Notes: generated from the sequence alone by a model not told the origin. A DNA stretch of 64,000 nucleotides from an uncultured bacterium (GCA_964412225.1 CAYPNB010000003.1:58971-122970); one strand, 5' to 3'. Positions 1 through 64,000 are shown, counted from the first letter of the stretch. Translations and numbers: made by a program.

Positions 1-1
1 G

Positions 2-1252
2 ACAATTGAACTCCAGGCGGCAGAGGTGATGAAGGTTAAACGAGCGGAAAGTTCAATAATTACCGACCCATTTTCTGTTACACCAGAACGGACGGTGGGA
101 GAGGTCCGGGAGATGTTCTCCCGGTATAACATCTCCGGTTTACCGGTGGTGGATGAAAAAGGGAAACTGATTGGCATTGTAACTCGCCGGGACCTACTAT
201 TTGAGGATGATGCAAGCAAACCGGTAAGAGAGGTAATGACCAAAAACGGACTTGTTACGGCGCCGGTGGGAACCAGTTTGAAACAAGCCCGTGAGATTTT
301 AAAAAAACACCGTTTGGAGAAACTGCCGATTGTAGATGAACGAGGGAAATTGAAAGGATTGATAACCGTTAAAGACATCCTTAAACGGGTTGAATATCCC
401 TATGCTACGGTGGATAGCAAACGACGACTACGCTGTGCGGCAGCTATTGGGGTAGGTAAGGAGGCAATAGAACGGGCCCGAGCCTTACTTGCCGCTGAGG
501 TGGATGCGATTGTGATTGACACCGCTCATGGTCATTCCGCTCGGGTAATTGAAACCGCTCAAAAACTGCGTCGCTTACATCCTAACTTGGAACTGGTTGT
601 AGGTAATGTTGCTACTGCTGAGGGTGCCTTGGCTCTGGCACGGATAGGTGTGTCGGCGGTAAAGGTGGGGATTGGTCCGGGGTCAATCTGCACGACGAGG
701 GTCGTTGCCGGTGTCGGCGTTCCACAACTTTCGGCGATTATTGAGTGCGCTAGTGTGTTGAAACGATTCCGGATACCGTTGATCGCCGACGGTGGCATTA
801 GGTTCTCCGGTGATATTGCCAAAGCGCTGGCAGCCGGTGCTGCTTCGGTTATGATGGGTAATTTACTTGCCGGGACCGATGAAAGTCCGGGTGAAGACGT
901 TTTACTGGAGGGAAGAAGGTATAAGGTTTATCGGGGAATGGGGTCCATTGATGCGATGCGTAAAGGGTCCTGGGATAGGTATTTTCAAGAAAGCGGGGCA
1001 GAACTGGTGCCGCAGGGAATTGTCGGACGGGTGCCCTATCGCGGTAGTGTGAAAGAAGTTCTTTTTCAACTGGAAGGTGGTTTACGGGCAGCGATGGGGT
1101 TCTGTGGTGCCCGGACTATCGCTGAGTTTCAGAAGAAGGCAAGGTTTGTCAAAATTACCAATGCGGGGCTGCGAGAAAGTCATCCTCATAGTATTACCAT
1201 TATTAAAGAGGCGCCCAACTACGAAGCACCGCCGGAAGCAAACATTAAGTAG
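2..1252 (+). CDS. guaB: IMP dehydrogenase with CBS pair (5' truncated by window edge)
   Basis: Frame is open from position 2. CBS domains, catalytic [23 protein letters not shown]-like and YRGMGS motifs. Confidence 0.97.
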
Positions 1253-1273
1253 TTCCCGGTCTAGTAGTTGGTT

Positions 1274-2623
1274 TTAGACTGGGGGTAGAGGAATAAACCC
1301 TTCTTTCATCATCCACAGGGTTAACTCGCGCGCCTGCTTAATTTTTTCGGTGGCGATTTTCAGTAGCTCTTCACGGTTCAGGGTGATTCGCGCAACTCCC
1401 TGTTCAATTGCCTTCATTCCTACTGCTACCGCCTCGCGGGGAAAGACCTCCCAATCATCCATCGTAGGAATGAGATAGTCTTCACGCAATCCTCGGTCTT
1501 CGGCTACTTTGGCAAGTTCCAAGGCGGCGGCAATACACATTTCGTCGGTTATCGTTCGGGCATTGACATCAAGTGCCCCGCGAAAGATTCCCGGGAAACC
1601 CAGTGAATTGTTTACCTGATTGGGAAAGTCACTTCTTCCGGTTGCGACAATCCGGGCGCCAGCTTCAGTCGCCTCCCAGGGCCAGATTTCTGGAATTGGA
1701 TTCGCACAGACAAAGACAACCGGGTCTTTTGCCATTGCTCTGATCCACTCCGGTTTGATAATACCCGGTCCTGGAGTAGAGAGTGCAATAAGAACATCCG
1801 CTCCTTTCATAGCGTCAGCGATGGTGCCGCGTACATTTTCGGCGTTGGAAATCTGACACATATGCCACTTTTCTTTAAACTCTTCCTGAAGTTCGGTTCT
1901 ATCTTTGTGAAGGGTGCCTTTGGAATCACACATGATGATGTTACCGGGTGTAACACCACCCTTGATGATGACCCGGGCAATGGCGATGTTTGAAGCTCCG
2001 GCACCGAGCATTGCCACCTTTACCTTTTTGATGTCTTTGCCGACAATCTTTAAAGCATTAACCAGACCGGCGTAGGTAACCGCTGCGGTGCCCTGCTGGT
2101 CATCATGCCAGACCGGAACGTTCAATTCGGCACGCAGGGTATCTAGAATCCGGAAACATTTTGGCTGGGCAATATCTTCCAGATTAAAGCCGCCAAATGA
2201 AGGTTCAAGCAACTTCGCTGTCCTGATGAACTCATCCGGGTCTTTGGTACGCAGGGCGACGGGTACTGCATCAACACCGCCTAAGTATTTGAAGAGCAGC
2301 GCCTTGCCTTCCATTACCGGCATTGACGCCTCGGGTCCGATGTCGCCGAGCCCGAGAACACGGGTGCCATCGGTTAAAACACAGATAGTATTTGCCCGGT
2401 TGGTATGAATAAAGGAAAGGTCAACATTTTTCTGAATTTCTTTGCAAGGAGCGGCGACCCCGGGTGTGTACCAGATGGCAAAATCGCTGAAGTCCCGAAT
2501 GCAGCACTTAGGTACAACCTGATATTTGCCCCGATAAAAGGGATGTAATTTCAGAGCGTCCTCTGCCGGCTTTTTTGCTTTAATAATTAACTGTTCTACC
2601 TCTGCTGGAGAGAGTTTTTTCAT
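1274..2623 (-). CDS. mae: NAD(P)-dependent malic enzyme, short type
   Basis: YTPGVA, TDGTRVLGLGDIG, MEGKALLFK, NLEDIAQPKCF, HDDQQGTA, ATGRSDFPNQVNN; SD AAAGGAG. Confidence 0.95.
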   Translation of the reverse strand: MKKLSPAEVEQLIIKAKKPAEDALKLHPFYRGKYQVVPKCCIRDFSDFAIWYTPGVAAPCKEIQKNVDLSFIHTNRANTICVLTDGTRVLGLGDIGPEASMPVMEGKALLFKYLGGVDAVPVALRTKDPDEFIRTAKLLEPSFGGFNLEDIAQPKCFRILDTLRAELNVPVWHDDQQGTAAVTYAGLVNALKIVGKDIKKVKVAMLGAGASNIAIARVIIKGGVTPGNIIMCDSKGTLHKDRTELQEEFKEKWHMCQISNAENVRGTIADAMKGADVLIALSTPGPGIIKPEWIRAMAKDPVVFVCANPIPEIWPWEATEAGARIVATGRSDFPNQVNNSLGFPGIFRGALDVNARTITDEMCIAAALELAKVAEDRGLREDYLIPTMDDWEVFPREAVAVGMKAIEQGVARITLNREELLKIATEKIKQARELTLWMMKEGFIPLPPV

Positions 2624-2646
2624 CTTTTTACTCCTTTCGCTTTAGA

Positions 2647-3861
2647 TTATTTTTTCTCGACCCGGGGTGATTTTAAGAATAGAACGACAATCGCTGCGAC
2701 GAAACAGAAAAGAGCGGTAAGGACAAAAGCTAAGTTGTAGTTGCCGGTAATTTCTTTTACACGCGGGGCGAAGATATTGGCGAGCAATCCGCCAATTCCA
2801 TAAGCAGTAAAAACCAGTCCGTAATTTACCCCGGAATATTTAGTTCCGTAATAATCAGCAGTAACCGCTGGATAGAGTGCCAGATAACCCCCAAAAGTGG
2901 AACCAACCAGCGCAATGCCGATCCAGAAAATAAATGGTGCCGTCGGGATTAAAAAATAGCCGATAATGGCAATGGCATTAATAAGAAACATCAGAAATAA
3001 AGAGCGCGTCCGACCAATTGTGTCAGAAATTCTACCCCAAAAAATTCTTCCTAGAGCGTTGAAAATGGCAAGAACGCTAACCCCCAGAGCTGCGACTTCT
3101 TTGGTAAACCCGGCCAGTTCTTGAGCGATGGGTGAAGTCTGACCGATGATCATCAGTCCGGCAGCACAGCCGGCAAAATAAGTAAGCCAGATGAGCCAGA
3201 ACTGACCGCTGGCGAGCATCTGGCCGGGAGAGAAGTCAGTGCGGGTAGTAGTGGTACTCTGCGGCGGAGTCCAGCCAGCGGGTTTGTAGCCGGCTGGTGG
3301 GGTACGTAAAATTAGTGCTCCGATGATAATCAGAATGAGATAGGCGACACCGAGATAACGGAAAGTGGCGAAACAACCTAAGGCGTCAATCATCATCCGG
3401 GCAAGCGGGCCAACAATTAGAGCCCCAGCGCCGAATCCCGCGACCGCCAGCCCGGTGATTAAACCCCGTTTGTCCGGAAACCACTTTACTCCGGTAGAAA
3501 TCGGGCACACATAGGCAAAACCGATGCCGATGCCCGAAATAATACCGTAGGCGATGACCAGCATAGAGATACTCTTTGCAAAACTGGCCAGGATCATTCC
3601 GAAGGCGAGAAGAACACCACCGACGATGGCAATAACGCGGGGACCAAATTTATCCTGAAGGCGTCCACCCAGTACAGTGGCAAGAGCAAAGAAAATCAGG
3701 ACAAAAGAAAATGGTAATGAGGCCTGGGTGGAGGTAATATTTAGCGTCCCTTCTAAAGGTTTACGAAAAACGCTCCAGGCATATATAGCACCAAGACACA
3801 GTTGAATAAGAATGGCACCCGGAACAATTAACCAGCGATTAAAATTTTTCTCCTCGGTCAC
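2647..3861 (-). CDS. MFS transporter, oxalate/formate antiporter (OFA/OxlT-like) family
   Basis: 12-TM pattern; LGAIYAWSVF, GGRLQDKFGPR, KWFPDKRGLITG, YYGTKYSGVNYG. Confidence 0.9.
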   Translation of the reverse strand: MTEEKNFNRWLIVPGAILIQLCLGAIYAWSVFRKPLEGTLNITSTQASLPFSFVLIFFALATVLGGRLQDKFGPRVIAIVGGVLLAFGMILASFAKSISMLVIAYGIISGIGIGFAYVCPISTGVKWFPDKRGLITGLAVAGFGAGALIVGPLARMMIDALGCFATFRYLGVAYLILIIIGALILRTPPAGYKPAGWTPPQSTTTTRTDFSPGQMLASGQFWLIWLTYFAGCAAGLMIIGQTSPIAQELAGFTKEVAALGVSVLAIFNALGRIFWGRISDTIGRTRSLFLMFLINAIAIIGYFLIPTAPFIFWIGIALVGSTFGGYLALYPAVTADYYGTKYSGVNYGLVFTAYGIGGLLANIFAPRVKEITGNYNLAFVLTALFCFVAAIVVLFLKSPRVEKK

Positions 3862-3897
3862 TATGCCCCCTTTTGTTTATTGGGTGATAAGGAGAGG

Positions 3898-3928
3898 CAG
3901 GGGTGCTGGTTAAATCCCAGCACCCCTG
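3898..3928. other. Perfect 12-bp stem-loop between acs and the MFS gene
   Basis: CAGGGGTGCTGG-TTAAATC-CCAGCACCCCTG. The T-tract follows only on the + strand, antisense to the operon. Confidence 0.7.
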
Positions 3929-3935
3929 TTTTAGG

Positions 3936-5837
3936 TTACTCATCAAGAGTTGAGATGTCGCCCACCGGTTTGCCTAGGGCTTCTGCCTTGAGCACTCGGC
4001 GCATTATCTTGCCGGAACGGGTCTTGGGGAGTTTATCCCGGAACTCAATTGATTCCGGTCGGGCTATCGGTCCGATTTCCTGAGAAACCCATTTCTTTAA
4101 CTCCTCAGCCAGTTGTTCGCTCGGTTGAAACCCCATCTTTAGTGTAACATAGGCTTTAGGAACATCGCCTTTTATCTCATCAGGAATGCCAATTACCGCT
4201 GCTTCCGCTACTGCTGGATGGGCAACCAAAGCGGATTCAATTTCTGCGGTACCGAGCCGGTGTCCGGCAACATTGAGCACTTCGTCAGCGCGTCCCCGAA
4301 ACCAGAAGTAACCGTCTTCGTCCCTTGTACAGGAGTCGCCGGTAAGGTATTTACCGGGGAAGCGCGACCAGTAGGATTGAATATAGCGGTCAGGGTCTTT
4401 ATAAAGCGTCCGAAGCATAGATGGCCACGGGCGTGTAATCACAGCAAATCCGTTTTCATTTGGTTTTATGGGATGTCCGTCTTGAGTTACTACGTCAGCT
4501 GAATATCCAGGTAGGGGTTTTGTTGCTGATCCGGGTTTTAATGGTGTAATTGGAAGGGGTGAAATTACAAATGCGCCGGTTTCTGTTTGCCACCAGGTAT
4601 CCATAATCTGAAGTTTGTCGCTGCCAATGTACCTCCGATACCAGCGCCAGGCTTCGGGGTTAATCGGTTCGCCAACAGAACCTAAAATGCGGAGCGAGGA
4701 AAGGTCATGTTTTGCCGGATATTCTTCACCAAAACGCATAAACATCCGGATGGCGGTAGGGGAGGTGTAAAGAATAGTTACTTTCTCTTTTTCAATGATT
4801 GACCACCACCGATCAGGAGCCGGGTAGTCGGGTGCACCTTCGTATAACACAGATGTAGCACCATTCATGAGCGGTGCATAAACGATGTAAGAGTGTCCGG
4901 TTACCCAGCCAATGTCGGCAGCGCACCAGTAGATATCGTTCGGTTTGATGTCAAAGACAAATTTCAATGTTGTATAGGTACCTACTCCGTACCCCCCATG
5001 AACGTGAACAACCCCCTTGGGTTTACCGGTAGTACCGGAAGTATAAAGGATATAAAGAATGTCTTCGGCATCCAGTTGCTCGGCTGGACACTCGTCAGCT
5101 TCTTTTTCGGTTAATTCGTGCCACCAAAGATCCCTGCCGGGTTTCATTTCCACCGGGTTACCTGCCCGTTTGAAGACTATACAATGCTCAATTGAGGGAC
5201 ATTCGGCAAGTGCCGGATCGGCATTCGCCTTCAGGGTTACCAGTTTTCCCCGGCGATAAGCACCGTCCGCGGTAATTAGAATTTTTGCTTCAGCGTCCTG
5301 GATTCGGTCGCGCAACGAAATAGCAGAGAAACCAGAAAATACCACCGAATGAATCGCGCCGATTTTAGCACAGGCGAGCATTGCCACCGGTAACTGGGGA
5401 ATCATTGGTAGATAAATTGTTACCCGGTCGCCTTTCTTTACTCCCAAACGTTTCAGGGTGTTAGCGAATTTGTTTACTTCCTGGTAAAGTTTGGTATAGG
5501 TCCATTTTTCTACTTCTCCGGGTTCCGAATGGTAGATATAGGCAATTTTGTCCTTAATCGCGGTTTTCATGTATCGATCCAAACAGTTGTGGGCAATGTT
5601 GAATTTGCCGCCAATAAACCATTTATAAAACGGCGCTCCGGATTCATCTAGAACCTTGTCCCAGGGTTTGAACCATTCTAGTTCCTTTGCCATCTCTCCC
5701 CAGTACCACTCAAGATTCTTGGCACGTTCCAGAAGTTCGTCCAAGGTTTTGATACCGTGTTTTTTCATAAACGCCATCACATTGGAGTTTTCAACTAACT
5801 CCGTAGGCGGTTGGTAAAATTTCGGCTCATCTGCCAT
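3936..5837 (-). CDS. acs: Acetyl-CoA synthetase (AMP-forming)
   Basis: [43 protein letters not shown]; SD AAGGAGG. Confidence 0.97.
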
Positions 5838-5897
5838 TTTTCCTCCTTTAGTAGATTATTATTTTCCTTAACGAGTCTGGTGCCTTACCAGAAAGTC

Positions 5898-5925
5898 AGT
5901 ATATTAAGTGTATTGGTAATGTCAA
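5898..5925 (-). promoter_or_regulatory. sigma70-type promoter of the acs operon
   Basis: TTGACA-N16-TATACT on the minus strand, 60 nt upstream of the acs ATG. Confidence 0.8.
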
Positions 5926-5977
5926 GCGAATACAATATCTAAACGAAAATCCTTTAACGATGGCACCTACTTTATAA

Positions 5978-5993
5978 ACCGCTTTAAAGCGGT
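5978..5993. promoter_or_regulatory. 16-bp perfect palindrome (operator or short terminator hairpin)
   Basis: ACCGCTTTAAAGCGGT, about 50 bp upstream of the acs -35 and just downstream of the C25 gene stop. Confidence 0.45.
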
Positions 5994-6029
5994 CGAAAAG
6001 GAGGGATTCTTCCCTTTCGTCTTATTATT

Positions 6030-7652
6030 CTACTTTGTTTTCAGAATCTTTAAACCCGGTCCAGCCGTTGGATTGTTAATAAAACAGAGATAAACTCCCG
6101 GCGGGCATTGACTTCCGTGTTCATTCGTTCCATTCCATACAATGCCGCTCGTAGCATCGTGCCATTTTCTAATCATATTGCCAGCGGGGTCGAATATGGT
6201 TACGGTTGCTTTTGTCGCTGGTGTCCACATTATGTGGGTGGTCTGATGGAAAACATTGGGGAAAGCGGCAAATTGCCAATTGCCGAGAAATTGGTGAGTT
6301 TCTTTAATACCCACCTCGGTGACAGGAACAATAGTATCGTAAGGGTATAAGTTATGACCCGTGACTACCAAGCGTAGTTTACCGGTGTCGGTAGGGGTAA
6401 TATTAAATACAATAGTACCGTAGTTGTCAGTATACCCGTATTCGTATACTGATGTGTCCATTGAAACACAGATCAAAGCGTTAGGAACTGGTTGGCCATT
6501 AAGAGAGACAAGTACAGCGAATTCCTGGGGACCGGGAGAGATTTCTACTGGATGTTCAACCGTTGGTGGTTTTGGTGTCGCGGTCCAGATGTCTAAATCC
6601 GGGTCACCGTAAAGGTTGAACCCCCGATACTCGGCAACATCGGTAAATATCCGATATAACGAGTCTTTGGCACGAATCATCGCTTTACCCAGTTTGTATC
6701 TTCCTTCTTGAAATACTGCTTTAAAAAAGGCGCGGGCGACCGTGCTTCGTTTAAGTACCGCTGTGGTGCTGCTGTTAAGTGAGTGGGTATTGCCAAAAAA
6801 GGCGACCGCACCCCTGAGGTTGTTTGCCGTTCCTGCTTTTATCCAGGCTTCGCCAACCATAGATTCAGCCGGGCTTAGTGACATTGTCTGGCAGGTAATT
6901 GATAAAATTATCGGTAATTTTTTTCCGTTATTTGTAAGAGCGGGATTCACCGCAAATGGGTCGTACCAGTTGCCCACTCCGGTACCCCGATAGAGGACCA
7001 TCGCAGTGCCGTTGGTGACCGAGTTGATTACATCTGTAGCGGTGTTACCACGAGCACGCGATAAAGAATCGCATCCCACGAAATTGTGGGATGCAGATAA
7101 ATGGGCAAAAATGCGCACATCATTCCAGTAGATCGTGTCGTCGGAATCGTAATTTTCCCGTATCACCGTAGTAATACGACGCATCCAGAGGCTATCGGTT
7201 AAATCAGGTGTTTTTGCATAAGCAAGAGTTTTGGCAACCATTACACTGCACTGTTGCGCAGAGCGAGCAGGGAATCTTCCTACCGGGATATCCATAAACA
7301 GGTCGCCATTCACATCGCCATAAATGTTATCGGAATAATAACTCCAACCCTGTTGAATTCGGTAATAACGGGCGGGGAGATTAGCCGGTGCTCCAACCAG
7401 CAGGACGTATTCCGGTCTGATGGGCCAGTTGTTGTAGGCATTGCGGATATAGTTTTTAATTGCGGTTGTGTCACTGCCGATTTCGGACAGTTTTGTTACT
7501 TTGCATTTCATCCCTGAAAAGTATTTCCATTCTGCCAGGGGTTGAATTGCCGGAGCGAGGGCGTCGGTGGTAATGATTAAATACCTTGCCCCTTCCTGTC
7601 CATAGAGGAAGGTTATGCAGAAAAGGGCAGCGGTCAAAAGTTTTATTTTCAT
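6030..7652 (-). CDS. C25 (gingipain-family) domain protein with Ig domain and C-terminal sorting/FlgD-like domain; catalytic His position is Thr
   Basis: Signal peptide; YLIIT, YVLLVG, YYSDNIYG, IPVGRFPA, LYRGTG, SITCQT, NLYGDPDLDI; C-terminal WNGTN..G..CPPGVY. Confidence 0.88.
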   Translation of the reverse strand: MKIKLLTAALFCITFLYGQEGARYLIITTDALAPAIQPLAEWKYFSGMKCKVTKLSEIGSDTTAIKNYIRNAYNNWPIRPEYVLLVGAPANLPARYYRIQQGWSYYSDNIYGDVNGDLFMDIPVGRFPARSAQQCSVMVAKTLAYAKTPDLTDSLWMRRITTVIRENYDSDDTIYWNDVRIFAHLSASHNFVGCDSLSRARGNTATDVINSVTNGTAMVLYRGTGVGNWYDPFAVNPALTNNGKKLPIILSITCQTMSLSPAESMVGEAWIKAGTANNLRGAVAFFGNTHSLNSSTTAVLKRSTVARAFFKAVFQEGRYKLGKAMIRAKDSLYRIFTDVAEYRGFNLYGDPDLDIWTATPKPPTVEHPVEISPGPQEFAVLVSLNGQPVPNALICVSMDTSVYEYGYTDNYGTIVFNITPTDTGKLRLVVTGHNLYPYDTIVPVTEVGIKETHQFLGNWQFAAFPNVFHQTTHIMWTPATKATVTIFDPAGNMIRKWHDATSGIVWNGTNEHGSQCPPGVYLCFINNPTAGPGLKILKTK

Positions 7653-7700
7653 AGGTTCTCCAGGAAAAGGGGGTTAGATTTTCTCCAGTCCATAATAAAA

Positions 7701-7728
7701 ATTATATTACTTGAATGGAGACTGTCAA
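7701..7728 (-). promoter_or_regulatory. sigma70-type promoter of the C25 gene
   Basis: Exact consensus TTGACA-N16-TATAAT on the minus strand. Confidence 0.88.
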
Positions 7729-7739
7729 ATGTGTATTAT
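7711..7739 (+). promoter_or_regulatory. sigma70-type promoter (leaderless) of the DUF2520 operon
   Basis: TTGAAT-N17-TATTAT, then 7 nt to ATG 7747; no SD. Confidence 0.6.
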
Positions 7740-7746
7740 TAGCAAA

Positions 7747-8487
7747 ATGGGTACAATCAGAGTAAAAATTGTCGGCCGCGGGAAAGTCGGTACCGCATTT
7801 TCCTGGCATTTATCTCGATTAAAATACCATGTGGTGGATAGTAGAATTCCAGCCGGGGCGGTTGATGTAGTTTTCATCACGGTGCCGGACCGGAAAATTT
7901 TTTCGGTGTTCAAAAAAATTCGCAATCAGCTTAAACCAGGGGCGTTAGTCGTTCACTGTGCTGGTGTATTCGGAATTGAAGTATTCAAAGGAGCTGAGAA
8001 GCGGAAATTGGAAACACTTGCTTTACATCCGGTGAAAAGTTTTTCCAATGTGAAACAGGCAATTCAGGATCTCCCGGAAGGATATTTTGTTTTGGATGGA
8101 ACTCTTAGGGGTTTAACTTTTGGAAGACAGTTGGTCAAACAGTTAAAAGGAAGGGCAATAGTGGTTCGGAGTAAGGACCGGCCACTTTATCATGCGATGT
8201 GCGTTTTTGCCTCAAATTTTATTCACCCGTTATTCTGGGGCGTAGAGAGAATCGCCAAAGAGTTGGGGTTTTCTGAAAAGAAAAGTCAGACGATAATGCT
8301 GCCACTAACGATGACTGTTTTAAAGAACATTGCCGCAAAAGGTTCAATTAACAGTTTAACCGGGCCGGTGAAGCGGGGGGATTGGTTAACGGTGAAAAGG
8401 CATTTGAGCGCACTGAAAAATCGGGTACCGGAAGTTGCACCGCTATATGAAGATTTAACCGAGTGGTTGAAAAGGCTGAAAGGATAA
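7747..8487 (+). CDS. Rossmann-like/DUF2520 oxidoreductase (PanG-like)
   Basis: IVGRGKVG, FITVPD, HCAG, LHPVKSF, YHAMCVFASNF, LTGPVKRGD. Start moved to ATG 7747 because the ORF-track start lies inside the promoter. Confidence 0.88.
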   Translation: MGTIRVKIVGRGKVGTAFSWHLSRLKYHVVDSRIPAGAVDVVFITVPDRKIFSVFKKIRNQLKPGALVVHCAGVFGIEVFKGAEKRKLETLALHPVKSFSNVKQAIQDLPEGYFVLDGTLRGLTFGRQLVKQLKGRAIVVRSKDRPLYHAMCVFASNFIHPLFWGVERIAKELGFSEKKSQTIMLPLTMTVLKNIAAKGSINSLTGPVKRGDWLTVKRHLSALKNRVPEVAPLYEDLTEWLKRLKG

Positions 8488-8488
8488 A

Positions 8489-9463
8489 ATGGGCAAAAGA
8501 AGTGTTTTTTTTAGAGTAATTATTCCTTCGCTATTGATTTTCTCTGTTTTGTTTTGCGCCAAGAAGATGCTGCCGCCGAGTCCGGACCGATTCCCCCCCC
8601 GGCTTTTGGAAGCCACCTCCAGAAGCCGGGCCCAGGTAGAACTGCTGTTTGATGAGGAAATTGACCCGCGGCGGCTTGCTCCCGAGAGTCTTGTAATTGT
8701 CGGCGGAGAAATCAGAGGTATATCAATGGGTAAGACTCAATCCAGAATCTTAGTCTGGACACAGCCTCAAAAATCCCAAAATTATGAAATTAAAGGGGCG
8801 GTGTGGGACATCGCGGGAAACCGGGGGAGATTTCATATCAACTTCGTCGGTTCCTCACGGATTGATACCATTGTGCCGCGAACGGTTGAAATTGAACCAG
8901 CACCGGGGAGCGCGAATTTGAACCGGGGGATCAGAATTAGGGTTCGGTTCAGTGAGCCGATTGATACCGCTTTGCCGCTTGATTTCGTAATTATCCCCCG
9001 AAAATTGGAAACTACATTTTCTCGGTCCTGGTCACCAGACTGGCAGGAATTACGGTTTATTCACCGGGATTCAATTACATCAGGGCAGAACTGCTATTTT
9101 TTACTTTTTTCTGGAATAAAGGACCTGGAAGGGAACAGCAGCATTGCTCCTGTCTGGACTTATTTTACTTCCGATTCGGTATTTGACGCTGTAAGGGTCC
9201 GGGGTAGATGTTCGGTAACAAAGGGGGTGGTGTTTTGGAATCAAGAGCAGACCGAGGCGGTTGTGCCGATTTTAGCCGACGGCTCGTTTGAGTTAAAAAT
9301 ACGGCCGGGGAGATATCTGGTGTTTGGTGTCGGTGATACCAATCAGGATGGATTGGTTGACCTTAAAAGTGAGGAGGTTGAATTTAATACCAGTGCCGAA
9401 AGCCTAAGGCTGCTTTTTGGTGCCGAGTCTTTACCCAGAAGGATAAATGAGTATTGCCGTTAG
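8489..9463 (+). CDS. Ig-like (Big_5-type) domain lipoprotein
   Basis: Hydrophobic leader then C-AKKMLPPSPDRFPP; two Ig repeats (ELLFDEEID, RVRFSEPID, IKDLEGN). Confidence 0.65.
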   Translation: MGKRSVFFRVIIPSLLIFSVLFCAKKMLPPSPDRFPPRLLEATSRSRAQVELLFDEEIDPRRLAPESLVIVGGEIRGISMGKTQSRILVWTQPQKSQNYEIKGAVWDIAGNRGRFHINFVGSSRIDTIVPRTVEIEPAPGSANLNRGIRIRVRFSEPIDTALPLDFVIIPRKLETTFSRSWSPDWQELRFIHRDSITSGQNCYFLLFSGIKDLEGNSSIAPVWTYFTSDSVFDAVRVRGRCSVTKGVVFWNQEQTEAVVPILADGSFELKIRPGRYLVFGVGDTNQDGLVDLKSEEVEFNTSAESLRLLFGAESLPRRINEYCR

Positions 9464-11420
9464 CGTTTTTCTTCTGATCCTGACGGTTTTCGTCTACCGA
9501 TATCACCTGCATCCGCGGAGGGGATTTTTTCTCTTTGTTTTAAGGCTGGCAGTGATTTTGCTGTTGGTATTAATTCTGTTGGGGCAGATTTGGAGCTTTA
9601 GTTGGGCAGTTAGACCGAAAAGGTTGGTGTGTCTTGTCGATCGTTCACAAAGCATGAAGGCGGTTGGCGCTGATACGATCGCAACAAAATTAATCCGTAG
9701 GTTGAATGTGATATTAGCGGGGAAATTTATACCAGAGGTGTGGGTTTTTGGCGACTCTGTTCTCAGGGGAGAAAATAAAACAGTTGGAGTTGACCGAACC
9801 CGGATTGGTCGGGCGTTGGAACTCGTGGGTAAAACCAGACCGGCGACGATAGTGCTGTTCAGTGATGGACAGGACAACGGCGAAACCGATCCGGTGGCAA
9901 TAGCGAGGGATTTAATCGCACCAGTTTACACAATAGGGTGCTGTTTCGGACAGATAAAAAACATTGCGGTTACCGGTCTGGATTTTCCCTTCGTTGTTTA
10001 TGCTGGAGATACGGTACGGGTGACGGTTCGTCTTGCTGCAAGTGGTTTTGGCGGTGGCGAGCAGGTGACGGTTAAAATGGAAAATCAGCTCCGGAAAGTA
10101 GTATTGGGGGCGGGTTTCAGCGAACAGGAAGTGGCGTTCAACTTTATCCCCAGTTCATCGGGAAAGAAGTTTATTCAAGTGTCGGTAGACAGTTTTCCCG
10201 GTGAAATGAACTATCAGGACAACCAGCGGGCAAAGGCGATTGAGGTTAAGCCATCCCGTTTGAATGTTGTTTATATCACCAACCGCCCCGGGCCGCAGAC
10301 AAGGTTTATCCTTCAGTCTCTCCGGAGCGAAAAACGGTTGCGGGTAATTCCGGTTGTTGCCGTTACCGGTAATCTTGGCGCCGGTTTGTCAGCAGTGGCA
10401 CAGGGACAGGTATTTATCATTGACGGTGGGGTGGAAATGGTAGCTGACCGACAATTCTGGACAGCGCTACTTCAAAAAGTTGAAGCCGGCGCCGGGGTGC
10501 TAATTCTTGCCGCTCCGGAATTCAGACCGGGTGAGGTGATAAAAAATCTGTTACCGATAAAAGAGTTTTCTTCTTCAGTTAGCGGTTTTGATAGCATCTG
10601 GCAGGCGCAGATTACCGACCGAGGCAGGGCTCTTTCCTTATTTAACGAATTGGATATCAATTCTTTGCCGCCGTTCACCGGTTTTTACCCGCTGACGCCG
10701 AAAGAGAAGGTGGAAGTATGGCTAAACTCGGTGGAACGGGGAGAGCCCTTGGTTGTTGCTTACCGGATAAAACGGGGACGGGGAGTTTTTTTAACCGCCT
10801 TTCCCCTCTGGCGTTGGGGGTTTCGGCCAGAATTTCCTTTTGGCTCCAAAACCCCCTTGGACATTTTTCTTGCGGGAGTTGTCCAATATCTGGGAGAATC
10901 AGATAGCGGACAATTTCGTCTGGAGACCGACGCTCCAGAGTATTTTGCTGGTGAGCCGGTAAAGGTAACCCTTCTGGCAAAAACTCCTGATGGTGCACCC
11001 TGGGAGGGGCTTGATGTTCGGTTATATGTTGATAGTGTTTTTCTGCCGATGACTGAAGGAAGGTCAGGGCGGTACGACATTACAATCTCCGGGCTTAAAC
11101 CAGGGCGTCATTCAATATTTGCTGAACTAAGAACAGGAGAGATGAACGTAGGCAGAGTTGAGTCAGAGGTACTGGTTGCGGAACAGGGGGTGGAACTCAG
11201 CCGGCTGGGCGTGAACCAGGTTTTACTTTCCCGGATAGCCGAAGCAAGCGGTGGGTTTTTTATCCCGGCGGAAAGCCTGAATGCGAAATTGGAGTTTAAA
11301 GCCGCGGTTTACCAACGTCGGATCGTTTTTGATCCGAGAAGGTTCCCACCTGTTTACGGGTTAGTCGCGGTTCTTTTTTCCTTAGAACTTCTGTTACGAA
11401 GGAAAAGGGGGTTGTTATAA
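9447..11420 (+). CDS. Membrane-anchored vWA domain protein with Ig and amidotransferase-like domains
   Basis: Two N-terminal TMs, MIDAS VDRSQS, LFSDGQD, C-terminal TM ending LLLRRKRGLL. Confidence 0.75.
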   Translation: MSIAVSVFLLILTVFVYRYHLHPRRGFFLFVLRLAVILLLVLILLGQIWSFSWAVRPKRLVCLVDRSQSMKAVGADTIATKLIRRLNVILAGKFIPEVWVFGDSVLRGENKTVGVDRTRIGRALELVGKTRPATIVLFSDGQDNGETDPVAIARDLIAPVYTIGCCFGQIKNIAVTGLDFPFVVYAGDTVRVTVRLAASGFGGGEQVTVKMENQLRKVVLGAGFSEQEVAFNFIPSSSGKKFIQVSVDSFPGEMNYQDNQRAKAIEVKPSRLNVVYITNRPGPQTRFILQSLRSEKRLRVIPVVAVTGNLGAGLSAVAQGQVFIIDGGVEMVADRQFWTALLQKVEAGAGVLILAAPEFRPGEVIKNLLPIKEFSSSVSGFDSIWQAQITDRGRALSLFNELDINSLPPFTGFYPLTPKEKVEVWLNSVERGEPLVVAYRIKRGRGVFLTAFPLWRWGFRPEFPFGSKTPLDIFLAGVVQYLGESDSGQFRLETDAPEYFAGEPVKVTLLAKTPDGAPWEGLDVRLYVDSVFLPMTEGRSGRYDITISGLKPGRHSIFAELRTGEMNVGRVESEVLVAEQGVELSRLGVNQVLLSRIAEASGGFFIPAESLNAKLEFKAAVYQRRIVFDPRRFPPVYGLVAVLFSLELLLRRKRGLL

Positions 11421-12061
11421 ACTTTAAATTCTGGCGTGGTCTATTAGTTAGAGCATTTTTGGTTCTGCCGGTGTTGGTTAATGCACAGACCGGCGAACGA
11501 ATTGCCGAAGGGTTGAAACAGAAGGGGTTGAGTCCGGAACTGGTGGTTTTCCTTGTTGCCACCCTGCCGATAGTTGAGCTGCGGGGGGCGGTCCCAATTG
11601 GCAATAATCTTTTTAATCTACCGTTGCCGAAAACGATTTTTCTTTCTGTCACCGGGAATATCCTGCCGATATTTTTGATTCTTTTGCTGTTGGAACGAGC
11701 GGTGGTCCTTTTGGGGCATATACCACTATTCAAGCGTTTTTTTGACTGGCTTTTTCAGCGAACCAGAAAAAGGAGCGGAGTAATCGCCAGATTTGAGTTC
11801 TGGGGGTTAGTTATTTTTGTTGGTATACCACTGCCGATGACCGGTGCTTGGACCGGAGCGGTTGCGGCAGTGCTTATGGGTATGTCTTACTGGCGGGCGC
11901 TTTTCGGCATATTTCTGGGAGTGCTGATGGCGGCGGTAATCGTAACTAGCCTTTCCTTGATGGGATGGTGGGGAGGTATTATTGCCGGCGCAATTATAAT
12001 GGCGATTGTCTTTTATCAGTGGCTGGGGAACAGAGACCGGCGTCGCCCAACGGATAACTAA
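11417..12061 (+). CDS. COG2426 small multidrug-export-type membrane protein; probable ATA start at 11417 (first canonical start TTG 11459)
   Basis: LPIVELRGAVPIG, FVGIPLPMTGAWTG. The upstream frame is open and encodes a signal-like NFKFWRGLLVRAFLVLPVLVNA. Confidence 0.8.
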   Translation: MNFKFWRGLLVRAFLVLPVLVNAQTGERIAEGLKQKGLSPELVVFLVATLPIVELRGAVPIGNNLFNLPLPKTIFLSVTGNILPIFLILLLLERAVVLLGHIPLFKRFFDWLFQRTRKRSGVIARFEFWGLVIFVGIPLPMTGAWTGAVAAVLMGMSYWRALFGIFLGVLMAAVIVTSLSLMGWWGGIIAGAIIMAIVFYQWLGNRDRRRPTDN

Positions 12062-13973
12062 ATGAAGTGGACAGGTCAGGTTGATAGGTGGGGACCAGTT
12101 CCTGTAGAGCCTGTTTTATTGCCGGCGGGGTAAGAAAATCAATTTTTGACTCCAGTTCCGAAAGTTTACCCAGTAATTCTGGATAAGAATAGGAATGAGA
12201 TATTCTTGCCCGGTAAATACGATTGTGCTCGGTAGCGACCGTCCCTTCTTCCGCGGTAAGCAGTTCTTCAAACAACTTTTCTCCCGGTCGGGTTCCAGTA
12301 ATGATTATTGGAATGTCAACGTTAGGAGTCAATCCAGCAAGTTCTACCATCCGGTGCGCCAGGTCCCAGATGCGTACCGGATTGCCCATATCCAGAACAA
12401 AGACATCGCCGCCTTTACCCATGGCCGCTGCCTGAAGCACCAAAATCACCGCTTCGCTCGTCAACATCAGATACCGTTTCATCTCCGGATGGGTAACGGT
12501 GAGCGGCTGGCGTTTGGCAATCGCCTCTCGGAAAATGGTGGAAACACTGCCCCGACTGTCAAGAACATTACCAAATCTGACCGTCAGAATTTTCATATCG
12601 TTTAGCCCGTTCATTGCCGCAACAAGCATTTCGCCGAGCCTTTTACTTGCGCCCATAACGCTGGTAGGATTAACCGCTTTGTCGGTGGAGATGTAGATAA
12701 AGGTTCGGGTACGGTAGCGAACGGCGGTTTTGGCAACAATGTGACTGCCCAGAACATTTACCTTTATTGCTTCTTCCGGATGAAATTCAAGAATCGGAAC
12801 GTGTTTGTAAGCGGCGGCATGGAAAACAATCTCCGGTTGGGATTCGGCAAAAACCCTTTCTACCTCCTGGGCATGGGTGATGTCCCCAAGAAACGGGATG
12901 ATTTTCAAGTTGGGATGGGTGAGGCGAAGTTCTCTTTCAATATAAAACAGGTTGGAGTCATCTCTTTCCAAAAGAATTATCGCTGCCGGATTTAATCGGG
13001 CGATTTGACGGCAGAGTTCGCTTCCGATTGACCCCCCAGCACCGGTTACCATTATCCTTCTGCCGGTAAAAGTTTTTCTTATCTGGTTGACATCAATTGT
13101 TACCGGTGGTCGCCCGGTGAGTTCGTGAATACAGAGTTTCTCCAGGGCACCGAGGTCAGAACGATCCTCCAGAATATCAACCAGCGAGGGCATCGTTTTT
13201 ACCTCAACGTCTTTCAAACGGTGGAGACGGGCATAGAAATCCCCCAGACTGAAACCGGGATTGGCTTCCAAAAGCACAAGGACAACCTCAATCCGGTACC
13301 GGGCGATTATCGCTTCAATTTCATCAGTCGTGCCCACCACTTCAATTCCCTGTTCGTAGTTACCCACCTGGTCAGGATCAGGAGTAACAATTCCGGCGAT
13401 AAAGTAGTGGAAATTGCCAAGCCGGCGAAGGATGTTGGGCAAGAAGTAACCGTGACGGGCAGAAATGGCGATGAGGGTTCGTTTGCCTTCTGCCCGGGTG
13501 AATAACGGTTCTACCAGAAGCCTTTTACTACCCCGAAATGCGGCAAGAAAGAGAAATAAAACTATGCCGTTCAGAACCGGGCTGGTGGAATTAAGTTCCC
13601 GCCACCAGGGAATGGTACGGGCAAGGAAAAGGGCGCTGGTGGTTAAGACAGTACTGGCAAAGATTTTTCTAAGGTCACTGAGGGAAAAAGTTACCCAAGC
13701 CAAAGAGTAGTTCCGCAAAAGGATATTGGTGATAATGGTCAGGATAGCGGTTGTTCCGGCAAGGATGGGCAGGCGGGGAGAAAGTATGTTGCCGTTATCG
13801 GGGACAAGAAAATTTGCCACAATTGTGGCGATGATTGCCATCACTCCATCGCCGATAAGAAAAAAAGCGCCCCGTCTACTGCCCTTGAATCGCACCAGAC
13901 GGGCAATGGACGCCTGTAACTGAGAAAGGGTTTCCTGAAGTGTGTAACCGGCGCTAACCGACGATAACGACAA
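11994..13973 (-). CDS. capD: Membrane-bound nucleotide-sugar 4,6-dehydratase (CapD/PglF/WbpM family)
   Basis: N-terminal TMs; TGAGGSIGSELCRQI, FHAAAYKHVP, ISTDKAVNPTSVMGASK, VRFGNVLDSRGSV, RPGEKLFEEL. Confidence 0.92.
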   Translation of the reverse strand: MSLSSVSAGYTLQETLSQLQASIARLVRFKGSRRGAFFLIGDGVMAIIATIVANFLVPDNGNILSPRLPILAGTTAILTIITNILLRNYSLAWVTFSLSDLRKIFASTVLTTSALFLARTIPWWRELNSTSPVLNGIVLFLFLAAFRGSKRLLVEPLFTRAEGKRTLIAISARHGYFLPNILRRLGNFHYFIAGIVTPDPDQVGNYEQGIEVVGTTDEIEAIIARYRIEVVLVLLEANPGFSLGDFYARLHRLKDVEVKTMPSLVDILEDRSDLGALEKLCIHELTGRPPVTIDVNQIRKTFTGRRIMVTGAGGSIGSELCRQIARLNPAAIILLERDDSNLFYIERELRLTHPNLKIIPFLGDITHAQEVERVFAESQPEIVFHAAAYKHVPILEFHPEEAIKVNVLGSHIVAKTAVRYRTRTFIYISTDKAVNPTSVMGASKRLGEMLVAAMNGLNDMKILTVRFGNVLDSRGSVSTIFREAIAKRQPLTVTHPEMKRYLMLTSEAVILVLQAAAMGKGGDVFVLDMGNPVRIWDLAHRMVELAGLTPNVDIPIIITGTRPGEKLFEELLTAEEGTVATEHNRIYRARISHSYSYPELLGKLSELESKIDFLTPPAIKQALQELVPTYQPDLSTSFSYPLGDAGLCSPATDKRQSPL

Positions 13974-14000
13974 TTTCCGCTCCCTCCTTAATTGTATATG

Positions 14001-14016
14001 AGCAAAGTCCGTGCCA
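14001..14016 (-). promoter_or_regulatory. sigma54 (-24/-12) promoter of capD
   Basis: Minus strand TGGCAC-GGACT-TTGCT matches TGGCAC-N5-TTGCW; followed by SD AAGGAGG and TTG 13973. Confidence 0.8.
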
Positions 14017-14201
14017 GGTATTCTATTCGGGTGTGTCTTATTAACTATAAGAATTTCTTAACCTTATTACTTCAGCAGGGTTGACGGTTAGATGCGACAG
14101 CAAAAATTGGATTAAGAGATTCAGAGCTAACTATTTGAAATACAATGACTAAAAATGTGACACTAACAAAAAAATCGGCTGGCTTAAATTGGTTTTATGC
14201 T

Positions 14202-16100
14202 TTAGTAGGAAACTTTTTGAAGAAACATTCTAACTTTATCACTTTCCTGCGAATTGGGTTCTAATTCTAGAAATTTTGTCAGGTAAAATCGGGCGCTATC
14301 CGGTTCCCCTTCCAGGGCGAACACGATTCCTTTGTTTTCAATTGCCGCGGAATATTCTGGATAGTAGGTCAGGCTGAGGTTGAAATCAAATAGAGCGCCG
14401 GTAATGTCGCCTTTGGCATAGCGGAGCATGCCACGCCGGTTGATGCTGGCGGCAAATCTGCGGCAGAGATCCTCGGTAGCAACGTCATACCGTCTCAAAC
14501 TACGATATCTTTGGGGATCCGGGAATGTAAGGTTTGCCGGCGGGTCAATCAGGCTATCATATTGGGGGCGGAATTCATAGGTTAGGCCGTGCAGTTTGAG
14601 TCGGAAATTGCGCCATTCTTCAAGATGGTTCCGAAAGTCCCGGGGGAAATAGAAAACCCGGTAAGAGGCGAGACCGGAGAGAAGAATTAATTTAATTTCT
14701 GCAATTGTTTTCGTTGCCTTTTCGCCCAAAGAGCGGCCGGTATTTTGATTGCCTTTCTGCCAGAGTTGGCTGGCCAGCAGGAAGGCGGAGTCGGGGATAG
14801 GCAAACGGGATTGTAGTTGTTTGAGATACCAGGGAAAAGCGAGGTGATGTTCACTGACTACTGTGATACCGCGGAGGCTATCCGGACCGAGGTTGAACCA
14901 GTGAAGAATCTGGACAAGGCTATAGTCATCAGTAAAGAGCACCGCCCGGTCGGGAAGTTCGCTCAATACTGTTCTGCCCAGATCGGAAAGGCTGTGAAAA
15001 CCGGCACGGTTTTGGCGCGGAAAGGAGACAACTGTCAGGATAAACAAAACGGCACCGATAAGACCTGTAAGCAGGTTGCGCAATTTTTTCTGTTCTAGCC
15101 AATGGATACCAAGGCTTAACAAAATAGCAAAAAGAAAGTAAACCGGGAGAAAATAACCTTCTTTGTCCGGGATGTTGTAGGCAAAGACGGCGATGCTCTG
15201 AAAGACAGTTCCAATGACTAATGCCACAAGCAACCTCGGTTTCTCGCGGAGGAGGAAAATCGTTCCGGGAATCAAAAGGATCCAGAGGATGTTAAATTGT
15301 CGGAACAAAACCCGGAGAAAATCGGTGAACTGGAGGATTAAGTACTCACCACCGCCCGCGAGAAAACGATAACGGTAAACCCCGGCGGTAATATAACTGA
15401 TGAATTCGGTGATAGAATTCACACCACCCCAAGAAGGCAGGTTCCGGGAGCGAAAGAGAAGGGAGATATAAAGAAGGGGACCAAGCGTCATTAAGACAGC
15501 AATGAGCACCCATTGCCAGAATTTAAGCTTGTGGCGCTGAGGGGAAGACAAAAGCACCAGAAAACCGGGTAGAGAGGTGACGATAAAAAGATGGTTGGCT
15601 AGTGCCAGACCAAAACTGAAGGCGAAAGGAAAAATGTCTCCAGGCGTCCGTGTCTCAGCGTAACGAATTGCCGCATAGATAGTAAGAGCAAAGAGAAAAA
15701 CCTGCAGGCTGTATACTTCAATTACCGTTGCCTGCTGCCAGAGTTCAAATGAGGTTGCCCAGATAATAGCACCGAAAAGCGCAGGAGTTGACTTTCGGGT
15801 TAGTCGATAAACTATCCAGTAGAGAACAAAAGAAGAACCGGCGGCGGCAAGGGCGGAAACGAAATTGATGCGAAAAGGCAATGACAAAAGCGGAATAGAA
15901 CGAACAATGTGCAGCAGGAGAAGTAAAAGTGGGTAGCCGGGAGGGTGGGCAAGACCATAAGAGCGGGTGACGACAACAAACTCCGCGCTGTCCAGCCAGT
16001 AAATGTCTCTGCAGAGGGTGATCAGGTAAATCAGAAGCGGAAGAAAAAAAGACAGAAACGAAAGGCCGGTACTTGACCGCTCCTGACCTTTCTGGCGCAC
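14202..16100 (-). CDS. DUF2723/TMEM260-like GT-C fold glycosyltransferase with C-terminal TPRs
   Basis: WLDSAEF..GLAHPPGYPL, SFELWQQATVIEVYSL, LANH, multiple TMs, TPR-like tail. Confidence 0.85.
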   Translation of the reverse strand: MRQKGQERSSTGLSFLSFFLPLLIYLITLCRDIYWLDSAEFVVVTRSYGLAHPPGYPLLLLLLHIVRSIPLLSLPFRINFVSALAAAGSSFVLYWIVYRLTRKSTPALFGAIIWATSFELWQQATVIEVYSLQVFLFALTIYAAIRYAETRTPGDIFPFAFSFGLALANHLFIVTSLPGFLVLLSSPQRHKLKFWQWVLIAVLMTLGPLLYISLLFRSRNLPSWGGVNSITEFISYITAGVYRYRFLAGGGEYLILQFTDFLRVLFRQFNILWILLIPGTIFLLREKPRLLVALVIGTVFQSIAVFAYNIPDKEGYFLPVYFLFAILLSLGIHWLEQKKLRNLLTGLIGAVLFILTVVSFPRQNRAGFHSLSDLGRTVLSELPDRAVLFTDDYSLVQILHWFNLGPDSLRGITVVSEHHLAFPWYLKQLQSRLPIPDSAFLLASQLWQKGNQNTGRSLGEKATKTIAEIKLILLSGLASYRVFYFPRDFRNHLEEWRNFRLKLHGLTYEFRPQYDSLIDPPANLTFPDPQRYRSLRRYDVATEDLCRRFAASINRRGMLRYAKGDITGALFDFNLSLTYYPEYSAAIENKGIVFALEGEPDSARFYLTKFLELEPNSQESDKVRMFLQKVSY

Positions 16101-16105
16101 AGTTA

Positions 16106-16133
16106 AGTTTAAATACTATCTCTGCTTAGTCAA
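16106..16133 (-). promoter_or_regulatory. sigma70-type promoter (leaderless) of the DUF2723 gene
   Basis: TTGACT-N16-TAAACT, 5 nt to GTG 16100; no SD. Confidence 0.7.
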
Positions 16134-16379
16134 GGGATTGTAAAGATAAACCTGAAGACAAAATTCGCCGTGCTTCCCGAAATGAATTTTAATTGCTATC
16201 CGCTCGGGTTTTTGCTTGAAATTTTAAACCAGTGACAAATTCCAATTTTATCTGTAAATGGGTCGATATTCCGTAAACAGGAACAGCCCGGGGGACGGTG
16301 GGGTTTGAAGTAACTATTTGTCCGGCTGTTAGTTGTGAGAACAGGGCGTTAATTCCGGACGGTTTCGGGGTCTTAATAG

Positions 16380-16760
16380 ATGATGGAGATAATTAAGAGT
16401 ATAAAGAAAGCACTTCGGGCAAGTCGGAACTACAGGTTAAAGGCGCCTTTCGTTTCTCAACTGATGATAGCCCGCTATGAACAGCAGGCATTACTACAGG
16501 TATTTATTGACCGGATAACCATGGCAACCATTCAGAAAAATAACTTTGTTCCATTCCATCGGATTTTCTATCTTTCATTTGGTCGGCAGGTTGGTCGGGT
16601 TTTTCGGAAACAACAGGGTGGTGGGATAGGGCAGGAATTGAATAGGATTCGGAATAAATGGCTAAAGTACGGCTTAGACCTTAAACTATTGGTGCTGATT
16701 GAAAAACGGGTGATTGCCGGGTTGAGTTCAGCAAATCCATTTTGGTTTCGCGAACAATAA
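16380..16760 (+). CDS. Small basic helical protein; pattern resembles rudivirus/Adnaviria major capsid (DNA-wrapping) protein
   Basis: Fills an otherwise empty 680-bp gap. Basic N-terminus, then HRIFYLSFGRQVGRVF..G....L..I..KW...GLD..LL..I. The similarity was judged by eye against a remembered sequence. Confidence 0.6.
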   Translation: MMEIIKSIKKALRASRNYRLKAPFVSQLMIARYEQQALLQVFIDRITMATIQKNNFVPFHRIFYLSFGRQVGRVFRKQQGGGIGQELNRIRNKWLKYGLDLKLLVLIEKRVIAGLSSANPFWFREQ

Positions 16761-16783
16761 TTGAAAGAGACCGATAGCGGCGG

Positions 16784-17821
16784 TCAGGGTGTTTGTTTTG
16801 AGACAATACCTGCAGCGAGTTGACCGCAGCCGGCAAGTATTTTTGTCCCTTTGCTTTTGCGAATGGTGACGGCGTGCGGGAGAAGTGAATACAGGATGCG
16901 GGCGAATTTTGTCACCGCCGCCGGTGAAGGCGGTTGGAAAGAAGTTCCGGGAAACGGGTTGAATGGAATGAGGTTTAGCTTGCAGGGGATATTTTTTAGA
17001 AGCAAGGCGATCTGACGGGCGTGTTCCGGCAGGTCATTGATTCCTTTGATTAAAACATATTCAAATGTTACCCGCCGTCCGGTGGTCCTGACGTAGTGGC
17101 GAATTACCGACAGCAGTTCTTTAAGCGGATAGCGACGGCTGATGGGCATCAGTTCGGAACGGGTTTTATCGTCAGGGGCATTGAGGGATATCGCCAGCCG
17201 CACCTGAAGGGGAAAACGGGCAAGCTGTTTAATGCCTTCAGGAACGCCCGCGGTGGAGATTGTTATGCGTCGGGCACCGATCCGTAGGCCGTAGTTGGAA
17301 TTGATAACCTGTATTGCCGCAATGACCTCATTGAAGTTAAGTAGCGGCTCACCCATACCCATAAACACGATGTTAGAAGGTGTTATCCCGGTAGTAACAG
17401 CAACCGCCTGAATTTGTTCTACGATTTCAAACCAGGCGAGATTGCGCCTGAATCCCAGCCGGGCGGTGGCACAGAATTTACACCCCAGAGCACAGCCTAC
17501 CTGTGTTGAGACACAAACGGTCCGACGGTCTTCTTCCCGGATGAGAACCGACTCAATCCGGTTACCATCGGAAGTGGGAAAGGTGAATTTAACCGCACCG
17601 TCCTCACTTTGAATAACTTTTTCTGGAATCAACCGGGAGATAATGAATTCGTCCTGAAGTTGAGTGCGAAACTGTTTGCCCAGGTTGGTCATCTGGTCAA
17701 AACTGGTGGCGTTTTTCTGCCAGAGCCAGACGAAGAGTTGTTGCCAGCGATACTTTTCCCAGCCCCTTTTTTCCCCGAGTTGACGTAGTTGTTCCGAAGT
17801 AAAAGTTTTGATATCGATCAT
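16784..17821 (-). CDS. rlmN: 23S rRNA m2A2503/tRNA m2A37 radical-SAM methyltransferase
   Basis: CVSTQVGCALGCKFCAT, MGMGEPLLN, TFEYVLI, AGCGQL. Confidence 0.96.
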   Translation of the reverse strand: MIDIKTFTSEQLRQLGEKRGWEKYRWQQLFVWLWQKNATSFDQMTNLGKQFRTQLQDEFIISRLIPEKVIQSEDGAVKFTFPTSDGNRIESVLIREEDRRTVCVSTQVGCALGCKFCATARLGFRRNLAWFEIVEQIQAVAVTTGITPSNIVFMGMGEPLLNFNEVIAAIQVINSNYGLRIGARRITISTAGVPEGIKQLARFPLQVRLAISLNAPDDKTRSELMPISRRYPLKELLSVIRHYVRTTGRRVTFEYVLIKGINDLPEHARQIALLLKNIPCKLNLIPFNPFPGTSFQPPSPAAVTKFARILYSLLPHAVTIRKSKGTKILAGCGQLAAGIVSKQTP

Positions 17822-17824
17822 TGG

Positions 17825-19027
17825 TTATTCCGGACGGAGCGCGATATTTAGTGCCAGACCGACCATCATTGTTGCAACAACAAGAGAGGAACCTCCGTAG
17901 CTGATAAATGGGAGCGGGATACCGGTGACAGGCAGGAGACCGAGTAGCATTCCGATATTAACAAACATCTGATAGCCGATGATGGCGGCGAAGCCGACGC
18001 AGATAAGCGCACCCTGCTGGTCACGGCTGCGATAGGCAATGGTAAGAAAACGGTAAATGAGAATTCCAAAAAGGGCCAGGAGAATTAGTCCTCCGATGAG
18101 CCCGGTCTCTTCGGCAATAGAAGAAAAGATAAAGTCGGTGTGGCGGTTGGGCAGGAAACCAAGTCGCTTCTGGGTGCCGTGGAGAAACCCTTTGCCGAAA
18201 ATCCTTCCCGAACCAATGGCAATCTGAGACTGGATGGCATTCCAGCCCATTCCATGAGGATCAAACCAGGGGGCAAAAAAACTGAATAATCTTGCCCGCT
18301 GGTAGTCTTTGAGCATTGACAGCACAATAGGGGAGAGGAGGCCGAATACCGAACCGGTGGCGAGGGCCAGAACCGCCCGCAAGATTCGCATCCGGAGAAA
18401 TACCACTATCGCCAAAATAACAAAAAAGGGAACCCAGAGATAAAAGGAAAATCCTGCAGTAAAAGAGATAAAGGGCATGAAGAGCAAAAAGATATGGAGG
18501 GGACGCAGTCCCTGCCAGTAAAGCATGGCGGCAAATGGTGGTACCAGACAGAGCGATGTGCTTAAGTCTGGTTCCAGAAGAATAAGGGTGAACGGCAGAA
18601 GAATGAGCAAAGCAGGACCAGCGACGGTGGAAAAGTTAAAATCAAGTTGAGGGATACCTCCAGTTTTATTCAACGACCGTTTGTAACTGATGTATTTGGC
18701 GAGCATTATAACGGTGGCAAGTTTGGCAAATTCGGACGGTTGGAAAGAAAATGCTCCCAAATTAAACCAACGTCTGGCACCCGGACCAGTTCCAAAGAGA
18801 GCAACGGCAACAAGTAAAATAAGTGTGATGGTGTAAATCACTTCGGTTAAACCATAGAGAATCCGACGGGGGATAAACATAGTCCCCACAAGGCCGGCGA
18901 GTGCTATCGGTGTCCAGAAAATCTGGCGGAGAAAGTGCCGGCTTTCGCCCGCGGAGTAGATAGCAGCAAGCCCGATAGCAATTAAAACCACAGTAACGAT
19001 AAGAAGGGGAAGATCGAGTCTTTTCAT
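17825..19027 (-). CDS. rodA: Rod shape-determining SEDS protein RodA
   Basis: GARRWF, FQPSEFAK, EPDLST, HTDFIFS, PLPFISYGGSS. Confidence 0.95.
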   Translation of the reverse strand: MKRLDLPLLIVTVVLIAIGLAAIYSAGESRHFLRQIFWTPIALAGLVGTMFIPRRILYGLTEVIYTITLILLVAVALFGTGPGARRWFNLGAFSFQPSEFAKLATVIMLAKYISYKRSLNKTGGIPQLDFNFSTVAGPALLILLPFTLILLEPDLSTSLCLVPPFAAMLYWQGLRPLHIFLLFMPFISFTAGFSFYLWVPFFVILAIVVFLRMRILRAVLALATGSVFGLLSPIVLSMLKDYQRARLFSFFAPWFDPHGMGWNAIQSQIAIGSGRIFGKGFLHGTQKRLGFLPNRHTDFIFSSIAEETGLIGGLILLALFGILIYRFLTIAYRSRDQQGALICVGFAAIIGYQMFVNIGMLLGLLPVTGIPLPFISYGGSSLVVATMMVGLALNIALRPE

Positions 19028-20745
19028 TCTAATGAAAAGTAACTCCGAATGAGTTTACCAACAATTGGTGCTGCTACGGCACCGCCATGTCCGGCATTTT
19101 CTATCAAAACCGCAAATACCACCTCAGGTTTATCGGCTGGAGCATAACCGACAAACCAGGCGTGGTCAGGCCGGGGAGGATTCTGCGCGGTGCCGGTTTT
19201 CCCGGCAATCGTAATTTCTCCGAGGTGCGCCGCTCGGCCAGTGCCGTATTCCACAACCCGGGTAAGTGCCTTTTTTATCTGATTCAGGTGTTCCGGATTC
19301 AGTTTAACTGTGGAAGCTACTGGTTGAACTAATTTATTCCGGATTCCGGCTGAATCAAGCCGGAAGACCAAAAATGGGTGAAAATAAACACCGTTGTTGG
19401 CGATGATGGCGTAAGTTAAAGCAAGTTGAAGGGGAGTGAGAAGAATCTCCCCCTGTCCGATGGCGAAGTTGAGCAGGACACCGCGGGTCCATTTGCCCTT
19501 ACCATAGCGTCGGTCAAGGAAATCTCGGGACGGTATATTGCCGGATATCTCACCAGGAATATCAATACCGGTATGCTGGCCAAGTCTGAACCGCTGGCAA
19601 AAAGCCCCAAGACTGTCCAGATTTAACTTCATCCCCAACTGATAAAAGTAAACATTGCAGGATTGTTCAATTGCGCCCAGCAGGTTAAGCCGACCGTGTG
19701 TGGACCAGCATTTAAATGTACGGTTACCGTAGCGCAAGGACCCGGTGCAGGGCGAAAAATAGGATTGAGGGGTTATTAGATTTTCTTTGAGGGCGGCAAG
19801 GGCAACAAGCGGTTTAAAGGTACTTCCAGGAGGATAGGCACAGCCAATCACCCGATTGAGAAATGGTTTCGCCGGGTTGTTTGTCAGGGCCCGCCAGGTT
19901 GCTGGTTTAATCGGGGAAAGGAAAAGATTGGGGTCAAAGCCGGGACGGGAAAACAAACACAGGACGGCGCCGGTTTTAAGTTCCAATCCGATCACCGCCA
20001 CCCGCTCATAGCCCCGGGTGAGTTCTTCGGCCAGAGATTGAAGGCGATGGTCAATTGTTAAATACAGATCCTTACCAGGAACCGGTGGCTCCGGTCTTTT
20101 TTCCGGAAGCGGCCCGATTTCCCTACCCCGGACATCAACTTCAACGAACTGATACCCGTCTTTACCCCGAAGGTGTTTTTCATAACTGGCTTCAATCCCG
20201 GTTCTGCCAATAAAGTCCGTCCGACGGTAAGTTGTGTCCTGCGCGAGTTCTTCATTATTGACTTCACCCAGATGACCGATTACATGAGCATAGAGTTCAC
20301 CATAAGGGTAAGTTCGTACCGGTTCAATCCGTACGAGGACACCGGGAAGACGAAAGTTGTTTTCTTCTATCCGGGCAACGGTAGCAAAGTCAGCATTGCG
20401 ATAGATGTTTATCGGAGAAGGGAATGCAGCAATAGGCTCAAGACGGCGCCGGAGTTCATCAAGTGGTTGATTTATAATCCGGGCAAGAAGGGCAAGGGCG
20501 GTATCATTGGTTTCGGTGGGAATAACCGCAATTGTAAACGAGGGACGGGAATCGGCGATAATCGTACCGTTGCGGTCAAAAATTCTACCTCGGGGAGCAG
20601 GCAGAACGATTTTCCGGATGCGGTTGCGATCGCTTAACCGGGTATAACGGGCGCCCTGAACAACCTGAAGATAAAACAGTCGCAAAGCAAGAATAAGGAG
20701 CAGGAACAGGGTTATCTCGGTGAGTCGTTTTAAGCGCGTTTTCAT
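19024..20745 (-). CDS. mrdA: Penicillin-binding protein 2
   Basis: APRGRIFDRNG, PPGSTFK (SxxK), SCNVYFY (SxN), GKTGTAQ. Confidence 0.95.
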   Translation of the reverse strand: MKTRLKRLTEITLFLLLILALRLFYLQVVQGARYTRLSDRNRIRKIVLPAPRGRIFDRNGTIIADSRPSFTIAVIPTETNDTALALLARIINQPLDELRRRLEPIAAFPSPINIYRNADFATVARIEENNFRLPGVLVRIEPVRTYPYGELYAHVIGHLGEVNNEELAQDTTYRRTDFIGRTGIEASYEKHLRGKDGYQFVEVDVRGREIGPLPEKRPEPPVPGKDLYLTIDHRLQSLAEELTRGYERVAVIGLELKTGAVLCLFSRPGFDPNLFLSPIKPATWRALTNNPAKPFLNRVIGCAYPPGSTFKPLVALAALKENLITPQSYFSPCTGSLRYGNRTFKCWSTHGRLNLLGAIEQSCNVYFYQLGMKLNLDSLGAFCQRFRLGQHTGIDIPGEISGNIPSRDFLDRRYGKGKWTRGVLLNFAIGQGEILLTPLQLALTYAIIANNGVYFHPFLVFRLDSAGIRNKLVQPVASTVKLNPEHLNQIKKALTRVVEYGTGRAAHLGEITIAGKTGTAQNPPRPDHAWFVGYAPADKPEVVFAVLIENAGHGGAVAAPIVGKLIRSYFSLE

Positions 20746-21185
20746 TTTGTCCCTTTTCGATAGAACAGAGGCACAAGTACCGGATCAATAAATGGACTTA
20801 AGACAAGAGTAAGAACGAATGAAATCAGGATGGATAACCCGGTTAACATGCCCCCTCCGAAAACCAGCGGCACACCGGTTTTTAGGACCAGGGCGAACAA
20901 GGCAAAAAGAATATTATGCCAGCGGGTACGATAGAAAAGGTTGCGAATCAGCGCAATGGTGTAGGCGGTAACGCCCAGGGTAATGGTGTGAGCGCCAAAG
21001 GTTACCGGGGCAACAAGGTCAAGACAGAATCCGGCAAAGACACCGAGAAGGGCGGCGATGAGTCGGTTTTCGTGTAGGGCAAAAAAAATCAGGACGAGGA
21101 CAATAAGATCTGGTCCGATCGGGATGAGCGCTATCTGAATAACAAAAATGAGGTAGATGAATAGAAAGGCAAAAAGTTGCCGCAT
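20742..21185 (-). CDS. mreD: Rod shape-determining protein MreD
   Basis: Hydrophobic; PDLIVLV, GFCLDL; lies between mreC and mrdA. Confidence 0.85.
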   Translation of the reverse strand: MRQLFAFLFIYLIFVIQIALIPIGPDLIVLVLIFFALHENRLIAALLGVFAGFCLDLVAPVTFGAHTITLGVTAYTIALIRNLFYRTRWHNILFALFALVLKTGVPLVFGGGMLTGLSILISFVLTLVLSPFIDPVLVPLFYRKGTK

Positions 21186-22015
21186 TATTCCGGGACGGTG
21201 ATTTCTACGGGGTTGAGGTTATCCAGCCAATCCTGACGGAATAAAGCGGGGAGGCTTTCAGGAACTCGCAGAATAAACACCTGTTCTAAACGACCAATAT
21301 CGGCAAATGGTTGGACAAAAATTGGCCTAAACAGTGCATCGGATTGGTCATCTGTTCGGACCACATAGCCAACCTTAAGTCCTTTCGGAAACACGCCGCC
21401 CAGACCGCTGGTTATGATGGAGTCACCGGGTTGAAAATCGGCATTTTTAGCCGTATAATCAAGCAAAAGCATACCATCTGGACCGGGACGGGCAAGCGCC
21501 AGATCCCGGGAGCGAATACTGGTTACCACCATCCGGAAATCGGGTTCAAATAGAGTCTGAACTAGCGCCTGGTTAAAAGTGGTGGCGATTACCCGACCGA
21601 CAACGCCATCGGGAACCAGGGCTACCGCTCCGTTATGGACACCGTCACGGGTTCCCCGGCTGATGATAAGATATCTTCTCAGGGTAGTAATATCACGGGC
21701 GATAATCGGTGCCCGGATAAGCGATAAAAAGGACGGCGAAACTGCAACTTCCTGAGTCCGGACAAGGAAGTTGAGCCGGGCGTTTTCTAATGCCAGTTCT
21801 GCCGCGATCTGGGAAAGCCGGATTTTTTCCCGGTTAGTGGTAATGATGGTGGAACGTACCGCAGCGATACCCCGAATAGGCAAAAGTAAACCGGTTGCGG
21901 GCAACTGGGTGATTTTTAATTTCACCTGCCGGGGTAAAAGGGCGCAAACCAGCGCGCCGGCTAAAATTGACCAGATAAAACGGTCTTGCCAGTTACCGAA
22001 TCTTTTCTGGGGCAT
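21185..22015 (-). CDS. mreC: Rod shape-determining protein MreC
   Basis: LALENARL, ISRGTRDGV, GVVGRV, ITSGLGGVFPKGLKVG. Confidence 0.9.
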   Translation of the reverse strand: MPQKRFGNWQDRFIWSILAGALVCALLPRQVKLKITQLPATGLLLPIRGIAAVRSTIITTNREKIRLSQIAAELALENARLNFLVRTQEVAVSPSFLSLIRAPIIARDITTLRRYLIISRGTRDGVHNGAVALVPDGVVGRVIATTFNQALVQTLFEPDFRMVVTSIRSRDLALARPGPDGMLLLDYTAKNADFQPGDSIITSGLGGVFPKGLKVGYVVRTDDQSDALFRPIFVQPFADIGRLEQVFILRVPESLPALFRQDWLDNLNPVEITVPE

Positions 22016-22047
22016 TTACCGATCTTGGGAGCGTCTTTCATTCCCTT

Positions 22048-23091
22048 CTATTTGGTGCGGAGAATCAACTTCTCGTTCCCACCGATGTTTTCCAGAATTC
22101 TGCCGGCGCCCCGGACTACGCTCTCAATGGGATTTTCAGCGACATATACCGGCAAGTTGGTTTCTTCTTTTACCAACAGATCAAGTCCCCGCAGAAGGGC
22201 GCCGCCACCACACATATAAATTCCACGGTCTACGATATCAGCCGCCAGTTCTGGCGGTGTCTTCTCTAATGCCAGACGGACCGCATCAACAATCAGAGAA
22301 ACCGGTTCTTCAAGTGATTCCCGGACTTTAGTGGATGTTATTCGGATAGTTTTGGGAATACCGGAAACCAGGTCTCTGCCTTTTACTTCCATTGTTTCTT
22401 CAGCACCGGTGGCATAAGCAGAACCGATGGCAATTTTGATGTTTTCCGCAGTTTGTTCCCCGATAATGAGATTATAGTTCTTCTTTATGTAGTTGATTAT
22501 CGCATCGTCCATTTCATCGCCTGCTACTCGGATTGATGCAGCGTTCACCACCCCGGAGAGTGCCACAACCGCAATTTCGGTTGTCCCACCACCGATATCA
22601 ATCACCATGTTGCCGGTCGGGGCGTCGACCGGGAGTCCTACTCCGATTGCTGCGGCAATCGGTTCTGATACCAGGTAGATTTCCCGGGCACCGGATGCCT
22701 CAACCGAATCCCGTACCGCCCGCTTTTCTACCTCAGTGATTCCCGATGGTACGCAGACAATAACCCGGGGCCGGACAAACAGTTTTTTCCGCTGGACCAT
22801 CCCGATGAAAGTTTTGAGCATTATTTCCACCATTCCGAAGTCGGCGATAACGCCGTCCTTCATCGGGCGAACCGCCTTGATTCCTTCTGGGGTTCTGCCT
22901 AGCATTCTTTTTGCTTCTGTTCCAACGGCCACCACCTCGTGGGTTATCTCATCAACAGCAACAATAGACGGCTCACGGAGTTGAATGCCTTTACCGCGAA
23001 CATAAATCAAAGTTGAAGAGGTCCCGAGGTCAATGGCGATGTCGTTGACGAACCGCTCAGTAATGCTCCGGAAAAAAGTGTTAATACTCAC
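22048..23091 (-). CDS. mreB: Rod shape-determining actin MreB
   Basis: AIDLGT, RPMKDGVIADF, DIGGGTTEIA, CGGGALLRGL. Confidence 0.97.
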   Translation of the reverse strand: MSINTFFRSITERFVNDIAIDLGTSSTLIYVRGKGIQLREPSIVAVDEITHEVVAVGTEAKRMLGRTPEGIKAVRPMKDGVIADFGMVEIMLKTFIGMVQRKKLFVRPRVIVCVPSGITEVEKRAVRDSVEASGAREIYLVSEPIAAAIGVGLPVDAPTGNMVIDIGGGTTEIAVVALSGVVNAASIRVAGDEMDDAIINYIKKNYNLIIGEQTAENIKIAIGSAYATGAEETMEVKGRDLVSGIPKTIRITSTKVRESLEEPVSLIVDAVRLALEKTPPELAADIVDRGIYMCGGGALLRGLDLLVKEETNLPVYVAENPIESVVRGAGRILENIGGNEKLILRTK

Positions 23092-23096
23092 CTCAT

Positions 23097-23125
23097 AGCC
23101 TAATCTAAACGGTCTCGTAAGTCAA
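23097..23125 (-). promoter_or_regulatory. sigma70-type promoter (leaderless) of the mre operon
   Basis: TTGACT-N17-TAGGCT, 5 nt to GTG 23091. Confidence 0.6.
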
Positions 23126-23187
23126 GTTTATTCTCTTTTACCGGTAAATGATGGGGTTAAATGCAACACGAAACCTTAACCGTTTTC

Positions 23188-23215
23188 TTGACTCAGGGTT
23201 TGGCTTTTTTATAAT
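23188..23215 (+). promoter_or_regulatory. sigma70-type promoter of the ferredoxin-sppA operon
   Basis: TTGACT-N16-TATAAT, 19 nt to ATG 23235. Confidence 0.85.
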
Positions 23216-23234
23216 CGAAAAGCTTTTAAAGGTT

Positions 23235-23747
23235 ATGGCACTAAAACGCTATCAACGAACCGGGGTGCTGCAAAAGGCGGATTTGCGGCCTGGCTGTTTT
23301 TTGCCATCAAGTGAGCGTTTGAAAGCCGGACCAGTGGTAGTTGTGGAATGTGTGGAAAATATTCCCTGTAATCCCTGTGCTTATGCCTGCCCCCGGAAGG
23401 CAATTACTGTAGCCAATCTGACGGCGACGCCACAAGTTGATTTTTCCCGTTGTAACGGTTGTGGTTTATGTGTTGCCCGATGTCCGGGACTGGCGATATT
23501 CGTGATAAATTTAACCTATTCCCCCAAAGAAGCTACCGTTACGATGCCTTATGAGTTGCTTCCGGTCCCCGAGCCAGGTGAATCGGTTATCGGTCTTAAT
23601 CGTGAGGGGAAACGAATATGCAGTGCCCGGGTGGTAAAAGTGCTAAATACTAGAGTGCAGAACCACTGTGCGGTAGTAACGGTAGCTGTCCCCAGGCGTT
23701 TCTGGAATGATGTTCGGGCAATTAAACTGAACAGAGGAAAGCGATGA
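23235..23747 (+). CDS. 2x[4Fe-4S] ferredoxin-like subunit (gamma-type subunit of proline/sarcosine dehydrogenase complexes)
   Basis: ECVENIPCNPCAYACP and CNGCGLCVARCPG. Start placed downstream of the promoter. Confidence 0.85.
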   Translation: MALKRYQRTGVLQKADLRPGCFLPSSERLKAGPVVVVECVENIPCNPCAYACPRKAITVANLTATPQVDFSRCNGCGLCVARCPGLAIFVINLTYSPKEATVTMPYELLPVPEPGESVIGLNREGKRICSARVVKVLNTRVQNHCAVVTVAVPRRFWNDVRAIKLNRGKR

Positions 23748-25945
23748 TGCCAGTTTTATTTGCCAGCATTTTGTTGGGAATGACACCCCAGTTACCCCTG
23801 TCAATTGCTACCACCGACAAGGCTCTGGCAGTGTTTGCCAATCCCGCTGGTTTAGGAACCAATCGGGGCTGGGAACTGAATTGCTTTTATAACTTTCAAC
23901 GGCGGCAACTCCTTGATAACAGTACCCTTGTTTTTGCTGCCGGTCCAATGGGTGTTTTTATTGAACCCAGGCCATTGCGTTTTGGTGGCGGAGCGGGAAT
24001 AAAACAGGACAATCTTTTTTTCGGCATCCGGTTTATTCGAGACAGTATCAATTACTGGGATGTGGGTACGCTTTTCCGTCCGGCAAAATGGCTTTCCTTG
24101 GGAATACTCTGGCAGAATTTAAATCGTAACGGCGGCCGATTGAGTGCGGGCGCCGGTTTAAGACCTTTTGGTAACCGATTCACCGTTTTTGCCGAAAGTT
24201 ACTTTAGTCCAATAGAACCATTTTTAGGGTTCCAGGTGGAACCGATTGCCGGGATTAGTATTTCCGGAAGGGTAAAGGTTCGTCAGATTAAAGAAGCACA
24301 GTTTGTTGCCGGAATGGCCATCAATCTAGGAAGGATCGGTTTCGGGATCGTTAGCTCACCCCGGTTACGCGAGGCGGGAGGACAATTGCGGATAACTCAG
24401 GAATGGCAACGCTCAGTTATACCACCCATGCCCCGCTACTTGGAAGTAAAAATTGCCGAGCCGGTTGTAGACCAGAAACCCGGTTTCAGCCTAACCGGAG
24501 GATCTAAATTCCGTTTAACCTATCACTTACTTGATTTGTTGAAAAAAGCCAAGGCCGACCCTGCTATTACCGGCATCGTTGTGAAACTGGAAGACGAGGG
24601 GTTGGGTTTTGCTCAGGCACAGGAGCTTCGCGATGGTATACTTGATTTCCGGCAATCCGGGAAACGACTGTGGGTTTACGCTGCTGACCTCGGAATGACG
24701 GGATTTTACCTCGCCTCAGCCGCAGACCGAATTGTGCTTCATCCTCTGGGTGGCGTAGTTATTCCCGGCGTCGCCGTCCAAACAATTTTTCTCAAAGGAA
24801 CTCTTGATAAGCTGGGGGTAAAACCCGAAGTCTATCGCTATGGGAAATACAAGAGTGCCGTAGAAACATTCACCGAAGAATCACTGAGTGATGCCAACCG
24901 GGAACAGCTCCAGGCGTTGGTTAACGGTATTTACGATGAGTTCATCAGCGCTGTGGGCTCCGGCAGAAACATCAGCAGTGCCGATATGGACAGTCTGGTG
25001 GGCAGAGCTTTTTTCCGTGCCGATGAGGCGCAAAGAGCAGGTTTGATTGACATTGTCTGCTATGAAGACGAACTGGATTCCATTTTGAAGAAGGAATTTA
25101 AAGGGGGACGGAAAACCCCCGAAAGGTGGTTAGTTGCTAAAAAGGAGTTTTCTGACCGTTGGGATGAGCCTCTGGAAATTGCTGTGCTATATGCCTCCGG
25201 GAGTATTATTCAGGGAGAATCCGGGACCGATTTTTTTACCGGCGAACAGCGGTTGGGGGCAACCACCCTCTGTGAGCTCATCAGAAGGGTACGGGATAAC
25301 AAGAAAGTGAAGGGGGTAGTCCTGAGGGTTAATTCTTCTGGCGGCGACGGTTTTGCTTCTGACCTCATCTGGCGGGAACTGGAACTGCTCAAAAAGAAGA
25401 AACCCTTGATAGTATCAATGGGGGCAATGGCAGCATCGGGTGGCTATTACATTTCCTGTGGTGCCGATCAAATATTTGCCCAGCCGACAACAATTACTGG
25501 CTCTATCGGGGTCTTTGACCTCCGTTTGATTACCGAGGGACTTTACAATAAGTTAGGAATGCGGCGTCAGACAGTAAAACGGGGAGAACACGCCGACGCC
25601 CTTTTAAACACACGAGATTTGAATCCGGTTGAGGATTCAATTTTTCAAAATCAGGTTGAGTGGTTCTACCAGCAGTTTGTAGAAAAGGTGGCAAAAGGAC
25701 GAAATCTTTCATCCCTGCAAGTGGATTCGGCTGGACAGGGAAGGGTGTGGCTGGGACGAGATGCCTACAGGTTACGGCTAGTAGATTCTCTCGGCGGGTT
25801 GTTGCCAGCAATTGATTACTGCCAAAAGCAGGCCAGACTGAAGGGGGATTATCGTCTGGTTTTTTACCCTCAACCCAAATCCGACTGGAGCGCCGTTCTG
25901 TCTAAACTGTTGTCCGGGGTATTGTTTGATTTTCTGAGACGATGA
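23744..25945 (+). CDS. sppA: Signal peptide peptidase SppA (tandem S49 domains) with N-terminal NPAGL beta-barrel-like domain
   Basis: YGKYKSAVE (Lys), LRVNSSGG, SMGAMAASGGYY (Ser), GRVWLG. About 220-aa N-terminal extension with AVFANPAGL and alternating strands. Confidence 0.9.
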   Translation: MMPVLFASILLGMTPQLPLSIATTDKALAVFANPAGLGTNRGWELNCFYNFQRRQLLDNSTLVFAAGPMGVFIEPRPLRFGGGAGIKQDNLFFGIRFIRDSINYWDVGTLFRPAKWLSLGILWQNLNRNGGRLSAGAGLRPFGNRFTVFAESYFSPIEPFLGFQVEPIAGISISGRVKVRQIKEAQFVAGMAINLGRIGFGIVSSPRLREAGGQLRITQEWQRSVIPPMPRYLEVKIAEPVVDQKPGFSLTGGSKFRLTYHLLDLLKKAKADPAITGIVVKLEDEGLGFAQAQELRDGILDFRQSGKRLWVYAADLGMTGFYLASAADRIVLHPLGGVVIPGVAVQTIFLKGTLDKLGVKPEVYRYGKYKSAVETFTEESLSDANREQLQALVNGIYDEFISAVGSGRNISSADMDSLVGRAFFRADEAQRAGLIDIVCYEDELDSILKKEFKGGRKTPERWLVAKKEFSDRWDEPLEIAVLYASGSIIQGESGTDFFTGEQRLGATTLCELIRRVRDNKKVKGVVLRVNSSGGDGFASDLIWRELELLKKKKPLIVSMGAMAASGGYYISCGADQIFAQPTTITGSIGVFDLRLITEGLYNKLGMRRQTVKRGEHADALLNTRDLNPVEDSIFQNQVEWFYQQFVEKVAKGRNLSSLQVDSAGQGRVWLGRDAYRLRLVDSLGGLLPAIDYCQKQARLKGDYRLVFYPQPKSDWSAVLSKLLSGVLFDFLRR

Positions 25946-26232
25946 GACCTTCAAAACGGAAGGTAATTATCTGTCGTTGTGAAGAGGTCACCGAGGCAGA
26001 AGTACGAGCGGTTATCCGAGCCGGGTATCATTCCTTAGAAGAAATAAAGCGAATACTCAGAACCGGTATGGGGCATTGTGGGGGAAGGGGTTGTTTGAAA
26101 GTAATCGCCCGTTTGATTGAAGAAGAAACCGGTATCCCTGTCGCTGCCCAGAGATTTCCTCCATCAAGACCGCCATTAAAGCCGTTGCCATTAGGTCTGC
26201 TTGCTGCTTATGAAAAACCAGAAAACCGCTGA
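25942..26232 (+). CDS. BFD-like [2Fe-2S]-binding protein
   Basis: ICRCEEVT, RTGMGHCGGRGC, RPPLKPLPL. Confidence 0.88.
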   Translation: MRPSKRKVIICRCEEVTEAEVRAVIRAGYHSLEEIKRILRTGMGHCGGRGCLKVIARLIEEETGIPVAAQRFPPSRPPLKPLPLGLLAAYEKPENR

Positions 26233-27349
26233 TGTGGTAATAATTGGGGCCGGTATCATCGGTGCTGCCACCGGTTATTATCTTGCCAAACGGGGATGTA
26301 AGGTTATTGTAATGGAAAAACGGTTTCCCTGTTTTGGTTCCACCGGTCGGTGTATTGGGGGTATCAGGGCGCAGTTCAGTCACGATTTAACTATCAGAAT
26401 AATGTTGAAGAGCATCGCGATGTTTCAGACACTGGACCGAGAGCTGAGAGAAGACATTGAATGGTATGCCGGAGGGTATCTGTTTCTGGCTTTTGATGAA
26501 CAAAGAAAAAAATCATTCCTTCAGGCAATAGCAATCCAGAGGAAATATGGATTAAATGTTACTTTTGTCTCTCCAGACGAGTGCTGTCGAATTGTGCCGG
26601 GGTTAAACCCGGAAGGGTTAATCGGCGGCGCGTGGTGTCCTACTGACGGTCAGGCAAATCCGTTTAAGGTAACTTATGGTTACCTAAACGGAATAAAACG
26701 TTTTGGTGGTAAACTGCTGGTAAACACAGAGGCGGTGAAAATAAATACCGAAAGAGACCGGGTTGTTTCGGTGGTTACCGACAATGGGGAGGAGATTTCT
26801 ACTCCGACAGTTCTGAACGCGGCTGGCCCTTGGGTAAAGGAGGTGGGTGCATTGGTCGGCGTGGAGATACCGGTTTACCCTGATCGCCACGAGGCACTGG
26901 TGACCGAAGCAGTGGAGCGGTGTTTGGAACCAATGCTTGTGGATTATCGTCCGGATGGCTGTTATTTTGTTCAGCATTACGGAACCGGACATTTCATCGG
27001 CTGTTATACGCCGGTGCCGATTGTTCCAGGAGACCGGGTTGATGCGTCGGATGAGTTTATTACCGAAATGCCACGTAGGATGGTCAGACTTCTGCCTAAA
27101 TTAGGCGAAGTTAAGGTGCTCCGTCACTGGGCTGGTTCGTACGAAATGAGTCCGGACGGTAATCCTATTTGTGGCAAAACGCCGGTTGATGGTTTTTATG
27201 TTGCGGGAGGAATGAGCGGACACGGATTTATGTTCGGTCCAGCGATCGGTGAATTGATGGCAGAATTGATAATCACTGGAAAATCATCAATTGACATTAG
27301 CGAATTTAGTCTTGAACGAGATTGGACAAAAGCAGAGGCAATGAAATGA
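26210..27349 (+). CDS. FAD-dependent oxidoreductase, DAO/SoxB/proline dehydrogenase beta-subunit family
   Basis: IIGAGIIG, STGRCIGGIRAQF, DGQANP, GMSGHGFMFGPAIG. Confidence 0.9.
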   Translation: MKNQKTADVVIIGAGIIGAATGYYLAKRGCKVIVMEKRFPCFGSTGRCIGGIRAQFSHDLTIRIMLKSIAMFQTLDRELREDIEWYAGGYLFLAFDEQRKKSFLQAIAIQRKYGLNVTFVSPDECCRIVPGLNPEGLIGGAWCPTDGQANPFKVTYGYLNGIKRFGGKLLVNTEAVKINTERDRVVSVVTDNGEEISTPTVLNAAGPWVKEVGALVGVEIPVYPDRHEALVTEAVERCLEPMLVDYRPDGCYFVQHYGTGHFIGCYTPVPIVPGDRVDASDEFITEMPRRMVRLLPKLGEVKVLRHWAGSYEMSPDGNPICGKTPVDGFYVAGGMSGHGFMFGPAIGELMAELIITGKSSIDISEFSLERDWTKAEAMK

Positions 27350-28677
27350 AGACGAGGGTACATCAGCAAAATTTAATCGGTATCCGACGGGAAGACAAAA
27401 ATATTTGGGAGCGACGTGTTCCCTTAACACCAAATCAAATTCGTCGTTTGATTAAAGAGTTTGGTATTAAATTCGTTGTCCAGAGTTCAGCGATAAGGGC
27501 TTATTCAGATGAAGATTTTCGCCAGGCGGGAGCCGAGGTGTGCGAAGAAATATCTGACTGTCCGATAGTTTTAGGGGTAAAAGAAATGCCCGTAACATTT
27601 TTTCGTCCCGGAGGCACATACCTCTATTTTGCCCACGTAATCAAAGGGCAAAGGCAAAACATGGAGATGTTAAAAAGACTGATGGAGTTGGAGTGTTCGT
27701 TAATTGAGTACGAGAAGGTTACCGATGACCAGGGGAGAAGGCTTCTTTTTTTCGGCCGATTTGCCGGAATTGCCGGAATGATTGATACACTTGCCGGAAT
27801 GGGGAGGAGGTTAAAATTTCTCGGATTGGAAACCCCTTTTGTAAAGGTTAAACAGGCCCATGAATATGTAAGAGTTAAGGAGGCACTGACGGCAATTAAT
27901 TCCGTTGGCGAACAGGTAAGGAAGGTCGGGTTACCAGTTAGCATATCGCCGTTAGTAATTGGCGTCACTGGCTATGGAAATGTCGCCCGGGGGGTAAAGG
28001 AAGTTTTAACTGCCTTGGGAACAAAAGAAATAAAACCCGCCGATTTGCCGGCATTGCTCGGGAGTGGTAACCGATTTAATGTTTATCAGGTCACTTTTCG
28101 AGAAGAAGATATGTTTGAACCCAAAGAGGCCGGACGCCAATTCAACCTTAATGAATATTATACTCAACCGGAATTATATCGCTCAAATTTTGAACGCCAC
28201 TTACCGTATCTCTCGGTTCTGGTTAATTGTATTTACTGGGACAACCGCTACCCCCGACTGGTGACAAAGGATTATCTCCGGCAGAAGTTTATTGATAACG
28301 ATTTAAGGTTAATAATAATCGGCGATATTTCCTGCGATATTGAAGGTTCAATTGAGGCAACGGTTAAAGCGACCAATCCGGGGGCACCGTTTTTCGTTTA
28401 TCATCCCTTGACGGAGAAGGTAACCGATGGTGTTGTTGGCGATGGAATTGTGCTAATGGCGGTTGACAATTTACCCTGTGAGCTGGCGCAGGACGCCTCA
28501 GAGGAATTCGGAGAGGCGCTGGTTCAATTTATCCCGGCAATCGCCCGCACCGATTTTCAGGCTCCATTAGACCGGTTGGAACTACCCCCACCAATCAGAA
28601 GGGCTTTGATCCTTCATCAAGGGAAACTGACTCCAGACTACAGGTATCTTGAAAAATTTATAAAAGAAAGGATTTGA
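27346..28677 (+). CDS. Lysine-ketoglutarate reductase (LKR, AASS N-terminal-domain-like)
   Basis: GIRREDKNIWERRVPLTP, LGVKE, FAHVIKGQ, FFGRFAGIAGMID, NCIYWD, DISCD, MAVDNLPCEL. Confidence 0.88.
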   Translation: MKTRVHQQNLIGIRREDKNIWERRVPLTPNQIRRLIKEFGIKFVVQSSAIRAYSDEDFRQAGAEVCEEISDCPIVLGVKEMPVTFFRPGGTYLYFAHVIKGQRQNMEMLKRLMELECSLIEYEKVTDDQGRRLLFFGRFAGIAGMIDTLAGMGRRLKFLGLETPFVKVKQAHEYVRVKEALTAINSVGEQVRKVGLPVSISPLVIGVTGYGNVARGVKEVLTALGTKEIKPADLPALLGSGNRFNVYQVTFREEDMFEPKEAGRQFNLNEYYTQPELYRSNFERHLPYLSVLVNCIYWDNRYPRLVTKDYLRQKFIDNDLRLIIIGDISCDIEGSIEATVKATNPGAPFFVYHPLTEKVTDGVVGDGIVLMAVDNLPCELAQDASEEFGEALVQFIPAIARTDFQAPLDRLELPPPIRRALILHQGKLTPDYRYLEKFIKERI

Positions 28678-28680
28678 TTT

Positions 28681-30006
28681 ATGAAGAGGGTGCTAATTCT
28701 TGGCGCCGGTCTTGTATCAAGGCCAATGGTTAATTATCTGCTGCAGTTACCTGATGTGGAAACGAACGTAGCAACCCGGACAGTAAAAAAAGCCGAAGAG
28801 TTAATTGGAGGACACCCAAGAGGGAAAGCGATCCCATTGCTAATTGAGGATGAAACAAATTTACATAAGTTAGTTCAAGAAGCGGATGTGGTGGTAAGTC
28901 TCCTGCCCTATATTTATCATCTCAACGTCGCCCGGCACTGTCTAGAGCTGAAGAAACACCTGATAACTACGTCTTATGTAAGTGAACAGATGCGGAGCCT
29001 ACACGATGCGGCAAAAAAGGCCGGCGTACTTTTCCTGAATGAAATTGGCCTTGACCCGGGAATTGACCACATGTCGGCAATGGCGATTATTGAACGAGTA
29101 AAGGACAACGGTGGTCGGATAATCAGTTTTGTTTCTTCCTGTGGTGGGCTACCCGCTCCGGAAGCCAATAATAACCCCCTGGGCTATAAGTTCTCCTGGA
29201 GTCCGAAGGGAGTATTGATGGCCGGAAGGAATGAAGCCCGTTTTCTAAAAAACGGAGAAGAAAAAGTTATCCCGGGTAACCGGCTTTTTGCCTCATACTG
29301 GAAATCGCAGATACCGGGTGTCGGTGAGTTGGAAGTATATCCCAATCGCAACTCATTGCCCTACATTGATCTTTATGGATTGAAGGGAATTAAAACGATG
29401 ATCAGGGCTACTTTGCGCAACCCGGGTTGGTGTGAATTTATGAATGCGATAGTAAACCTAGGATTAATAAAAGACGACCGGGTGAGAAACGATATCGCCA
29501 GACTAACCTATGCCCGTTGGCTGCGTGAGTTCGTCCCCGGTACCGGAAATTTACGGAGCGATGCGGCACTACAGTTGGGGGTACCCGAGGACCATCCGGT
29601 TATTCAAAAACTGGTCTGGTTGGGGCTCTTTGAGGAAAAAACAATTCCCCTGGCGACTGGCAACAACGTTGATATACTTGCTCAGTTAATGGTTGAACGA
29701 ATGTCGTACCAACCTGGGGAGAGGGATATGATCGTTCTCCACCATCAATTTGATGTAGAATATCCGGGACGGCCGGGAGAAAGAATAGATTCTACTTTAG
29801 TGGATTTTGGGATCCCGAACGGAGATTCAGCCATGGCTCGAACGGTAAGTTTGCCGGCAGCGATTGCGGTCCGGATGCTTCTGGAAGGCAGATTACCGCT
29901 TAGCGGAGTGCAGATTCCAGTGATAAAAGAAATCTATCAGCCGATTCTTGCTGAGCTGGAGACGCTAGGAATCAAATTTCAGGAACAAACGGCAATTATT
30001 AGTTAA
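28681..30006 (+). CDS. Saccharopine dehydrogenase (glutamate-forming, SDH/Lys9-like)
   Basis: LILGAGLV, TTSYVS, NEIGLDPGIDH, SCGGLPAPEA..NPLGYKFSWSP, TLRNPG, SAMARTVSLP. Confidence 0.92.
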   Translation: MKRVLILGAGLVSRPMVNYLLQLPDVETNVATRTVKKAEELIGGHPRGKAIPLLIEDETNLHKLVQEADVVVSLLPYIYHLNVARHCLELKKHLITTSYVSEQMRSLHDAAKKAGVLFLNEIGLDPGIDHMSAMAIIERVKDNGGRIISFVSSCGGLPAPEANNNPLGYKFSWSPKGVLMAGRNEARFLKNGEEKVIPGNRLFASYWKSQIPGVGELEVYPNRNSLPYIDLYGLKGIKTMIRATLRNPGWCEFMNAIVNLGLIKDDRVRNDIARLTYARWLREFVPGTGNLRSDAALQLGVPEDHPVIQKLVWLGLFEEKTIPLATGNNVDILAQLMVERMSYQPGERDMIVLHHQFDVEYPGRPGERIDSTLVDFGIPNGDSAMARTVSLPAAIAVRMLLEGRLPLSGVQIPVIKEIYQPILAELETLGIKFQEQTAIIS

Positions 30007-30527
30007 GGGTTTCCCTCCATAGAAAATTCCGGCAAACCGAACCAAAAGCCGGTTTTCAGTATGGAATCTATTTCCGCTTGAATTATTTCAATATGAGTTT
30101 GTTCTATTCCGGCAAGCCGCCGGAACAAATTTTGCGCGGAATGCGATTGTACTGTTGCCGCCTGTTGCAAGTAAAAATTTCGTGCCGAATTCTCCAGTTC
30201 CAACGCGGTTTGAAGAGCGGATAGTTCATTTTGTCCATTACTGCCTTTGATTCTAATACTTTTGTCTGACAATTTAGGAACCAACTGCTCCAGCCCTGAA
30301 TAAAAGGGGGTAAAATTGGCCCATTCTCTACGTTTCTGGAGAGCACGGACGTTTTCTTCGAGGACCTGCCAGTGATGGTATTCATCCAGTGCCAGTCTGA
30401 TGAACATATTTTTACCGCTGGTGTCCTTTGTCTGCCAAGCAAAATTGAGATACTGTCTCAGGCTTTCTTTCTCGGCCTCAATCGCTAGGGCGAGAATCGC
30501 CGTTTCTGTTTCGGTATCCATATTCAT
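30003..30527 (-). CDS. Ferritin-like/rubrerythrin-family diiron protein
   Basis: Two repeats with E..ExxH (AIEAE..LDEYHH; ALELE..IEQTH). Start moved to ATG 30527, downstream of the promoter. Confidence 0.82.
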   Translation of the reverse strand: MNMDTETETAILALAIEAEKESLRQYLNFAWQTKDTSGKNMFIRLALDEYHHWQVLEENVRALQKRREWANFTPFYSGLEQLVPKLSDKSIRIKGSNGQNELSALQTALELENSARNFYLQQAATVQSHSAQNLFRRLAGIEQTHIEIIQAEIDSILKTGFWFGLPEFSMEGNP

Positions 30528-30534
30528 CTGTTTT

Positions 30535-30562
30535 ATTTTACCCATACAATTAACTAATGCAA
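30535..30562 (-). promoter_or_regulatory. sigma70-type promoter (leaderless) of the ferritin-like gene
   Basis: TTGCAT-N16-TAAAAT, 7 nt to ATG 30527. Confidence 0.6.
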
Positions 30563-30569
30563 GCGGGTG

Positions 30570-30598
30570 TTGACTTTAAGCTATTGATAGAATAAAAT
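30570..30598 (+). promoter_or_regulatory. sigma70-type promoter of tRNA-Arg/tadA
   Basis: TTGACT-N17-TAAAAT, 12 nt before the tRNA. Confidence 0.75.
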
Positions 30599-30610
30599 GT
30601 AAACGGTGAT

Positions 30611-30684
30611 GCGCCCGTAGCTCAACTGGATAGAGTGCCGGACTACGAATCCGTAGGTTGCGCGTTCGAATCGCGCCGGGCGCA
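30611..30684 (+). tRNA. tRNA-Arg(ACG), CCA not encoded
   Basis: GCGCCCG acceptor stem, anticodon loop CTACGAA, TTCGAAT loop. Confidence 0.96.
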
Positions 30685-30700
30685 GTGGAAAAGGAGAATA

Positions 30701-31177
30701 GTGATTAATTATTCCACCGATGAAAAGTGGATGCGGGTTGCACTGACAGAAGCTGAAATCGCTCTTAAAGAAGGAGAGGTTCCGGTTGGTTGCGTGGTGG
30801 TCAAGGATGGGGCGATCATTGGCAGAGGCCACAACCGGGTTGAAACGCTTAAAGACCCTACCGCTCACGCCGAAATACTGGCTTTAACTGCGGCGGCCGC
30901 AACTTTAAATAACTGGCGCTTGAACGAGGCCACGGTATATATTACAATTGAACCCTGTTTGATGTGTACCGGGGCATTAATTCTGGCAAGACCCAGAAGA
31001 GTTGTATTTGGAGCTCGCGATGAAAAATTTGGCTGTCTGGGTTCGCAGTACGATATCGCCAGGGATAACCGATTTAATCACCGTTTAGAGGTTCAGGAAG
31101 GAATACTGGCGTCAGCAGCGGTAGAATTGCTCCAGAAGTTCTTTCAAGAAAGACGAAACTCAAAAAAATCTTCATGA
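30701..31177 (+). CDS. tadA: tRNA adenosine(34) deaminase
   Basis: [21 protein letters not shown]; GTG start with SD AAGGAG. Confidence 0.95.
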
Positions 31178-31186
31178 TGTTAGTGA

Positions 31187-31275
31187 GGAGAGATGGCCGA
31201 GTGGACGAAGGCGCGTGACTCGAAATCACGTATACCCTTTAAGGGGTATCGGGGGTTCGAATCCCTCTCTCTCCG
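31187..31275 (+). tRNA. tRNA-Ser(CGA), long variable arm, CCA not encoded
   Basis: GGAGAGA/TCTCTCC acceptor stem, CGTGA-CTCGAAA-TCACG, variable arm ATACCC-TTTAA-GGGGTAT. Confidence 0.96.
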
Positions 31276-31294
31276 TTACCTTTCAAAGTAAGGG

Positions 31295-34200
31295 GTGATT
31301 AATTTGAAAAGACTTATCCCGTTTATTTTGTTTGTCGGCGTAATAAGTTTCCCCAACGCTGGTTTTGCCGATAGACTTACCATTGTTCGCCAAAAAGGGA
31401 CGAACCGAAAGCGAACAATTGATCTCAGCAAAAGATTGGTCCCGGCGGTTACCGTAATGCAAAACCAGACTGCGCCTTTTGCCAGATTTCGGTTTCAACC
31501 AAATGCCCGAGACATTGCCCGGATACAAAGGTTGCGAAGCGGTCAGGTTGATACAGTTCGGGTTTTGTGTCTGCGCGTTGAATTCGTGGAAGACACTACC
31601 CCTTTAACAACCGGAAACGGCAAAATGGATACTTTGGGGTTTCTCTCGCCAGATTCCGGGCTTTTTTACGACCCACCCCATTTTAAAAGTTATTTTGAAA
31701 GACAGATGGAAGGATTACGGAATTACTATCTCGCTCAATCCTTAGGTAAATTATATATTGACTTTCGGGTAATGCCCGAGGGGGAAAAGGCGGCTTATCA
31801 GTTACCCCGCCAGATGCAATTCTACGGGGATACCACTTCTTATGAAGGGATTGAGATGGGACTGGTAAGGCTGATGTATGATGCCTTTAAAATTGCCGAC
31901 CGGGACCCGCTAATCAACTTCAGCGATTATGACGAGTATATTATCTTTCATGCCGGGAGTGGTCTTCAAGCGGATTATGCTGTTGATGGCAAATTAGATA
32001 GTCCCTATGACCTCCTGGCCGGAGAAATACCTCCTGGTGCGATTGAAGCATACCTGGGAGTGCCTTATATTTTGGTAGAAGAAGGAAGAACGAGGATTGA
32101 ACAGGCAACAGTTCTACCCGAAATGATGCGACAGGATACCCTGACCGACAGAGGGGAGACCAACCTTGCCGGTATGGTAGGCTTGGCCGGGACGCTGGCA
32201 CACGAATTTGCCCATCTCCTGGGGGCTTATGACCTTTATGATGTTACCGGGGTAACAATGGGGGTGGGTGCCTGGAGTTTAATGGGTTATGGGGGGTGGC
32301 TGGGTGATTATGGTGCCGGGGCTCCCCCCGGTGTAATTCCCGCCTTTCTTGATGCCTATACTCGGATTAGATTAGGATTTATCGATCCGGTAGTAGTTAA
32401 TGTGCCACGGGAATCAATTCCGATTTACGCTGCTGCGGTTGATACCGGTTTTTTCTCCGTGCGCCCGGATAGCACCTTTGCCTATGTTATAAAAATTCCG
32501 GTCAATGCCAACGAATACTTCCTTCTGGAAAATCGCCAAACTGATATCCGCAAGCCCGATACGATTATTGTGGATGTTGAGGACGGTGTGCTGATTTCTG
32601 TAGAATCAAATGAGTATGATTTCTTTCAGCCCGGTTCCGGTATTTTAATCTGGCACATTGACGAAGCGGTAATCGCTGATTACGGTCCTTATAATGCCAT
32701 TAATATCTTCCCCGAACATAAGGGAGTTGACTTAGAAGAAGGTGATGGTATCCAGGATTTTGACGTTCCTTACTGGGAAACTTATAATCCTCAATACGAA
32801 ATTTACGGCTACAAATATGACCCATTTTCCAAACAGGGGTACAATGACCGTTTCAACGCCCGGACCAATCCCAATACCGACAGTTATACCGGCAGGACAT
32901 TTTTGAGGGTAGACGTTCTGGGTGTCAGAGACACGATAGACCGATTAAAAGACACGGTGATTTTTATCGGAGTAAACTGGGATCTCTATCAGCCGGGTTT
33001 TCCTGTTGACCAAGGAAGGGGTTCTCGTTTTCTTTCGGCGGTTACCGCGGACATCAACGGTGACGACACATTAGAGATTATAGTTATTGACAGTGCCGGT
33101 CAGGTAAGTATCTGGAAATCTGATGGCCGGGGTTACCGATACCCCAACGGGGCGTTTGTAAACATCGGCGCCGCTGCGGCTGCCAATTTAGCAGTTGGCG
33201 ACATTGCCCCCAATAGCGGACTGGAGATAGTTACCGTCGGTACTGACAGAAAAATACGGGTTTACGCCGCTACCGGTCAGAGTATTGCCGTAATCGGTAC
33301 CGCCGACCGGATAACCGTTGCTCCAACACTTGCCGACATTAACGGTGATGGATTAAAAGATATTATTTTGGGCTCAACAGACATGCGGCTTTATGCCTGG
33401 AACTATCGGGGTGAATCTTTACCCGGTTTCCCGGTGTTTATTGGCTCGGAAATAAGGGCGCCGGTAGCGATTACCGATACCTTGACCCCCCGAATTGTAC
33501 TTATTACCGGCGACAGCCGACTGTTTCTCATCAATCGGGATGGAACAGTGGCTTCCGGTTTCCCGCTTGTTTTAGGTGTTTCACCGTTTTATGCTGTCGC
33601 CCAACCGGTGGTGGCAGATTTTGACCGCGATGGCGTTGTAGAAATAGCAGTGGTAGCCGGCGGCGAGCATCATTATCGTCTTTATATCGTAGAGCAAGAC
33701 GGCACAGTTACCTATACCTCGCGGGAACTGGTGGAACACCCATTTTACGGCACGCTCGCGGCAGACGATTTAAACCGGGACGGGTATCTGGACATTATTG
33801 TTGCCTCCCGATATAAAATATTTGCCTTTAACCGTAATGCCACCCTGCTTACAAATTATCCATTTCTTAACGAGTCCACTTATGTTAAACGGGAACTTGC
33901 TGGCAACTGGATAATTACCTATGATGTACCGTTTGAATTTTATTCTTCACCGGTCCCCGCTGATCTGAATAATGACGGAGTTCCTGATTTAATTATCGGT
34001 TCGCCTAAATACGGCATTCTCGGATATAACGGAATCACTGGGGAACTCCTTGATTATTTCCCTTTAATGACCGCTGCCCCGGTAAGTGCTGTACCCCTGG
34101 TGTGGGATATTGACCGAGACGGCAATCTGGAAATTGCGGCGGGCGATGATCGGGGGGTATTTTACGTCTGGCAAATTCCCAGCTCAAATCCTTCTATTCG

Positions 34201-34567
34201 TTGGCCCTGTATCTATGGTGACCATTCTCATACCGGGTTATTTCCTATAGCGAAAATGTCTGAATTGCCGTCACCGGATAGCGCTGAACTGGTAGGGAAA
34301 TTCTTTGTGTATCCCAACCCGGCAGGTAAAAGTACGAACATTCGTTATTATTTAGGTGCGAGTGTTACCAAGGCGAGCCTGGTCGTCCTGGATATGAGCG
34401 GGCAACCGGTTACAAAAGAGACGGAAATAACACCCCTCCCGTTTGCTGACAACGAAACAACTTTGAATTTAGAAACCGTCCCCCCGGGGCTTTACGTCGT
34501 ACGGCTTAAGGTTGAAGGTCCTGAAAGAAAAGAAATCCGTTTCACCAAACTGGCAGTCGTTCGGTAA
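31295..34567 (+). CDS. Secreted M6 (immune inhibitor A-like) metalloprotease with 7 FG-GAP/VCBS repeats and C-terminal sorting domain
   Basis: AHEFAHLLGAYDLYD, Met-turn WSLMGYG, ENRQ; seven DxxxDG-type repeats; YPNP..GLYVVRL tail. Confidence 0.88.
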   Translation: MINLKRLIPFILFVGVISFPNAGFADRLTIVRQKGTNRKRTIDLSKRLVPAVTVMQNQTAPFARFRFQPNARDIARIQRLRSGQVDTVRVLCLRVEFVEDTTPLTTGNGKMDTLGFLSPDSGLFYDPPHFKSYFERQMEGLRNYYLAQSLGKLYIDFRVMPEGEKAAYQLPRQMQFYGDTTSYEGIEMGLVRLMYDAFKIADRDPLINFSDYDEYIIFHAGSGLQADYAVDGKLDSPYDLLAGEIPPGAIEAYLGVPYILVEEGRTRIEQATVLPEMMRQDTLTDRGETNLAGMVGLAGTLAHEFAHLLGAYDLYDVTGVTMGVGAWSLMGYGGWLGDYGAGAPPGVIPAFLDAYTRIRLGFIDPVVVNVPRESIPIYAAAVDTGFFSVRPDSTFAYVIKIPVNANEYFLLENRQTDIRKPDTIIVDVEDGVLISVESNEYDFFQPGSGILIWHIDEAVIADYGPYNAINIFPEHKGVDLEEGDGIQDFDVPYWETYNPQYEIYGYKYDPFSKQGYNDRFNARTNPNTDSYTGRTFLRVDVLGVRDTIDRLKDTVIFIGVNWDLYQPGFPVDQGRGSRFLSAVTADINGDDTLEIIVIDSAGQVSIWKSDGRGYRYPNGAFVNIGAAAAANLAVGDIAPNSGLEIVTVGTDRKIRVYAATGQSIAVIGTADRITVAPTLADINGDGLKDIILGSTDMRLYAWNYRGESLPGFPVFIGSEIRAPVAITDTLTPRIVLITGDSRLFLINRDGTVASGFPLVLGVSPFYAVAQPVVADFDRDGVVEIAVVAGGEHHYRLYIVEQDGTVTYTSRELVEHPFYGTLAADDLNRDGYLDIIVASRYKIFAFNRNATLLTNYPFLNESTYVKRELAGNWIITYDVPFEFYSSPVPADLNNDGVPDLIIGSPKYGILGYNGITGELLDYFPLMTAAPVSAVPLVWDIDRDGNLEIAAGDDRGVFYVWQIPSSNPSIRWPCIYGDHSHTGLFPIAKMSELPSPDSAELVGKFFVYPNPAGKSTNIRYYLGASVTKASLVVLDMSGQPVTKETEITPLPFADNETTLNLETVPPGLYVVRLKVEGPERKEIRFTKLAVVR

Positions 34568-37293
34568 TGCTAATTTTTACACTTTTCGGGCTATTGGTTA
34601 ACGGTTTACCAACACCCGATTCGTTAGCGAAATTAATGTTGAGATACCGCGATCCCAATAACATCCGACCACTACCATTTCCGAGTCCTCTTAAAATGAG
34701 AGAAAACAATGTTCAATTTCCAAGACCGATTATCGACAGTGTCATCCGGAGCGATTTTCTCTGTAACGACGATACCACTGGAGGATGCCAGCAAAGGACT
34801 CCAGATATTGCAATCGACCACGCGGGGAATTTTGTCGTTGTCTGGTGCGATTTTCGCGATGGTGATGCCGATGTCTGGTTCCAAAGATTTAATTCCACTG
34901 GGGAGCCGCTGGGGAGAAATGAACGAATTAACACCGATGTAACATTGGGCTGGCAGGGTGACCCAGCAGTAGCGATGGCCACCGGAAGGGGTTTTATCTG
35001 TTCATGGGAAGACAGGCGGGATATTGGTAACTCGGATGTGTTCTGTCAGCGGTTTGATTCAATCGGTAATCGATTAGCCGACAATTTCCGAGTGAGTGAT
35101 TCCGGAGTGCCGGGCGACCAGAGTATCTCTAGTGTTTGCGTCGCTCCTGATGGAACGGCTCTTGTTGTCTGGGACGACCGGCGCTACGGACTGACTGGCG
35201 ATATTTTCGCTCAGTTTCTTAACCCTGATGGAACGCGGCGAGGAACAAATTTCCGAGTAAATGACGACGGCGTCGGGATTGCCAATCAATACGAACCCGA
35301 TGTCAGCTGTGATGATTCGGGCAAGTTTGTCGTCGTATGGATGGATGGAAGGGGCAACAACCCTTCAGATTGGAATATATTTTGCCAGCGATTTGCTCCG
35401 GATGGTACCAGGTTAGGGGGAAACTTACAGGTAACGACCAATGACAGTATTCAGTGGACACCGCGCGTCAGCGCTTCTCCAAAAGGATGGTTTGTAATAT
35501 GCTGGGATGACCGCCGGCGCGGAGAATGGGATGTTTATGCCAGAATTTACAATAAGTCTGGACAGCCACTGGGTGGAGATTTTCGGATTCCACAGGAGGC
35601 GGGAACCAGTGACCAGTATGGCGGCGCTGTAGCAATAAACTTTTATGGAGAATGGCTTGCTGTCTGGGTTGATAAAAGAAACGGTGATGAGGACATTTAT
35701 GCCCAGCGATTTGATTCTGTCGGTAACAGACTAGGAGAGGAATTTAGAATAAACCTCGGTGGTGATGGTAACCAAAACTCGCCGGCGGTGGTCGCGTCTC
35801 CTGACGGTGGTTACTGGGTCACCTGGTGTGATTACCGTTCGGATAACTATGAAATCTATTGTCAGCGGATTGCGCGCGATGGTTCACTCATCGGTACTGA
35901 CTTTAAAGTAAATGACGACTCTGCAAGTGCCCATCAGCGCATTTCTTCTATCGCCATGGAACAAAAGGGGAATATCTGTATCACCTGGGAAGATGAAAGG
36001 GGAATCTCGTGTGATATTTATCGGGCGGTATTTGATTCCTTGGGCAGGGAATGCGGTGCCAATCTCCGTTTGAACGATGATCTTGGTACCGCTGCGCAGT
36101 ATTATGCCAGTGTTGCCGGTGGCAACGGGCGTTTTCTTGTCGCCTGGACCGATAACCGGGATGGATGGGATATTTATGCCCAACTACTGGATCGGGAAGG
36201 ATATCCGGTGGGTACCAATTTTCGGGTAAATACTGAGATTGGCAACACCTTCCAGTGGTACCCTTATTGTGCAATGGACTCTTTTAACCGGGCGGCAATC
36301 GTCTGGATGGATTACCGTATTGGCGGACCTCAGATTTATGCCCGAATTTACGATGAAAACGGTAATCCGACCGGCGATGAATTTCCTGTTTCTGATTCCA
36401 GTGCCGTTTGTTATTATGCCAGCGTGGCAATGAATGCCGCTGGTTTCTGGGTTGTAGCTTGGATGGATTACCGTGATGGCGGCGACGCCAATATTTACTG
36501 TCAGCTGTTCCGTCCTGACGGTTCCCGAATTGGATCCAATATTCGGGTGAATCGGGATACGGACAGAGTGTACCAGGGTTATCCTTCTTGTGCAATTGCA
36601 GAGAATCGCAGTATTGCGGTTGTTTGGGAAGATACCAGAAACGGTTGTTATAACGTTTACCTCCAATGGCTTGATTCCACGGGAAACTTTCTTGGAGACA
36701 ATGAACGAGTGGATGAAAATTCTGGTGAGATTGATTGTTATTCACCTAGTTGCGATTTTGACGAATTGGGGAGACTGGTTGTTGTTTTTAATGACGAACG
36801 AGAAGCCACCGGAAATCCACAAATTTATTGTCAGCGGTTTAATCCAGATCGGTCCCGAGCCGGTTATAATGTTAGGATCAACGAACCCAACTTGTTTCCC
36901 AAAAATACTCATTGGACCGTTGGCCAGAGTGTTGTGGCGAATTCTTCTCGTGTCGCCTTCACCTGGACCGAAAATCGTCGTCACCGAGGTTGGGATATTT
37001 ATGGCAAATTGACTGACTGGAATCTAATCGGGGTGGAACAACCGTTGTCCCAACCTCCTTTCTCTAATAAAATGGCCACAATTGTCAGTCGCCGGCAGCA
37101 ACTGGCGTTAACTCCGGAATCCCCCAATGCTGTTGTCCGGATTTACGATATTTCCGGACGGCAGCTGTATTGTTCCCGGTACCGGTTTTCCTCGGAAGAA
37201 ATTCAATTACAAAATTTCCGCGCCGGTGTCTATTTTTTTGAGGTCACGCAGGGCGGTGCGATTAAAAAGAGAATTAAGTTGATTGTTAACTAG
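34567..37293 (+). CDS. Secreted 14-repeat (W-x-D-x-R) protein, probable double beta-propeller, with C-terminal sorting domain
   Basis: 14 repeats of about 54 aa (F.VN..Q..P.VA..G.F.V.W.D.R.G..DIY.Q.F..G); LIGVE linker; GVYFFEV tail. Confidence 0.85.
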   Translation: MLIFTLFGLLVNGLPTPDSLAKLMLRYRDPNNIRPLPFPSPLKMRENNVQFPRPIIDSVIRSDFLCNDDTTGGCQQRTPDIAIDHAGNFVVVWCDFRDGDADVWFQRFNSTGEPLGRNERINTDVTLGWQGDPAVAMATGRGFICSWEDRRDIGNSDVFCQRFDSIGNRLADNFRVSDSGVPGDQSISSVCVAPDGTALVVWDDRRYGLTGDIFAQFLNPDGTRRGTNFRVNDDGVGIANQYEPDVSCDDSGKFVVVWMDGRGNNPSDWNIFCQRFAPDGTRLGGNLQVTTNDSIQWTPRVSASPKGWFVICWDDRRRGEWDVYARIYNKSGQPLGGDFRIPQEAGTSDQYGGAVAINFYGEWLAVWVDKRNGDEDIYAQRFDSVGNRLGEEFRINLGGDGNQNSPAVVASPDGGYWVTWCDYRSDNYEIYCQRIARDGSLIGTDFKVNDDSASAHQRISSIAMEQKGNICITWEDERGISCDIYRAVFDSLGRECGANLRLNDDLGTAAQYYASVAGGNGRFLVAWTDNRDGWDIYAQLLDREGYPVGTNFRVNTEIGNTFQWYPYCAMDSFNRAAIVWMDYRIGGPQIYARIYDENGNPTGDEFPVSDSSAVCYYASVAMNAAGFWVVAWMDYRDGGDANIYCQLFRPDGSRIGSNIRVNRDTDRVYQGYPSCAIAENRSIAVVWEDTRNGCYNVYLQWLDSTGNFLGDNERVDENSGEIDCYSPSCDFDELGRLVVVFNDEREATGNPQIYCQRFNPDRSRAGYNVRINEPNLFPKNTHWTVGQSVVANSSRVAFTWTENRRHRGWDIYGKLTDWNLIGVEQPLSQPPFSNKMATIVSRRQQLALTPESPNAVVRIYDISGRQLYCSRYRFSSEEIQLQNFRAGVYFFEVTQGGAIKKRIKLIVN

Positions 37294-37306
37294 CAAGGAG
37301 AGGAAA

Positions 37307-37966
37307 ATGACTTTTGTACTAGCATTTGTTTTTCTATTTAACTCGTTATCTGCCAAGTCTGACACAGCACGTCCAGCAAATGATTACGGCTTAAAACTGC
37401 TTGCCTCAGCAGTTCTGCCGGGTTCCGGGCAGATGTTATCCGGTGTCCGAGGTAAGGGAGAGGCAATGATGTGGCTTGATGGAACTTTCTGGTTGTGCTG
37501 GGCAGGGCTTTCTTGGTATCGTTCCAATAAAGAACAGGATGCCAAACTTGTCGCCAAGGAGTTTGCCCACGCGAACACGAGCATCGCTGACCCCAAATAT
37601 TATCGCGCGCTGGAACGTTACCGCAGTTCTGAAGAGTTTAATGAAGACGTACGCCGGGAAGCAAGAGAAATCTATCCTGATGACCCTGATGCCCAGCGCC
37701 GTTATTATGAAAGCCGCGCTTACTTCGGGGAAGCTGCTTGGCGCTGGAGTTCGGATTCAATAAGAATTTATTCGTACTGGCAAACCAGAAAGACGGTTCG
37801 ATCGATAGGAATGACCGCCAGTTTTCTTTCCGCCGCTTTAGTGTTGAACCGATTAATCAGTTTTGTTGACTATTTAGTTTTTGCCCCCGATGCTAAATTT
37901 CTGGGAAGAATTGAATGCAAACCGGCACAAAATTTAACAGGATTAGAGTTGCGTTATCGTTTGTGA
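37307..37966 (+). CDS. Hypothetical envelope protein (DUF5683-like)
   Basis: Signal peptide, SAVLPGSGQ motif; SD AAGGAGAGG. Confidence 0.65.
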   Translation: MTFVLAFVFLFNSLSAKSDTARPANDYGLKLLASAVLPGSGQMLSGVRGKGEAMMWLDGTFWLCWAGLSWYRSNKEQDAKLVAKEFAHANTSIADPKYYRALERYRSSEEFNEDVRREAREIYPDDPDAQRRYYESRAYFGEAAWRWSSDSIRIYSYWQTRKTVRSIGMTASFLSAALVLNRLISFVDYLVFAPDAKFLGRIECKPAQNLTGLELRYRL

Positions 37967-37984
37967 AATCAAGCAGTTAAATCA

Positions 37985-39586
37985 ATGGAAGAAGTTAATG
38001 TCGATTACCTTGTAGTTGGGTCGGGCATTGCTGGACTCTGGTTTTCCTGGAAGATAGCGAATACCGGAAGGGTTCTTATCGTAACAAAAAAGGACAGTTT
38101 AGAATCCAACACCAATTACGCACAAGGAGGCATTGCTGCTGCCGTAGCAGCGGATGACAATCCCCGGCTGCATTACGAAGACACCATCCGGGTTGGTGCC
38201 GGTCTTGCCCATCCGGACATCGTTAAAATTGTTACTGAAGCAGCCCCCCGCCTGGTAAGAGAACTGTGGTCATTAGGGGTAAAATTTTCCGCTACGTTAG
38301 GCGTAAAAGGGGAGCCCTGTTTTGATCTGGGGCGAGAAGGGGGACATCGTCGCCGGAGAATAGTCCACGCTCAAGATGCCACCGGTGCGGAAATTGAACA
38401 GAGGCTTTTGCAAGCGGTGCTTTCCCTTGCTGAAGTTGCCATCTGGGAAGAGCACTTTACCATTGATATCGTCATTAATGATAAAGGTGAATGTTGTGGG
38501 GTAACAGTTTTGGACAAAAATACCGGCCAAATTAAGCACATCCGGGCACGGGCGGTATTTCTGGCTACCGGCGGCGTCGGGCAGGTGTATCGTCATACGA
38601 CCAATCCCGCGATTGCCACCGGTGATGGAATTGCGATGGCTTATCGCGCTGGAGCAAAAATTGCCAATATGGAGTTCATTCAGTTTCATCCTACTACTCT
38701 TTTCGATCACCGTATTGATGACCGGGTATTTCTGATCTCAGAAGCGGTCCGGGGAGAAGGGGCGGTTTTACGAACTAAAGACGGCAAAGAATTCATGTCT
38801 GCCTATCATCCCGATGGTTCTCTTGCACCGAGAGATATCGTCGCCCGGGCAATTGCCGCAGAACTCTCGCGACTGAATGACGAATTTGTACTGCTGGACT
38901 GTACCCGGATACCCGCTCAGCGTTTAATTCAAAGATTTCCCAATATTTATGAGACATGTCTGCGGTTTGGAATAGACATAACCAGACAACCGATTCCTGT
39001 TGTTCCAGCCGCTCATTATGTGTGCGGTGGTATATTGATAAATTCCTGGGGGCAGACTTCAATTAAACGGCTCTACGCTGGCGGAGAATGTGCCTGTAGC
39101 GGCCTCCACGGTGCCAACCGGCTGGCGTCTAATTCTCTACTTGAAGCACTGGCGTTTGCCGAACGGGCAGCAATTCGGGTAAAAGAGGAGGCGGATATTC
39201 CTCGTTTTCTTTCTGCGTTGCCCGAAGATGATAAAAATTCGCGTAGCAAAGATACTGGCGCAGACGATAACCTGATTTCTCACCTCGGAAACAGATTGCG
39301 CGAATTAATGTGGCGGTATGCCGGAATTGTGCGGAGCGACGACGGCCTAAATCAGGTAAATGTAGAAATCAATAAAATCATTAACCAAGCACAAAATTTT
39401 ATAACCCGAACCAACTCGGTTGCCAAGATAGAATTAAGGAACCTTCTTATTGTGGCTAAACTGATTGTTGAATCTGCCCGACGACGCCCTGAATCGCGCG
39501 GGTTACATTACAACATAGATCACCCCCTGCCCGACGAGCGGTTTGAAAAGGATACCGTAGTTAGCAGAAACGAAATTAAATTATAA
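37985..39586 (+). CDS. nadB: L-aspartate oxidase
   Basis: VGSGIAG, NTNYAQGGIA, EGGHRRRRIVH, QFHPT, PAAHYVCGG, GLHGANRLASNSLLE. Confidence 0.96.
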   Translation: MEEVNVDYLVVGSGIAGLWFSWKIANTGRVLIVTKKDSLESNTNYAQGGIAAAVAADDNPRLHYEDTIRVGAGLAHPDIVKIVTEAAPRLVRELWSLGVKFSATLGVKGEPCFDLGREGGHRRRRIVHAQDATGAEIEQRLLQAVLSLAEVAIWEEHFTIDIVINDKGECCGVTVLDKNTGQIKHIRARAVFLATGGVGQVYRHTTNPAIATGDGIAMAYRAGAKIANMEFIQFHPTTLFDHRIDDRVFLISEAVRGEGAVLRTKDGKEFMSAYHPDGSLAPRDIVARAIAAELSRLNDEFVLLDCTRIPAQRLIQRFPNIYETCLRFGIDITRQPIPVVPAAHYVCGGILINSWGQTSIKRLYAGGECACSGLHGANRLASNSLLEALAFAERAAIRVKEEADIPRFLSALPEDDKNSRSKDTGADDNLISHLGNRLRELMWRYAGIVRSDDGLNQVNVEINKIINQAQNFITRTNSVAKIELRNLLIVAKLIVESARRRPESRGLHYNIDHPLPDERFEKDTVVSRNEIKL

Positions 39587-40552
39587 ATGGGCGGACAGTG
39601 GAGGGAGTATCCGGCAAAAAACGACACCTCCCTTGTCTTGGAACGATTTGCCCATTATTTACTGGTAGAGCGAGGGTTGTCTCAAATCTCTGTTGATTGT
39701 TATATCGCTGATGTTAAACAGTTTTTACAGCACCAGAAAGATTCTTTTTCTTGTCGTAGCAAACACTGTGTGAATTTTGACGGAGTGTTGCAGCAAAAAG
39801 TTGCCCCTGAAGACGTGCGGGAATTCATTCGCTGGCTTACTGATTTGGGTCTGTCCAGCACAACTACAGCCCGAAAGTTAATTTCGCTTCGGTCTTTTTT
39901 CAATTTCCTAGAACAGGAGTTTGGCATTGCCCCAAATCCACTTGATGACATAAAACTTCCCAAAAGACCACGCCGGCTTCCCGAAACACTAAGTCAATCA
40001 GAGATTGAGCAGTTAATTGCCGCCACTACCAAAGTACCCGACCGATTTTGGGCATTGCGGGCAAAAGCGATGATTGAAATTGGGTACGGCGCGGGGTTAA
40101 GGGTTTCAGAACTCCTCAATCTTAAATTCGGTGACGTGGATTTGGGAGAACGATTTGTTCGGGTTACCGGGAAGCGTCTAAAAGAACGAGTGGTACCAAT
40201 TGGTGAACCCGCGGTTCGGGCAATAAAAGACTATCTAACGGTCGCCCGGCAGCATTATGTTAAAAAGGAGGGGGGGGCTTATCTCTTTCTTAATGCCCGC
40301 GGTAGACGGTTAACAAGAATGGGCTTCTGGAAAATTCTGCGGCGCTGTGTAACCATTGCCGGAATTACCCGCCGGGTCACCCCCCACACTCTGCGTCACT
40401 CTTTTGCGACTCATCTTTTAGAAGGGGGAGCGGATTTGCGGGCGGTGCAGGAAATGCTGGGACACAGTGATATTAGCACTACGCAGATATACACTCACAT
40501 TGATAGAAGTTACCTGCGCGATGTTTACCGGACATTTCATCCGCGCGCGTAG
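39587..40552 (+). CDS. xerD: Site-specific tyrosine recombinase XerD
   Basis: GLRVSEL, TPHTLRHSFATHLLEGGADLRAVQEMLGH, TTQIYTH. Confidence 0.92.
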   Translation: MGGQWREYPAKNDTSLVLERFAHYLLVERGLSQISVDCYIADVKQFLQHQKDSFSCRSKHCVNFDGVLQQKVAPEDVREFIRWLTDLGLSSTTTARKLISLRSFFNFLEQEFGIAPNPLDDIKLPKRPRRLPETLSQSEIEQLIAATTKVPDRFWALRAKAMIEIGYGAGLRVSELLNLKFGDVDLGERFVRVTGKRLKERVVPIGEPAVRAIKDYLTVARQHYVKKEGGAYLFLNARGRRLTRMGFWKILRRCVTIAGITRRVTPHTLRHSFATHLLEGGADLRAVQEMLGHSDISTTQIYTHIDRSYLRDVYRTFHPRA

Positions 40553-40562
40553 GTTTATATCT

Positions 40563-41561
40563 TTATATCACAAGGACACCGAAGGTTCCCCGTACGGCTT
40601 TCCCGATAATCCTGGCATTAGGAAGGGAAGCGAGGAACTTTTTGGCTTTATCCGGAGAAACAAAAATAACCATACCCATTCCCATATTAAATGTGCGGTA
40701 CATTTCTTCATCAGGAATATTGCCCAGCCGTTGGATAAGCCGGAAAATCGGTTTGGGTCGCCAAGAGGATTTTTTTATGATGCAAGAGACCTCAGCGGGC
40801 AACAACCGGCTGATGTTGTCGTAAAAGCCGCCGCCAGTTATGTGGGCAAGCGCTTTTATTTCTCTCAGAAGGGGATAAACTTGTTTAAAATAGCAACGAT
40901 GTGGCTGAAGAAGTTCTTCTCCCAGCGGACGGTTTAATTCTTTAAATCGGGAGTTAACGGTAAATCGGTTCATCTCAAAGAAGACCTTACGGGCAAGGGT
41001 ATAGCCATTAGTGTGGAGACCGGAGGAGGGAATACCGATGAGCAAATCACCGGGTTGAATGGAGTTGTGATTAACAATTCTGTCATATTCAATAACCCCG
41101 ACGATAAACCCGACCAGGTCAAACACCCCCCGATAATAAACCCCGGGCATCATCGCCGTTTCTCCACCCACAAGCGAGCATTTGACCTGCCGGCATGCCC
41201 GCACTAGTCCGCGAACGATATCAATCAACTGGCGGTTAGAAAGGTCGGTATGGGCGATGTAATCCAGGAAAAACAACGGTTTGGCACCCAGCGTTAAAAT
41301 GTCGTTTACACAGTGATTAACAATATCAATACCAATGGTATCATAGCGCTTCATCATTCGGGCAATAATCGTTTTTGTTCCAACCCCATCACAACTGGCA
41401 ACCAGAACCGGACCCGACATTTGCGGCATTTTAAACAAAGCGCCAAACAAACCGAGCTCGGAGAGTACACGAGGGGAAAAAGTTTTCTTCACCAGAGAAC
41501 CGATCGTCTTTTTTACTGTGTTCATTCGGTCAATATCTACACCGGCGGCACGATAATTCAT
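40563..41561 (-). CDS. purM: Phosphoribosylformylglycinamidine cyclo-ligase (AIR synthase)
   Basis: YRAAGVDI, DGVGTK, GGETAMMP, SSGLHTNGY, AHITGGG, TFNMGMG. Confidence 0.96.
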   Translation of the reverse strand: MNYRAAGVDIDRMNTVKKTIGSLVKKTFSPRVLSELGLFGALFKMPQMSGPVLVASCDGVGTKTIIARMMKRYDTIGIDIVNHCVNDILTLGAKPLFFLDYIAHTDLSNRQLIDIVRGLVRACRQVKCSLVGGETAMMPGVYYRGVFDLVGFIVGVIEYDRIVNHNSIQPGDLLIGIPSSGLHTNGYTLARKVFFEMNRFTVNSRFKELNRPLGEELLQPHRCYFKQVYPLLREIKALAHITGGGFYDNISRLLPAEVSCIIKKSSWRPKPIFRLIQRLGNIPDEEMYRTFNMGMGMVIFVSPDKAKKFLASLPNARIIGKAVRGTFGVLVI

Positions 41562-41567
41562 AGTAGA

Positions 41568-41595
41568 AATTTAACCAAATTGCCCTAACGGTCAA
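41568..41595 (-). promoter_or_regulatory. sigma70-type promoter (leaderless) of purM
   Basis: TTGACC-N16-TAAATT, 6 nt to ATG 41561; no SD. Confidence 0.75.
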
Positions 41596-41871
41596 GAATA
41601 TGCCTTCTCTGTTTTTTCTTTGCGGATGAAAAATTTGCCATCGGAGGCAAAATTTTTACCGCCCCCGTTCCCCACGCTCCTGCCCTTACAGCAAGAAAAA
41701 GGATATACCGGAGTGGGTCTTGGTTTTTGATACTGGCAGAAATCTGGATCGTATTGGTTACCGGAGACGATTTTGGTTCGGGGAAAAATATGACCGATTG
41801 AAAAGAAAACAAAGCCCGGCACCTTGGAACAATCGCTCAGGGGAGAGTAAAGCAAGAACTGTTTTCCTTCC

Positions 41872-41899
41872 TTGACTGGCGTTGATATTTAAATATATT
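41872..41899 (+). promoter_or_regulatory. sigma70-type promoter of the EF-G paralog
   Basis: TTGACT-N16-TATATT; leadered, with SD AGGAGG before GTG 41945. Confidence 0.78.
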
Positions 41900-41944
41900 A
41901 AAGCTCAAGCAAATGAATACTGTTATCTATTTCAGGAGGAAATT

Positions 41945-44029
41945 GTGAAGGAATATAAAGTAGAACAAATCAGAAATATCGGTTTCTTTGGGCATGGTAG
42001 TTCGGGCAAAACTTCAATTTGTGAGTCCTTGCTTTTTACAATGAAGCAAAACAGCCGACTGGGTTCGGTTGATGCCGGGACATCGCTTTTTGATTATGAC
42101 GAAGATGAAATTACCCGTAAAATTAGCATTAATCTTGCTATTGGTTACGGTGAACACCGGGGTGTGCTAATTAATATCGTGGATACCCCTGGTTATGCCG
42201 ACTTCTGGGGTAATGTAATTTCGGCAATCCGGGCAGTTGATAATGCCGTAGTGGTGATAGACGCTTCTTCCGGCATAGAAGTTGGCACCGAGATGGCGTG
42301 GCAGCGCTTAGAAGAACTACATTTACCGCGTGCGATCTTTATTAATAAACTCACCCGGGAGAATACCAATTTCTACACCACCGTCGAGGAGATCCGGAAA
42401 ACCTTCGGTTCAAAGGTGACGCCGGTATATCTTCCAATCGGAACCGAATCGGGATTAAAAGGAATGGTTGATTTGCTGAACGACCGGGCATATCTTTATG
42501 AGAATGGAAGCCGAAAGGAGATACCTGTTCCGGCGGAGATGGAAGAAAAAATAGCTGAGGGAAAGGAACGGTTAATTGAAGCGGCGGCCGAGGTTGATGA
42601 ATCGTTAATGGAAAAATTTTTGGAGGGGGGGACGATTACTCCCGAAGAAATGAGAACTGCGGTGCGAAAAGGAATCAAAGCCGGGGTAATTTATCCTTTG
42701 CTAGGGGGAGATGCTTTAACACAGGTAGGTGTTGATCTGCTCCTTGACCTGGCGGTTGACGTTTTCCCTGGTCCCACAGAGGTACTTCCACAGCGAGGAC
42801 AGAATCTTATAACAAACGAGGATGTAGAGATAACCGCTGCTCCCGAAGGAAATGTTTGCGCATTGGTTTTCAAGACTATTTCTGAGGCTCATGTAGGTGA
42901 TATGCATTATGTCCGGGTATTCCGGGGAAAACTGGAACCGGGAATGGTGGTGATTAACGGAACAAATCAACGAGAAGAGAAAATAAACCAAATTTATATT
43001 GTAAAGGGAAAAGAGAGGAGTGAGGTTGCCCGGCTAACCGCCGGAATGCTCGGGGCGTTGGTGAAACTCCGTGATACCCATACCGGCGATACCCTTGCCG
43101 ACAAAAAAGAACCCGTGCGCCTGCCTCCGATTGTGTTTCCGAAACCATCTATTTCGGTGGCGATTGTTCCTCAAAGTAAAGGAGATGAAGAACGAGTTTC
43201 TAACGGTTTAGCCCGTTTACACGAAGAAGACCCTACTTTTTCTTATGAATATAACGCCGAGTTGGGGCAACAGTTAATTAGCGGCATGGGAGAATTACAT
43301 CTTGATGTAATCATCGGGCGTCTGAAAAGACGATTTGATGTTAACGTAGAACTCGTTAAACCCAAAATTCCCTATCGGGAAACTATTACCAGAAAAACCG
43401 AGGCGCAGGGAAAACATAAAAAGCAAACCGGGGGACGCGGTCAATATGGTGACGTCTGGTTACGCATTGAACCGAAGAATAGGGGAGAAGGGTTTGAATT
43501 TGTTGATGAAATTTACGGTGGTGCAATTCCGGCGAAATATATCCCCTCGGTGGAAAAAGGCGTTGTAGAAGCAATGGAAAAGGGAGTTCTTGCCGGTTAC
43601 CGAATGACGGATATAAAAGTGACAGTATATGATGGCTCCTATCACGAAGTGGATTCCTCGGATATTGCCTTCAAAATTGCTGCCGGATTGGCATTCAAAA
43701 ACGCGTGTGAAAAAGCGGGGGTGGTCTTATTAGAACCAATAATGAACGTAGAAGTAAAAGTGCCTGACCGATATACCGGTGATGTAATGGGTGACCTTAA
43801 TGCCCGGCGAGGCAGAATAGTCGGCATGGAATCCCAAGGTGGTCTACAGATTATAAAAGCTCAGGTGCCGCTGGCAGAAATGTATAAATATTCTAATAGT
43901 TTGCGATCAATGACACAAGGACGTGGTATATTTACAATGGAATTTGACCATTACGAGGAGGTTCCCCGGGAATTGGCAACAAGGGTTGTTGAAGAGTCAA
44001 AACGGGCAAAGGAAGAAGCAAAAGAGTAG
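41945..44029 (+). CDS. fusA2: Elongation factor G paralog (EF-G2 type)
   Basis: GHGSSGKTS, DTPGY, EDPTF, GMGELHL, KKQTGGRGQYG, DGSYHEVDSS, LLEPIM; not in a str operon. Confidence 0.9.
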   Translation: MKEYKVEQIRNIGFFGHGSSGKTSICESLLFTMKQNSRLGSVDAGTSLFDYDEDEITRKISINLAIGYGEHRGVLINIVDTPGYADFWGNVISAIRAVDNAVVVIDASSGIEVGTEMAWQRLEELHLPRAIFINKLTRENTNFYTTVEEIRKTFGSKVTPVYLPIGTESGLKGMVDLLNDRAYLYENGSRKEIPVPAEMEEKIAEGKERLIEAAAEVDESLMEKFLEGGTITPEEMRTAVRKGIKAGVIYPLLGGDALTQVGVDLLLDLAVDVFPGPTEVLPQRGQNLITNEDVEITAAPEGNVCALVFKTISEAHVGDMHYVRVFRGKLEPGMVVINGTNQREEKINQIYIVKGKERSEVARLTAGMLGALVKLRDTHTGDTLADKKEPVRLPPIVFPKPSISVAIVPQSKGDEERVSNGLARLHEEDPTFSYEYNAELGQQLISGMGELHLDVIIGRLKRRFDVNVELVKPKIPYRETITRKTEAQGKHKKQTGGRGQYGDVWLRIEPKNRGEGFEFVDEIYGGAIPAKYIPSVEKGVVEAMEKGVLAGYRMTDIKVTVYDGSYHEVDSSDIAFKIAAGLAFKNACEKAGVVLLEPIMNVEVKVPDRYTGDVMGDLNARRGRIVGMESQGGLQIIKAQVPLAEMYKYSNSLRSMTQGRGIFTMEFDHYEEVPRELATRVVEESKRAKEEAKE

Positions 44030-44034
44030 AGGTC

Positions 44035-44700
44035 CTAATATATTTCGTACCAGGGGTGGCGAACACGTCGCCGGAAAATTAACCCCCAGATAACGCCACA
44101 AATAAATCCACCAATATGAACAAAATAAGCGATACCACCACCGGTGCCGGGTGCAGAAGAACATCCGTAGAGCATCTGGAAAAGAACCCAGAATCCCAGC
44201 AGAATTGAAGCGGGAATGTAAATCAATCTCATAAAAAAGAGAAAAGGAATAATGGTTAATACCCGAGCCCGAGGATAAAGAACAAAGTAAGCCCCCATTA
44301 TCCCGGAAATGGCGCCAGAAGCCCCGATGGTAGGAATTCGAGAATAGGGGGCAATGACAACCTGAAGTAAGCTGCCCGCGATTCCGGATGTAAAATAAAC
44401 TACTGGATATAAGATGTGACCAAAAGCATCTTCAACATTATCCCCGAATATCCAAAGATAAAGCATATTACCGAGGAAATGAAACCAACCACCGTGCATA
44501 AACATGGAAGTTAACAATGTCCACAGCCCTTGTCCCTGAATAATTTGGATGGGGATCATTCCGTAGCGTTGAATTTGTTCTTCAAAGCCGACCGGCGAAC
44601 GGGTGAACTGAATCACCCATACCCCAGTGCAAATAGCAATTAACCCGTAGTTCGCCAGTGGTCGACGAGAAGACTTTATGTCATCGTAGAGCGGTATCAT
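44035..44700 (-). CDS. Rhomboid family intramembrane serine protease
   Basis: FMHGGWFHFLGNM, IGASGAISG, AYFVHIGG. Confidence 0.92.
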   Translation of the reverse strand: MIPLYDDIKSSRRPLANYGLIAICTGVWVIQFTRSPVGFEEQIQRYGMIPIQIIQGQGLWTLLTSMFMHGGWFHFLGNMLYLWIFGDNVEDAFGHILYPVVYFTSGIAGSLLQVVIAPYSRIPTIGASGAISGIMGAYFVLYPRARVLTIIPFLFFMRLIYIPASILLGFWVLFQMLYGCSSAPGTGGGIAYFVHIGGFICGVIWGLIFRRRVRHPWYEIY

Positions 44701-45194
44701 TTTGTGGCTGGGACAATTAAAACCGTGACCAATGCGGCAATACTTCTACCCGAAATTGCAAAACATGTACCTTCTGTAGTTTTTGCCTTAATGCCGATTT
44801 TATCAATTTTTACTTCCAGAAGCCGAGCGATATTTTTTCTGATTAAATCGGCATAAGGGGCAATTTTCGGCCGATCACACACTAAAGTACAATCAACGTT
44901 CCCAATTTGCCAGCCCAGTTCTCTCATCTTTTTGGAAACGGCGAGAAGGAAAACAGCGCTACGGGCATTTTTATATGCGGGGTCAGTGTCTGGGAAAAGT
45001 ACCCCAATATCCGGCATTGCCAACGCACCAAGTAAAGCGTCGGTAATAGCATGAAGGAGGACATCGCCATCAGAGTGCCCTTTTAACCCTTTTTGACAAG
45101 GAATGAAGACCCCACCTAAAAAAAGTGGGCGTCCTTTCTTTAATAAATGGGCGTCAAACCCAATACCGGCACGATAAGATTTTTTATTGCGCAA
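44697..45194 (-). CDS. ispF: 2-C-methyl-D-erythritol 2,4-cyclodiphosphate synthase
   Basis: GIGFDAH, GHSDGDVLLHAITDALLGA, DIGVLFP, KAKTTE. TTG 45194 is the only start downstream of the promoter. Confidence 0.93.
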   Translation of the reverse strand: MRNKKSYRAGIGFDAHLLKKGRPLFLGGVFIPCQKGLKGHSDGDVLLHAITDALLGALAMPDIGVLFPDTDPAYKNARSAVFLLAVSKKMRELGWQIGNVDCTLVCDRPKIAPYADLIRKNIARLLEVKIDKIGIKAKTTEGTCFAISGRSIAALVTVLIVPATK

Positions 45195-45201
45195 CTTAAA
45201 T

Positions 45202-45229
45202 ATTCTAAACATCATCGGAATGAAGTCAA
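45202..45229 (-). promoter_or_regulatory. sigma70-type promoter (leaderless) of ispF
   Basis: TTGACT-N16-TAGAAT, 7 nt to TTG 45194. Confidence 0.75.
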
Positions 45230-45266
45230 GTATACCGGTTTTATGTGATACTTTATGCTGTTAGAA

Positions 45267-45294
45267 TTGACATTTTCATAATAATCAATAAGAT
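45267..45294 (+). promoter_or_regulatory. sigma70-type promoter (leaderless) of thrS
   Basis: TTGACA-N16-TAAGAT, 6 nt to ATG 45301; no SD. Confidence 0.8.
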
Positions 45295-45300
45295 AAAAGT

Positions 45301-47202
45301 ATGTTAAGTGTTATTGTCAATGGAGCTCCTCGTAAAACAGCGAGAGGGGTAGATGTAGGTCAAGTGCTCTCCGACCCAGAAGCCATTGCGGCCCGGGTTA
45401 ACGGTAAGTTGGTGGATTTGTCGTTTCTCATAGAAGAAGAGGCGGTAATAGAATCGGTACACTTTGACTCCAAGGACGGAAGAGAAATTTTCTGGCATTC
45501 CGCTTCTCATTTGATGGCCCAGGCGGTAAAGCAACTTTATCCCGAAGCAAAGGTCACCATAGGCCCGGCGGTTCCGGAAGGATTTTACTATGATTTTGAC
45601 GTCCCCCAGCCATTCACCGAAAAAGACTTGCCGGCTATTGAAGAACGAATGCGGGAACTGGCCGATAAAAAAATTCCGATTGTCCATAAATTTCTTAATC
45701 GCGCGGAAGCGATTGAAATTTTTAGGCAACGAGGAGAAAATTATAAACTGGAGATACTTAAGGAAATCCCGGACGATAAAATTTCAGTATATGAACAGGG
45801 AGATTTTATTGACATCTGTCGGGGACCACACCTCCCTGACACCGGTAGAATAAAGGCGATCAAACTTTTGAGTGTAGCCGGAGCCTACTGGCGGGGAGAC
45901 GAGAGAAATCGTATGCTATCCCGGATTTACGGTGTGGCGTTTCCCGATGAAAACATGCTCAAGGTATGGCTTGAGCGCATAGAAGAAGCACGGCGCCGGG
46001 ACCACCGAAAATTGGGACCAGCCCTGGATTTGTACAGTTTTCATGAAGAAGCCGGAGCGGGTTTGGTTTTCTGGCACCCGAAAGGTGCTACAGTACGACG
46101 TCTCATCCAGTCTTATTGGGAGAAGGAACACCTTGCTGCCGGCTACCAACTTGTGGTTACTCCCCATATCGCGAGAAGTGAACTTTGGCACCGTTCTGGT
46201 CACTATGACTACTATCGAGAAAATATGTACGTTATTCCGGTAGAAAACGAAGAATTGGTTTTAAAGCCGATGAACTGTCCGGGGCATATTATGATTTATC
46301 GAACAAAGGTTCACTCTTACCGGGATTTGCCTTTACGAATGGCAGAGTGGGGAACAGTATACCGTTACGAACGTTCTGGAGTTCTTCACGGCATGATGCG
46401 GGTTCGCGGTTTCACCCAGGATGATGCTCATATATTTTGCACTCCAGAGCAAATAGAACAAGAAATTCACGACGTGGTCGCTCTGTCGTTGAAAATGCTG
46501 CGTGCATTTGGTTTTAAAGAATTTAACGTAGCTTTGTCGGTCAGAGACCCCAAACGCCCCGAACAATATCTCGGAACAAATGAGCAATGGGAACTAGCAG
46601 AAAAGGCTTTGATTAACGCCCTTGAACAACTGGAATTGAATTTCTATCGCGCTGAGGGAGAAGCGGTTTTCTATGGTCCGAAAATAGACATCAACCTTGC
46701 CGATTCACTGGGGAGAGAATTCCAATGTTCAACTTGCCAGTTTGATTTTAATCTCGCCAACAGGTTGGAAGTTTACTATATGGATAAAAACGGACGGCAT
46801 CAACCGGCGTATTTGGTCCACCGCACGGTTTTGGGAAGCATTGAACGTTTTATGGGTATTCTGGTAGAGCATTATGGTGGTGCTTTCCCAACCTGGCTTG
46901 CCCCAATTCAGGTGCGGGTGATGACTGTAACCGAAAAAGAAGCCGATTACGCTCACCAAGTAGCAAATGCTTTAACCGCGGAAAAAGTCAGAGTTGAAAT
47001 TGACCTTAATAGTGATAAAATAACATATAAAATAAGTGAAGCGGAGCGGTTAAAGATTCCTTTTATGCTGATTGTCGGTGCCCGCGAAGCGGCTGCTGGT
47101 AAAGTATCTTTGCGCCGACGTGGCAAAGGGAATCTTGGTGTGTTTCCGTTAGAAGAGGTAATAACGCAAATCAAGGAGGAAAACACTGCAGGAGCATTAT
47201 GA
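45301..47202 (+). CDS. thrS: Threonyl-tRNA synthetase
   Basis: WHSASHL, CRGPH, RDHRKLG, LKPMNCPGH, RVRGFTQDDAH, YGPKID, HRTVLGSIERF. Confidence 0.98.
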   Translation: MLSVIVNGAPRKTARGVDVGQVLSDPEAIAARVNGKLVDLSFLIEEEAVIESVHFDSKDGREIFWHSASHLMAQAVKQLYPEAKVTIGPAVPEGFYYDFDVPQPFTEKDLPAIEERMRELADKKIPIVHKFLNRAEAIEIFRQRGENYKLEILKEIPDDKISVYEQGDFIDICRGPHLPDTGRIKAIKLLSVAGAYWRGDERNRMLSRIYGVAFPDENMLKVWLERIEEARRRDHRKLGPALDLYSFHEEAGAGLVFWHPKGATVRRLIQSYWEKEHLAAGYQLVVTPHIARSELWHRSGHYDYYRENMYVIPVENEELVLKPMNCPGHIMIYRTKVHSYRDLPLRMAEWGTVYRYERSGVLHGMMRVRGFTQDDAHIFCTPEQIEQEIHDVVALSLKMLRAFGFKEFNVALSVRDPKRPEQYLGTNEQWELAEKALINALEQLELNFYRAEGEAVFYGPKIDINLADSLGREFQCSTCQFDFNLANRLEVYYMDKNGRHQPAYLVHRTVLGSIERFMGILVEHYGGAFPTWLAPIQVRVMTVTEKEADYAHQVANALTAEKVRVEIDLNSDKITYKISEAERLKIPFMLIVGAREAAAGKVSLRRRGKGNLGVFPLEEVITQIKEENTAGAL

Positions 47203-47206
47203 GAAA

Positions 47207-47737
47207 ATAAAACGGGATGGTTTTGAGGACCGCCCCAAAGCCAACGAGCAAATTCGAGTGCCATATGTAATGGTTATTGGTGTGGATAAAAGACCAATTG
47301 GAATTATGCCCACACGGGAAGCGATTGCGCTGGCAAAACGCCAAAACCTAGATTTGGTAATGTTAGCGCCGAAAGAGGAGCCACCAGTATGTGGAATTCT
47401 GGATCTGGGACGATACCTTTACGAGCAAAAAACAAAACAGAAGGAATCAAAGAAGAAACAACATCAAACTCAAATACGGGAAATGCGGATGAAAATGAGA
47501 ATTGATCGCCATGATTACGAAGTCAAACTAAAAAAGATGCGGGAATTCCTTGCCGAACGAGACCGAATCCGTCTTGTCCTCTGGCTTCGGGGTAGAGAGG
47601 TGCTTCATACAGACCTGGCTTATAAACTTATTGAAAGAATTCGTTCCGATTTGGCGGATGTAGCCAAGGTGGAAGGAAGCATCAAATTTCAAAACGAAGG
47701 CCGCAAATCGATACAATTGATGTTGGTGCCAAAATGA
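47207..47737 (+). CDS. infC: Translation initiation factor IF-3; non-canonical start (ATA 47207 or CTG 47186)
   Basis: ANEQIRVPYVMVIG lies upstream of the first GTG; LDLV..PPVCGILDLGRY; HDYEVKL; thrS-infC-rpmI-rplT order. Confidence 0.93.
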   Translation: MKRDGFEDRPKANEQIRVPYVMVIGVDKRPIGIMPTREAIALAKRQNLDLVMLAPKEEPPVCGILDLGRYLYEQKTKQKESKKKQHQTQIREMRMKMRIDRHDYEVKLKKMREFLAERDRIRLVLWLRGREVLHTDLAYKLIERIRSDLADVAKVEGSIKFQNEGRKSIQLMLVPK

Positions 47738-47934
47738 AGAAAAAAATTAAAACAGTCAGTTCGCTAAAAAAACGGATAAAGTGTACCGCTACGGGGAAAT
47801 ATCGTCATCAATGTAGTGGAACAAGTCATAACAACAGTGTAAAAAGTAGCAAGCGGAAACGCCGTCTCCATCGCATGGTGGTAGTTGATTCTACCCGCCG
47901 GAAAGCGTTAAGACGGCTTCTTCCTTATGAGTAA
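47734..47934 (+). CDS. rpmI: 50S ribosomal protein L35
   Basis: KIKT.SS.KKR.K.TATGK, KSSKRKRRL; operon context. Confidence 0.92.
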   Translation: MKKKIKTVSSLKKRIKCTATGKYRHQCSGTSHNNSVKSSKRKRRLHRMVVVDSTRRKALRRLLPYE

Positions 47935-47943
47935 AGGAGTCAT

Positions 47944-48303
47944 ATGGCACGCGTTAAAACTGGACCGGTAACGAGAAAACGACGGAAAAAATGGCTAAAA
48001 CAAGCCAAGGGTTACTGGGGTGGAAAGTCACGTTTGTATAAATCTGCCCGGTTACAAGTAATGCACGGACTGCTCAGTGCTTATCGGGACCGCAAACAGA
48101 AAAAAAGGGTTTTTCGCTCATTGATGATTACCCGGATTAATGCGGCACTGGAACCCCATGATTTAAGTTATAACCAGTTCATTCATGGGTTGAAAGTCGC
48201 GGGCGTTGTTCTTGATCGCAGCGTTTTATCAGAAGTGGCAATTCGGTCAACAGAAGATTTCACTCAACTGGTTGAAATAGCGAAACAGGCTTTGAAAAAT
48301 TGA
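47944..48303 (+). CDS. rplT: 50S ribosomal protein L20
   Basis: MARVK, AKGYWG, AYRDRKQKKR.FR.L.ITRINAA. Confidence 0.97.
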   Translation: MARVKTGPVTRKRRKKWLKQAKGYWGGKSRLYKSARLQVMHGLLSAYRDRKQKKRVFRSLMITRINAALEPHDLSYNQFIHGLKVAGVVLDRSVLSEVAIRSTEDFTQLVEIAKQALKN

Positions 48304-48331
48304 TTTGTTCTGTTAGTAGATAAAGAGAAAA

Positions 48332-48406
48332 TCGGGGCGACCAGATTTGAACTGGTGACCCCCAGCACCCCAAGCTGGTGCGCTAAACCAACTGCGCTAC
48401 GCCCCG
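48332..48406 (-). tRNA. tRNA-Pro(GGG), CCA not encoded
   Basis: CGGGGCG/CGCCCCG acceptor stem, CCAGC-TTGGGGT-GCTGG, TTCAAAT loop. Confidence 0.96.
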
Positions 48407-48412
48407 CACCTA

Positions 48413-48440
48413 ATCGTAATAAAAATCTATTTTAAGTCAA
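48413..48440 (-). promoter_or_regulatory. sigma70-type promoter of tRNA-Pro
   Basis: TTGACT-N16-TACGAT, 6 nt to tRNA position 1. Confidence 0.75.
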
Positions 48441-48569
48441 GTGCTCTCTGTTGCTGTTAAAATCGCCAACTTTCTGTACCGAGCCAACCTTTTGTCGCTA
48501 TTTAACCGGTGGTCATTTATGCCGCGAAAGAGACTATAACCGGACTAATTTAGAATTAATTGATTGGCG

Positions 48570-48597
48570 TTGACAATCGGAAGGCAATTTTTATAAT
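48570..48597 (+). promoter_or_regulatory. sigma70-type promoter (leaderless or near-leaderless) of the HDAC-GT operon
   Basis: Exact TTGACA-N16-TATAAT, 8 nt to ATG 48606; no SD. Confidence 0.88.
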
Positions 48598-48605
48598 TCA
48601 AACTG

Positions 48606-49532
48606 ATGAGATTTGTTTATTCTGATCGCTATTATTTTGACGTTGGTGCCCATGTGTTTCCCACTGACAAATACAAAAAGGTGAAACAGCGTTTACTTGC
48701 CGAAGGGCTTGCCCAACCAACCGATTTCTTTGAACCTCCAGAACCATCTTTAGACGACATCAGGCTTGTTCATACCAAACAGTACATTGAAGATCTATTA
48801 AACCTTCGCTGGACATCCCGGACGGTTAACTCGGAATTGCCCCTTACGTGGGAGATCGTTCAGGGGTATTTTCTCCACACCTCCGGAACCATTCTGACCT
48901 GTCGCTTTGCGTTAGAAGATAAAATTGCGATGCATTTGGGCGGCGGCTTTCACCATGCATTTGCCGACCACGGCGAGGGATTCTGTTATGTTAATGATAT
49001 TGCCGTGGCAATTAAAAAACTTCAGGTGGAAAATAAAATAGAACGAGCGGCGGTCATTGATTGCGATCTCCATCAAGGCAATGGTACAGCGCGGATATTC
49101 CAAAATGATCCGCGGGTATTTACCTTTTCAATTCACCAGGAACACCTTTATCCCATCAAAGAAAAATCCACGTGGGATATTGGGCTTGAAGACGAAACCG
49201 GTGATGATGAGTATCTCCGTCACTTACTTGAGGCAATCCCCAAAATCATTTTAGAACACAAACCCCAAATGGTTATTTATGTCGCCGGTGCCGATCCCTA
49301 TATGAACGATCAATTGGGGGCCTTAAGATTAACAAAACGCGGGCTGGCTTTGCGGGACCGAATTGTGCTTGAACATTGTTATAAAAACAACGTCCCGGTG
49401 GCAACGGTTCTAGCCGGGGGTTACGCTATTAACACCGAGGATACAGTAGAAATTCACACCAACACCGGACGAGAATGCCTCCGGGTACTCGGGCAATTAC
49501 CGCTTGATTCTGCCTCTGAACCAACTATCTAA
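48606..49532 (+). CDS. Zn-dependent histone-deacetylase-family protein
   Basis: HVFPTDKY, GGGFHHA, GFCYVNDIA, DCDLHQGNG, GADPY..D.LG, GGY. Confidence 0.93.
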   Translation: MRFVYSDRYYFDVGAHVFPTDKYKKVKQRLLAEGLAQPTDFFEPPEPSLDDIRLVHTKQYIEDLLNLRWTSRTVNSELPLTWEIVQGYFLHTSGTILTCRFALEDKIAMHLGGGFHHAFADHGEGFCYVNDIAVAIKKLQVENKIERAAVIDCDLHQGNGTARIFQNDPRVFTFSIHQEHLYPIKEKSTWDIGLEDETGDDEYLRHLLEAIPKIILEHKPQMVIYVAGADPYMNDQLGALRLTKRGLALRDRIVLEHCYKNNVPVATVLAGGYAINTEDTVEIHTNTGRECLRVLGQLPLDSASEPTI

Positions 49533-50714
49533 TTGAAGACAAAACTGTCTCCTCGGAAAAATCGCTTTAAGAAAGAAGGCCATGTCTGTCTTTTCACTTC
49601 ATCTCACCCGGTTGATTATTCACGTTTTTTTGACCGTGAAAGTATTTCTTTAAAACAGGCTGGTTATCGGGTAACGTTAATCGGAACAGGGGGGAAGTTA
49701 GAAAACAATTTGATTCAGGGAATAAAAACCATTTCTGTTCCTCAGAAAAACGGAGTTAAAAAAATCAGCCTACTCCGAAATATTGCACAGATTGCCTATT
49801 TAGAGCATGCCGATGTTTATCAGGCCCTTGACCCCTGGTGTTTAGCCATTGGCTTGTGGTTGAAAAAACAACGCCCCAGCATTAAATTAATTTACGAATC
49901 GAACGAGTGGTATCCAAGAATGTATCTTGACCGCGGTGATTTTCCTTTCTTTTTGCGTTGGCTGGGGTGGTTAATAGTAACCTATCTTGAGTATGAAGCC
50001 ACAAAAAAAGCCGACGAGATACTAGAAACTAATCCGCTTCGAGCACAACGGTTTATAAGAAGAAATCGCATTCCGGTTCAGATTCCCAACTATGCTCCTT
50101 TGGAGCTCATCGGCGAGCCTCTTCCCAAACGGGAACCGTGGTTTTGTTACACCGGTTTAATATGCCGCCCCCGAGGGTTTCCACAACTCTTAAAAGCATT
50201 AAAAATGGTTAAAACTGAGTTTCCAATGGTCCGCCTTCTGGTTCGGGGAGAATTTGACCCCCGGGATAACATCAAACAATGGACAGAAGAGTTTCTTCTT
50301 CAAAACCGGTTAACCGAAAACGTCGTTTTTATTCCCAAAACACCATTTTATTCCGAACTTCTAAAGACTTTAAAGTTCTGTCTTGCCGGAGTAATTTTAT
50401 TACAACGGGATAGGGGAAATGATTGGACCAACCAGCCCAACAAACTTTTTGAGTTTATGGGCTGCGGCTTGGCGGTCATTGCCAGTGATTTTCCAGAAAT
50501 TGCCCGGGTGATAGAAGAATCAAATTGCGGATGGCTTATTGATCCCACCCAACCAGCCGCTATTGCCGCAGCACTAACCATGGCATTGAGAAAACCGGAG
50601 GAGGCTATCCGGCGGGGATTAGCCGGAAGGGAAGCTGCAGAAAAAAAATACAACTGGAAAATTGCGGAAACAACGTTATTGAAGACATATAAAAGACTCC
50701 TAAATATAAAATGA
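49533..50714 (+). CDS. Glycosyltransferase family 4
   Basis: HPVDYSRFF, YTGLICRPRG, PNKLFEFMGCGLAVIASDF. Confidence 0.88.
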   Translation: MKTKLSPRKNRFKKEGHVCLFTSSHPVDYSRFFDRESISLKQAGYRVTLIGTGGKLENNLIQGIKTISVPQKNGVKKISLLRNIAQIAYLEHADVYQALDPWCLAIGLWLKKQRPSIKLIYESNEWYPRMYLDRGDFPFFLRWLGWLIVTYLEYEATKKADEILETNPLRAQRFIRRNRIPVQIPNYAPLELIGEPLPKREPWFCYTGLICRPRGFPQLLKALKMVKTEFPMVRLLVRGEFDPRDNIKQWTEEFLLQNRLTENVVFIPKTPFYSELLKTLKFCLAGVILLQRDRGNDWTNQPNKLFEFMGCGLAVIASDFPEIARVIEESNCGWLIDPTQPAAIAAALTMALRKPEEAIRRGLAGREAAEKKYNWKIAETTLLKTYKRLLNIK

Positions 50715-52216
50715 TCTGCCTCCTAAAGCCGGATAAATATTTAGAGGAAATTTTAAGGCAAGAAGGAGTAGCTTATTCTACTGTCCCGACCCCGGACAGC
50801 CGCATTTTTATAGACAGCAGCACAAATTACTTAATCCTAAGCACATCAAAAGAGCAAATATCTACTTTTAACGGGAGGCGAAAGAAAATTAATTTTTTGA
50901 TTCCCGACGACAGCAACTTTTTCTCCAATGTTCATTTAGTAGATATTGGAGCGGTTTGTTGGGTTCCGGTAAATGCCAATATCGGACGAAGTGATAGGGG
51001 AGATGCTACCGTCTTTTATTCTCAAGATCCGGACACAGGAGAACAGATCTTTATCCTACCATTGAAGACCTCTCAGATTCTCACCCATCGAGGAATGCGC
51101 GCAAAACAGTTTTTCTGCCAAAGTGCTAGATTACCCTACGAAACGGTGGCAGTGGTTGACCGAGGAGGGATTAGAAGATTAATTGCCGCCAGTCTCCGGA
51201 CATTGTTTTTTAAGCTCGGCCTTCCTTATATACATCTTGCCTATGTGCCTTCTGGTGGATGTTCTATATTGGGATTCCGGGTCGACACCGATTTCGGTAC
51301 CTTTTCTGTAGTAAAAAGAGCAGCCCAATTGGCTGACAAACTCGGTATGCACTGGACCTGGTTTATTCATACCGAACCGGTTGCCGGCGAAATTAAAGAA
51401 TTTAAGAAAATACTTTTTTACCACGATCTGCAACTTCACTGCCATAAACACCTGGTTTATCCAGACGTTAAACGAAATATAATTAACTTCTCTAACGGTA
51501 AGAAATTATTAAACATAAATGATATTTATCCTATTGGAGCAGCGGCTCCTTATGGTGAATGGAACTACAATCTCTATCGGGCATTTTCTGAAATCGGGCT
51601 TGCGTACTCTTCGGAATTTGGATATGCATATGACGACCTTCCGTCAAGGCCAATAGTTGATGGAATACCGGGTAACACAGTTCAAATCCCGGTACATCCT
51701 ATTTCGCTGGGAAGGCTGGTATGGGCGCGGGCTGATCGGAAGGCAATCTTTGCCTATTATCGGAAGGTAATAGATTTACAGGCTGCCCGCCGAGAGCCCT
51801 GTTTCCTTTATGACCATCCCCGCTGGATTATAGATTACCAAGATGTTTTAGGGGATGTGCTAAAATATGGAATGGAACGTTGTGGTAATTGGAGCACCTT
51901 AACTGATTACTACCGTTGGTGGCAATTGCGAGAACAAATTTCTTACAATGTAAAATTAAATGGAAACGATCTTGATCTGCAGGTAGAAACAGAAGGAAAC
52001 CGTGTTTCTCTAGCCGTAGAATTTTGCGATAAAATAGCCTTCATGCCACTATGCTCAGGCAGGATAAACCTTACTCTCCTTGAATGGCAACCTACGTTGC
52101 CACCAATTATTTTTGATCCCAAAGAGCTCTCTACTCGCAAATCAAACTGGAAGTTACTTGTCTACGAGAAAATAAGACAATGCCAAAAACTGTTGCAGAT
52201 GAGGGGGCGGTATTGA
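50711..52216 (+). CDS. Polysaccharide deacetylase-like (NodB-type barrel) protein
   Basis: RVDTD, WTWFI, QLHCHKH, AAPYG, YSSE, LYDHP. Confidence 0.65.
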   Translation: MICLLKPDKYLEEILRQEGVAYSTVPTPDSRIFIDSSTNYLILSTSKEQISTFNGRRKKINFLIPDDSNFFSNVHLVDIGAVCWVPVNANIGRSDRGDATVFYSQDPDTGEQIFILPLKTSQILTHRGMRAKQFFCQSARLPYETVAVVDRGGIRRLIAASLRTLFFKLGLPYIHLAYVPSGGCSILGFRVDTDFGTFSVVKRAAQLADKLGMHWTWFIHTEPVAGEIKEFKKILFYHDLQLHCHKHLVYPDVKRNIINFSNGKKLLNINDIYPIGAAAPYGEWNYNLYRAFSEIGLAYSSEFGYAYDDLPSRPIVDGIPGNTVQIPVHPISLGRLVWARADRKAIFAYYRKVIDLQAARREPCFLYDHPRWIIDYQDVLGDVLKYGMERCGNWSTLTDYYRWWQLREQISYNVKLNGNDLDLQVETEGNRVSLAVEFCDKIAFMPLCSGRINLTLLEWQPTLPPIIFDPKELSTRKSNWKLLVYEKIRQCQKLLQMRGRY

Positions 52217-52217
52217 A

Positions 52218-53273
52218 ATGAAAATTTTATTTGGTTCCTTTCCCGCAATAACAGTTTTGGGGGGAGGGGTGGAAAGACAGACGCGCTCTCTTGCTAAAGT
52301 TCTAAAAGAACAAGGGGTGGATGTTGTTTTGTTTAATCCTTGGGAAAAATATAAATTAGCCGATTTTGACATTTTTCACCTTTTTGGCGCTAATGTAGGT
52401 ACCTATCACCTGGGAAGGGCAATTAAAAATCTGGGAATGAAACTAATTGTCAGCCCGATTTTTTACAGCCGCCATTCTCCCAAACGATTGAAAGCGACAT
52501 TAAAACTGGCATCAATCTTACGTCTTTACGGGGGCTTCTGGACTGAACACCTTTTTGTTAATGAGTTGTGTAACATGGCCGATTTAATTCTTACCAATAC
52601 CCAAGAAGAATATCACCTCATTACCCGCGCATTTGGCGTTCCCGATAAAAAAGTCGGAGTAGTTCCCAATGGTGTTGACCGCGAATTTTTTTACGCTACT
52701 CCAAACTTATTCATCGAACAGTTCGGTATAAAAGATTTTGTTCTTTATGTCGGTCATATTGGCTTGGGGAGGAAAAATCTCCTGCCGCTTTTACAGGTAA
52801 TTAGAAAACTGGGTATCCCTTGTGTTATTATTGGAAAAGTATTACAAAACGATTACGCCGCGAAGTGCCAGCAACTGATAGCCCAAACCCCTTCTATAAA
52901 GTTAATTTCCGAATTACCTCCGGATTCACCGCTACTGGTATCGGCGTACGCAGCCTGTGATACCTTTATACTACCGTCTCTCTATGAAACTCCGGGATTG
53001 GCGGCACTGGAAGCCGGTTTAGCCGGTGCTAAAATTTGTATTACCGACCAGGGGGGTACAAAGGAATATTTCGGCAATTATGTCACCTATTTAAATCCCC
53101 GCTCAGAATCATCAATTGAGCAGGCATTGAGAAAAACTTTAGCAAAACCGAAAACAAATGCTTTAAAACATCACATTTACAGCGAATTTTTGTGGGAGAA
53201 ATGTGGCCAGAAACTCATCGAGACATACACTCATTTTTTAAAGAGGAGAGCAAGCAACTCCTTTAACACCTAA
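52218..53273 (+). CDS. Glycosyltransferase family 4
   Basis: GGGVERQ, VVPNGVD, LPSLYETPGLAALEAG. Confidence 0.9.
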   Translation: MKILFGSFPAITVLGGGVERQTRSLAKVLKEQGVDVVLFNPWEKYKLADFDIFHLFGANVGTYHLGRAIKNLGMKLIVSPIFYSRHSPKRLKATLKLASILRLYGGFWTEHLFVNELCNMADLILTNTQEEYHLITRAFGVPDKKVGVVPNGVDREFFYATPNLFIEQFGIKDFVLYVGHIGLGRKNLLPLLQVIRKLGIPCVIIGKVLQNDYAAKCQQLIAQTPSIKLISELPPDSPLLVSAYAACDTFILPSLYETPGLAALEAGLAGAKICITDQGGTKEYFGNYVTYLNPRSESSIEQALRKTLAKPKTNALKHHIYSEFLWEKCGQKLIETYTHFLKRRASNSFNT

Positions 53274-53296
53274 ACATTTGAATGCACCTCATTTAT

Positions 53297-53324
53297 AGTT
53301 TACATAATACATATTATCAGAAAA
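53297..53324 (-). other. dif: Chromosomal dif site (XerCD recombination site)
   Basis: Minus strand TTTTCTGATAA-TATGTA-TTATGTAAACT: 11-6-11 layout, inner ATAA/TTAT symmetry, XerD arm of the Bacillus-type dif; intergenic between convergent genes. Confidence 0.88.
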
Positions 53325-53350
53325 CAAGCTGGCCGTTAATTCTGTGCGGG

Positions 53351-53713
53351 TTAGAATTTAAACCAGTTCTGCGCCATTTCGCCCAGTAAGGGCATCTTCC
53401 AGTATTTTCCGTTTAGTGCGTTGATAATCCCCATTATTGCTAGGACAAGCCCAAAAATATACCCCAGTGGCAATATTATCCAGCCAATGACGGGTATTGC
53501 CCCCAGTATGCTGATTGCAACAAACCAAATCGTTAATATAATCCCCTGTTTTGCGTGGAATTTGCAATAGGTGTTTTCTTTCATCGCCAAAAGCGGAACT
53601 AACCAAAGAATTCCAAGATAAGACAACCAAGCTAATCCCTTTCCCTTTTCGACATCATCGTCGTTTAACGGCGGCACCTGTGGGCTTTCGACTTTTTTGT
53701 TTTCTTCTGCCAT
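53351..53713 (-). CDS. DUF4870/Tic20-like small membrane protein
   Basis: LAWLSYLGILWLVPLL, FHAKQG, GKYWKMPLLG; SD AAGGAGG before ATG 53713. Confidence 0.85.
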   Translation of the reverse strand: MAEENKKVESPQVPPLNDDDVEKGKGLAWLSYLGILWLVPLLAMKENTYCKFHAKQGIILTIWFVAISILGAIPVIGWIILPLGYIFGLVLAIMGIINALNGKYWKMPLLGEMAQNWFKF

Positions 53714-53735
53714 TATAACCTCCTTTTGGTTATTA

Positions 53736-54143
53736 CTAAACCGACCTGATACGCAGTCTTTCAATATACATACTCAGTACCGGAATGCGCCAGTACTGAC
53801 CGGCTGCCGCTTGAATAAAACAAACTATTACGAGTATAATGTATATCAATGAAACTACAGTTCCGCCCACATAATGAATCAGCCATGCCGACAATTTAAA
53901 GACAAATCCGACAAGAATAACGTTGGCGAGAACCTTTCCCAGAATAAAGTCAAGAATATAAACCCCGAACCAGAAGACAACCAAAGTAGCTAGAAGTAAT
54001 CCGCTCTGAATTGCATGAAATCGACAGAATTTGTCGTTAGGCTGGGCAAGTAATGGTAAAAGAAAAAACATGGGGAAATACCCTATCGCTGCCAATATTC
54101 GGATTTCTTGGGGCAAAGACTCGTCTTTTTCGTGCAGTTCCAT
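53736..54143 (-). CDS. DUF4870/Tic20-like small membrane protein (paralog)
   Basis: LAAIGYFPMFFLLPLL, FHAIQS, GQYWRIPVL. Confidence 0.85.
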   Translation of the reverse strand: MELHEKDESLPQEIRILAAIGYFPMFFLLPLLAQPNDKFCRFHAIQSGLLLATLVVFWFGVYILDFILGKVLANVILVGFVFKLSAWLIHYVGGTVVSLIYIILVIVCFIQAAAGQYWRIPVLSMYIERLRIRSV

Positions 54144-54157
54144 TTCTATGTGGTTTA

Positions 54158-54185
54158 ATTATAGCAAGTTAATGTCCTCTGTCAA
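54158..54185 (-). promoter_or_regulatory. sigma70-type promoter of the DUF4870 pair
   Basis: Exact TTGACA-N16-TATAAT, 14 nt to ATG 54143. Confidence 0.85.
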
Positions 54186-54558
54186 AGAGTTCAATTTGAG
54201 GACAACATTCAGCATATGCACTTTCCAAAATTCGGGTTTAGAGAAACCTTTCTAATAAATCTTTGCCCCCTCCTCCATTAATTCTCAATCTAAAATTTAA
54301 GCCTCGATCTTTATTAACAATTATTATCGGATTAGAAATCAAAATCACCCCGATGACAAAATTGAGTATAGCTAACGGGACAGCCCCTCCACCGTTACAT
54401 CAACTGTCTCTAAAAATTTCAACCCCCTTACAAATCGTTACTTAGGACGACAATCCTAATGTTGAGGCGTTAATTATTGTTAATCTCGGGCTCTTAATGA
54501 ATTAAGAAGTTTTTCCCGCTTCATTCTGCTACTCGCTTTACTTCTTTTTGTTCACTAC

Positions 54559-54586
54559 TTGACTTATAATAAACTCCATTTACCAT
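54559..54586 (+). promoter_or_regulatory. sigma70-type promoter (leaderless) of the lptE-rlmD operon
   Basis: TTGACT-N16-TACCAT, 6 nt to ATG 54593. Confidence 0.7.
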
Positions 54587-54592
54587 AAAGTT

Positions 54593-55108
54593 ATGAAAGT
54601 AATGGTGGCGATAGGGAAAGCAATCTGTTACTGGATGTGTAAAAATTTGCCCTTTTTTGTATTATTTCTGGTTTTTTGCGGGTACTCCACCCACTCCTTA
54701 CTTCCCTCGCATCTTAAAACCGTAGCGCTTGTTGAAATAACGAATTCAGCCCCTCAACCCGGTTTAGCTGAGGAATTAAATGGAATTTTAGTCAAAGCGT
54801 TTAACACTGATAGGACTCTAAGAGTAACTAGCAGCGCTCAAGCAAACCTTGCGCTATCCGTTATTATTAACAATTACTCACGAACTGCTGCTGTCTACGA
54901 TGCCAATCAGGTTATATCGGCCTATGAAATAACGATCGGAGCTCAAGTAGAAGCTTTTGACCAGGTACGTGACGAACCATTTTTCAGCGGCATAGTTTCC
55001 TGTCGCCTTCCTTATAATCCTGATGAAAAATCAGAGGAGGAAGCAATAAAACTCGCCTTAGAAAAACTCGCTCAAGAAATTGTTCGTCAAGTATTAACCG
55101 CATGGTAA
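54593..55108 (+). CDS. lptE: LptE-family LPS assembly lipoprotein
   Basis: Hydrophobic stretch then C-GYS; LPSHLKTVA...N..PGLAEEL; QEIVRQVLTAW. Confidence 0.75.
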   Translation: MKVMVAIGKAICYWMCKNLPFFVLFLVFCGYSTHSLLPSHLKTVALVEITNSAPQPGLAEELNGILVKAFNTDRTLRVTSSAQANLALSVIINNYSRTAAVYDANQVISAYEITIGAQVEAFDQVRDEPFFSGIVSCRLPYNPDEKSEEEAIKLALEKLAQEIVRQVLTAW

Positions 55109-56442
55109 CCAAAACCATTTCAATTAACAGCGATAAAGTCGAATTGTTTGTGGAACGGTTGATTCCCGGAGGATATGGTCTGGCAAAATTGAATGGTTTG
55201 AGGATTTTTATCCCATACGCCGCACCTGAAGAACAAATAAAAGCAAAAATCGTTCTCCGCAAAAAGGATTACGCGGTGGCTAAGATCGAAGATATTGTAA
55301 TCCCCTCCCCGTTTCGGGTTACCCCAGCTTGTGTTTATTACAGCCGCTGCGGCGGTTGTCAGTTTCAGCATCTTAGTTACCCCAGTCAATTGGTAATAAA
55401 AAAATTATTTGTAAACGATGCCCTGCAGCGAATTGGTAAAATATTTGTTCCGGTAGACAATATCTCATTTCGTTCGTCAGAATGGCGTTATCGCAATAAA
55501 ACCCAGTATCCTGTGGCGGGCAAAGAGCGGGTAAAAATCGGTTTTTACCAAAGCGGAACCCACCATCTAATAAATATTTCTAAGTGTCTTTTGCACCCGG
55601 AAAATTTTGACCAGCTGCGTAACACTGTAATTGACGTTCTCCGGCGGACCGGCGAAGTTCCCTACGATGAAAAAACACACAGGGGCAATATACGGCATTT
55701 GATTTTTCGCCAAGGATACGGGGGAGAAATTTTGATTGTTGTAGTTACCAGAACCAACCAACTCAAGCCTCAATTGGTTAAAGAATTGGCTGACTTTCCT
55801 AGTGTCATGGGAATACTTCAAAACATCAATCCGGAACGGACAAATAGAATACTGGGGAGTAAAATGGTGCCCTTGTGGGGCAAGACCCATCTGGAAATGC
55901 GGGTTATGGGGAAAAAGTTTCGGGTTTCTGCCGGGTCGTTCTTCCAGGTGAACATCCCTCAAGCCGAGGAGTTATGTCGTAAGGTTATAAAAGCAATAGA
56001 ACCGTCAGGGACTGAATTGGTCGTTGATTTATTTAGCGGCGTAGGTATGCTCAGCCTTATTCTTGCTGAAAAAGTTAGCCAGGTCAAAGGAATTGAAATT
56101 GATCCCACTGCCGTGGAAGACGCTATCTCTAACTCCGAAAATATGGGTTTTAAAAACGTGGAATTTATAAATGGGAAAGTGGAACGGGTTTTTCAAAGTA
56201 TCACCGCGGCCGATGTAGTTATACTTGACCCCCCCCGAAAAGGTTGCCCGCCGGAAACACTTTTGCACATTGGAAAAATTAATCCCGGAATCGTGATTTA
56301 TGTCTCGTGCAATCCGACTACTCTTGCCCGTGATTTGAAAATCCTGGAAGAACAGGGGTATTCCTGCGAACAGGTAGAACCTTTGGATATGTTTCCTCAA
56401 ACAGCCCATGTAGAAGTGGTAGCGAAACTCACTCGGAAATAA
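55102..56442 (+). CDS. rlmD: 23S rRNA m5U1939 methyltransferase
   Basis: TRAM domain, CVYYSRCGGCQFQH, SFFQVN, LDPPRKG, YVSCNPTTLARD, DMFPQTAHVE. Confidence 0.94.
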   Translation: MVTKTISINSDKVELFVERLIPGGYGLAKLNGLRIFIPYAAPEEQIKAKIVLRKKDYAVAKIEDIVIPSPFRVTPACVYYSRCGGCQFQHLSYPSQLVIKKLFVNDALQRIGKIFVPVDNISFRSSEWRYRNKTQYPVAGKERVKIGFYQSGTHHLINISKCLLHPENFDQLRNTVIDVLRRTGEVPYDEKTHRGNIRHLIFRQGYGGEILIVVVTRTNQLKPQLVKELADFPSVMGILQNINPERTNRILGSKMVPLWGKTHLEMRVMGKKFRVSAGSFFQVNIPQAEELCRKVIKAIEPSGTELVVDLFSGVGMLSLILAEKVSQVKGIEIDPTAVEDAISNSENMGFKNVEFINGKVERVFQSITAADVVILDPPRKGCPPETLLHIGKINPGIVIYVSCNPTTLARDLKILEEQGYSCEQVEPLDMFPQTAHVEVVAKLTRK

Positions 56443-56447
56443 GTAAG

Positions 56448-57953
56448 ATGGATGTAATTACCGGTTTTATTGTATCACACTCACACAGCAGGCCATTTTA
56501 TGGAAAGCTGGTTGTCGACGAGGGTAAAATAGCCGCCCTGGTGCCAGCTCCTGCGGGAGAAAAAGAACTGTTTATATTCCCGGGATTCATTGATAGTCAC
56601 ACTCATCCAGTAGAAACTGGCTTAAACTTGCTTTTCCCTGACCTCTCCACTGCTCGTTCCGTCTCTGAGATACTGGAGATACTCGCTGATGCTTTAATCA
56701 GGTTCGCTGACTCACCGGTACTTTTTGCATTCAATTTTGAACCCGAAAGGTTAAAAGAACACCGCTACTTATATCGTCGGGAAGTTGACCGGCTAACAAA
56801 GGAAAAGCCAATACTAATTTATCGGATTGACGGTCACTCTGCTATCGGTAATTCCAAAACGCTGGCGCTATTAGAAGGAACGCCCGAAGGGATAGAACTG
56901 GATGGAGCGGGAAAACCAACCGGAGTAATCAGGGGGAAAGCATACGAAAACATCTCTCAGCTACTTAAACGACAATTGCCTCCGGAACTAATTACTGAAG
57001 CGATTACCCTCGCCAGCAGGCTGGCTCTAAGCAAGGGCATTACTACTATGGCAGGGATGGTGGGATTTGATGAAATGACCATGCCCGAATGGGCTCGGTT
57101 ACTGGATGCAGTTTTGAATGCCCCGACAAGAATAATCCCATTTTTACAAACCTGGCAACCGGAAGTCGCGTCTAAACTGGGTTTAAACCAGATTGGCGGT
57201 TGTCTTTTGCTGGACGGATCATTCGGTTCTAATACTGCAGCAATCCAAGAAGACTATGCCGATGCTCCTGGATACAATGGAATACTCTATCGTTCGGACA
57301 AAGAAGTAATTGGTTTTCTCCGTCGTGCGATAGAGTATAACCTCCAGACAGCGTTTCACGCTATTGGTGATCGGGCAATAACGCAGCTGGTGAACTGTCA
57401 CGAGCAGGTTATAAAAGAAGGGTTGATTAAACCGTTGCGACACCGAATAGAGCACGCTGAACTGCTGACAGGTGATCTGGTGAAAAGAATCGGCGATCTG
57501 AAGTTAATTTTAGCAATGCAACCAGCATTTGAAACCATCTGGGGTGGCCCCAATGGAATGTACGCCCGACGGCTGGGAAAACGATGGATGAAAACAAATC
57601 GATTTAAAACCTTACTGCAAAATGGGATTCTCATCGCCGGTGGATCAGATTCCCCGGTTACCCCCCTCGACCCGATTGGTGGAATCCGGGCGGCGATGTC
57701 ATTACCCAATGTTGAAGAAAGACTCACCGGAGAAGAAGCGCTGAGCCTGTTTACCAACAATGCAGCATATTCATTGGGTATGGAAACAAAAATCGGAACA
57801 CTTCAGCCGGGTCTGGAAGCCGATTTTGTGCTTCTGGATGCGGACCCCCGTATTGAAACACACTGTCAGGTTCTCGCTACATACCGGCAGGGAAAAGTAC
57901 TGTGGAAAAAAGAAGGTGAATATGAAAAACCAGGAACTCGCCCGGATATTTGA
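56448..57953 (+). CDS. Amidohydrolase_3 (YtcJ-like) metallohydrolase
   Basis: PGFIDSHTH, LLDGSFGS.TA, HAIGDRA, RIEHAE, GGSDSP. Confidence 0.88.
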   Translation: MDVITGFIVSHSHSRPFYGKLVVDEGKIAALVPAPAGEKELFIFPGFIDSHTHPVETGLNLLFPDLSTARSVSEILEILADALIRFADSPVLFAFNFEPERLKEHRYLYRREVDRLTKEKPILIYRIDGHSAIGNSKTLALLEGTPEGIELDGAGKPTGVIRGKAYENISQLLKRQLPPELITEAITLASRLALSKGITTMAGMVGFDEMTMPEWARLLDAVLNAPTRIIPFLQTWQPEVASKLGLNQIGGCLLLDGSFGSNTAAIQEDYADAPGYNGILYRSDKEVIGFLRRAIEYNLQTAFHAIGDRAITQLVNCHEQVIKEGLIKPLRHRIEHAELLTGDLVKRIGDLKLILAMQPAFETIWGGPNGMYARRLGKRWMKTNRFKTLLQNGILIAGGSDSPVTPLDPIGGIRAAMSLPNVEERLTGEEALSLFTNNAAYSLGMETKIGTLQPGLEADFVLLDADPRIETHCQVLATYRQGKVLWKKEGEYEKPGTRPDI

Positions 57954-59643
57954 GCGGATTGCTGACGCATTGGAATTAAAGGGAGAAACAGGTTTCCGGG
58001 TACTTGCCTACCGCAAGGCAGCCCGGGTTCTTGCCGATTTAGCGGAAGATGTAACGGAGTTGGATAGTCAGAACCGTTTGGAGAGCATCTCGGGAATTGG
58101 AACCGGTATCGCCCAGAAAATCCGTGAATATTTGAGTACTGGCAGAATGAAGAAATTAGAAGAAGCAACTGAAGGGCTTGAACCAGGGCTGTTTGTTCTT
58201 TTGGATATTCCTGGGGTAGGACCGAAAACGGTGCGATTATTACATGAAAAACTTGGGGTGAAAAATTTAGCCGACTTAAAAAGAGTGCTGGATGATGGCT
58301 CGGCGGCAAAATTGCCTGGTATGGGCGAAAAAAAAGTGGAAAACATCTTGAAGGGAATAAAGACCACCGAACATTCCGGTGAAAGGATGTATTTAAACGA
58401 AGCTTTTGAACTGGCAGAGGCAATCGTCAAACATCTACAACAGATTTCCGAAACAAAACAGGTAACATTTGCCGGTTCCCTTCGCCGGGGGAAAGAAACC
58501 ATTGGAGATATTGATATTCTCGCAACCGGCGAAAAAGCAGAAAAAATTCTAAAACAATTTCTCCAATTCCCCTTACTCCACCAGGTTATCTCTGCCGGTG
58601 ATACCAAAGCATCAATTTTCGCCTCAACCAACACCGGCATTCGTCAGGTTGATTTAAGGATTGTTGAAAAATCAGCATATGGTGCTGCCCTGCAGTATTT
58701 TACTGGTTCCAAGGACCATAATATTGTTTTACGGACAATGGCACAAAAGGCAGGTTTGAAAATCTCTGAATATGGAGTTTTTCGGGGGGCAAAAAAAATC
58801 GCCGGGAAAACCGAAGCTGATGTGTATAAAGCACTCGGTCTCCCCTACATTGAACCGGAACTCCGGGAAGACCGAGGCGAAATTGAAGCGGCTAAATCAG
58901 GACGACTTCCTAAGTTAATTCAGCTCAGTGATATTCGGTCTGATCTACACATTCACACCAACTTCTCGGATGGCATCTCTTCCCTAGAGGAAATTGTCAC
59001 CGCAAGCCAAAAAAGGGGATATTCACATATTGCGATAGCAGAACATTCAGTTTCTGCGGGTTATGCTGGTGGTCTTTCGGAAGATGAGATTATGCGACGA
59101 TGCGAGGAAATCGATAAATTAAACAGCCAATTAAAAAACTTTCGAATTCTCAAAGCAGCAGAAGTGGATATTACCCCGGCGGGAAAACTTGACTATTCCG
59201 ACCGAATCCTCTCTCAACTTGACTTGGTTATTGCTTCAATTCATCAGGCGTTTAATCGCGAAGCCACTAAACGCATTTGTTCGGCAATTGAACACCCCCT
59301 GGTTCATATTATCGGTCACCCAAGTGGTAGAATCATTGGTAAACGCCCTGGTTATGATATTGATCTGGACAAAGTAATAGAATATGCCGCAAAGTTTCGT
59401 AAGGTATTGGAAATCAACTCGTTTTATGCCCGTTTAGATTTAAACGATGTATGGGCAAGAAAGGCAAAAGACGCCGGGGTGTTTCTGGCGGTTAACAGTG
59501 ACGCTCATTCGGTTTTGGAACTTGATTGGCTGCGTTACGGTGTCATTACCGCCCGCAGGGCATGGTTAGAGAAGACAGACATAATTAATTGCCTTACAGC
59601 CGATCAGTTGCTGGAGTTTTTAGCTGAAATAAGCCATTGTTAA
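57922..59643 (+). CDS. polX: DNA polymerase X with PHP domain
   Basis: AYRKAA, GVGPKT, AGSLRRGKETIGDID, YFTGSKDHN, DLHIHT, SDAHS. Start moved to ATG 57922. Confidence 0.94.
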   Translation: MKNQELARIFERIADALELKGETGFRVLAYRKAARVLADLAEDVTELDSQNRLESISGIGTGIAQKIREYLSTGRMKKLEEATEGLEPGLFVLLDIPGVGPKTVRLLHEKLGVKNLADLKRVLDDGSAAKLPGMGEKKVENILKGIKTTEHSGERMYLNEAFELAEAIVKHLQQISETKQVTFAGSLRRGKETIGDIDILATGEKAEKILKQFLQFPLLHQVISAGDTKASIFASTNTGIRQVDLRIVEKSAYGAALQYFTGSKDHNIVLRTMAQKAGLKISEYGVFRGAKKIAGKTEADVYKALGLPYIEPELREDRGEIEAAKSGRLPKLIQLSDIRSDLHIHTNFSDGISSLEEIVTASQKRGYSHIAIAEHSVSAGYAGGLSEDEIMRRCEEIDKLNSQLKNFRILKAAEVDITPAGKLDYSDRILSQLDLVIASIHQAFNREATKRICSAIEHPLVHIIGHPSGRIIGKRPGYDIDLDKVIEYAAKFRKVLEINSFYARLDLNDVWARKAKDAGVFLAVNSDAHSVLELDWLRYGVITARRAWLEKTDIINCLTADQLLEFLAEISHC

Positions 59644-59692
59644 TCTTTAATTTGGTAATGCCGGCAAAAGGACAAGCGAAGCCCCGGGAAAT

Positions 59693-60793
59693 TTACCTAG
59701 CCACTTTTATCAACAGAACTCCGGCAACCAATCCGAAGATAATATTGGGTAACCATGCCGAAAGCGCTGGGCTTATTAAATGAGAAGCCCCAAACGCCCG
59801 ACAGGTTTGAATTGTCCCCCAATAGAGAAAGGAAAAAAGTAATCCCAATCCAAGCCCAAACATCACACCGCCCCGACGTAGTTGTACCGAAAGCGGCAAT
59901 CCCAGAAGGAGAACAATTAATCCAATAAGTGCATAAGAAAAACGATAGTGGTACTCAACTTCTTCGCGAGCAACATTCTCCCCAGCTTTTTTCATTTGAA
60001 CAATGTAATTTTTCAGAGTAATAGTAGGAGTCTCTTCTATCGGTCTTGATGCCATTAACCAATCTTCGGACCAATTTTCAAGATTGTTTAAATCCGTTTG
60101 CCTCCGCTGGTTAAAGATCTCTTTCCCAGAAGAGTCAAATTGCCGATAGGTAACATTAATACCTTTCCACCCATTTTTCTCGTAAATTGCTGTCTCACCG
60201 TCGATGCGATAACGAACCCGGCGGTTCCGATCAAGTTCAACAACTAGAAAGTTCCGCATCAAGGTGGGGGTTTCCCCCAATGCAGAAACCACTAACTCCT
60301 GTGTCCAGAGAACACGATTGCCGTCAACCCGATATAGATTTTGCCGTCGTTGCTCCGCCGGTGTAGTGCGTTTTTCAATGACATAACGACGCAAATCACT
60401 AAGTCGGCGATTACAGGGAATCGCAATAAATTCCTGCCACCCAATATACAAGAAAACAGTAGCCACGCCAATTACAACTGCTGGAATAAATATGCGGTAA
60501 ATAATTATTCCGGCACTTTTGAGGGCAGAAATTTCATTATTTCGGGTCATCTGTCCATAGACTACAAACGCCGCCAGAACTAAACTTACAGGATACAGTA
60601 GTATAATTGCTGAAGGTAAACTGTAAAAATAATATCGTAGCACTACTAATAGCGGAGTTTTTCGGGTAGTAAAATAACTAAGCTCCTCAAACAGGTCAAC
60701 GAGAAGATAAATTGTGACCACACTTAATAGCGCGAGGAAAATGAATTTCAACATTTCTTTTAACAGATGGCGGTCGATAGTCTTGATATTCAT
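59693..60793 (-). CDS. lptG: LPS export ABC permease LptG
   Basis: IDRHLLKE, NNEISALKSAGI, LSAWLPNIIFG; downstream of the lptF-like gene. Confidence 0.85.
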   Translation of the reverse strand: MNIKTIDRHLLKEMLKFIFLALLSVVTIYLLVDLFEELSYFTTRKTPLLVVLRYYFYSLPSAIILLYPVSLVLAAFVVYGQMTRNNEISALKSAGIIIYRIFIPAVVIGVATVFLYIGWQEFIAIPCNRRLSDLRRYVIEKRTTPAEQRRQNLYRVDGNRVLWTQELVVSALGETPTLMRNFLVVELDRNRRVRYRIDGETAIYEKNGWKGINVTYRQFDSSGKEIFNQRRQTDLNNLENWSEDWLMASRPIEETPTITLKNYIVQMKKAGENVAREEVEYHYRFSYALIGLIVLLLGLPLSVQLRRGGVMFGLGLGLLFSFLYWGTIQTCRAFGASHLISPALSAWLPNIIFGLVAGVLLIKVAR

Positions 60794-62052
60794 TTTTTAA
60801 TTAACCCTAAATTTCGGGGTATCCGCAAAAGGAATTCTAAAAACGAAAATTCAAAAAAAGTTCGCGCAGTTAATTCCAAAACGGGTAATATGAGAATCAA
60901 ATTTGGCAACCACATCCCGATAAATGGTGTTAATTTACCGCTTTCGGCGAGATTCTCTCCTCCCAATAAAAGGATATAAAAAACAGCAAAAAATATCAAA
61001 CCAACAACAAAACCGGTTCCAATTCCTCCGCGGCGCAACACCAACCCAATCGGTGCTCCAAAGGCGAGAAAAAATAGTACCGAAAAGGCAAGTGATAGGC
61101 GTTTCTGAATTTCGGTAAGCAAACGCGCCATCTCTAATTTTCGGTAACGCAATCTGGTTTTCAATTCTTCTTGGCGAAATCGGGCTACCTCATTTTTAGC
61201 CGATTTATCGCTCAAGGTAGCAAGTTGCTCCTGTAACTTACCGATTTCCCGCTTCATTTCTGTTGCCCGCGCGAAAATCTGATACAGTAACATTTCGTCT
61301 TCAGTGCGATATTCTCGACTTCTTCTTACCAAAGCATCATCTGTTAGAATGTTAATGGTGTGTTGGTGGAAAAAAAGTCGACGATAATTTCTATTGTTAA
61401 CCAATTCGTGCATTTCCCCGTCATAGAGGGTAATAATCATATACTGGTCATCGGGAGTGTAATCAATTTCCCCGCGCGGAGCAGTAATAAATGCAGGAAT
61501 TCCTTTCCCTTGAAGGTGTTGGAATATTAACACATTACCAATTGTGGAGTGCCGTTCATCAATCGTCCCAATGTAAACCATATAACCAGGAAAATCATCC
61601 AGAAAAGCTCGCTCTGCTATCCGTAAAGCGGGTTTCTTGCGCGCAACATCGGTAAGAAGATTTCTAACCCGGTGCTGCGCTTCCGGAAGAATAAATCCGT
61701 TAAAACCTGCCATCACCGGAACAAGGCAAAGCCCTAAAATAAACGCCGGTATAAACAAACGCCAGGAGGGGACGCCGGCTGCCCGAATTACCATTACTTC
61801 ATTGTCCTGCGCCATTCTGCCAAAGGTTATAACTCCCCCGATTAACCATCCTAAAGGTGTAGCAATACTGATAACAAATGGCAAAGAAAGCAGGGCAATT
61901 TCTCCAACCACGATTACCGGAACCCCCTTCCGAACCAGAAGATCAGCAAGGAGAAATAGCCGGTCCATTAGAAGAACAAAAGCCAGCACTACAACGGCAA
62001 ACAAAAGTGCCGGAATAAATTGCCCCAGAACCTCTCGGTACAACAATTTCAT
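60790..62052 (-). CDS. lptF: LPS export ABC permease LptF
   Basis: GRMAQDNEVMVIRAAG, EIQKRLSL, IGMWLPN. Confidence 0.85.
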   Translation of the reverse strand: MKLLYREVLGQFIPALLFAVVVLAFVLLMDRLFLLADLLVRKGVPVIVVGEIALLSLPFVISIATPLGWLIGGVITFGRMAQDNEVMVIRAAGVPSWRLFIPAFILGLCLVPVMAGFNGFILPEAQHRVRNLLTDVARKKPALRIAERAFLDDFPGYMVYIGTIDERHSTIGNVLIFQHLQGKGIPAFITAPRGEIDYTPDDQYMIITLYDGEMHELVNNRNYRRLFFHQHTINILTDDALVRRSREYRTEDEMLLYQIFARATEMKREIGKLQEQLATLSDKSAKNEVARFRQEELKTRLRYRKLEMARLLTEIQKRLSLAFSVLFFLAFGAPIGLVLRRGGIGTGFVVGLIFFAVFYILLLGGENLAESGKLTPFIGMWLPNLILILPVLELTARTFFEFSFLEFLLRIPRNLGLIKK

Positions 62053-62060
62053 TTTAGGCT

Positions 62061-62088
62061 ATCATAACCTGATGACGTTACAAGTCAA
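62061..62088 (-). promoter_or_regulatory. sigma70-type promoter (leaderless or near-leaderless) of lptFG
   Basis: TTGACT-N16-TATGAT, 8 nt to ATG 62052; no SD. Confidence 0.78.
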
Positions 62089-62103
62089 TTTTCATATAAA
62101 ATC

Positions 62104-62138
62104 TTCCCGGGGCGCTTGTCATTAGCGCCCCGGGAAGA
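62104..62138 (-). terminator. Intrinsic terminator-like hairpin after the 62161 gene
   Basis: 14-bp perfect stem CTTCCCGGGGCGCT/AGCGCCCCGGGAAG with 7-nt loop, followed by ATTTT on the minus strand. Confidence 0.8.
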
Positions 62139-62160
62139 AGAAAAAGATTAACGTCTCTTC

Positions 62161-64000
62161 TTAATCAAGCAACACCACTTTAATCCTCGTTTTGGTATCA
62201 CCCGTGGTCACACTCAAAAAATAAATGCCTCGGCTAAGATTTCTCGGTTGCCAAAGGAAAGAACCCGAACCGGCGGATACATTTTTCCCCCGTTGATCAA
62301 CAAGACGTCCGGTAGCGTCATAGGCTTCAATAGTCAATTTGCCCGGTGTATTGGCGAAATAGTGAATAAGCGCCTTTTTCCGGAAAGGATTAGGGTAAAT
62401 TTCGAACCCTTTGGTAAAAGCTAACTCGGAATCTTCTGCCATGCCAACATTAACATTATACCATTGTTGCGCAGCATCGGCATTGGCCCGTAGTGCATTT
62501 TCATCAGTCCCACCAACTACCGCGATTGCAAAACGTTGAGTTGCCCCTGGTTCAATGTTAAATGGTCCAACTGAAGTAATTATTGACCAGTCATAGGGAC
62601 GATTGGAGTTGCGCTGAACGATTGTTCCGTTCAGAAAACGCCACTTCATTCCATCGGTCATCGCTGAGTCTGGGTAGACATAGATTGCGTGGTCAACTAA
62701 ACTTAAATTCCGGAAAGATGCCGGTTCAAGTATTTTGATGCCAACAGAGGGATTGGCCGAACTTGCCTGACGCATATAGGTCAACCGTCGTAATGTATCA
62801 GAATACCCCTGATTAGTAGTAGGAGATGACCCGATGTCAAAATCCATAAAAACACCGGCATGGAGATTATTTACTGTCGTGGTCCCCTCGTTTTTGATAT
62901 CATATACCATTACAATAAAGTCGTCGTATAGACCCGTCGCACTCATATAACTGTTCTGGATCACTTTCAGGTTTTGGGGAGTGGGATGTCCAATATCTGA
63001 GAAGGTACCATAGAAATGCTCATCGCCAAATTCAGGGGGCACTATTGCCCGCAGTGAATCAACTGCCCGCAGATCGTTATTTACCGGGCCATTCGCTGGC
63101 TGGCTGAAATGCCGATCGGCCACATAGGTAGCACCAGTTCCCATCGCAAATGAGCCGTAGAACAAACAACTCGCGGCGGTTTTGGGGTAACAGAACCCAG
63201 ATCCCAGATCCATTGCCGGTGGATTGTCATACCCGATGGATCCAAAACAGGAGACGCTCAATTTGCAATAACCGGTGTCGTGATCCATTACCGCAAAAAC
63301 ATTGGCAATGCGAGTTTGCTGGCGCAATGTGTCGTTAACCGGGTTGAGGTCCCCCGAAAGGGTGGTAAACATCGTGACAGTATAAGTCGCGCCTCCTGGT
63401 CCGGTATTCCACGTAGGAAATGTAACCTCTGTTCGTCCACCTGGTTGCAAAGTATTTGTAATTGTAACCATCTGGTTGTAAATTCGCGTGGCGCCTGAGT
63501 CAATCCAACAGTATACTGGGATGTTGTTTTCCGGATTGGCACCAAAATTGGTAACTCGGGCTTTCGGTTGATAGGCGCCTGGGCCTATGTTAATCCCAGG
63601 GACTATTATTTTAGAAACACCGACGTCATGACTAACTCCGGGAATCCGACTGATAACGGCGCGAATATTAAAGTTATAATCCAGACCGACATCAGCCAAC
63701 TGCTGCCAGCGAATGCCATTTGTGGAAAGAAATCCACCACGATCCCTAACCATCGGCCCAGCATCACAACCAATGGGATATCTGCCCGCAGTATGGGTGA
63801 GTCTAATACACGCCCAGAAATCAGTTCCTGCTGGTAATACCAATGGAGTGGGTAAATTTATCCGCTTCCAACGCATTGTATCGGATCCGGAATAAGGAAT
63901 TGATTCCAGTTTGGAACCGGGGGTTGTATCAGTGTCTTCGCCAAAGATAAAAACATAGTCATTAGAGGACAAATTCCATTGATAAAACAGCACCGCTTTA
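62161..64000 (-). CDS. Secreted multidomain protein (CARDB-like Ig domain plus C-terminal sorting domain), 5' truncated by window edge
   Basis: Frame is open to the window end. HDVGVSKII..D.NPVND; VGMAE linker; FEIYPNPF..GIYFL..KVVLLD. Confidence 0.8.
   Translation of the reverse strand, partial: KAVLFYQWNLSSNDYVFIFGEDTDTTPGSKLESIPYSGSDTMRWKRINLPTPLVLPAGTDFWACIRLTHTAGRYPIGCDAGPMVRDRGGFLSTNGIRWQQLADVGLDYNFNIRAVISRIPGVSHDVGVSKIIVPGINIGPGAYQPKARVTNFGANPENNIPVYCWIDSGATRIYNQMVTITNTLQPGGRTEVTFPTWNTGPGGATYTVTMFTTLSGDLNPVNDTLRQQTRIANVFAVMDHDTGYCKLSVSCFGSIGYDNPPAMDLGSGFCYPKTAASCLFYGSFAMGTGATYVADRHFSQPANGPVNNDLRAVDSLRAIVPPEFGDEHFYGTFSDIGHPTPQNLKVIQNSYMSATGLYDDFIVMVYDIKNEGTTTVNNLHAGVFMDFDIGSSPTTNQGYSDTLRRLTYMRQASSANPSVGIKILEPASFRNLSLVDHAIYVYPDSAMTDGMKWRFLNGTIVQRNSNRPYDWSIITSVGPFNIEPGATQRFAIAVVGGTDENALRANADAAQQWYNVNVGMAEDSELAFTKGFEIYPNPFRKKALIHYFANTPGKLTIEAYDATGRLVDQRGKNVSAGSGSFLWQPRNLSRGIYFLSVTTGDTKTRIKVVLLD

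Follow-up and report, generated by a model that had tools for sequence, protein, structure and literature searches.

A hot-spring bacterium of the candidate phylum WOR-3 (Caldifarciminota in the NCBI taxonomy) appears to place sigma-70-type promoters so near the first genes of many of its transcription units that the mRNAs would lack a leader and would be translated leaderlessly, a reading to which we assign a probability of about 0.85. The window analyzed here is a 64,000-nt stretch of DNA from this uncultured organism (GCA_964412225.1 CAYPNB010000003.1:58971-122970), in which the leaderless layout is found at 10 of approximately 19 protein-coding transcription units; across the WOR-3 sequence that we sampled, it accounts for roughly one in four to one in three promoter motifs. 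A preliminary description of the window had proposed that the lineage uses leaderless initiation heavily. Given the transcription start sites (TSSs) that we infer, heavy use of leaderless or near-leaderless transcripts is supported by three independent lines, namely a peak in the −10-to-start distance, conservation among orthologues and divergent intergenic regions that are filled with promoters. Leaderless architecture is already known in other bacteria, and WOR-3 is a new lineage for it; our literature search found no publication tying WOR-3 or Caldifarciminota to leaderless mRNAs.

All 10 sites share a TTGAC-like −35 box, a spacer of 16 or 17 nt, a TAnnnT −10 box and a start codon 5 to 8 nt farther on. 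Four lie on the forward strand: the DUF2520 gene (7711 to 7749; TTGAAT-17-TATTAT-7-ATG, with the ATG at 7747), whose promoter overlaps that of the divergent C25 peptidase gene; the thrS-infC-rpmI-rplT operon (45267 to 45303; TTGACA-16-TAAGAT-6-ATG, ATG at 45301); an HDAC-family deacetylase operon (48570 to 48608; TTGACA-16-TATAAT-8-ATG, ATG at 48606), where both boxes are perfect consensus matches; and the lptE operon (54559 to 54595; TTGACT-16-TACCAT-6-ATG, ATG at 54593). On the reverse strand are the gene for a DUF2723 (now TMEM260-like in Pfam) glycosyltransferase (16098 to 16133; TTGACT-16-TAAACT-5-GTG, GTG at 16100), the mreB operon (mreBCD-pbp2-rodA-rlmN; 23089 to 23125; TTGACT-17-TAGGCT-5-GTG, GTG at 23091), a ferritin-like gene of the rubrerythrin family (30525 to 30562; TTGCAT-16-TAAAAT-7-ATG, ATG at 30527), purM (41559 to 41595; TTGACC-16-TAAATT-6-ATG, ATG at 41561), ispF-rhomboid (45192 to 45229; TTGACT-16-TAGAAT-7-TTG, TTG at 45194) and lptF-lptG (62050 to 62088; TTGACT-16-TATGAT-8-ATG, ATG at 62052). 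The −35 box of the ferritin-like gene (TTGCAT) is imperfect and weaker, and the evidence for this gene comes from the one locus; an alternative upstream ATG (30545) sits 5′ of its −10 box. The start codons and −10-to-start distances given in the preliminary description all proved exact on rechecking, Pfam confirmed the gene names at all 10 sites, and no site (0/10) has a Shine-Dalgarno (SD)-like core in the 18 nt 5′ of the start, as had been claimed.

Other units in the window have promoters of the type seen in the leaderless units but longer leaders and an SD. These are acs (reverse strand, 5835 to 5925; TTGACA-16-TATACT, a leader of ca. 54 nt, SD AAAGGAGG, ATG at 5837), the C25 peptidase gene (reverse strand, 7650 to 7728; TTGACA-16-TATAAT, ca. 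42 nt, SD GGAG, ATG at 7652) and the EF-G paralogue "fusA2" (forward strand, 41872 to 41947; TTGACT-16-TATATT, ca. 40 nt, SD AGGAGG), whose true start is the GTG at 41945. The start of capD (Polysacc_synt_2; 11994 to 13973) also has an SD (AAGGAGGG) ahead of its TTG at 13973 (reverse strand, 13971 to 14000), so that the SDs that had been ascribed to acs, C25, fusA2 and capD are indeed present at each. The leader and SD (GGAGG) of the C25 gene are kept in the orthologous loci L081 and L083. Within the thrS operon, infC has the SD AAGGAGG (47173 to 47179) followed by a noncanonical CTG start at 47186 (forward strand, 47173 to 47188); the CTG is kept in L001 and L002, and L003 has ATT. One further unit, encoding a 135-amino-acid hypothetical protein, has a short leader and no SD (reverse strand, 54141 to 54185; TTGACA-16-TATAAT, then 14 nt to the ATG at 54143). 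The organism also encodes T9SS C-terminal sorting domains, an FCB-like trait.

The same promoter-start layout recurs in WOR-3 orthologues of seven of these genes, in genomes with GC contents of 39 to 64%. It is kept in four further genomes for thrS (L001, L002, L003 and L088; TTGAC(A/C)-16-TAnnnT-6-GTG), in five for mreB (L090, L091, L092, L094 and L095; a gap of 6 to 8 nt, then ATG or GTG), in three for purM (L093, L094 and L095; TTGACC-16/17-TAAATT-5/6-ATG), in three for ispF and in one for lptF (L093; TTGACT-16-TATGAT-6-ATG). For DUF2723, two further genomes (three loci) keep it, as TTGACC-16-TAAACT-5-GTG in L081 and L083 and as TTGACT-16-TACAAT-6-GTG in L082 (GC, 0.64); for DUF2520, it is likewise kept in two (three loci), as TTGAAC-17-TATTAT-6-ATG in L081 and L083 and as TTGACT-16-TATCTT-7-ATG in L082, with N termini of unequal length. 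Spacers, gaps, flanking sequence and even N termini thus vary among orthologues despite the retained layout.

Might the main promoters instead lie farther upstream, with the TTGAC/TAnnnT elements serving as secondary promoters or as AT-rich, unstructured aids to SD-independent initiation on leadered mRNAs, much as in Bacteroidota? The genome is SD poor overall, WOR-3 has FCB traits (T9SS cargo), and most FCB-group genomes are assigned to group B of the GeneMarkS-2 scheme (PMC6028130), all of which would suit such an explanation. However, an enhancer of this kind has no need of a TTGAC positioned 16 to 17 bp from a TAnnnT, and it is the boxes and their spacing, not the intervening sequence, that are kept. 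The divergent intergenic regions between thrS and ispF (106 bp), mreB and Fer4 (56 bp) and DUF2520 and C25 (58 bp) are each filled by two back-to-back promoters, so that neither a further promoter nor a T-box would fit. Moreover, the leadered genes of the same genome use the canonical AGGAGG, and the motif is E. coli-like rather than of the Bacteroidota type (−33 TTTG/−7 TAnnTTTG), which we rejected because the consensus here is cTTGAC-16-TAnnnT, found before first genes only, with canonical SDs elsewhere. We therefore consider upstream promoters improbable, though still the strongest competitor of leaderless transcription.

Somewhat less probable again is the idea that genuine promoters are followed by ordinary leaders that merely resemble coding sequence, with translation starting farther downstream than proposed. 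Gene callers did pick other starts for some genes; the database call for ispF begins at an ATG at 45212 and yields a protein of 171 amino acids (P0001), six codons too long. The lptE start is the least certain of the 10, as a downstream ATG (54635) gives a more canonical lipoprotein signal peptide, the position of the lipobox favors the shorter form, and the sole orthologue (in L093) is operon internal. Against downstream starts in general, conserved domains and motifs begin only a few residues into the proposed proteins (the TGS strand of ThrS, the "YR.AGVDI" motif of PurM and the Rossmann strand of the DUF2520 protein), residue 8 corresponds to profile position 3 in LptF and to profile position 2 in IspF, and between the ispF TTG and the conserved core there is no in-frame ATG, GTG or TTG. 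The gap in orthologues also stays at 5 to 9 nt even where the length of the N-terminal peptide changes. Where the Pfam domain is N terminal, it starts 8 to 16 residues from the proposed N terminus, and in 9 of the 10 genes (lptE being the exception) the N termini are backed by Pfam domain positions together with homologue lengths; PurM, for example, is 332 amino acids long in nearly all WOR-3 homologues, and most WOR-3 database entries for MreB have the same length as the product encoded in the window (347 amino acids).

The distances themselves point to promoters set directly against start codons. With a strict motif (TTGAC-N17-19-TANNNT), 8 of the 18 matches in the window that have a long downstream open reading frame (ORF) lie 5 to 8 nt from the ORF start. 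The histogram of −10-to-start distances that the preliminary description had put forward as a check was drawn up from a 332-kb WOR-3 sample rather than genome-wide, and it does peak at 5 to 9 nt. In this pool of 16 loci, which were fetched around genes already suspected of being leaderless, 38 of the 103 strict motifs with a long ORF starting ≤150 nt downstream fall 5 to 9 nt before the start (mode, 6 nt); the anchor genes make up 19 of these 38, and without them the fraction is about 19/84. The distances form two groups, a sharp peak at 5 to 9 nt and a broad group at 31 to 100 nt, and the same scan of 839 kb from other phyla gave only 3 of 73 at 5 to 9 nt (Fisher P = 1.4e-7 versus 38/103). 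An SD-like core was present in 2 of the 38 leaderless-type units versus 23 of 48 leadered units of the same promoter type, but because many operon-internal genes also lack an SD, it is promoter adjacency, not SD absence, that constitutes the evidence. As for a chance origin from AT-rich hexamers near start codons, a relaxed generic sigma-70 scan was barely above background (44 sites versus 33.3 ± 6.0 in shuffled sequence), but the abundance of strict motifs (91 versus 18.9 in shuffles, about fivefold), the 27 that lie 5 to 9 nt before a long ORF in 225 kb (0.0 in block-shuffled WOR-3 sequence), the orthologue conservation and the contrast with other phyla refute it, and we give it next to no credence.

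On the leaderless reading, the promoters would be of the housekeeping sigma-70/RpoD type, with a cTTGAC(a/c/t) −35 box, usually a 16-bp spacer and a TAnnnT −10 box. RNA polymerase would start 6 to 8 nt past the −10 box, preferably at a purine, and the first nucleotide of the transcript would be the A of an ATG start, the G of a GTG start or a position 1 to 3 nt ahead of a TTG start. The mRNA leader would then measure 0 to ca. 3 nt, hence the lack of an SD, and a ribosome carrying fMet-tRNA would bind the start codon directly at the mRNA 5′ end. Other units would use the same type of promoter with leaders of 30 to 100 nt and an AGGAGG-type SD, and operon-internal genes would depend on an SD or on translational coupling. 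Layout, enrichment, conservation and N termini can be read directly, and TSS position and translation mechanism are what we infer. The gap tracks the start codon (5 to 6 nt for GTG, mostly 6 nt for ATG and 6 to 9 nt for TTG), as expected for transcription starting at a purine. tRNA genes, which lie 6 to 12 nt after a −10 box in the same genomes, provide an independent marker of where transcripts start relative to the motif. The tRNA-Pro(GGG) promoter in the window (reverse strand, 48400 to 48440; TTGACT-16-TACGAT) is 6 nt from the mature 5′ end at 48406; of the four genomes checked, three have a distance of 6 to 8 nt and one has 11 to 12 nt.

The preliminary description had extended leaderless initiation to GTG and TTG starts. 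For GTG this holds (thrS in four relatives, mreB and DUF2723). TTG stands as the start codon of ispF, though probably not as a 5′-terminal UUG; given the longer gap of this gene (7 to 9 nt), a leader of 1 to 3 nt beginning at a purine is more likely, and TTG-start genes in general probably carry such a leader. The ispF TTG is kept in L086 and L087 (gap, 9 nt) and in L088 (gap, 8 nt), closely preceded by an in-frame stop codon in all three, and promoter-adjacent TTG is thus found for ispF in four divergent genomes, as well as in at least two further genes. In Mycobacterium smegmatis, TTG fails at a leaderless position, only AUG and GUG being functional at the mycobacterial 5′ end (PMC4633059), so ispF would depend on ribosomes of a different tolerance or else on a very short leader. 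The conserved ispF TTG is the sole unusual detail of the architecture and offers a concrete example on which the rules that govern start codons in leaderless initiation could be tested. One tentative and rather doubtful possibility is that WOR-3 ribosomes accept UUG at, or no more than 1 to 3 nt from, the mRNA 5′ end, with tRNAs also being made with a near-zero leader.

It had also been suggested that thrS has no room for a T-box or operator leader. This is borne out by the 6 nt between its −10 box and ATG, by the size of the shared intergenic region and by an Rfam scan at gathering thresholds, which over the whole window matched only three tRNAs and neither a T-box nor a riboswitch. Control of thrS by a leader RNA, whether a T-box (at least ca. 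200 nt) or an operator stem-loop, was accordingly ruled out by the gap and the empty scan. With leaders as short as predicted, regulation by T-box, operator or riboswitch cannot operate on thrS, purM, mreB, ispF or lptF. Compared with the E. coli thrS operator and the Firmicute T-box, the operon (thrS-infC-rpmI-rplT) is the same and infC likewise has a noncanonical start, but a leader is present there, whereas WOR-3 thrS begins 6 nt from the −10 box in five genomes.

The background cited in the preliminary description, that high leaderless fractions are known from Actinobacteria, Deinococcus and haloarchaea, agrees with the literature. GeneMarkS-2 formalizes leaderless architecture as group C, reported mainly for Actinobacteria and Deinococcus-Thermus (PMC6028130), and it has been established experimentally in Mycobacterium (PMC4633059) and in Deinococcus, where TANNNT lies 6 to 7 bp before the ORF (PMC12340547). 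In group C organisms such as Mycobacterium and Streptomyces, leaderless operons make up 25 to 50% of the total, an SD accompanies internal and leadered genes, and both ATG and GTG serve as starts (PMC6028130; PMC4633059), as here; the group C features found in WOR-3 are a −10 box 5 to 8 nt from the start (10/10), the distance peak, the SD contrast and the N termini (9/10). WOR-3 differs in that its genomes are mostly of moderate GC content (39 to 64%) rather than uniformly GC rich and in its conserved promoter-adjacent TTG. Deinococcus-Thermus also has a −10 box next to the ORF, leaderless expression of about one-third of ORFs, a phylum-wide distribution in often thermophilic extremophiles and misannotated starts (PMC12340547), but mostly lacks a classical −35 box, whereas WOR-3 has a near-consensus cTTGAC at 16 to 17 bp in nearly every case; the "−10-motif" pattern proper was therefore rejected, even though the −10 position fits. 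Haloarchaea and other archaea (group D) likewise have many first genes with no 5′ untranslated region and a 5′-terminal start codon, but their promoters have a TATA box/BRE ca. 26 nt upstream and their initiation factors are eukaryote-like, while WOR-3 promoters are of the bacterial sigma-70 type (PMC6028130). Bacteroidota (group B) share with WOR-3 many genes without an SD and FCB-like T9SS features; their mRNAs, however, are leadered, with a non-SD motif before all genes, whereas the WOR-3 signal is a promoter before first genes only.

These findings extend heavy leaderless use beyond Actinobacteria and Deinococcus-Thermus to an uncultured candidate phylum sampled mostly from hot springs, and the form it takes there includes a strong −35 box. 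WOR-3 starts are misplaced by gene callers that look for a ribosome-binding site, as with IspF and, in a relative, LptE, which was called 40 codons too short and so lost its signal peptide; WOR-3 genomes, almost all of them metagenomic, need leaderless-aware annotation models. In this lineage, core genes such as thrS, purM, mreB, ispF and lptF would lie beyond 5′-leader RNA control. Should near-zero leaders extend to tRNAs, the more doubtful possibility raised above, the lineage as a whole may economize on 5′ leaders, which could also lessen the need for 5′ processing.

The 70 nt 5′ of each of ten start codons were extracted and their coordinates re-verified, and at all ten first genes (DUF2520, DUF2723, mreB, ferritin-like, purM, ispF, thrS, HDAC, lptE, and lptF) the start codon was found 5 to 8 nt past a −10 box, at exactly the gaps given in the preliminary description. 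The ten sites share the consensus cTTGAC(a/c/t), a spacer of 16 bp (occasionally 17), and TAnnnT. Eight pass the strict filter TTGAC-N17-19-TANNNT; the −35 boxes of DUF2520 (TTGAAT) and of the ferritin-like gene (TTGCAT) have a single mismatch each. Pfam agreed with all ten gene names, refining DUF2723 to TMEM260-like and “ferritin-like” to the rubrerythrin family, and the N-terminal Pfam domains begin a few residues after the proposed starts. Two longest-ORF starts were dismissed: TTG 7711 of DUF2520 is the −35 box itself, and ATG 30545 of the ferritin-like gene sits upstream of its −10 box. For lptE, conservation of promoter and start could not be shown, the sole orthologue being operon internal, and within the window itself ATG 54635, farther downstream, would give a more canonical lipoprotein signal peptide.

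The window has a GC content of ca. 47%, and the DNA runs that contain it come from hot-spring and soil metagenomes. Its nearest ThrS loci belong to two metagenome-assembled genomes (MAGs) at 78% identity, followed by a “candidate division WOR-3” MAG at 71%, and the great majority of the top IspF, MreB, and PurM homologues carry the annotation candidate division WOR-3, for which the present NCBI phylum name is Caldifarciminota. Exact-protein look-up returned no record for the window's ThrS or Acs. No RNA-only run matched the window thrS or a gene pair of the relative L083, and the runs of any type that matched one window region and one L083 region were all typed as DNA.

Chance does not account for the spacing. 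Eighteen strict motifs in the window are followed within 150 nt by an ORF of 100 aa or more, and 8 of them sit 5 to 8 nt before the ORF start. A pooled set of 16 non-redundant WOR-3 loci (332 kb in total) held 126 strict motifs, 103 of them with a downstream ORF; the gap was 5 to 9 nt in 38 of these (5 nt, n = 8; 6 nt, n = 15; 7 nt, n = 7; 8 nt, n = 5; 9 nt, n = 3), and a second, broad class lay at 31 to 100 nt. Block shuffles yielded 18.9 motifs versus 91 real ones (first 225 kb), none of them 5 to 9 nt before a long ORF. When 55 loci of other phyla (839 kb), fetched by the same ThrS query, were scanned identically, only 3 of 73 motifs had a gap of 5 to 9 nt, versus 38 of 103 in WOR-3 (Fisher P = 1.4e-7). 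The WOR-3 loci had been fetched around suspected leaderless genes, and these anchors account for half of the 38 cases (19); leaving them out lowers the fraction to ca. 19/84, still far above the control. A relaxed generic promoter/terminator scan found 44 sites versus 33 in shuffled sequence, which is barely above background; it was therefore not taken as evidence, and the strict motif took its place.

The strongest evidence for the predicted leaderless layout is its conservation in WOR-3 relatives. For thrS, TTGAC(A/C)-16-TAnnnT-6-GTG is kept in four homologous loci (L001, L002, L003, and L088, the last with a GC content of 0.61), and the spacer and gap sequences of these orthologues are unrelated. 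DUF2723 has TTGACC-16-TAAACT-5-GTG in L081 and L083 and TTGACT-16-TACAAT-6-GTG in L082 (GC content, 0.64; 39% protein identity). In DUF2520 the gap stays at 6 to 7 nt even where N-terminal peptides are 10 to more than 30 residues longer or shorter; what is conserved is therefore the position of the codon relative to the promoter rather than the coding sequence. Gaps of 6 to 8 nt before ATG or GTG recur at mreB in five further genomes (GC content, 0.39 to 0.62), TTGACC-16/17-TAAATT-5/6-ATG at purM in three genomes, and identical boxes (TTGACT-16-TATGAT) with a 6-nt gap at lptF in one.

The TTG start of ispF (window 45192-45215, minus strand) is likewise conserved, with gaps of 7 nt in the window, 9 nt in the relatives L086 and L087, and 8 nt in L088. 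In all three relatives an in-frame stop lies inside the −10 region, so an upstream start is impossible there, and there is no other canonical start codon ahead of the conserved YR.GIGFDAH core. The upstream ATGs at 45215 and 45212 were dismissed, as they overlap the −10 box and the corresponding stretch in orthologues contains in-frame stops. In the pooled loci, GTG follows the −10 box after 5 to 6 nt, ATG mostly after 6 nt, and TTG after 6 to 9 nt, a pattern that fits transcription starting at a purine ca. 7 nt past the −10 box. Judged by these gaps, ATG and GTG would be 5′ terminal and TTG would be preceded by 1 to 3 nt. In Mycobacterium smegmatis the leaderless position works with AUG and GUG only, and TTG fails (PMC4633059); the conserved ispF TTG is therefore the sole feature that departs from known rules. 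Automatic gene calling misplaces start codons in this lineage. In the database, the window's IspF begins at ATG 45212 (171 aa; the conserved TTG gives 165 aa), and the LptE of the relative L093 (501-589), with its start set at an internal TTG (131 aa), has lost the lipoprotein signal peptide.

The comparison genes with longer leaders do carry Shine-Dalgarno (SD) sequences, as had been described: AAAGGAGG in acs, GGAG in C25, AAGGAGGG in capD (11994-13973), and AGGAGG just 5′ of GTG 41945, the true start of the EF-G paralogue fusA2. Among WOR-3 units with the same promoter type, an SD-like core precedes 2 of 38 leaderless-type versus 23 of 48 leadered units, and the spacer is 16 bp in 28 of 38 and 29 of 48, respectively; one promoter type drives both. 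Absence of an SD was dropped as a diagnostic of leaderless genes because many operon-internal genes also lack one. Two further units have very short leaders and no convincing SD. One (54141-54185, minus strand; TTGACA-16-TATAAT-14 nt-ATG 54143) encodes 135 aa with no Pfam match behind a leader of ca. 8 nt; the other is a 4Fe-4S ferredoxin-domain (Fer4) gene (23188-23237, plus strand; TTGACT-16-TATAAT-19 nt-ATG 23235) with a leader of ca. 13 nt, whose longest ORF would start at 23148, 5′ of the gene's own promoter.

Only 106 bp separate the two start codons of the divergent thrS-ispF pair, and the intergenic regions of mreB-Fer4 and DUF2520-C25 measure 56 bp and 58 bp, with overlapping promoters in the latter; these pairs have no space for extra promoters or leader RNAs. 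At DUF2520-C25 (7650-7749), the C25 −35 box (TTGACA, minus strand) falls within the DUF2520 promoter spacer, an arrangement kept in L081 and L083. Rfam found no T-box or riboswitch over the whole window, only three tRNAs, and the earlier expectation that thrS has no room for a T-box or operator leader is borne out. Given the shared promoter type, the SD contrast, the lack of space in divergent pairs, and the lack of leader RNAs in the Rfam scan, the best explanation is classical bacterial leaderless expression, in which the transcript would open with the start codon, to which a ribosome loaded with initiator tRNA would bind directly. About 10 of some 19 protein-coding units in the window are predicted to be leaderless. 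The proposal that this lineage uses leaderless initiation heavily is supported by the pooled gap peak and by orthologue conservation, with transcription starts inferred from promoter position.

Several other features of these loci deserve mention. A strict promoter (TTGACT-16-TACGAT) precedes tRNA-Pro(GGG) (48332-48440, minus strand), whose 5′ end lies 6 nt past the −10 box, and the orthologous gaps are 8 nt in L002 (13029-13139), 7 nt in L088 (713-788), and ca. 11 nt in L003 (12309-12425); tRNA-Arg at 30610 and tRNA-Asn and tRNA-Glu in L086 start 8 to 12 nt past a −10 box. From these short gaps, tRNA 5′ leaders in the WOR-3 lineage appear to be just 0 to 5 nt. infC (IF3; 47173-47188, plus strand) lacks a canonical start ahead of DRPKANEQIR, its conserved N-terminal motif. 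Instead, CTG 47186, which overlaps the end of thrS, stands 6 nt after a perfect AAGGAGG; this CTG is kept in L001 and L002 and replaced by ATT in L003. Such a putative start fits the known autoregulation of IF3 via noncanonical codons. Lastly, an M6-type peptidase with FG-GAP repeats (31295-34567, plus strand) carries Por_Secre_tail, the C-terminal sorting domain of type IX secretion, and the C25 peptidase (6030-7652, minus strand) has a weak FlgD Ig-like match, which together suggest that this WOR-3 bacterium has a type IX secretion system like that of the FCB group. Related loci also encode cargo proteins of this kind.

The WOR-3 layout corresponds to GeneMarkS-2 group C, where a Pribnow box lies 6 to 8 nt before the start and 25 to 50% of operons are leaderless; this group comprises 1,028 of 4,769 bacteria, chiefly Actinobacteria and Deinococcus-Thermus, and 90% of the FCB group falls in group B (PMC6028130). 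The pattern also agrees with the earlier survey by Zheng et al. (PMC3160421). In Deinococcus, experiments have validated TANNNT 6 to 7 bp ahead of ORFs, mostly without a −35 box (PMC12340547), whereas WOR-3 promoters of this class as a rule have a near-consensus −35 box. A leaderless-type layout (TTGAC-16/18-TAnnnT-5-9 nt-start) is also frequent in MAG loci labelled Nitrospirota (L005, L009, L012, L022, L029, L031, L036, L039, L040, L043, L056, and L076): of the 43 motifs there that have an ORF downstream, 19 show it, versus 3 of 73 in other phyla. L029 and L039 provide an example in a divergent lysS/tpiA-like pair. Literature searches found nothing linking WOR-3/Caldifarciminota to leaderless mRNAs and nothing on this layout in Nitrospirota. 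Leaderless expression is already well established, as is the signature by which it is recognized computationally, and the finding is of moderate interest for that reason; what is new here is the lineage, the strong −35 variant, and the conserved TTG start. Its practical value lies in the annotation of WOR-3 genomes and in a testable exception, the TTG start, to the known rules of leaderless initiation.
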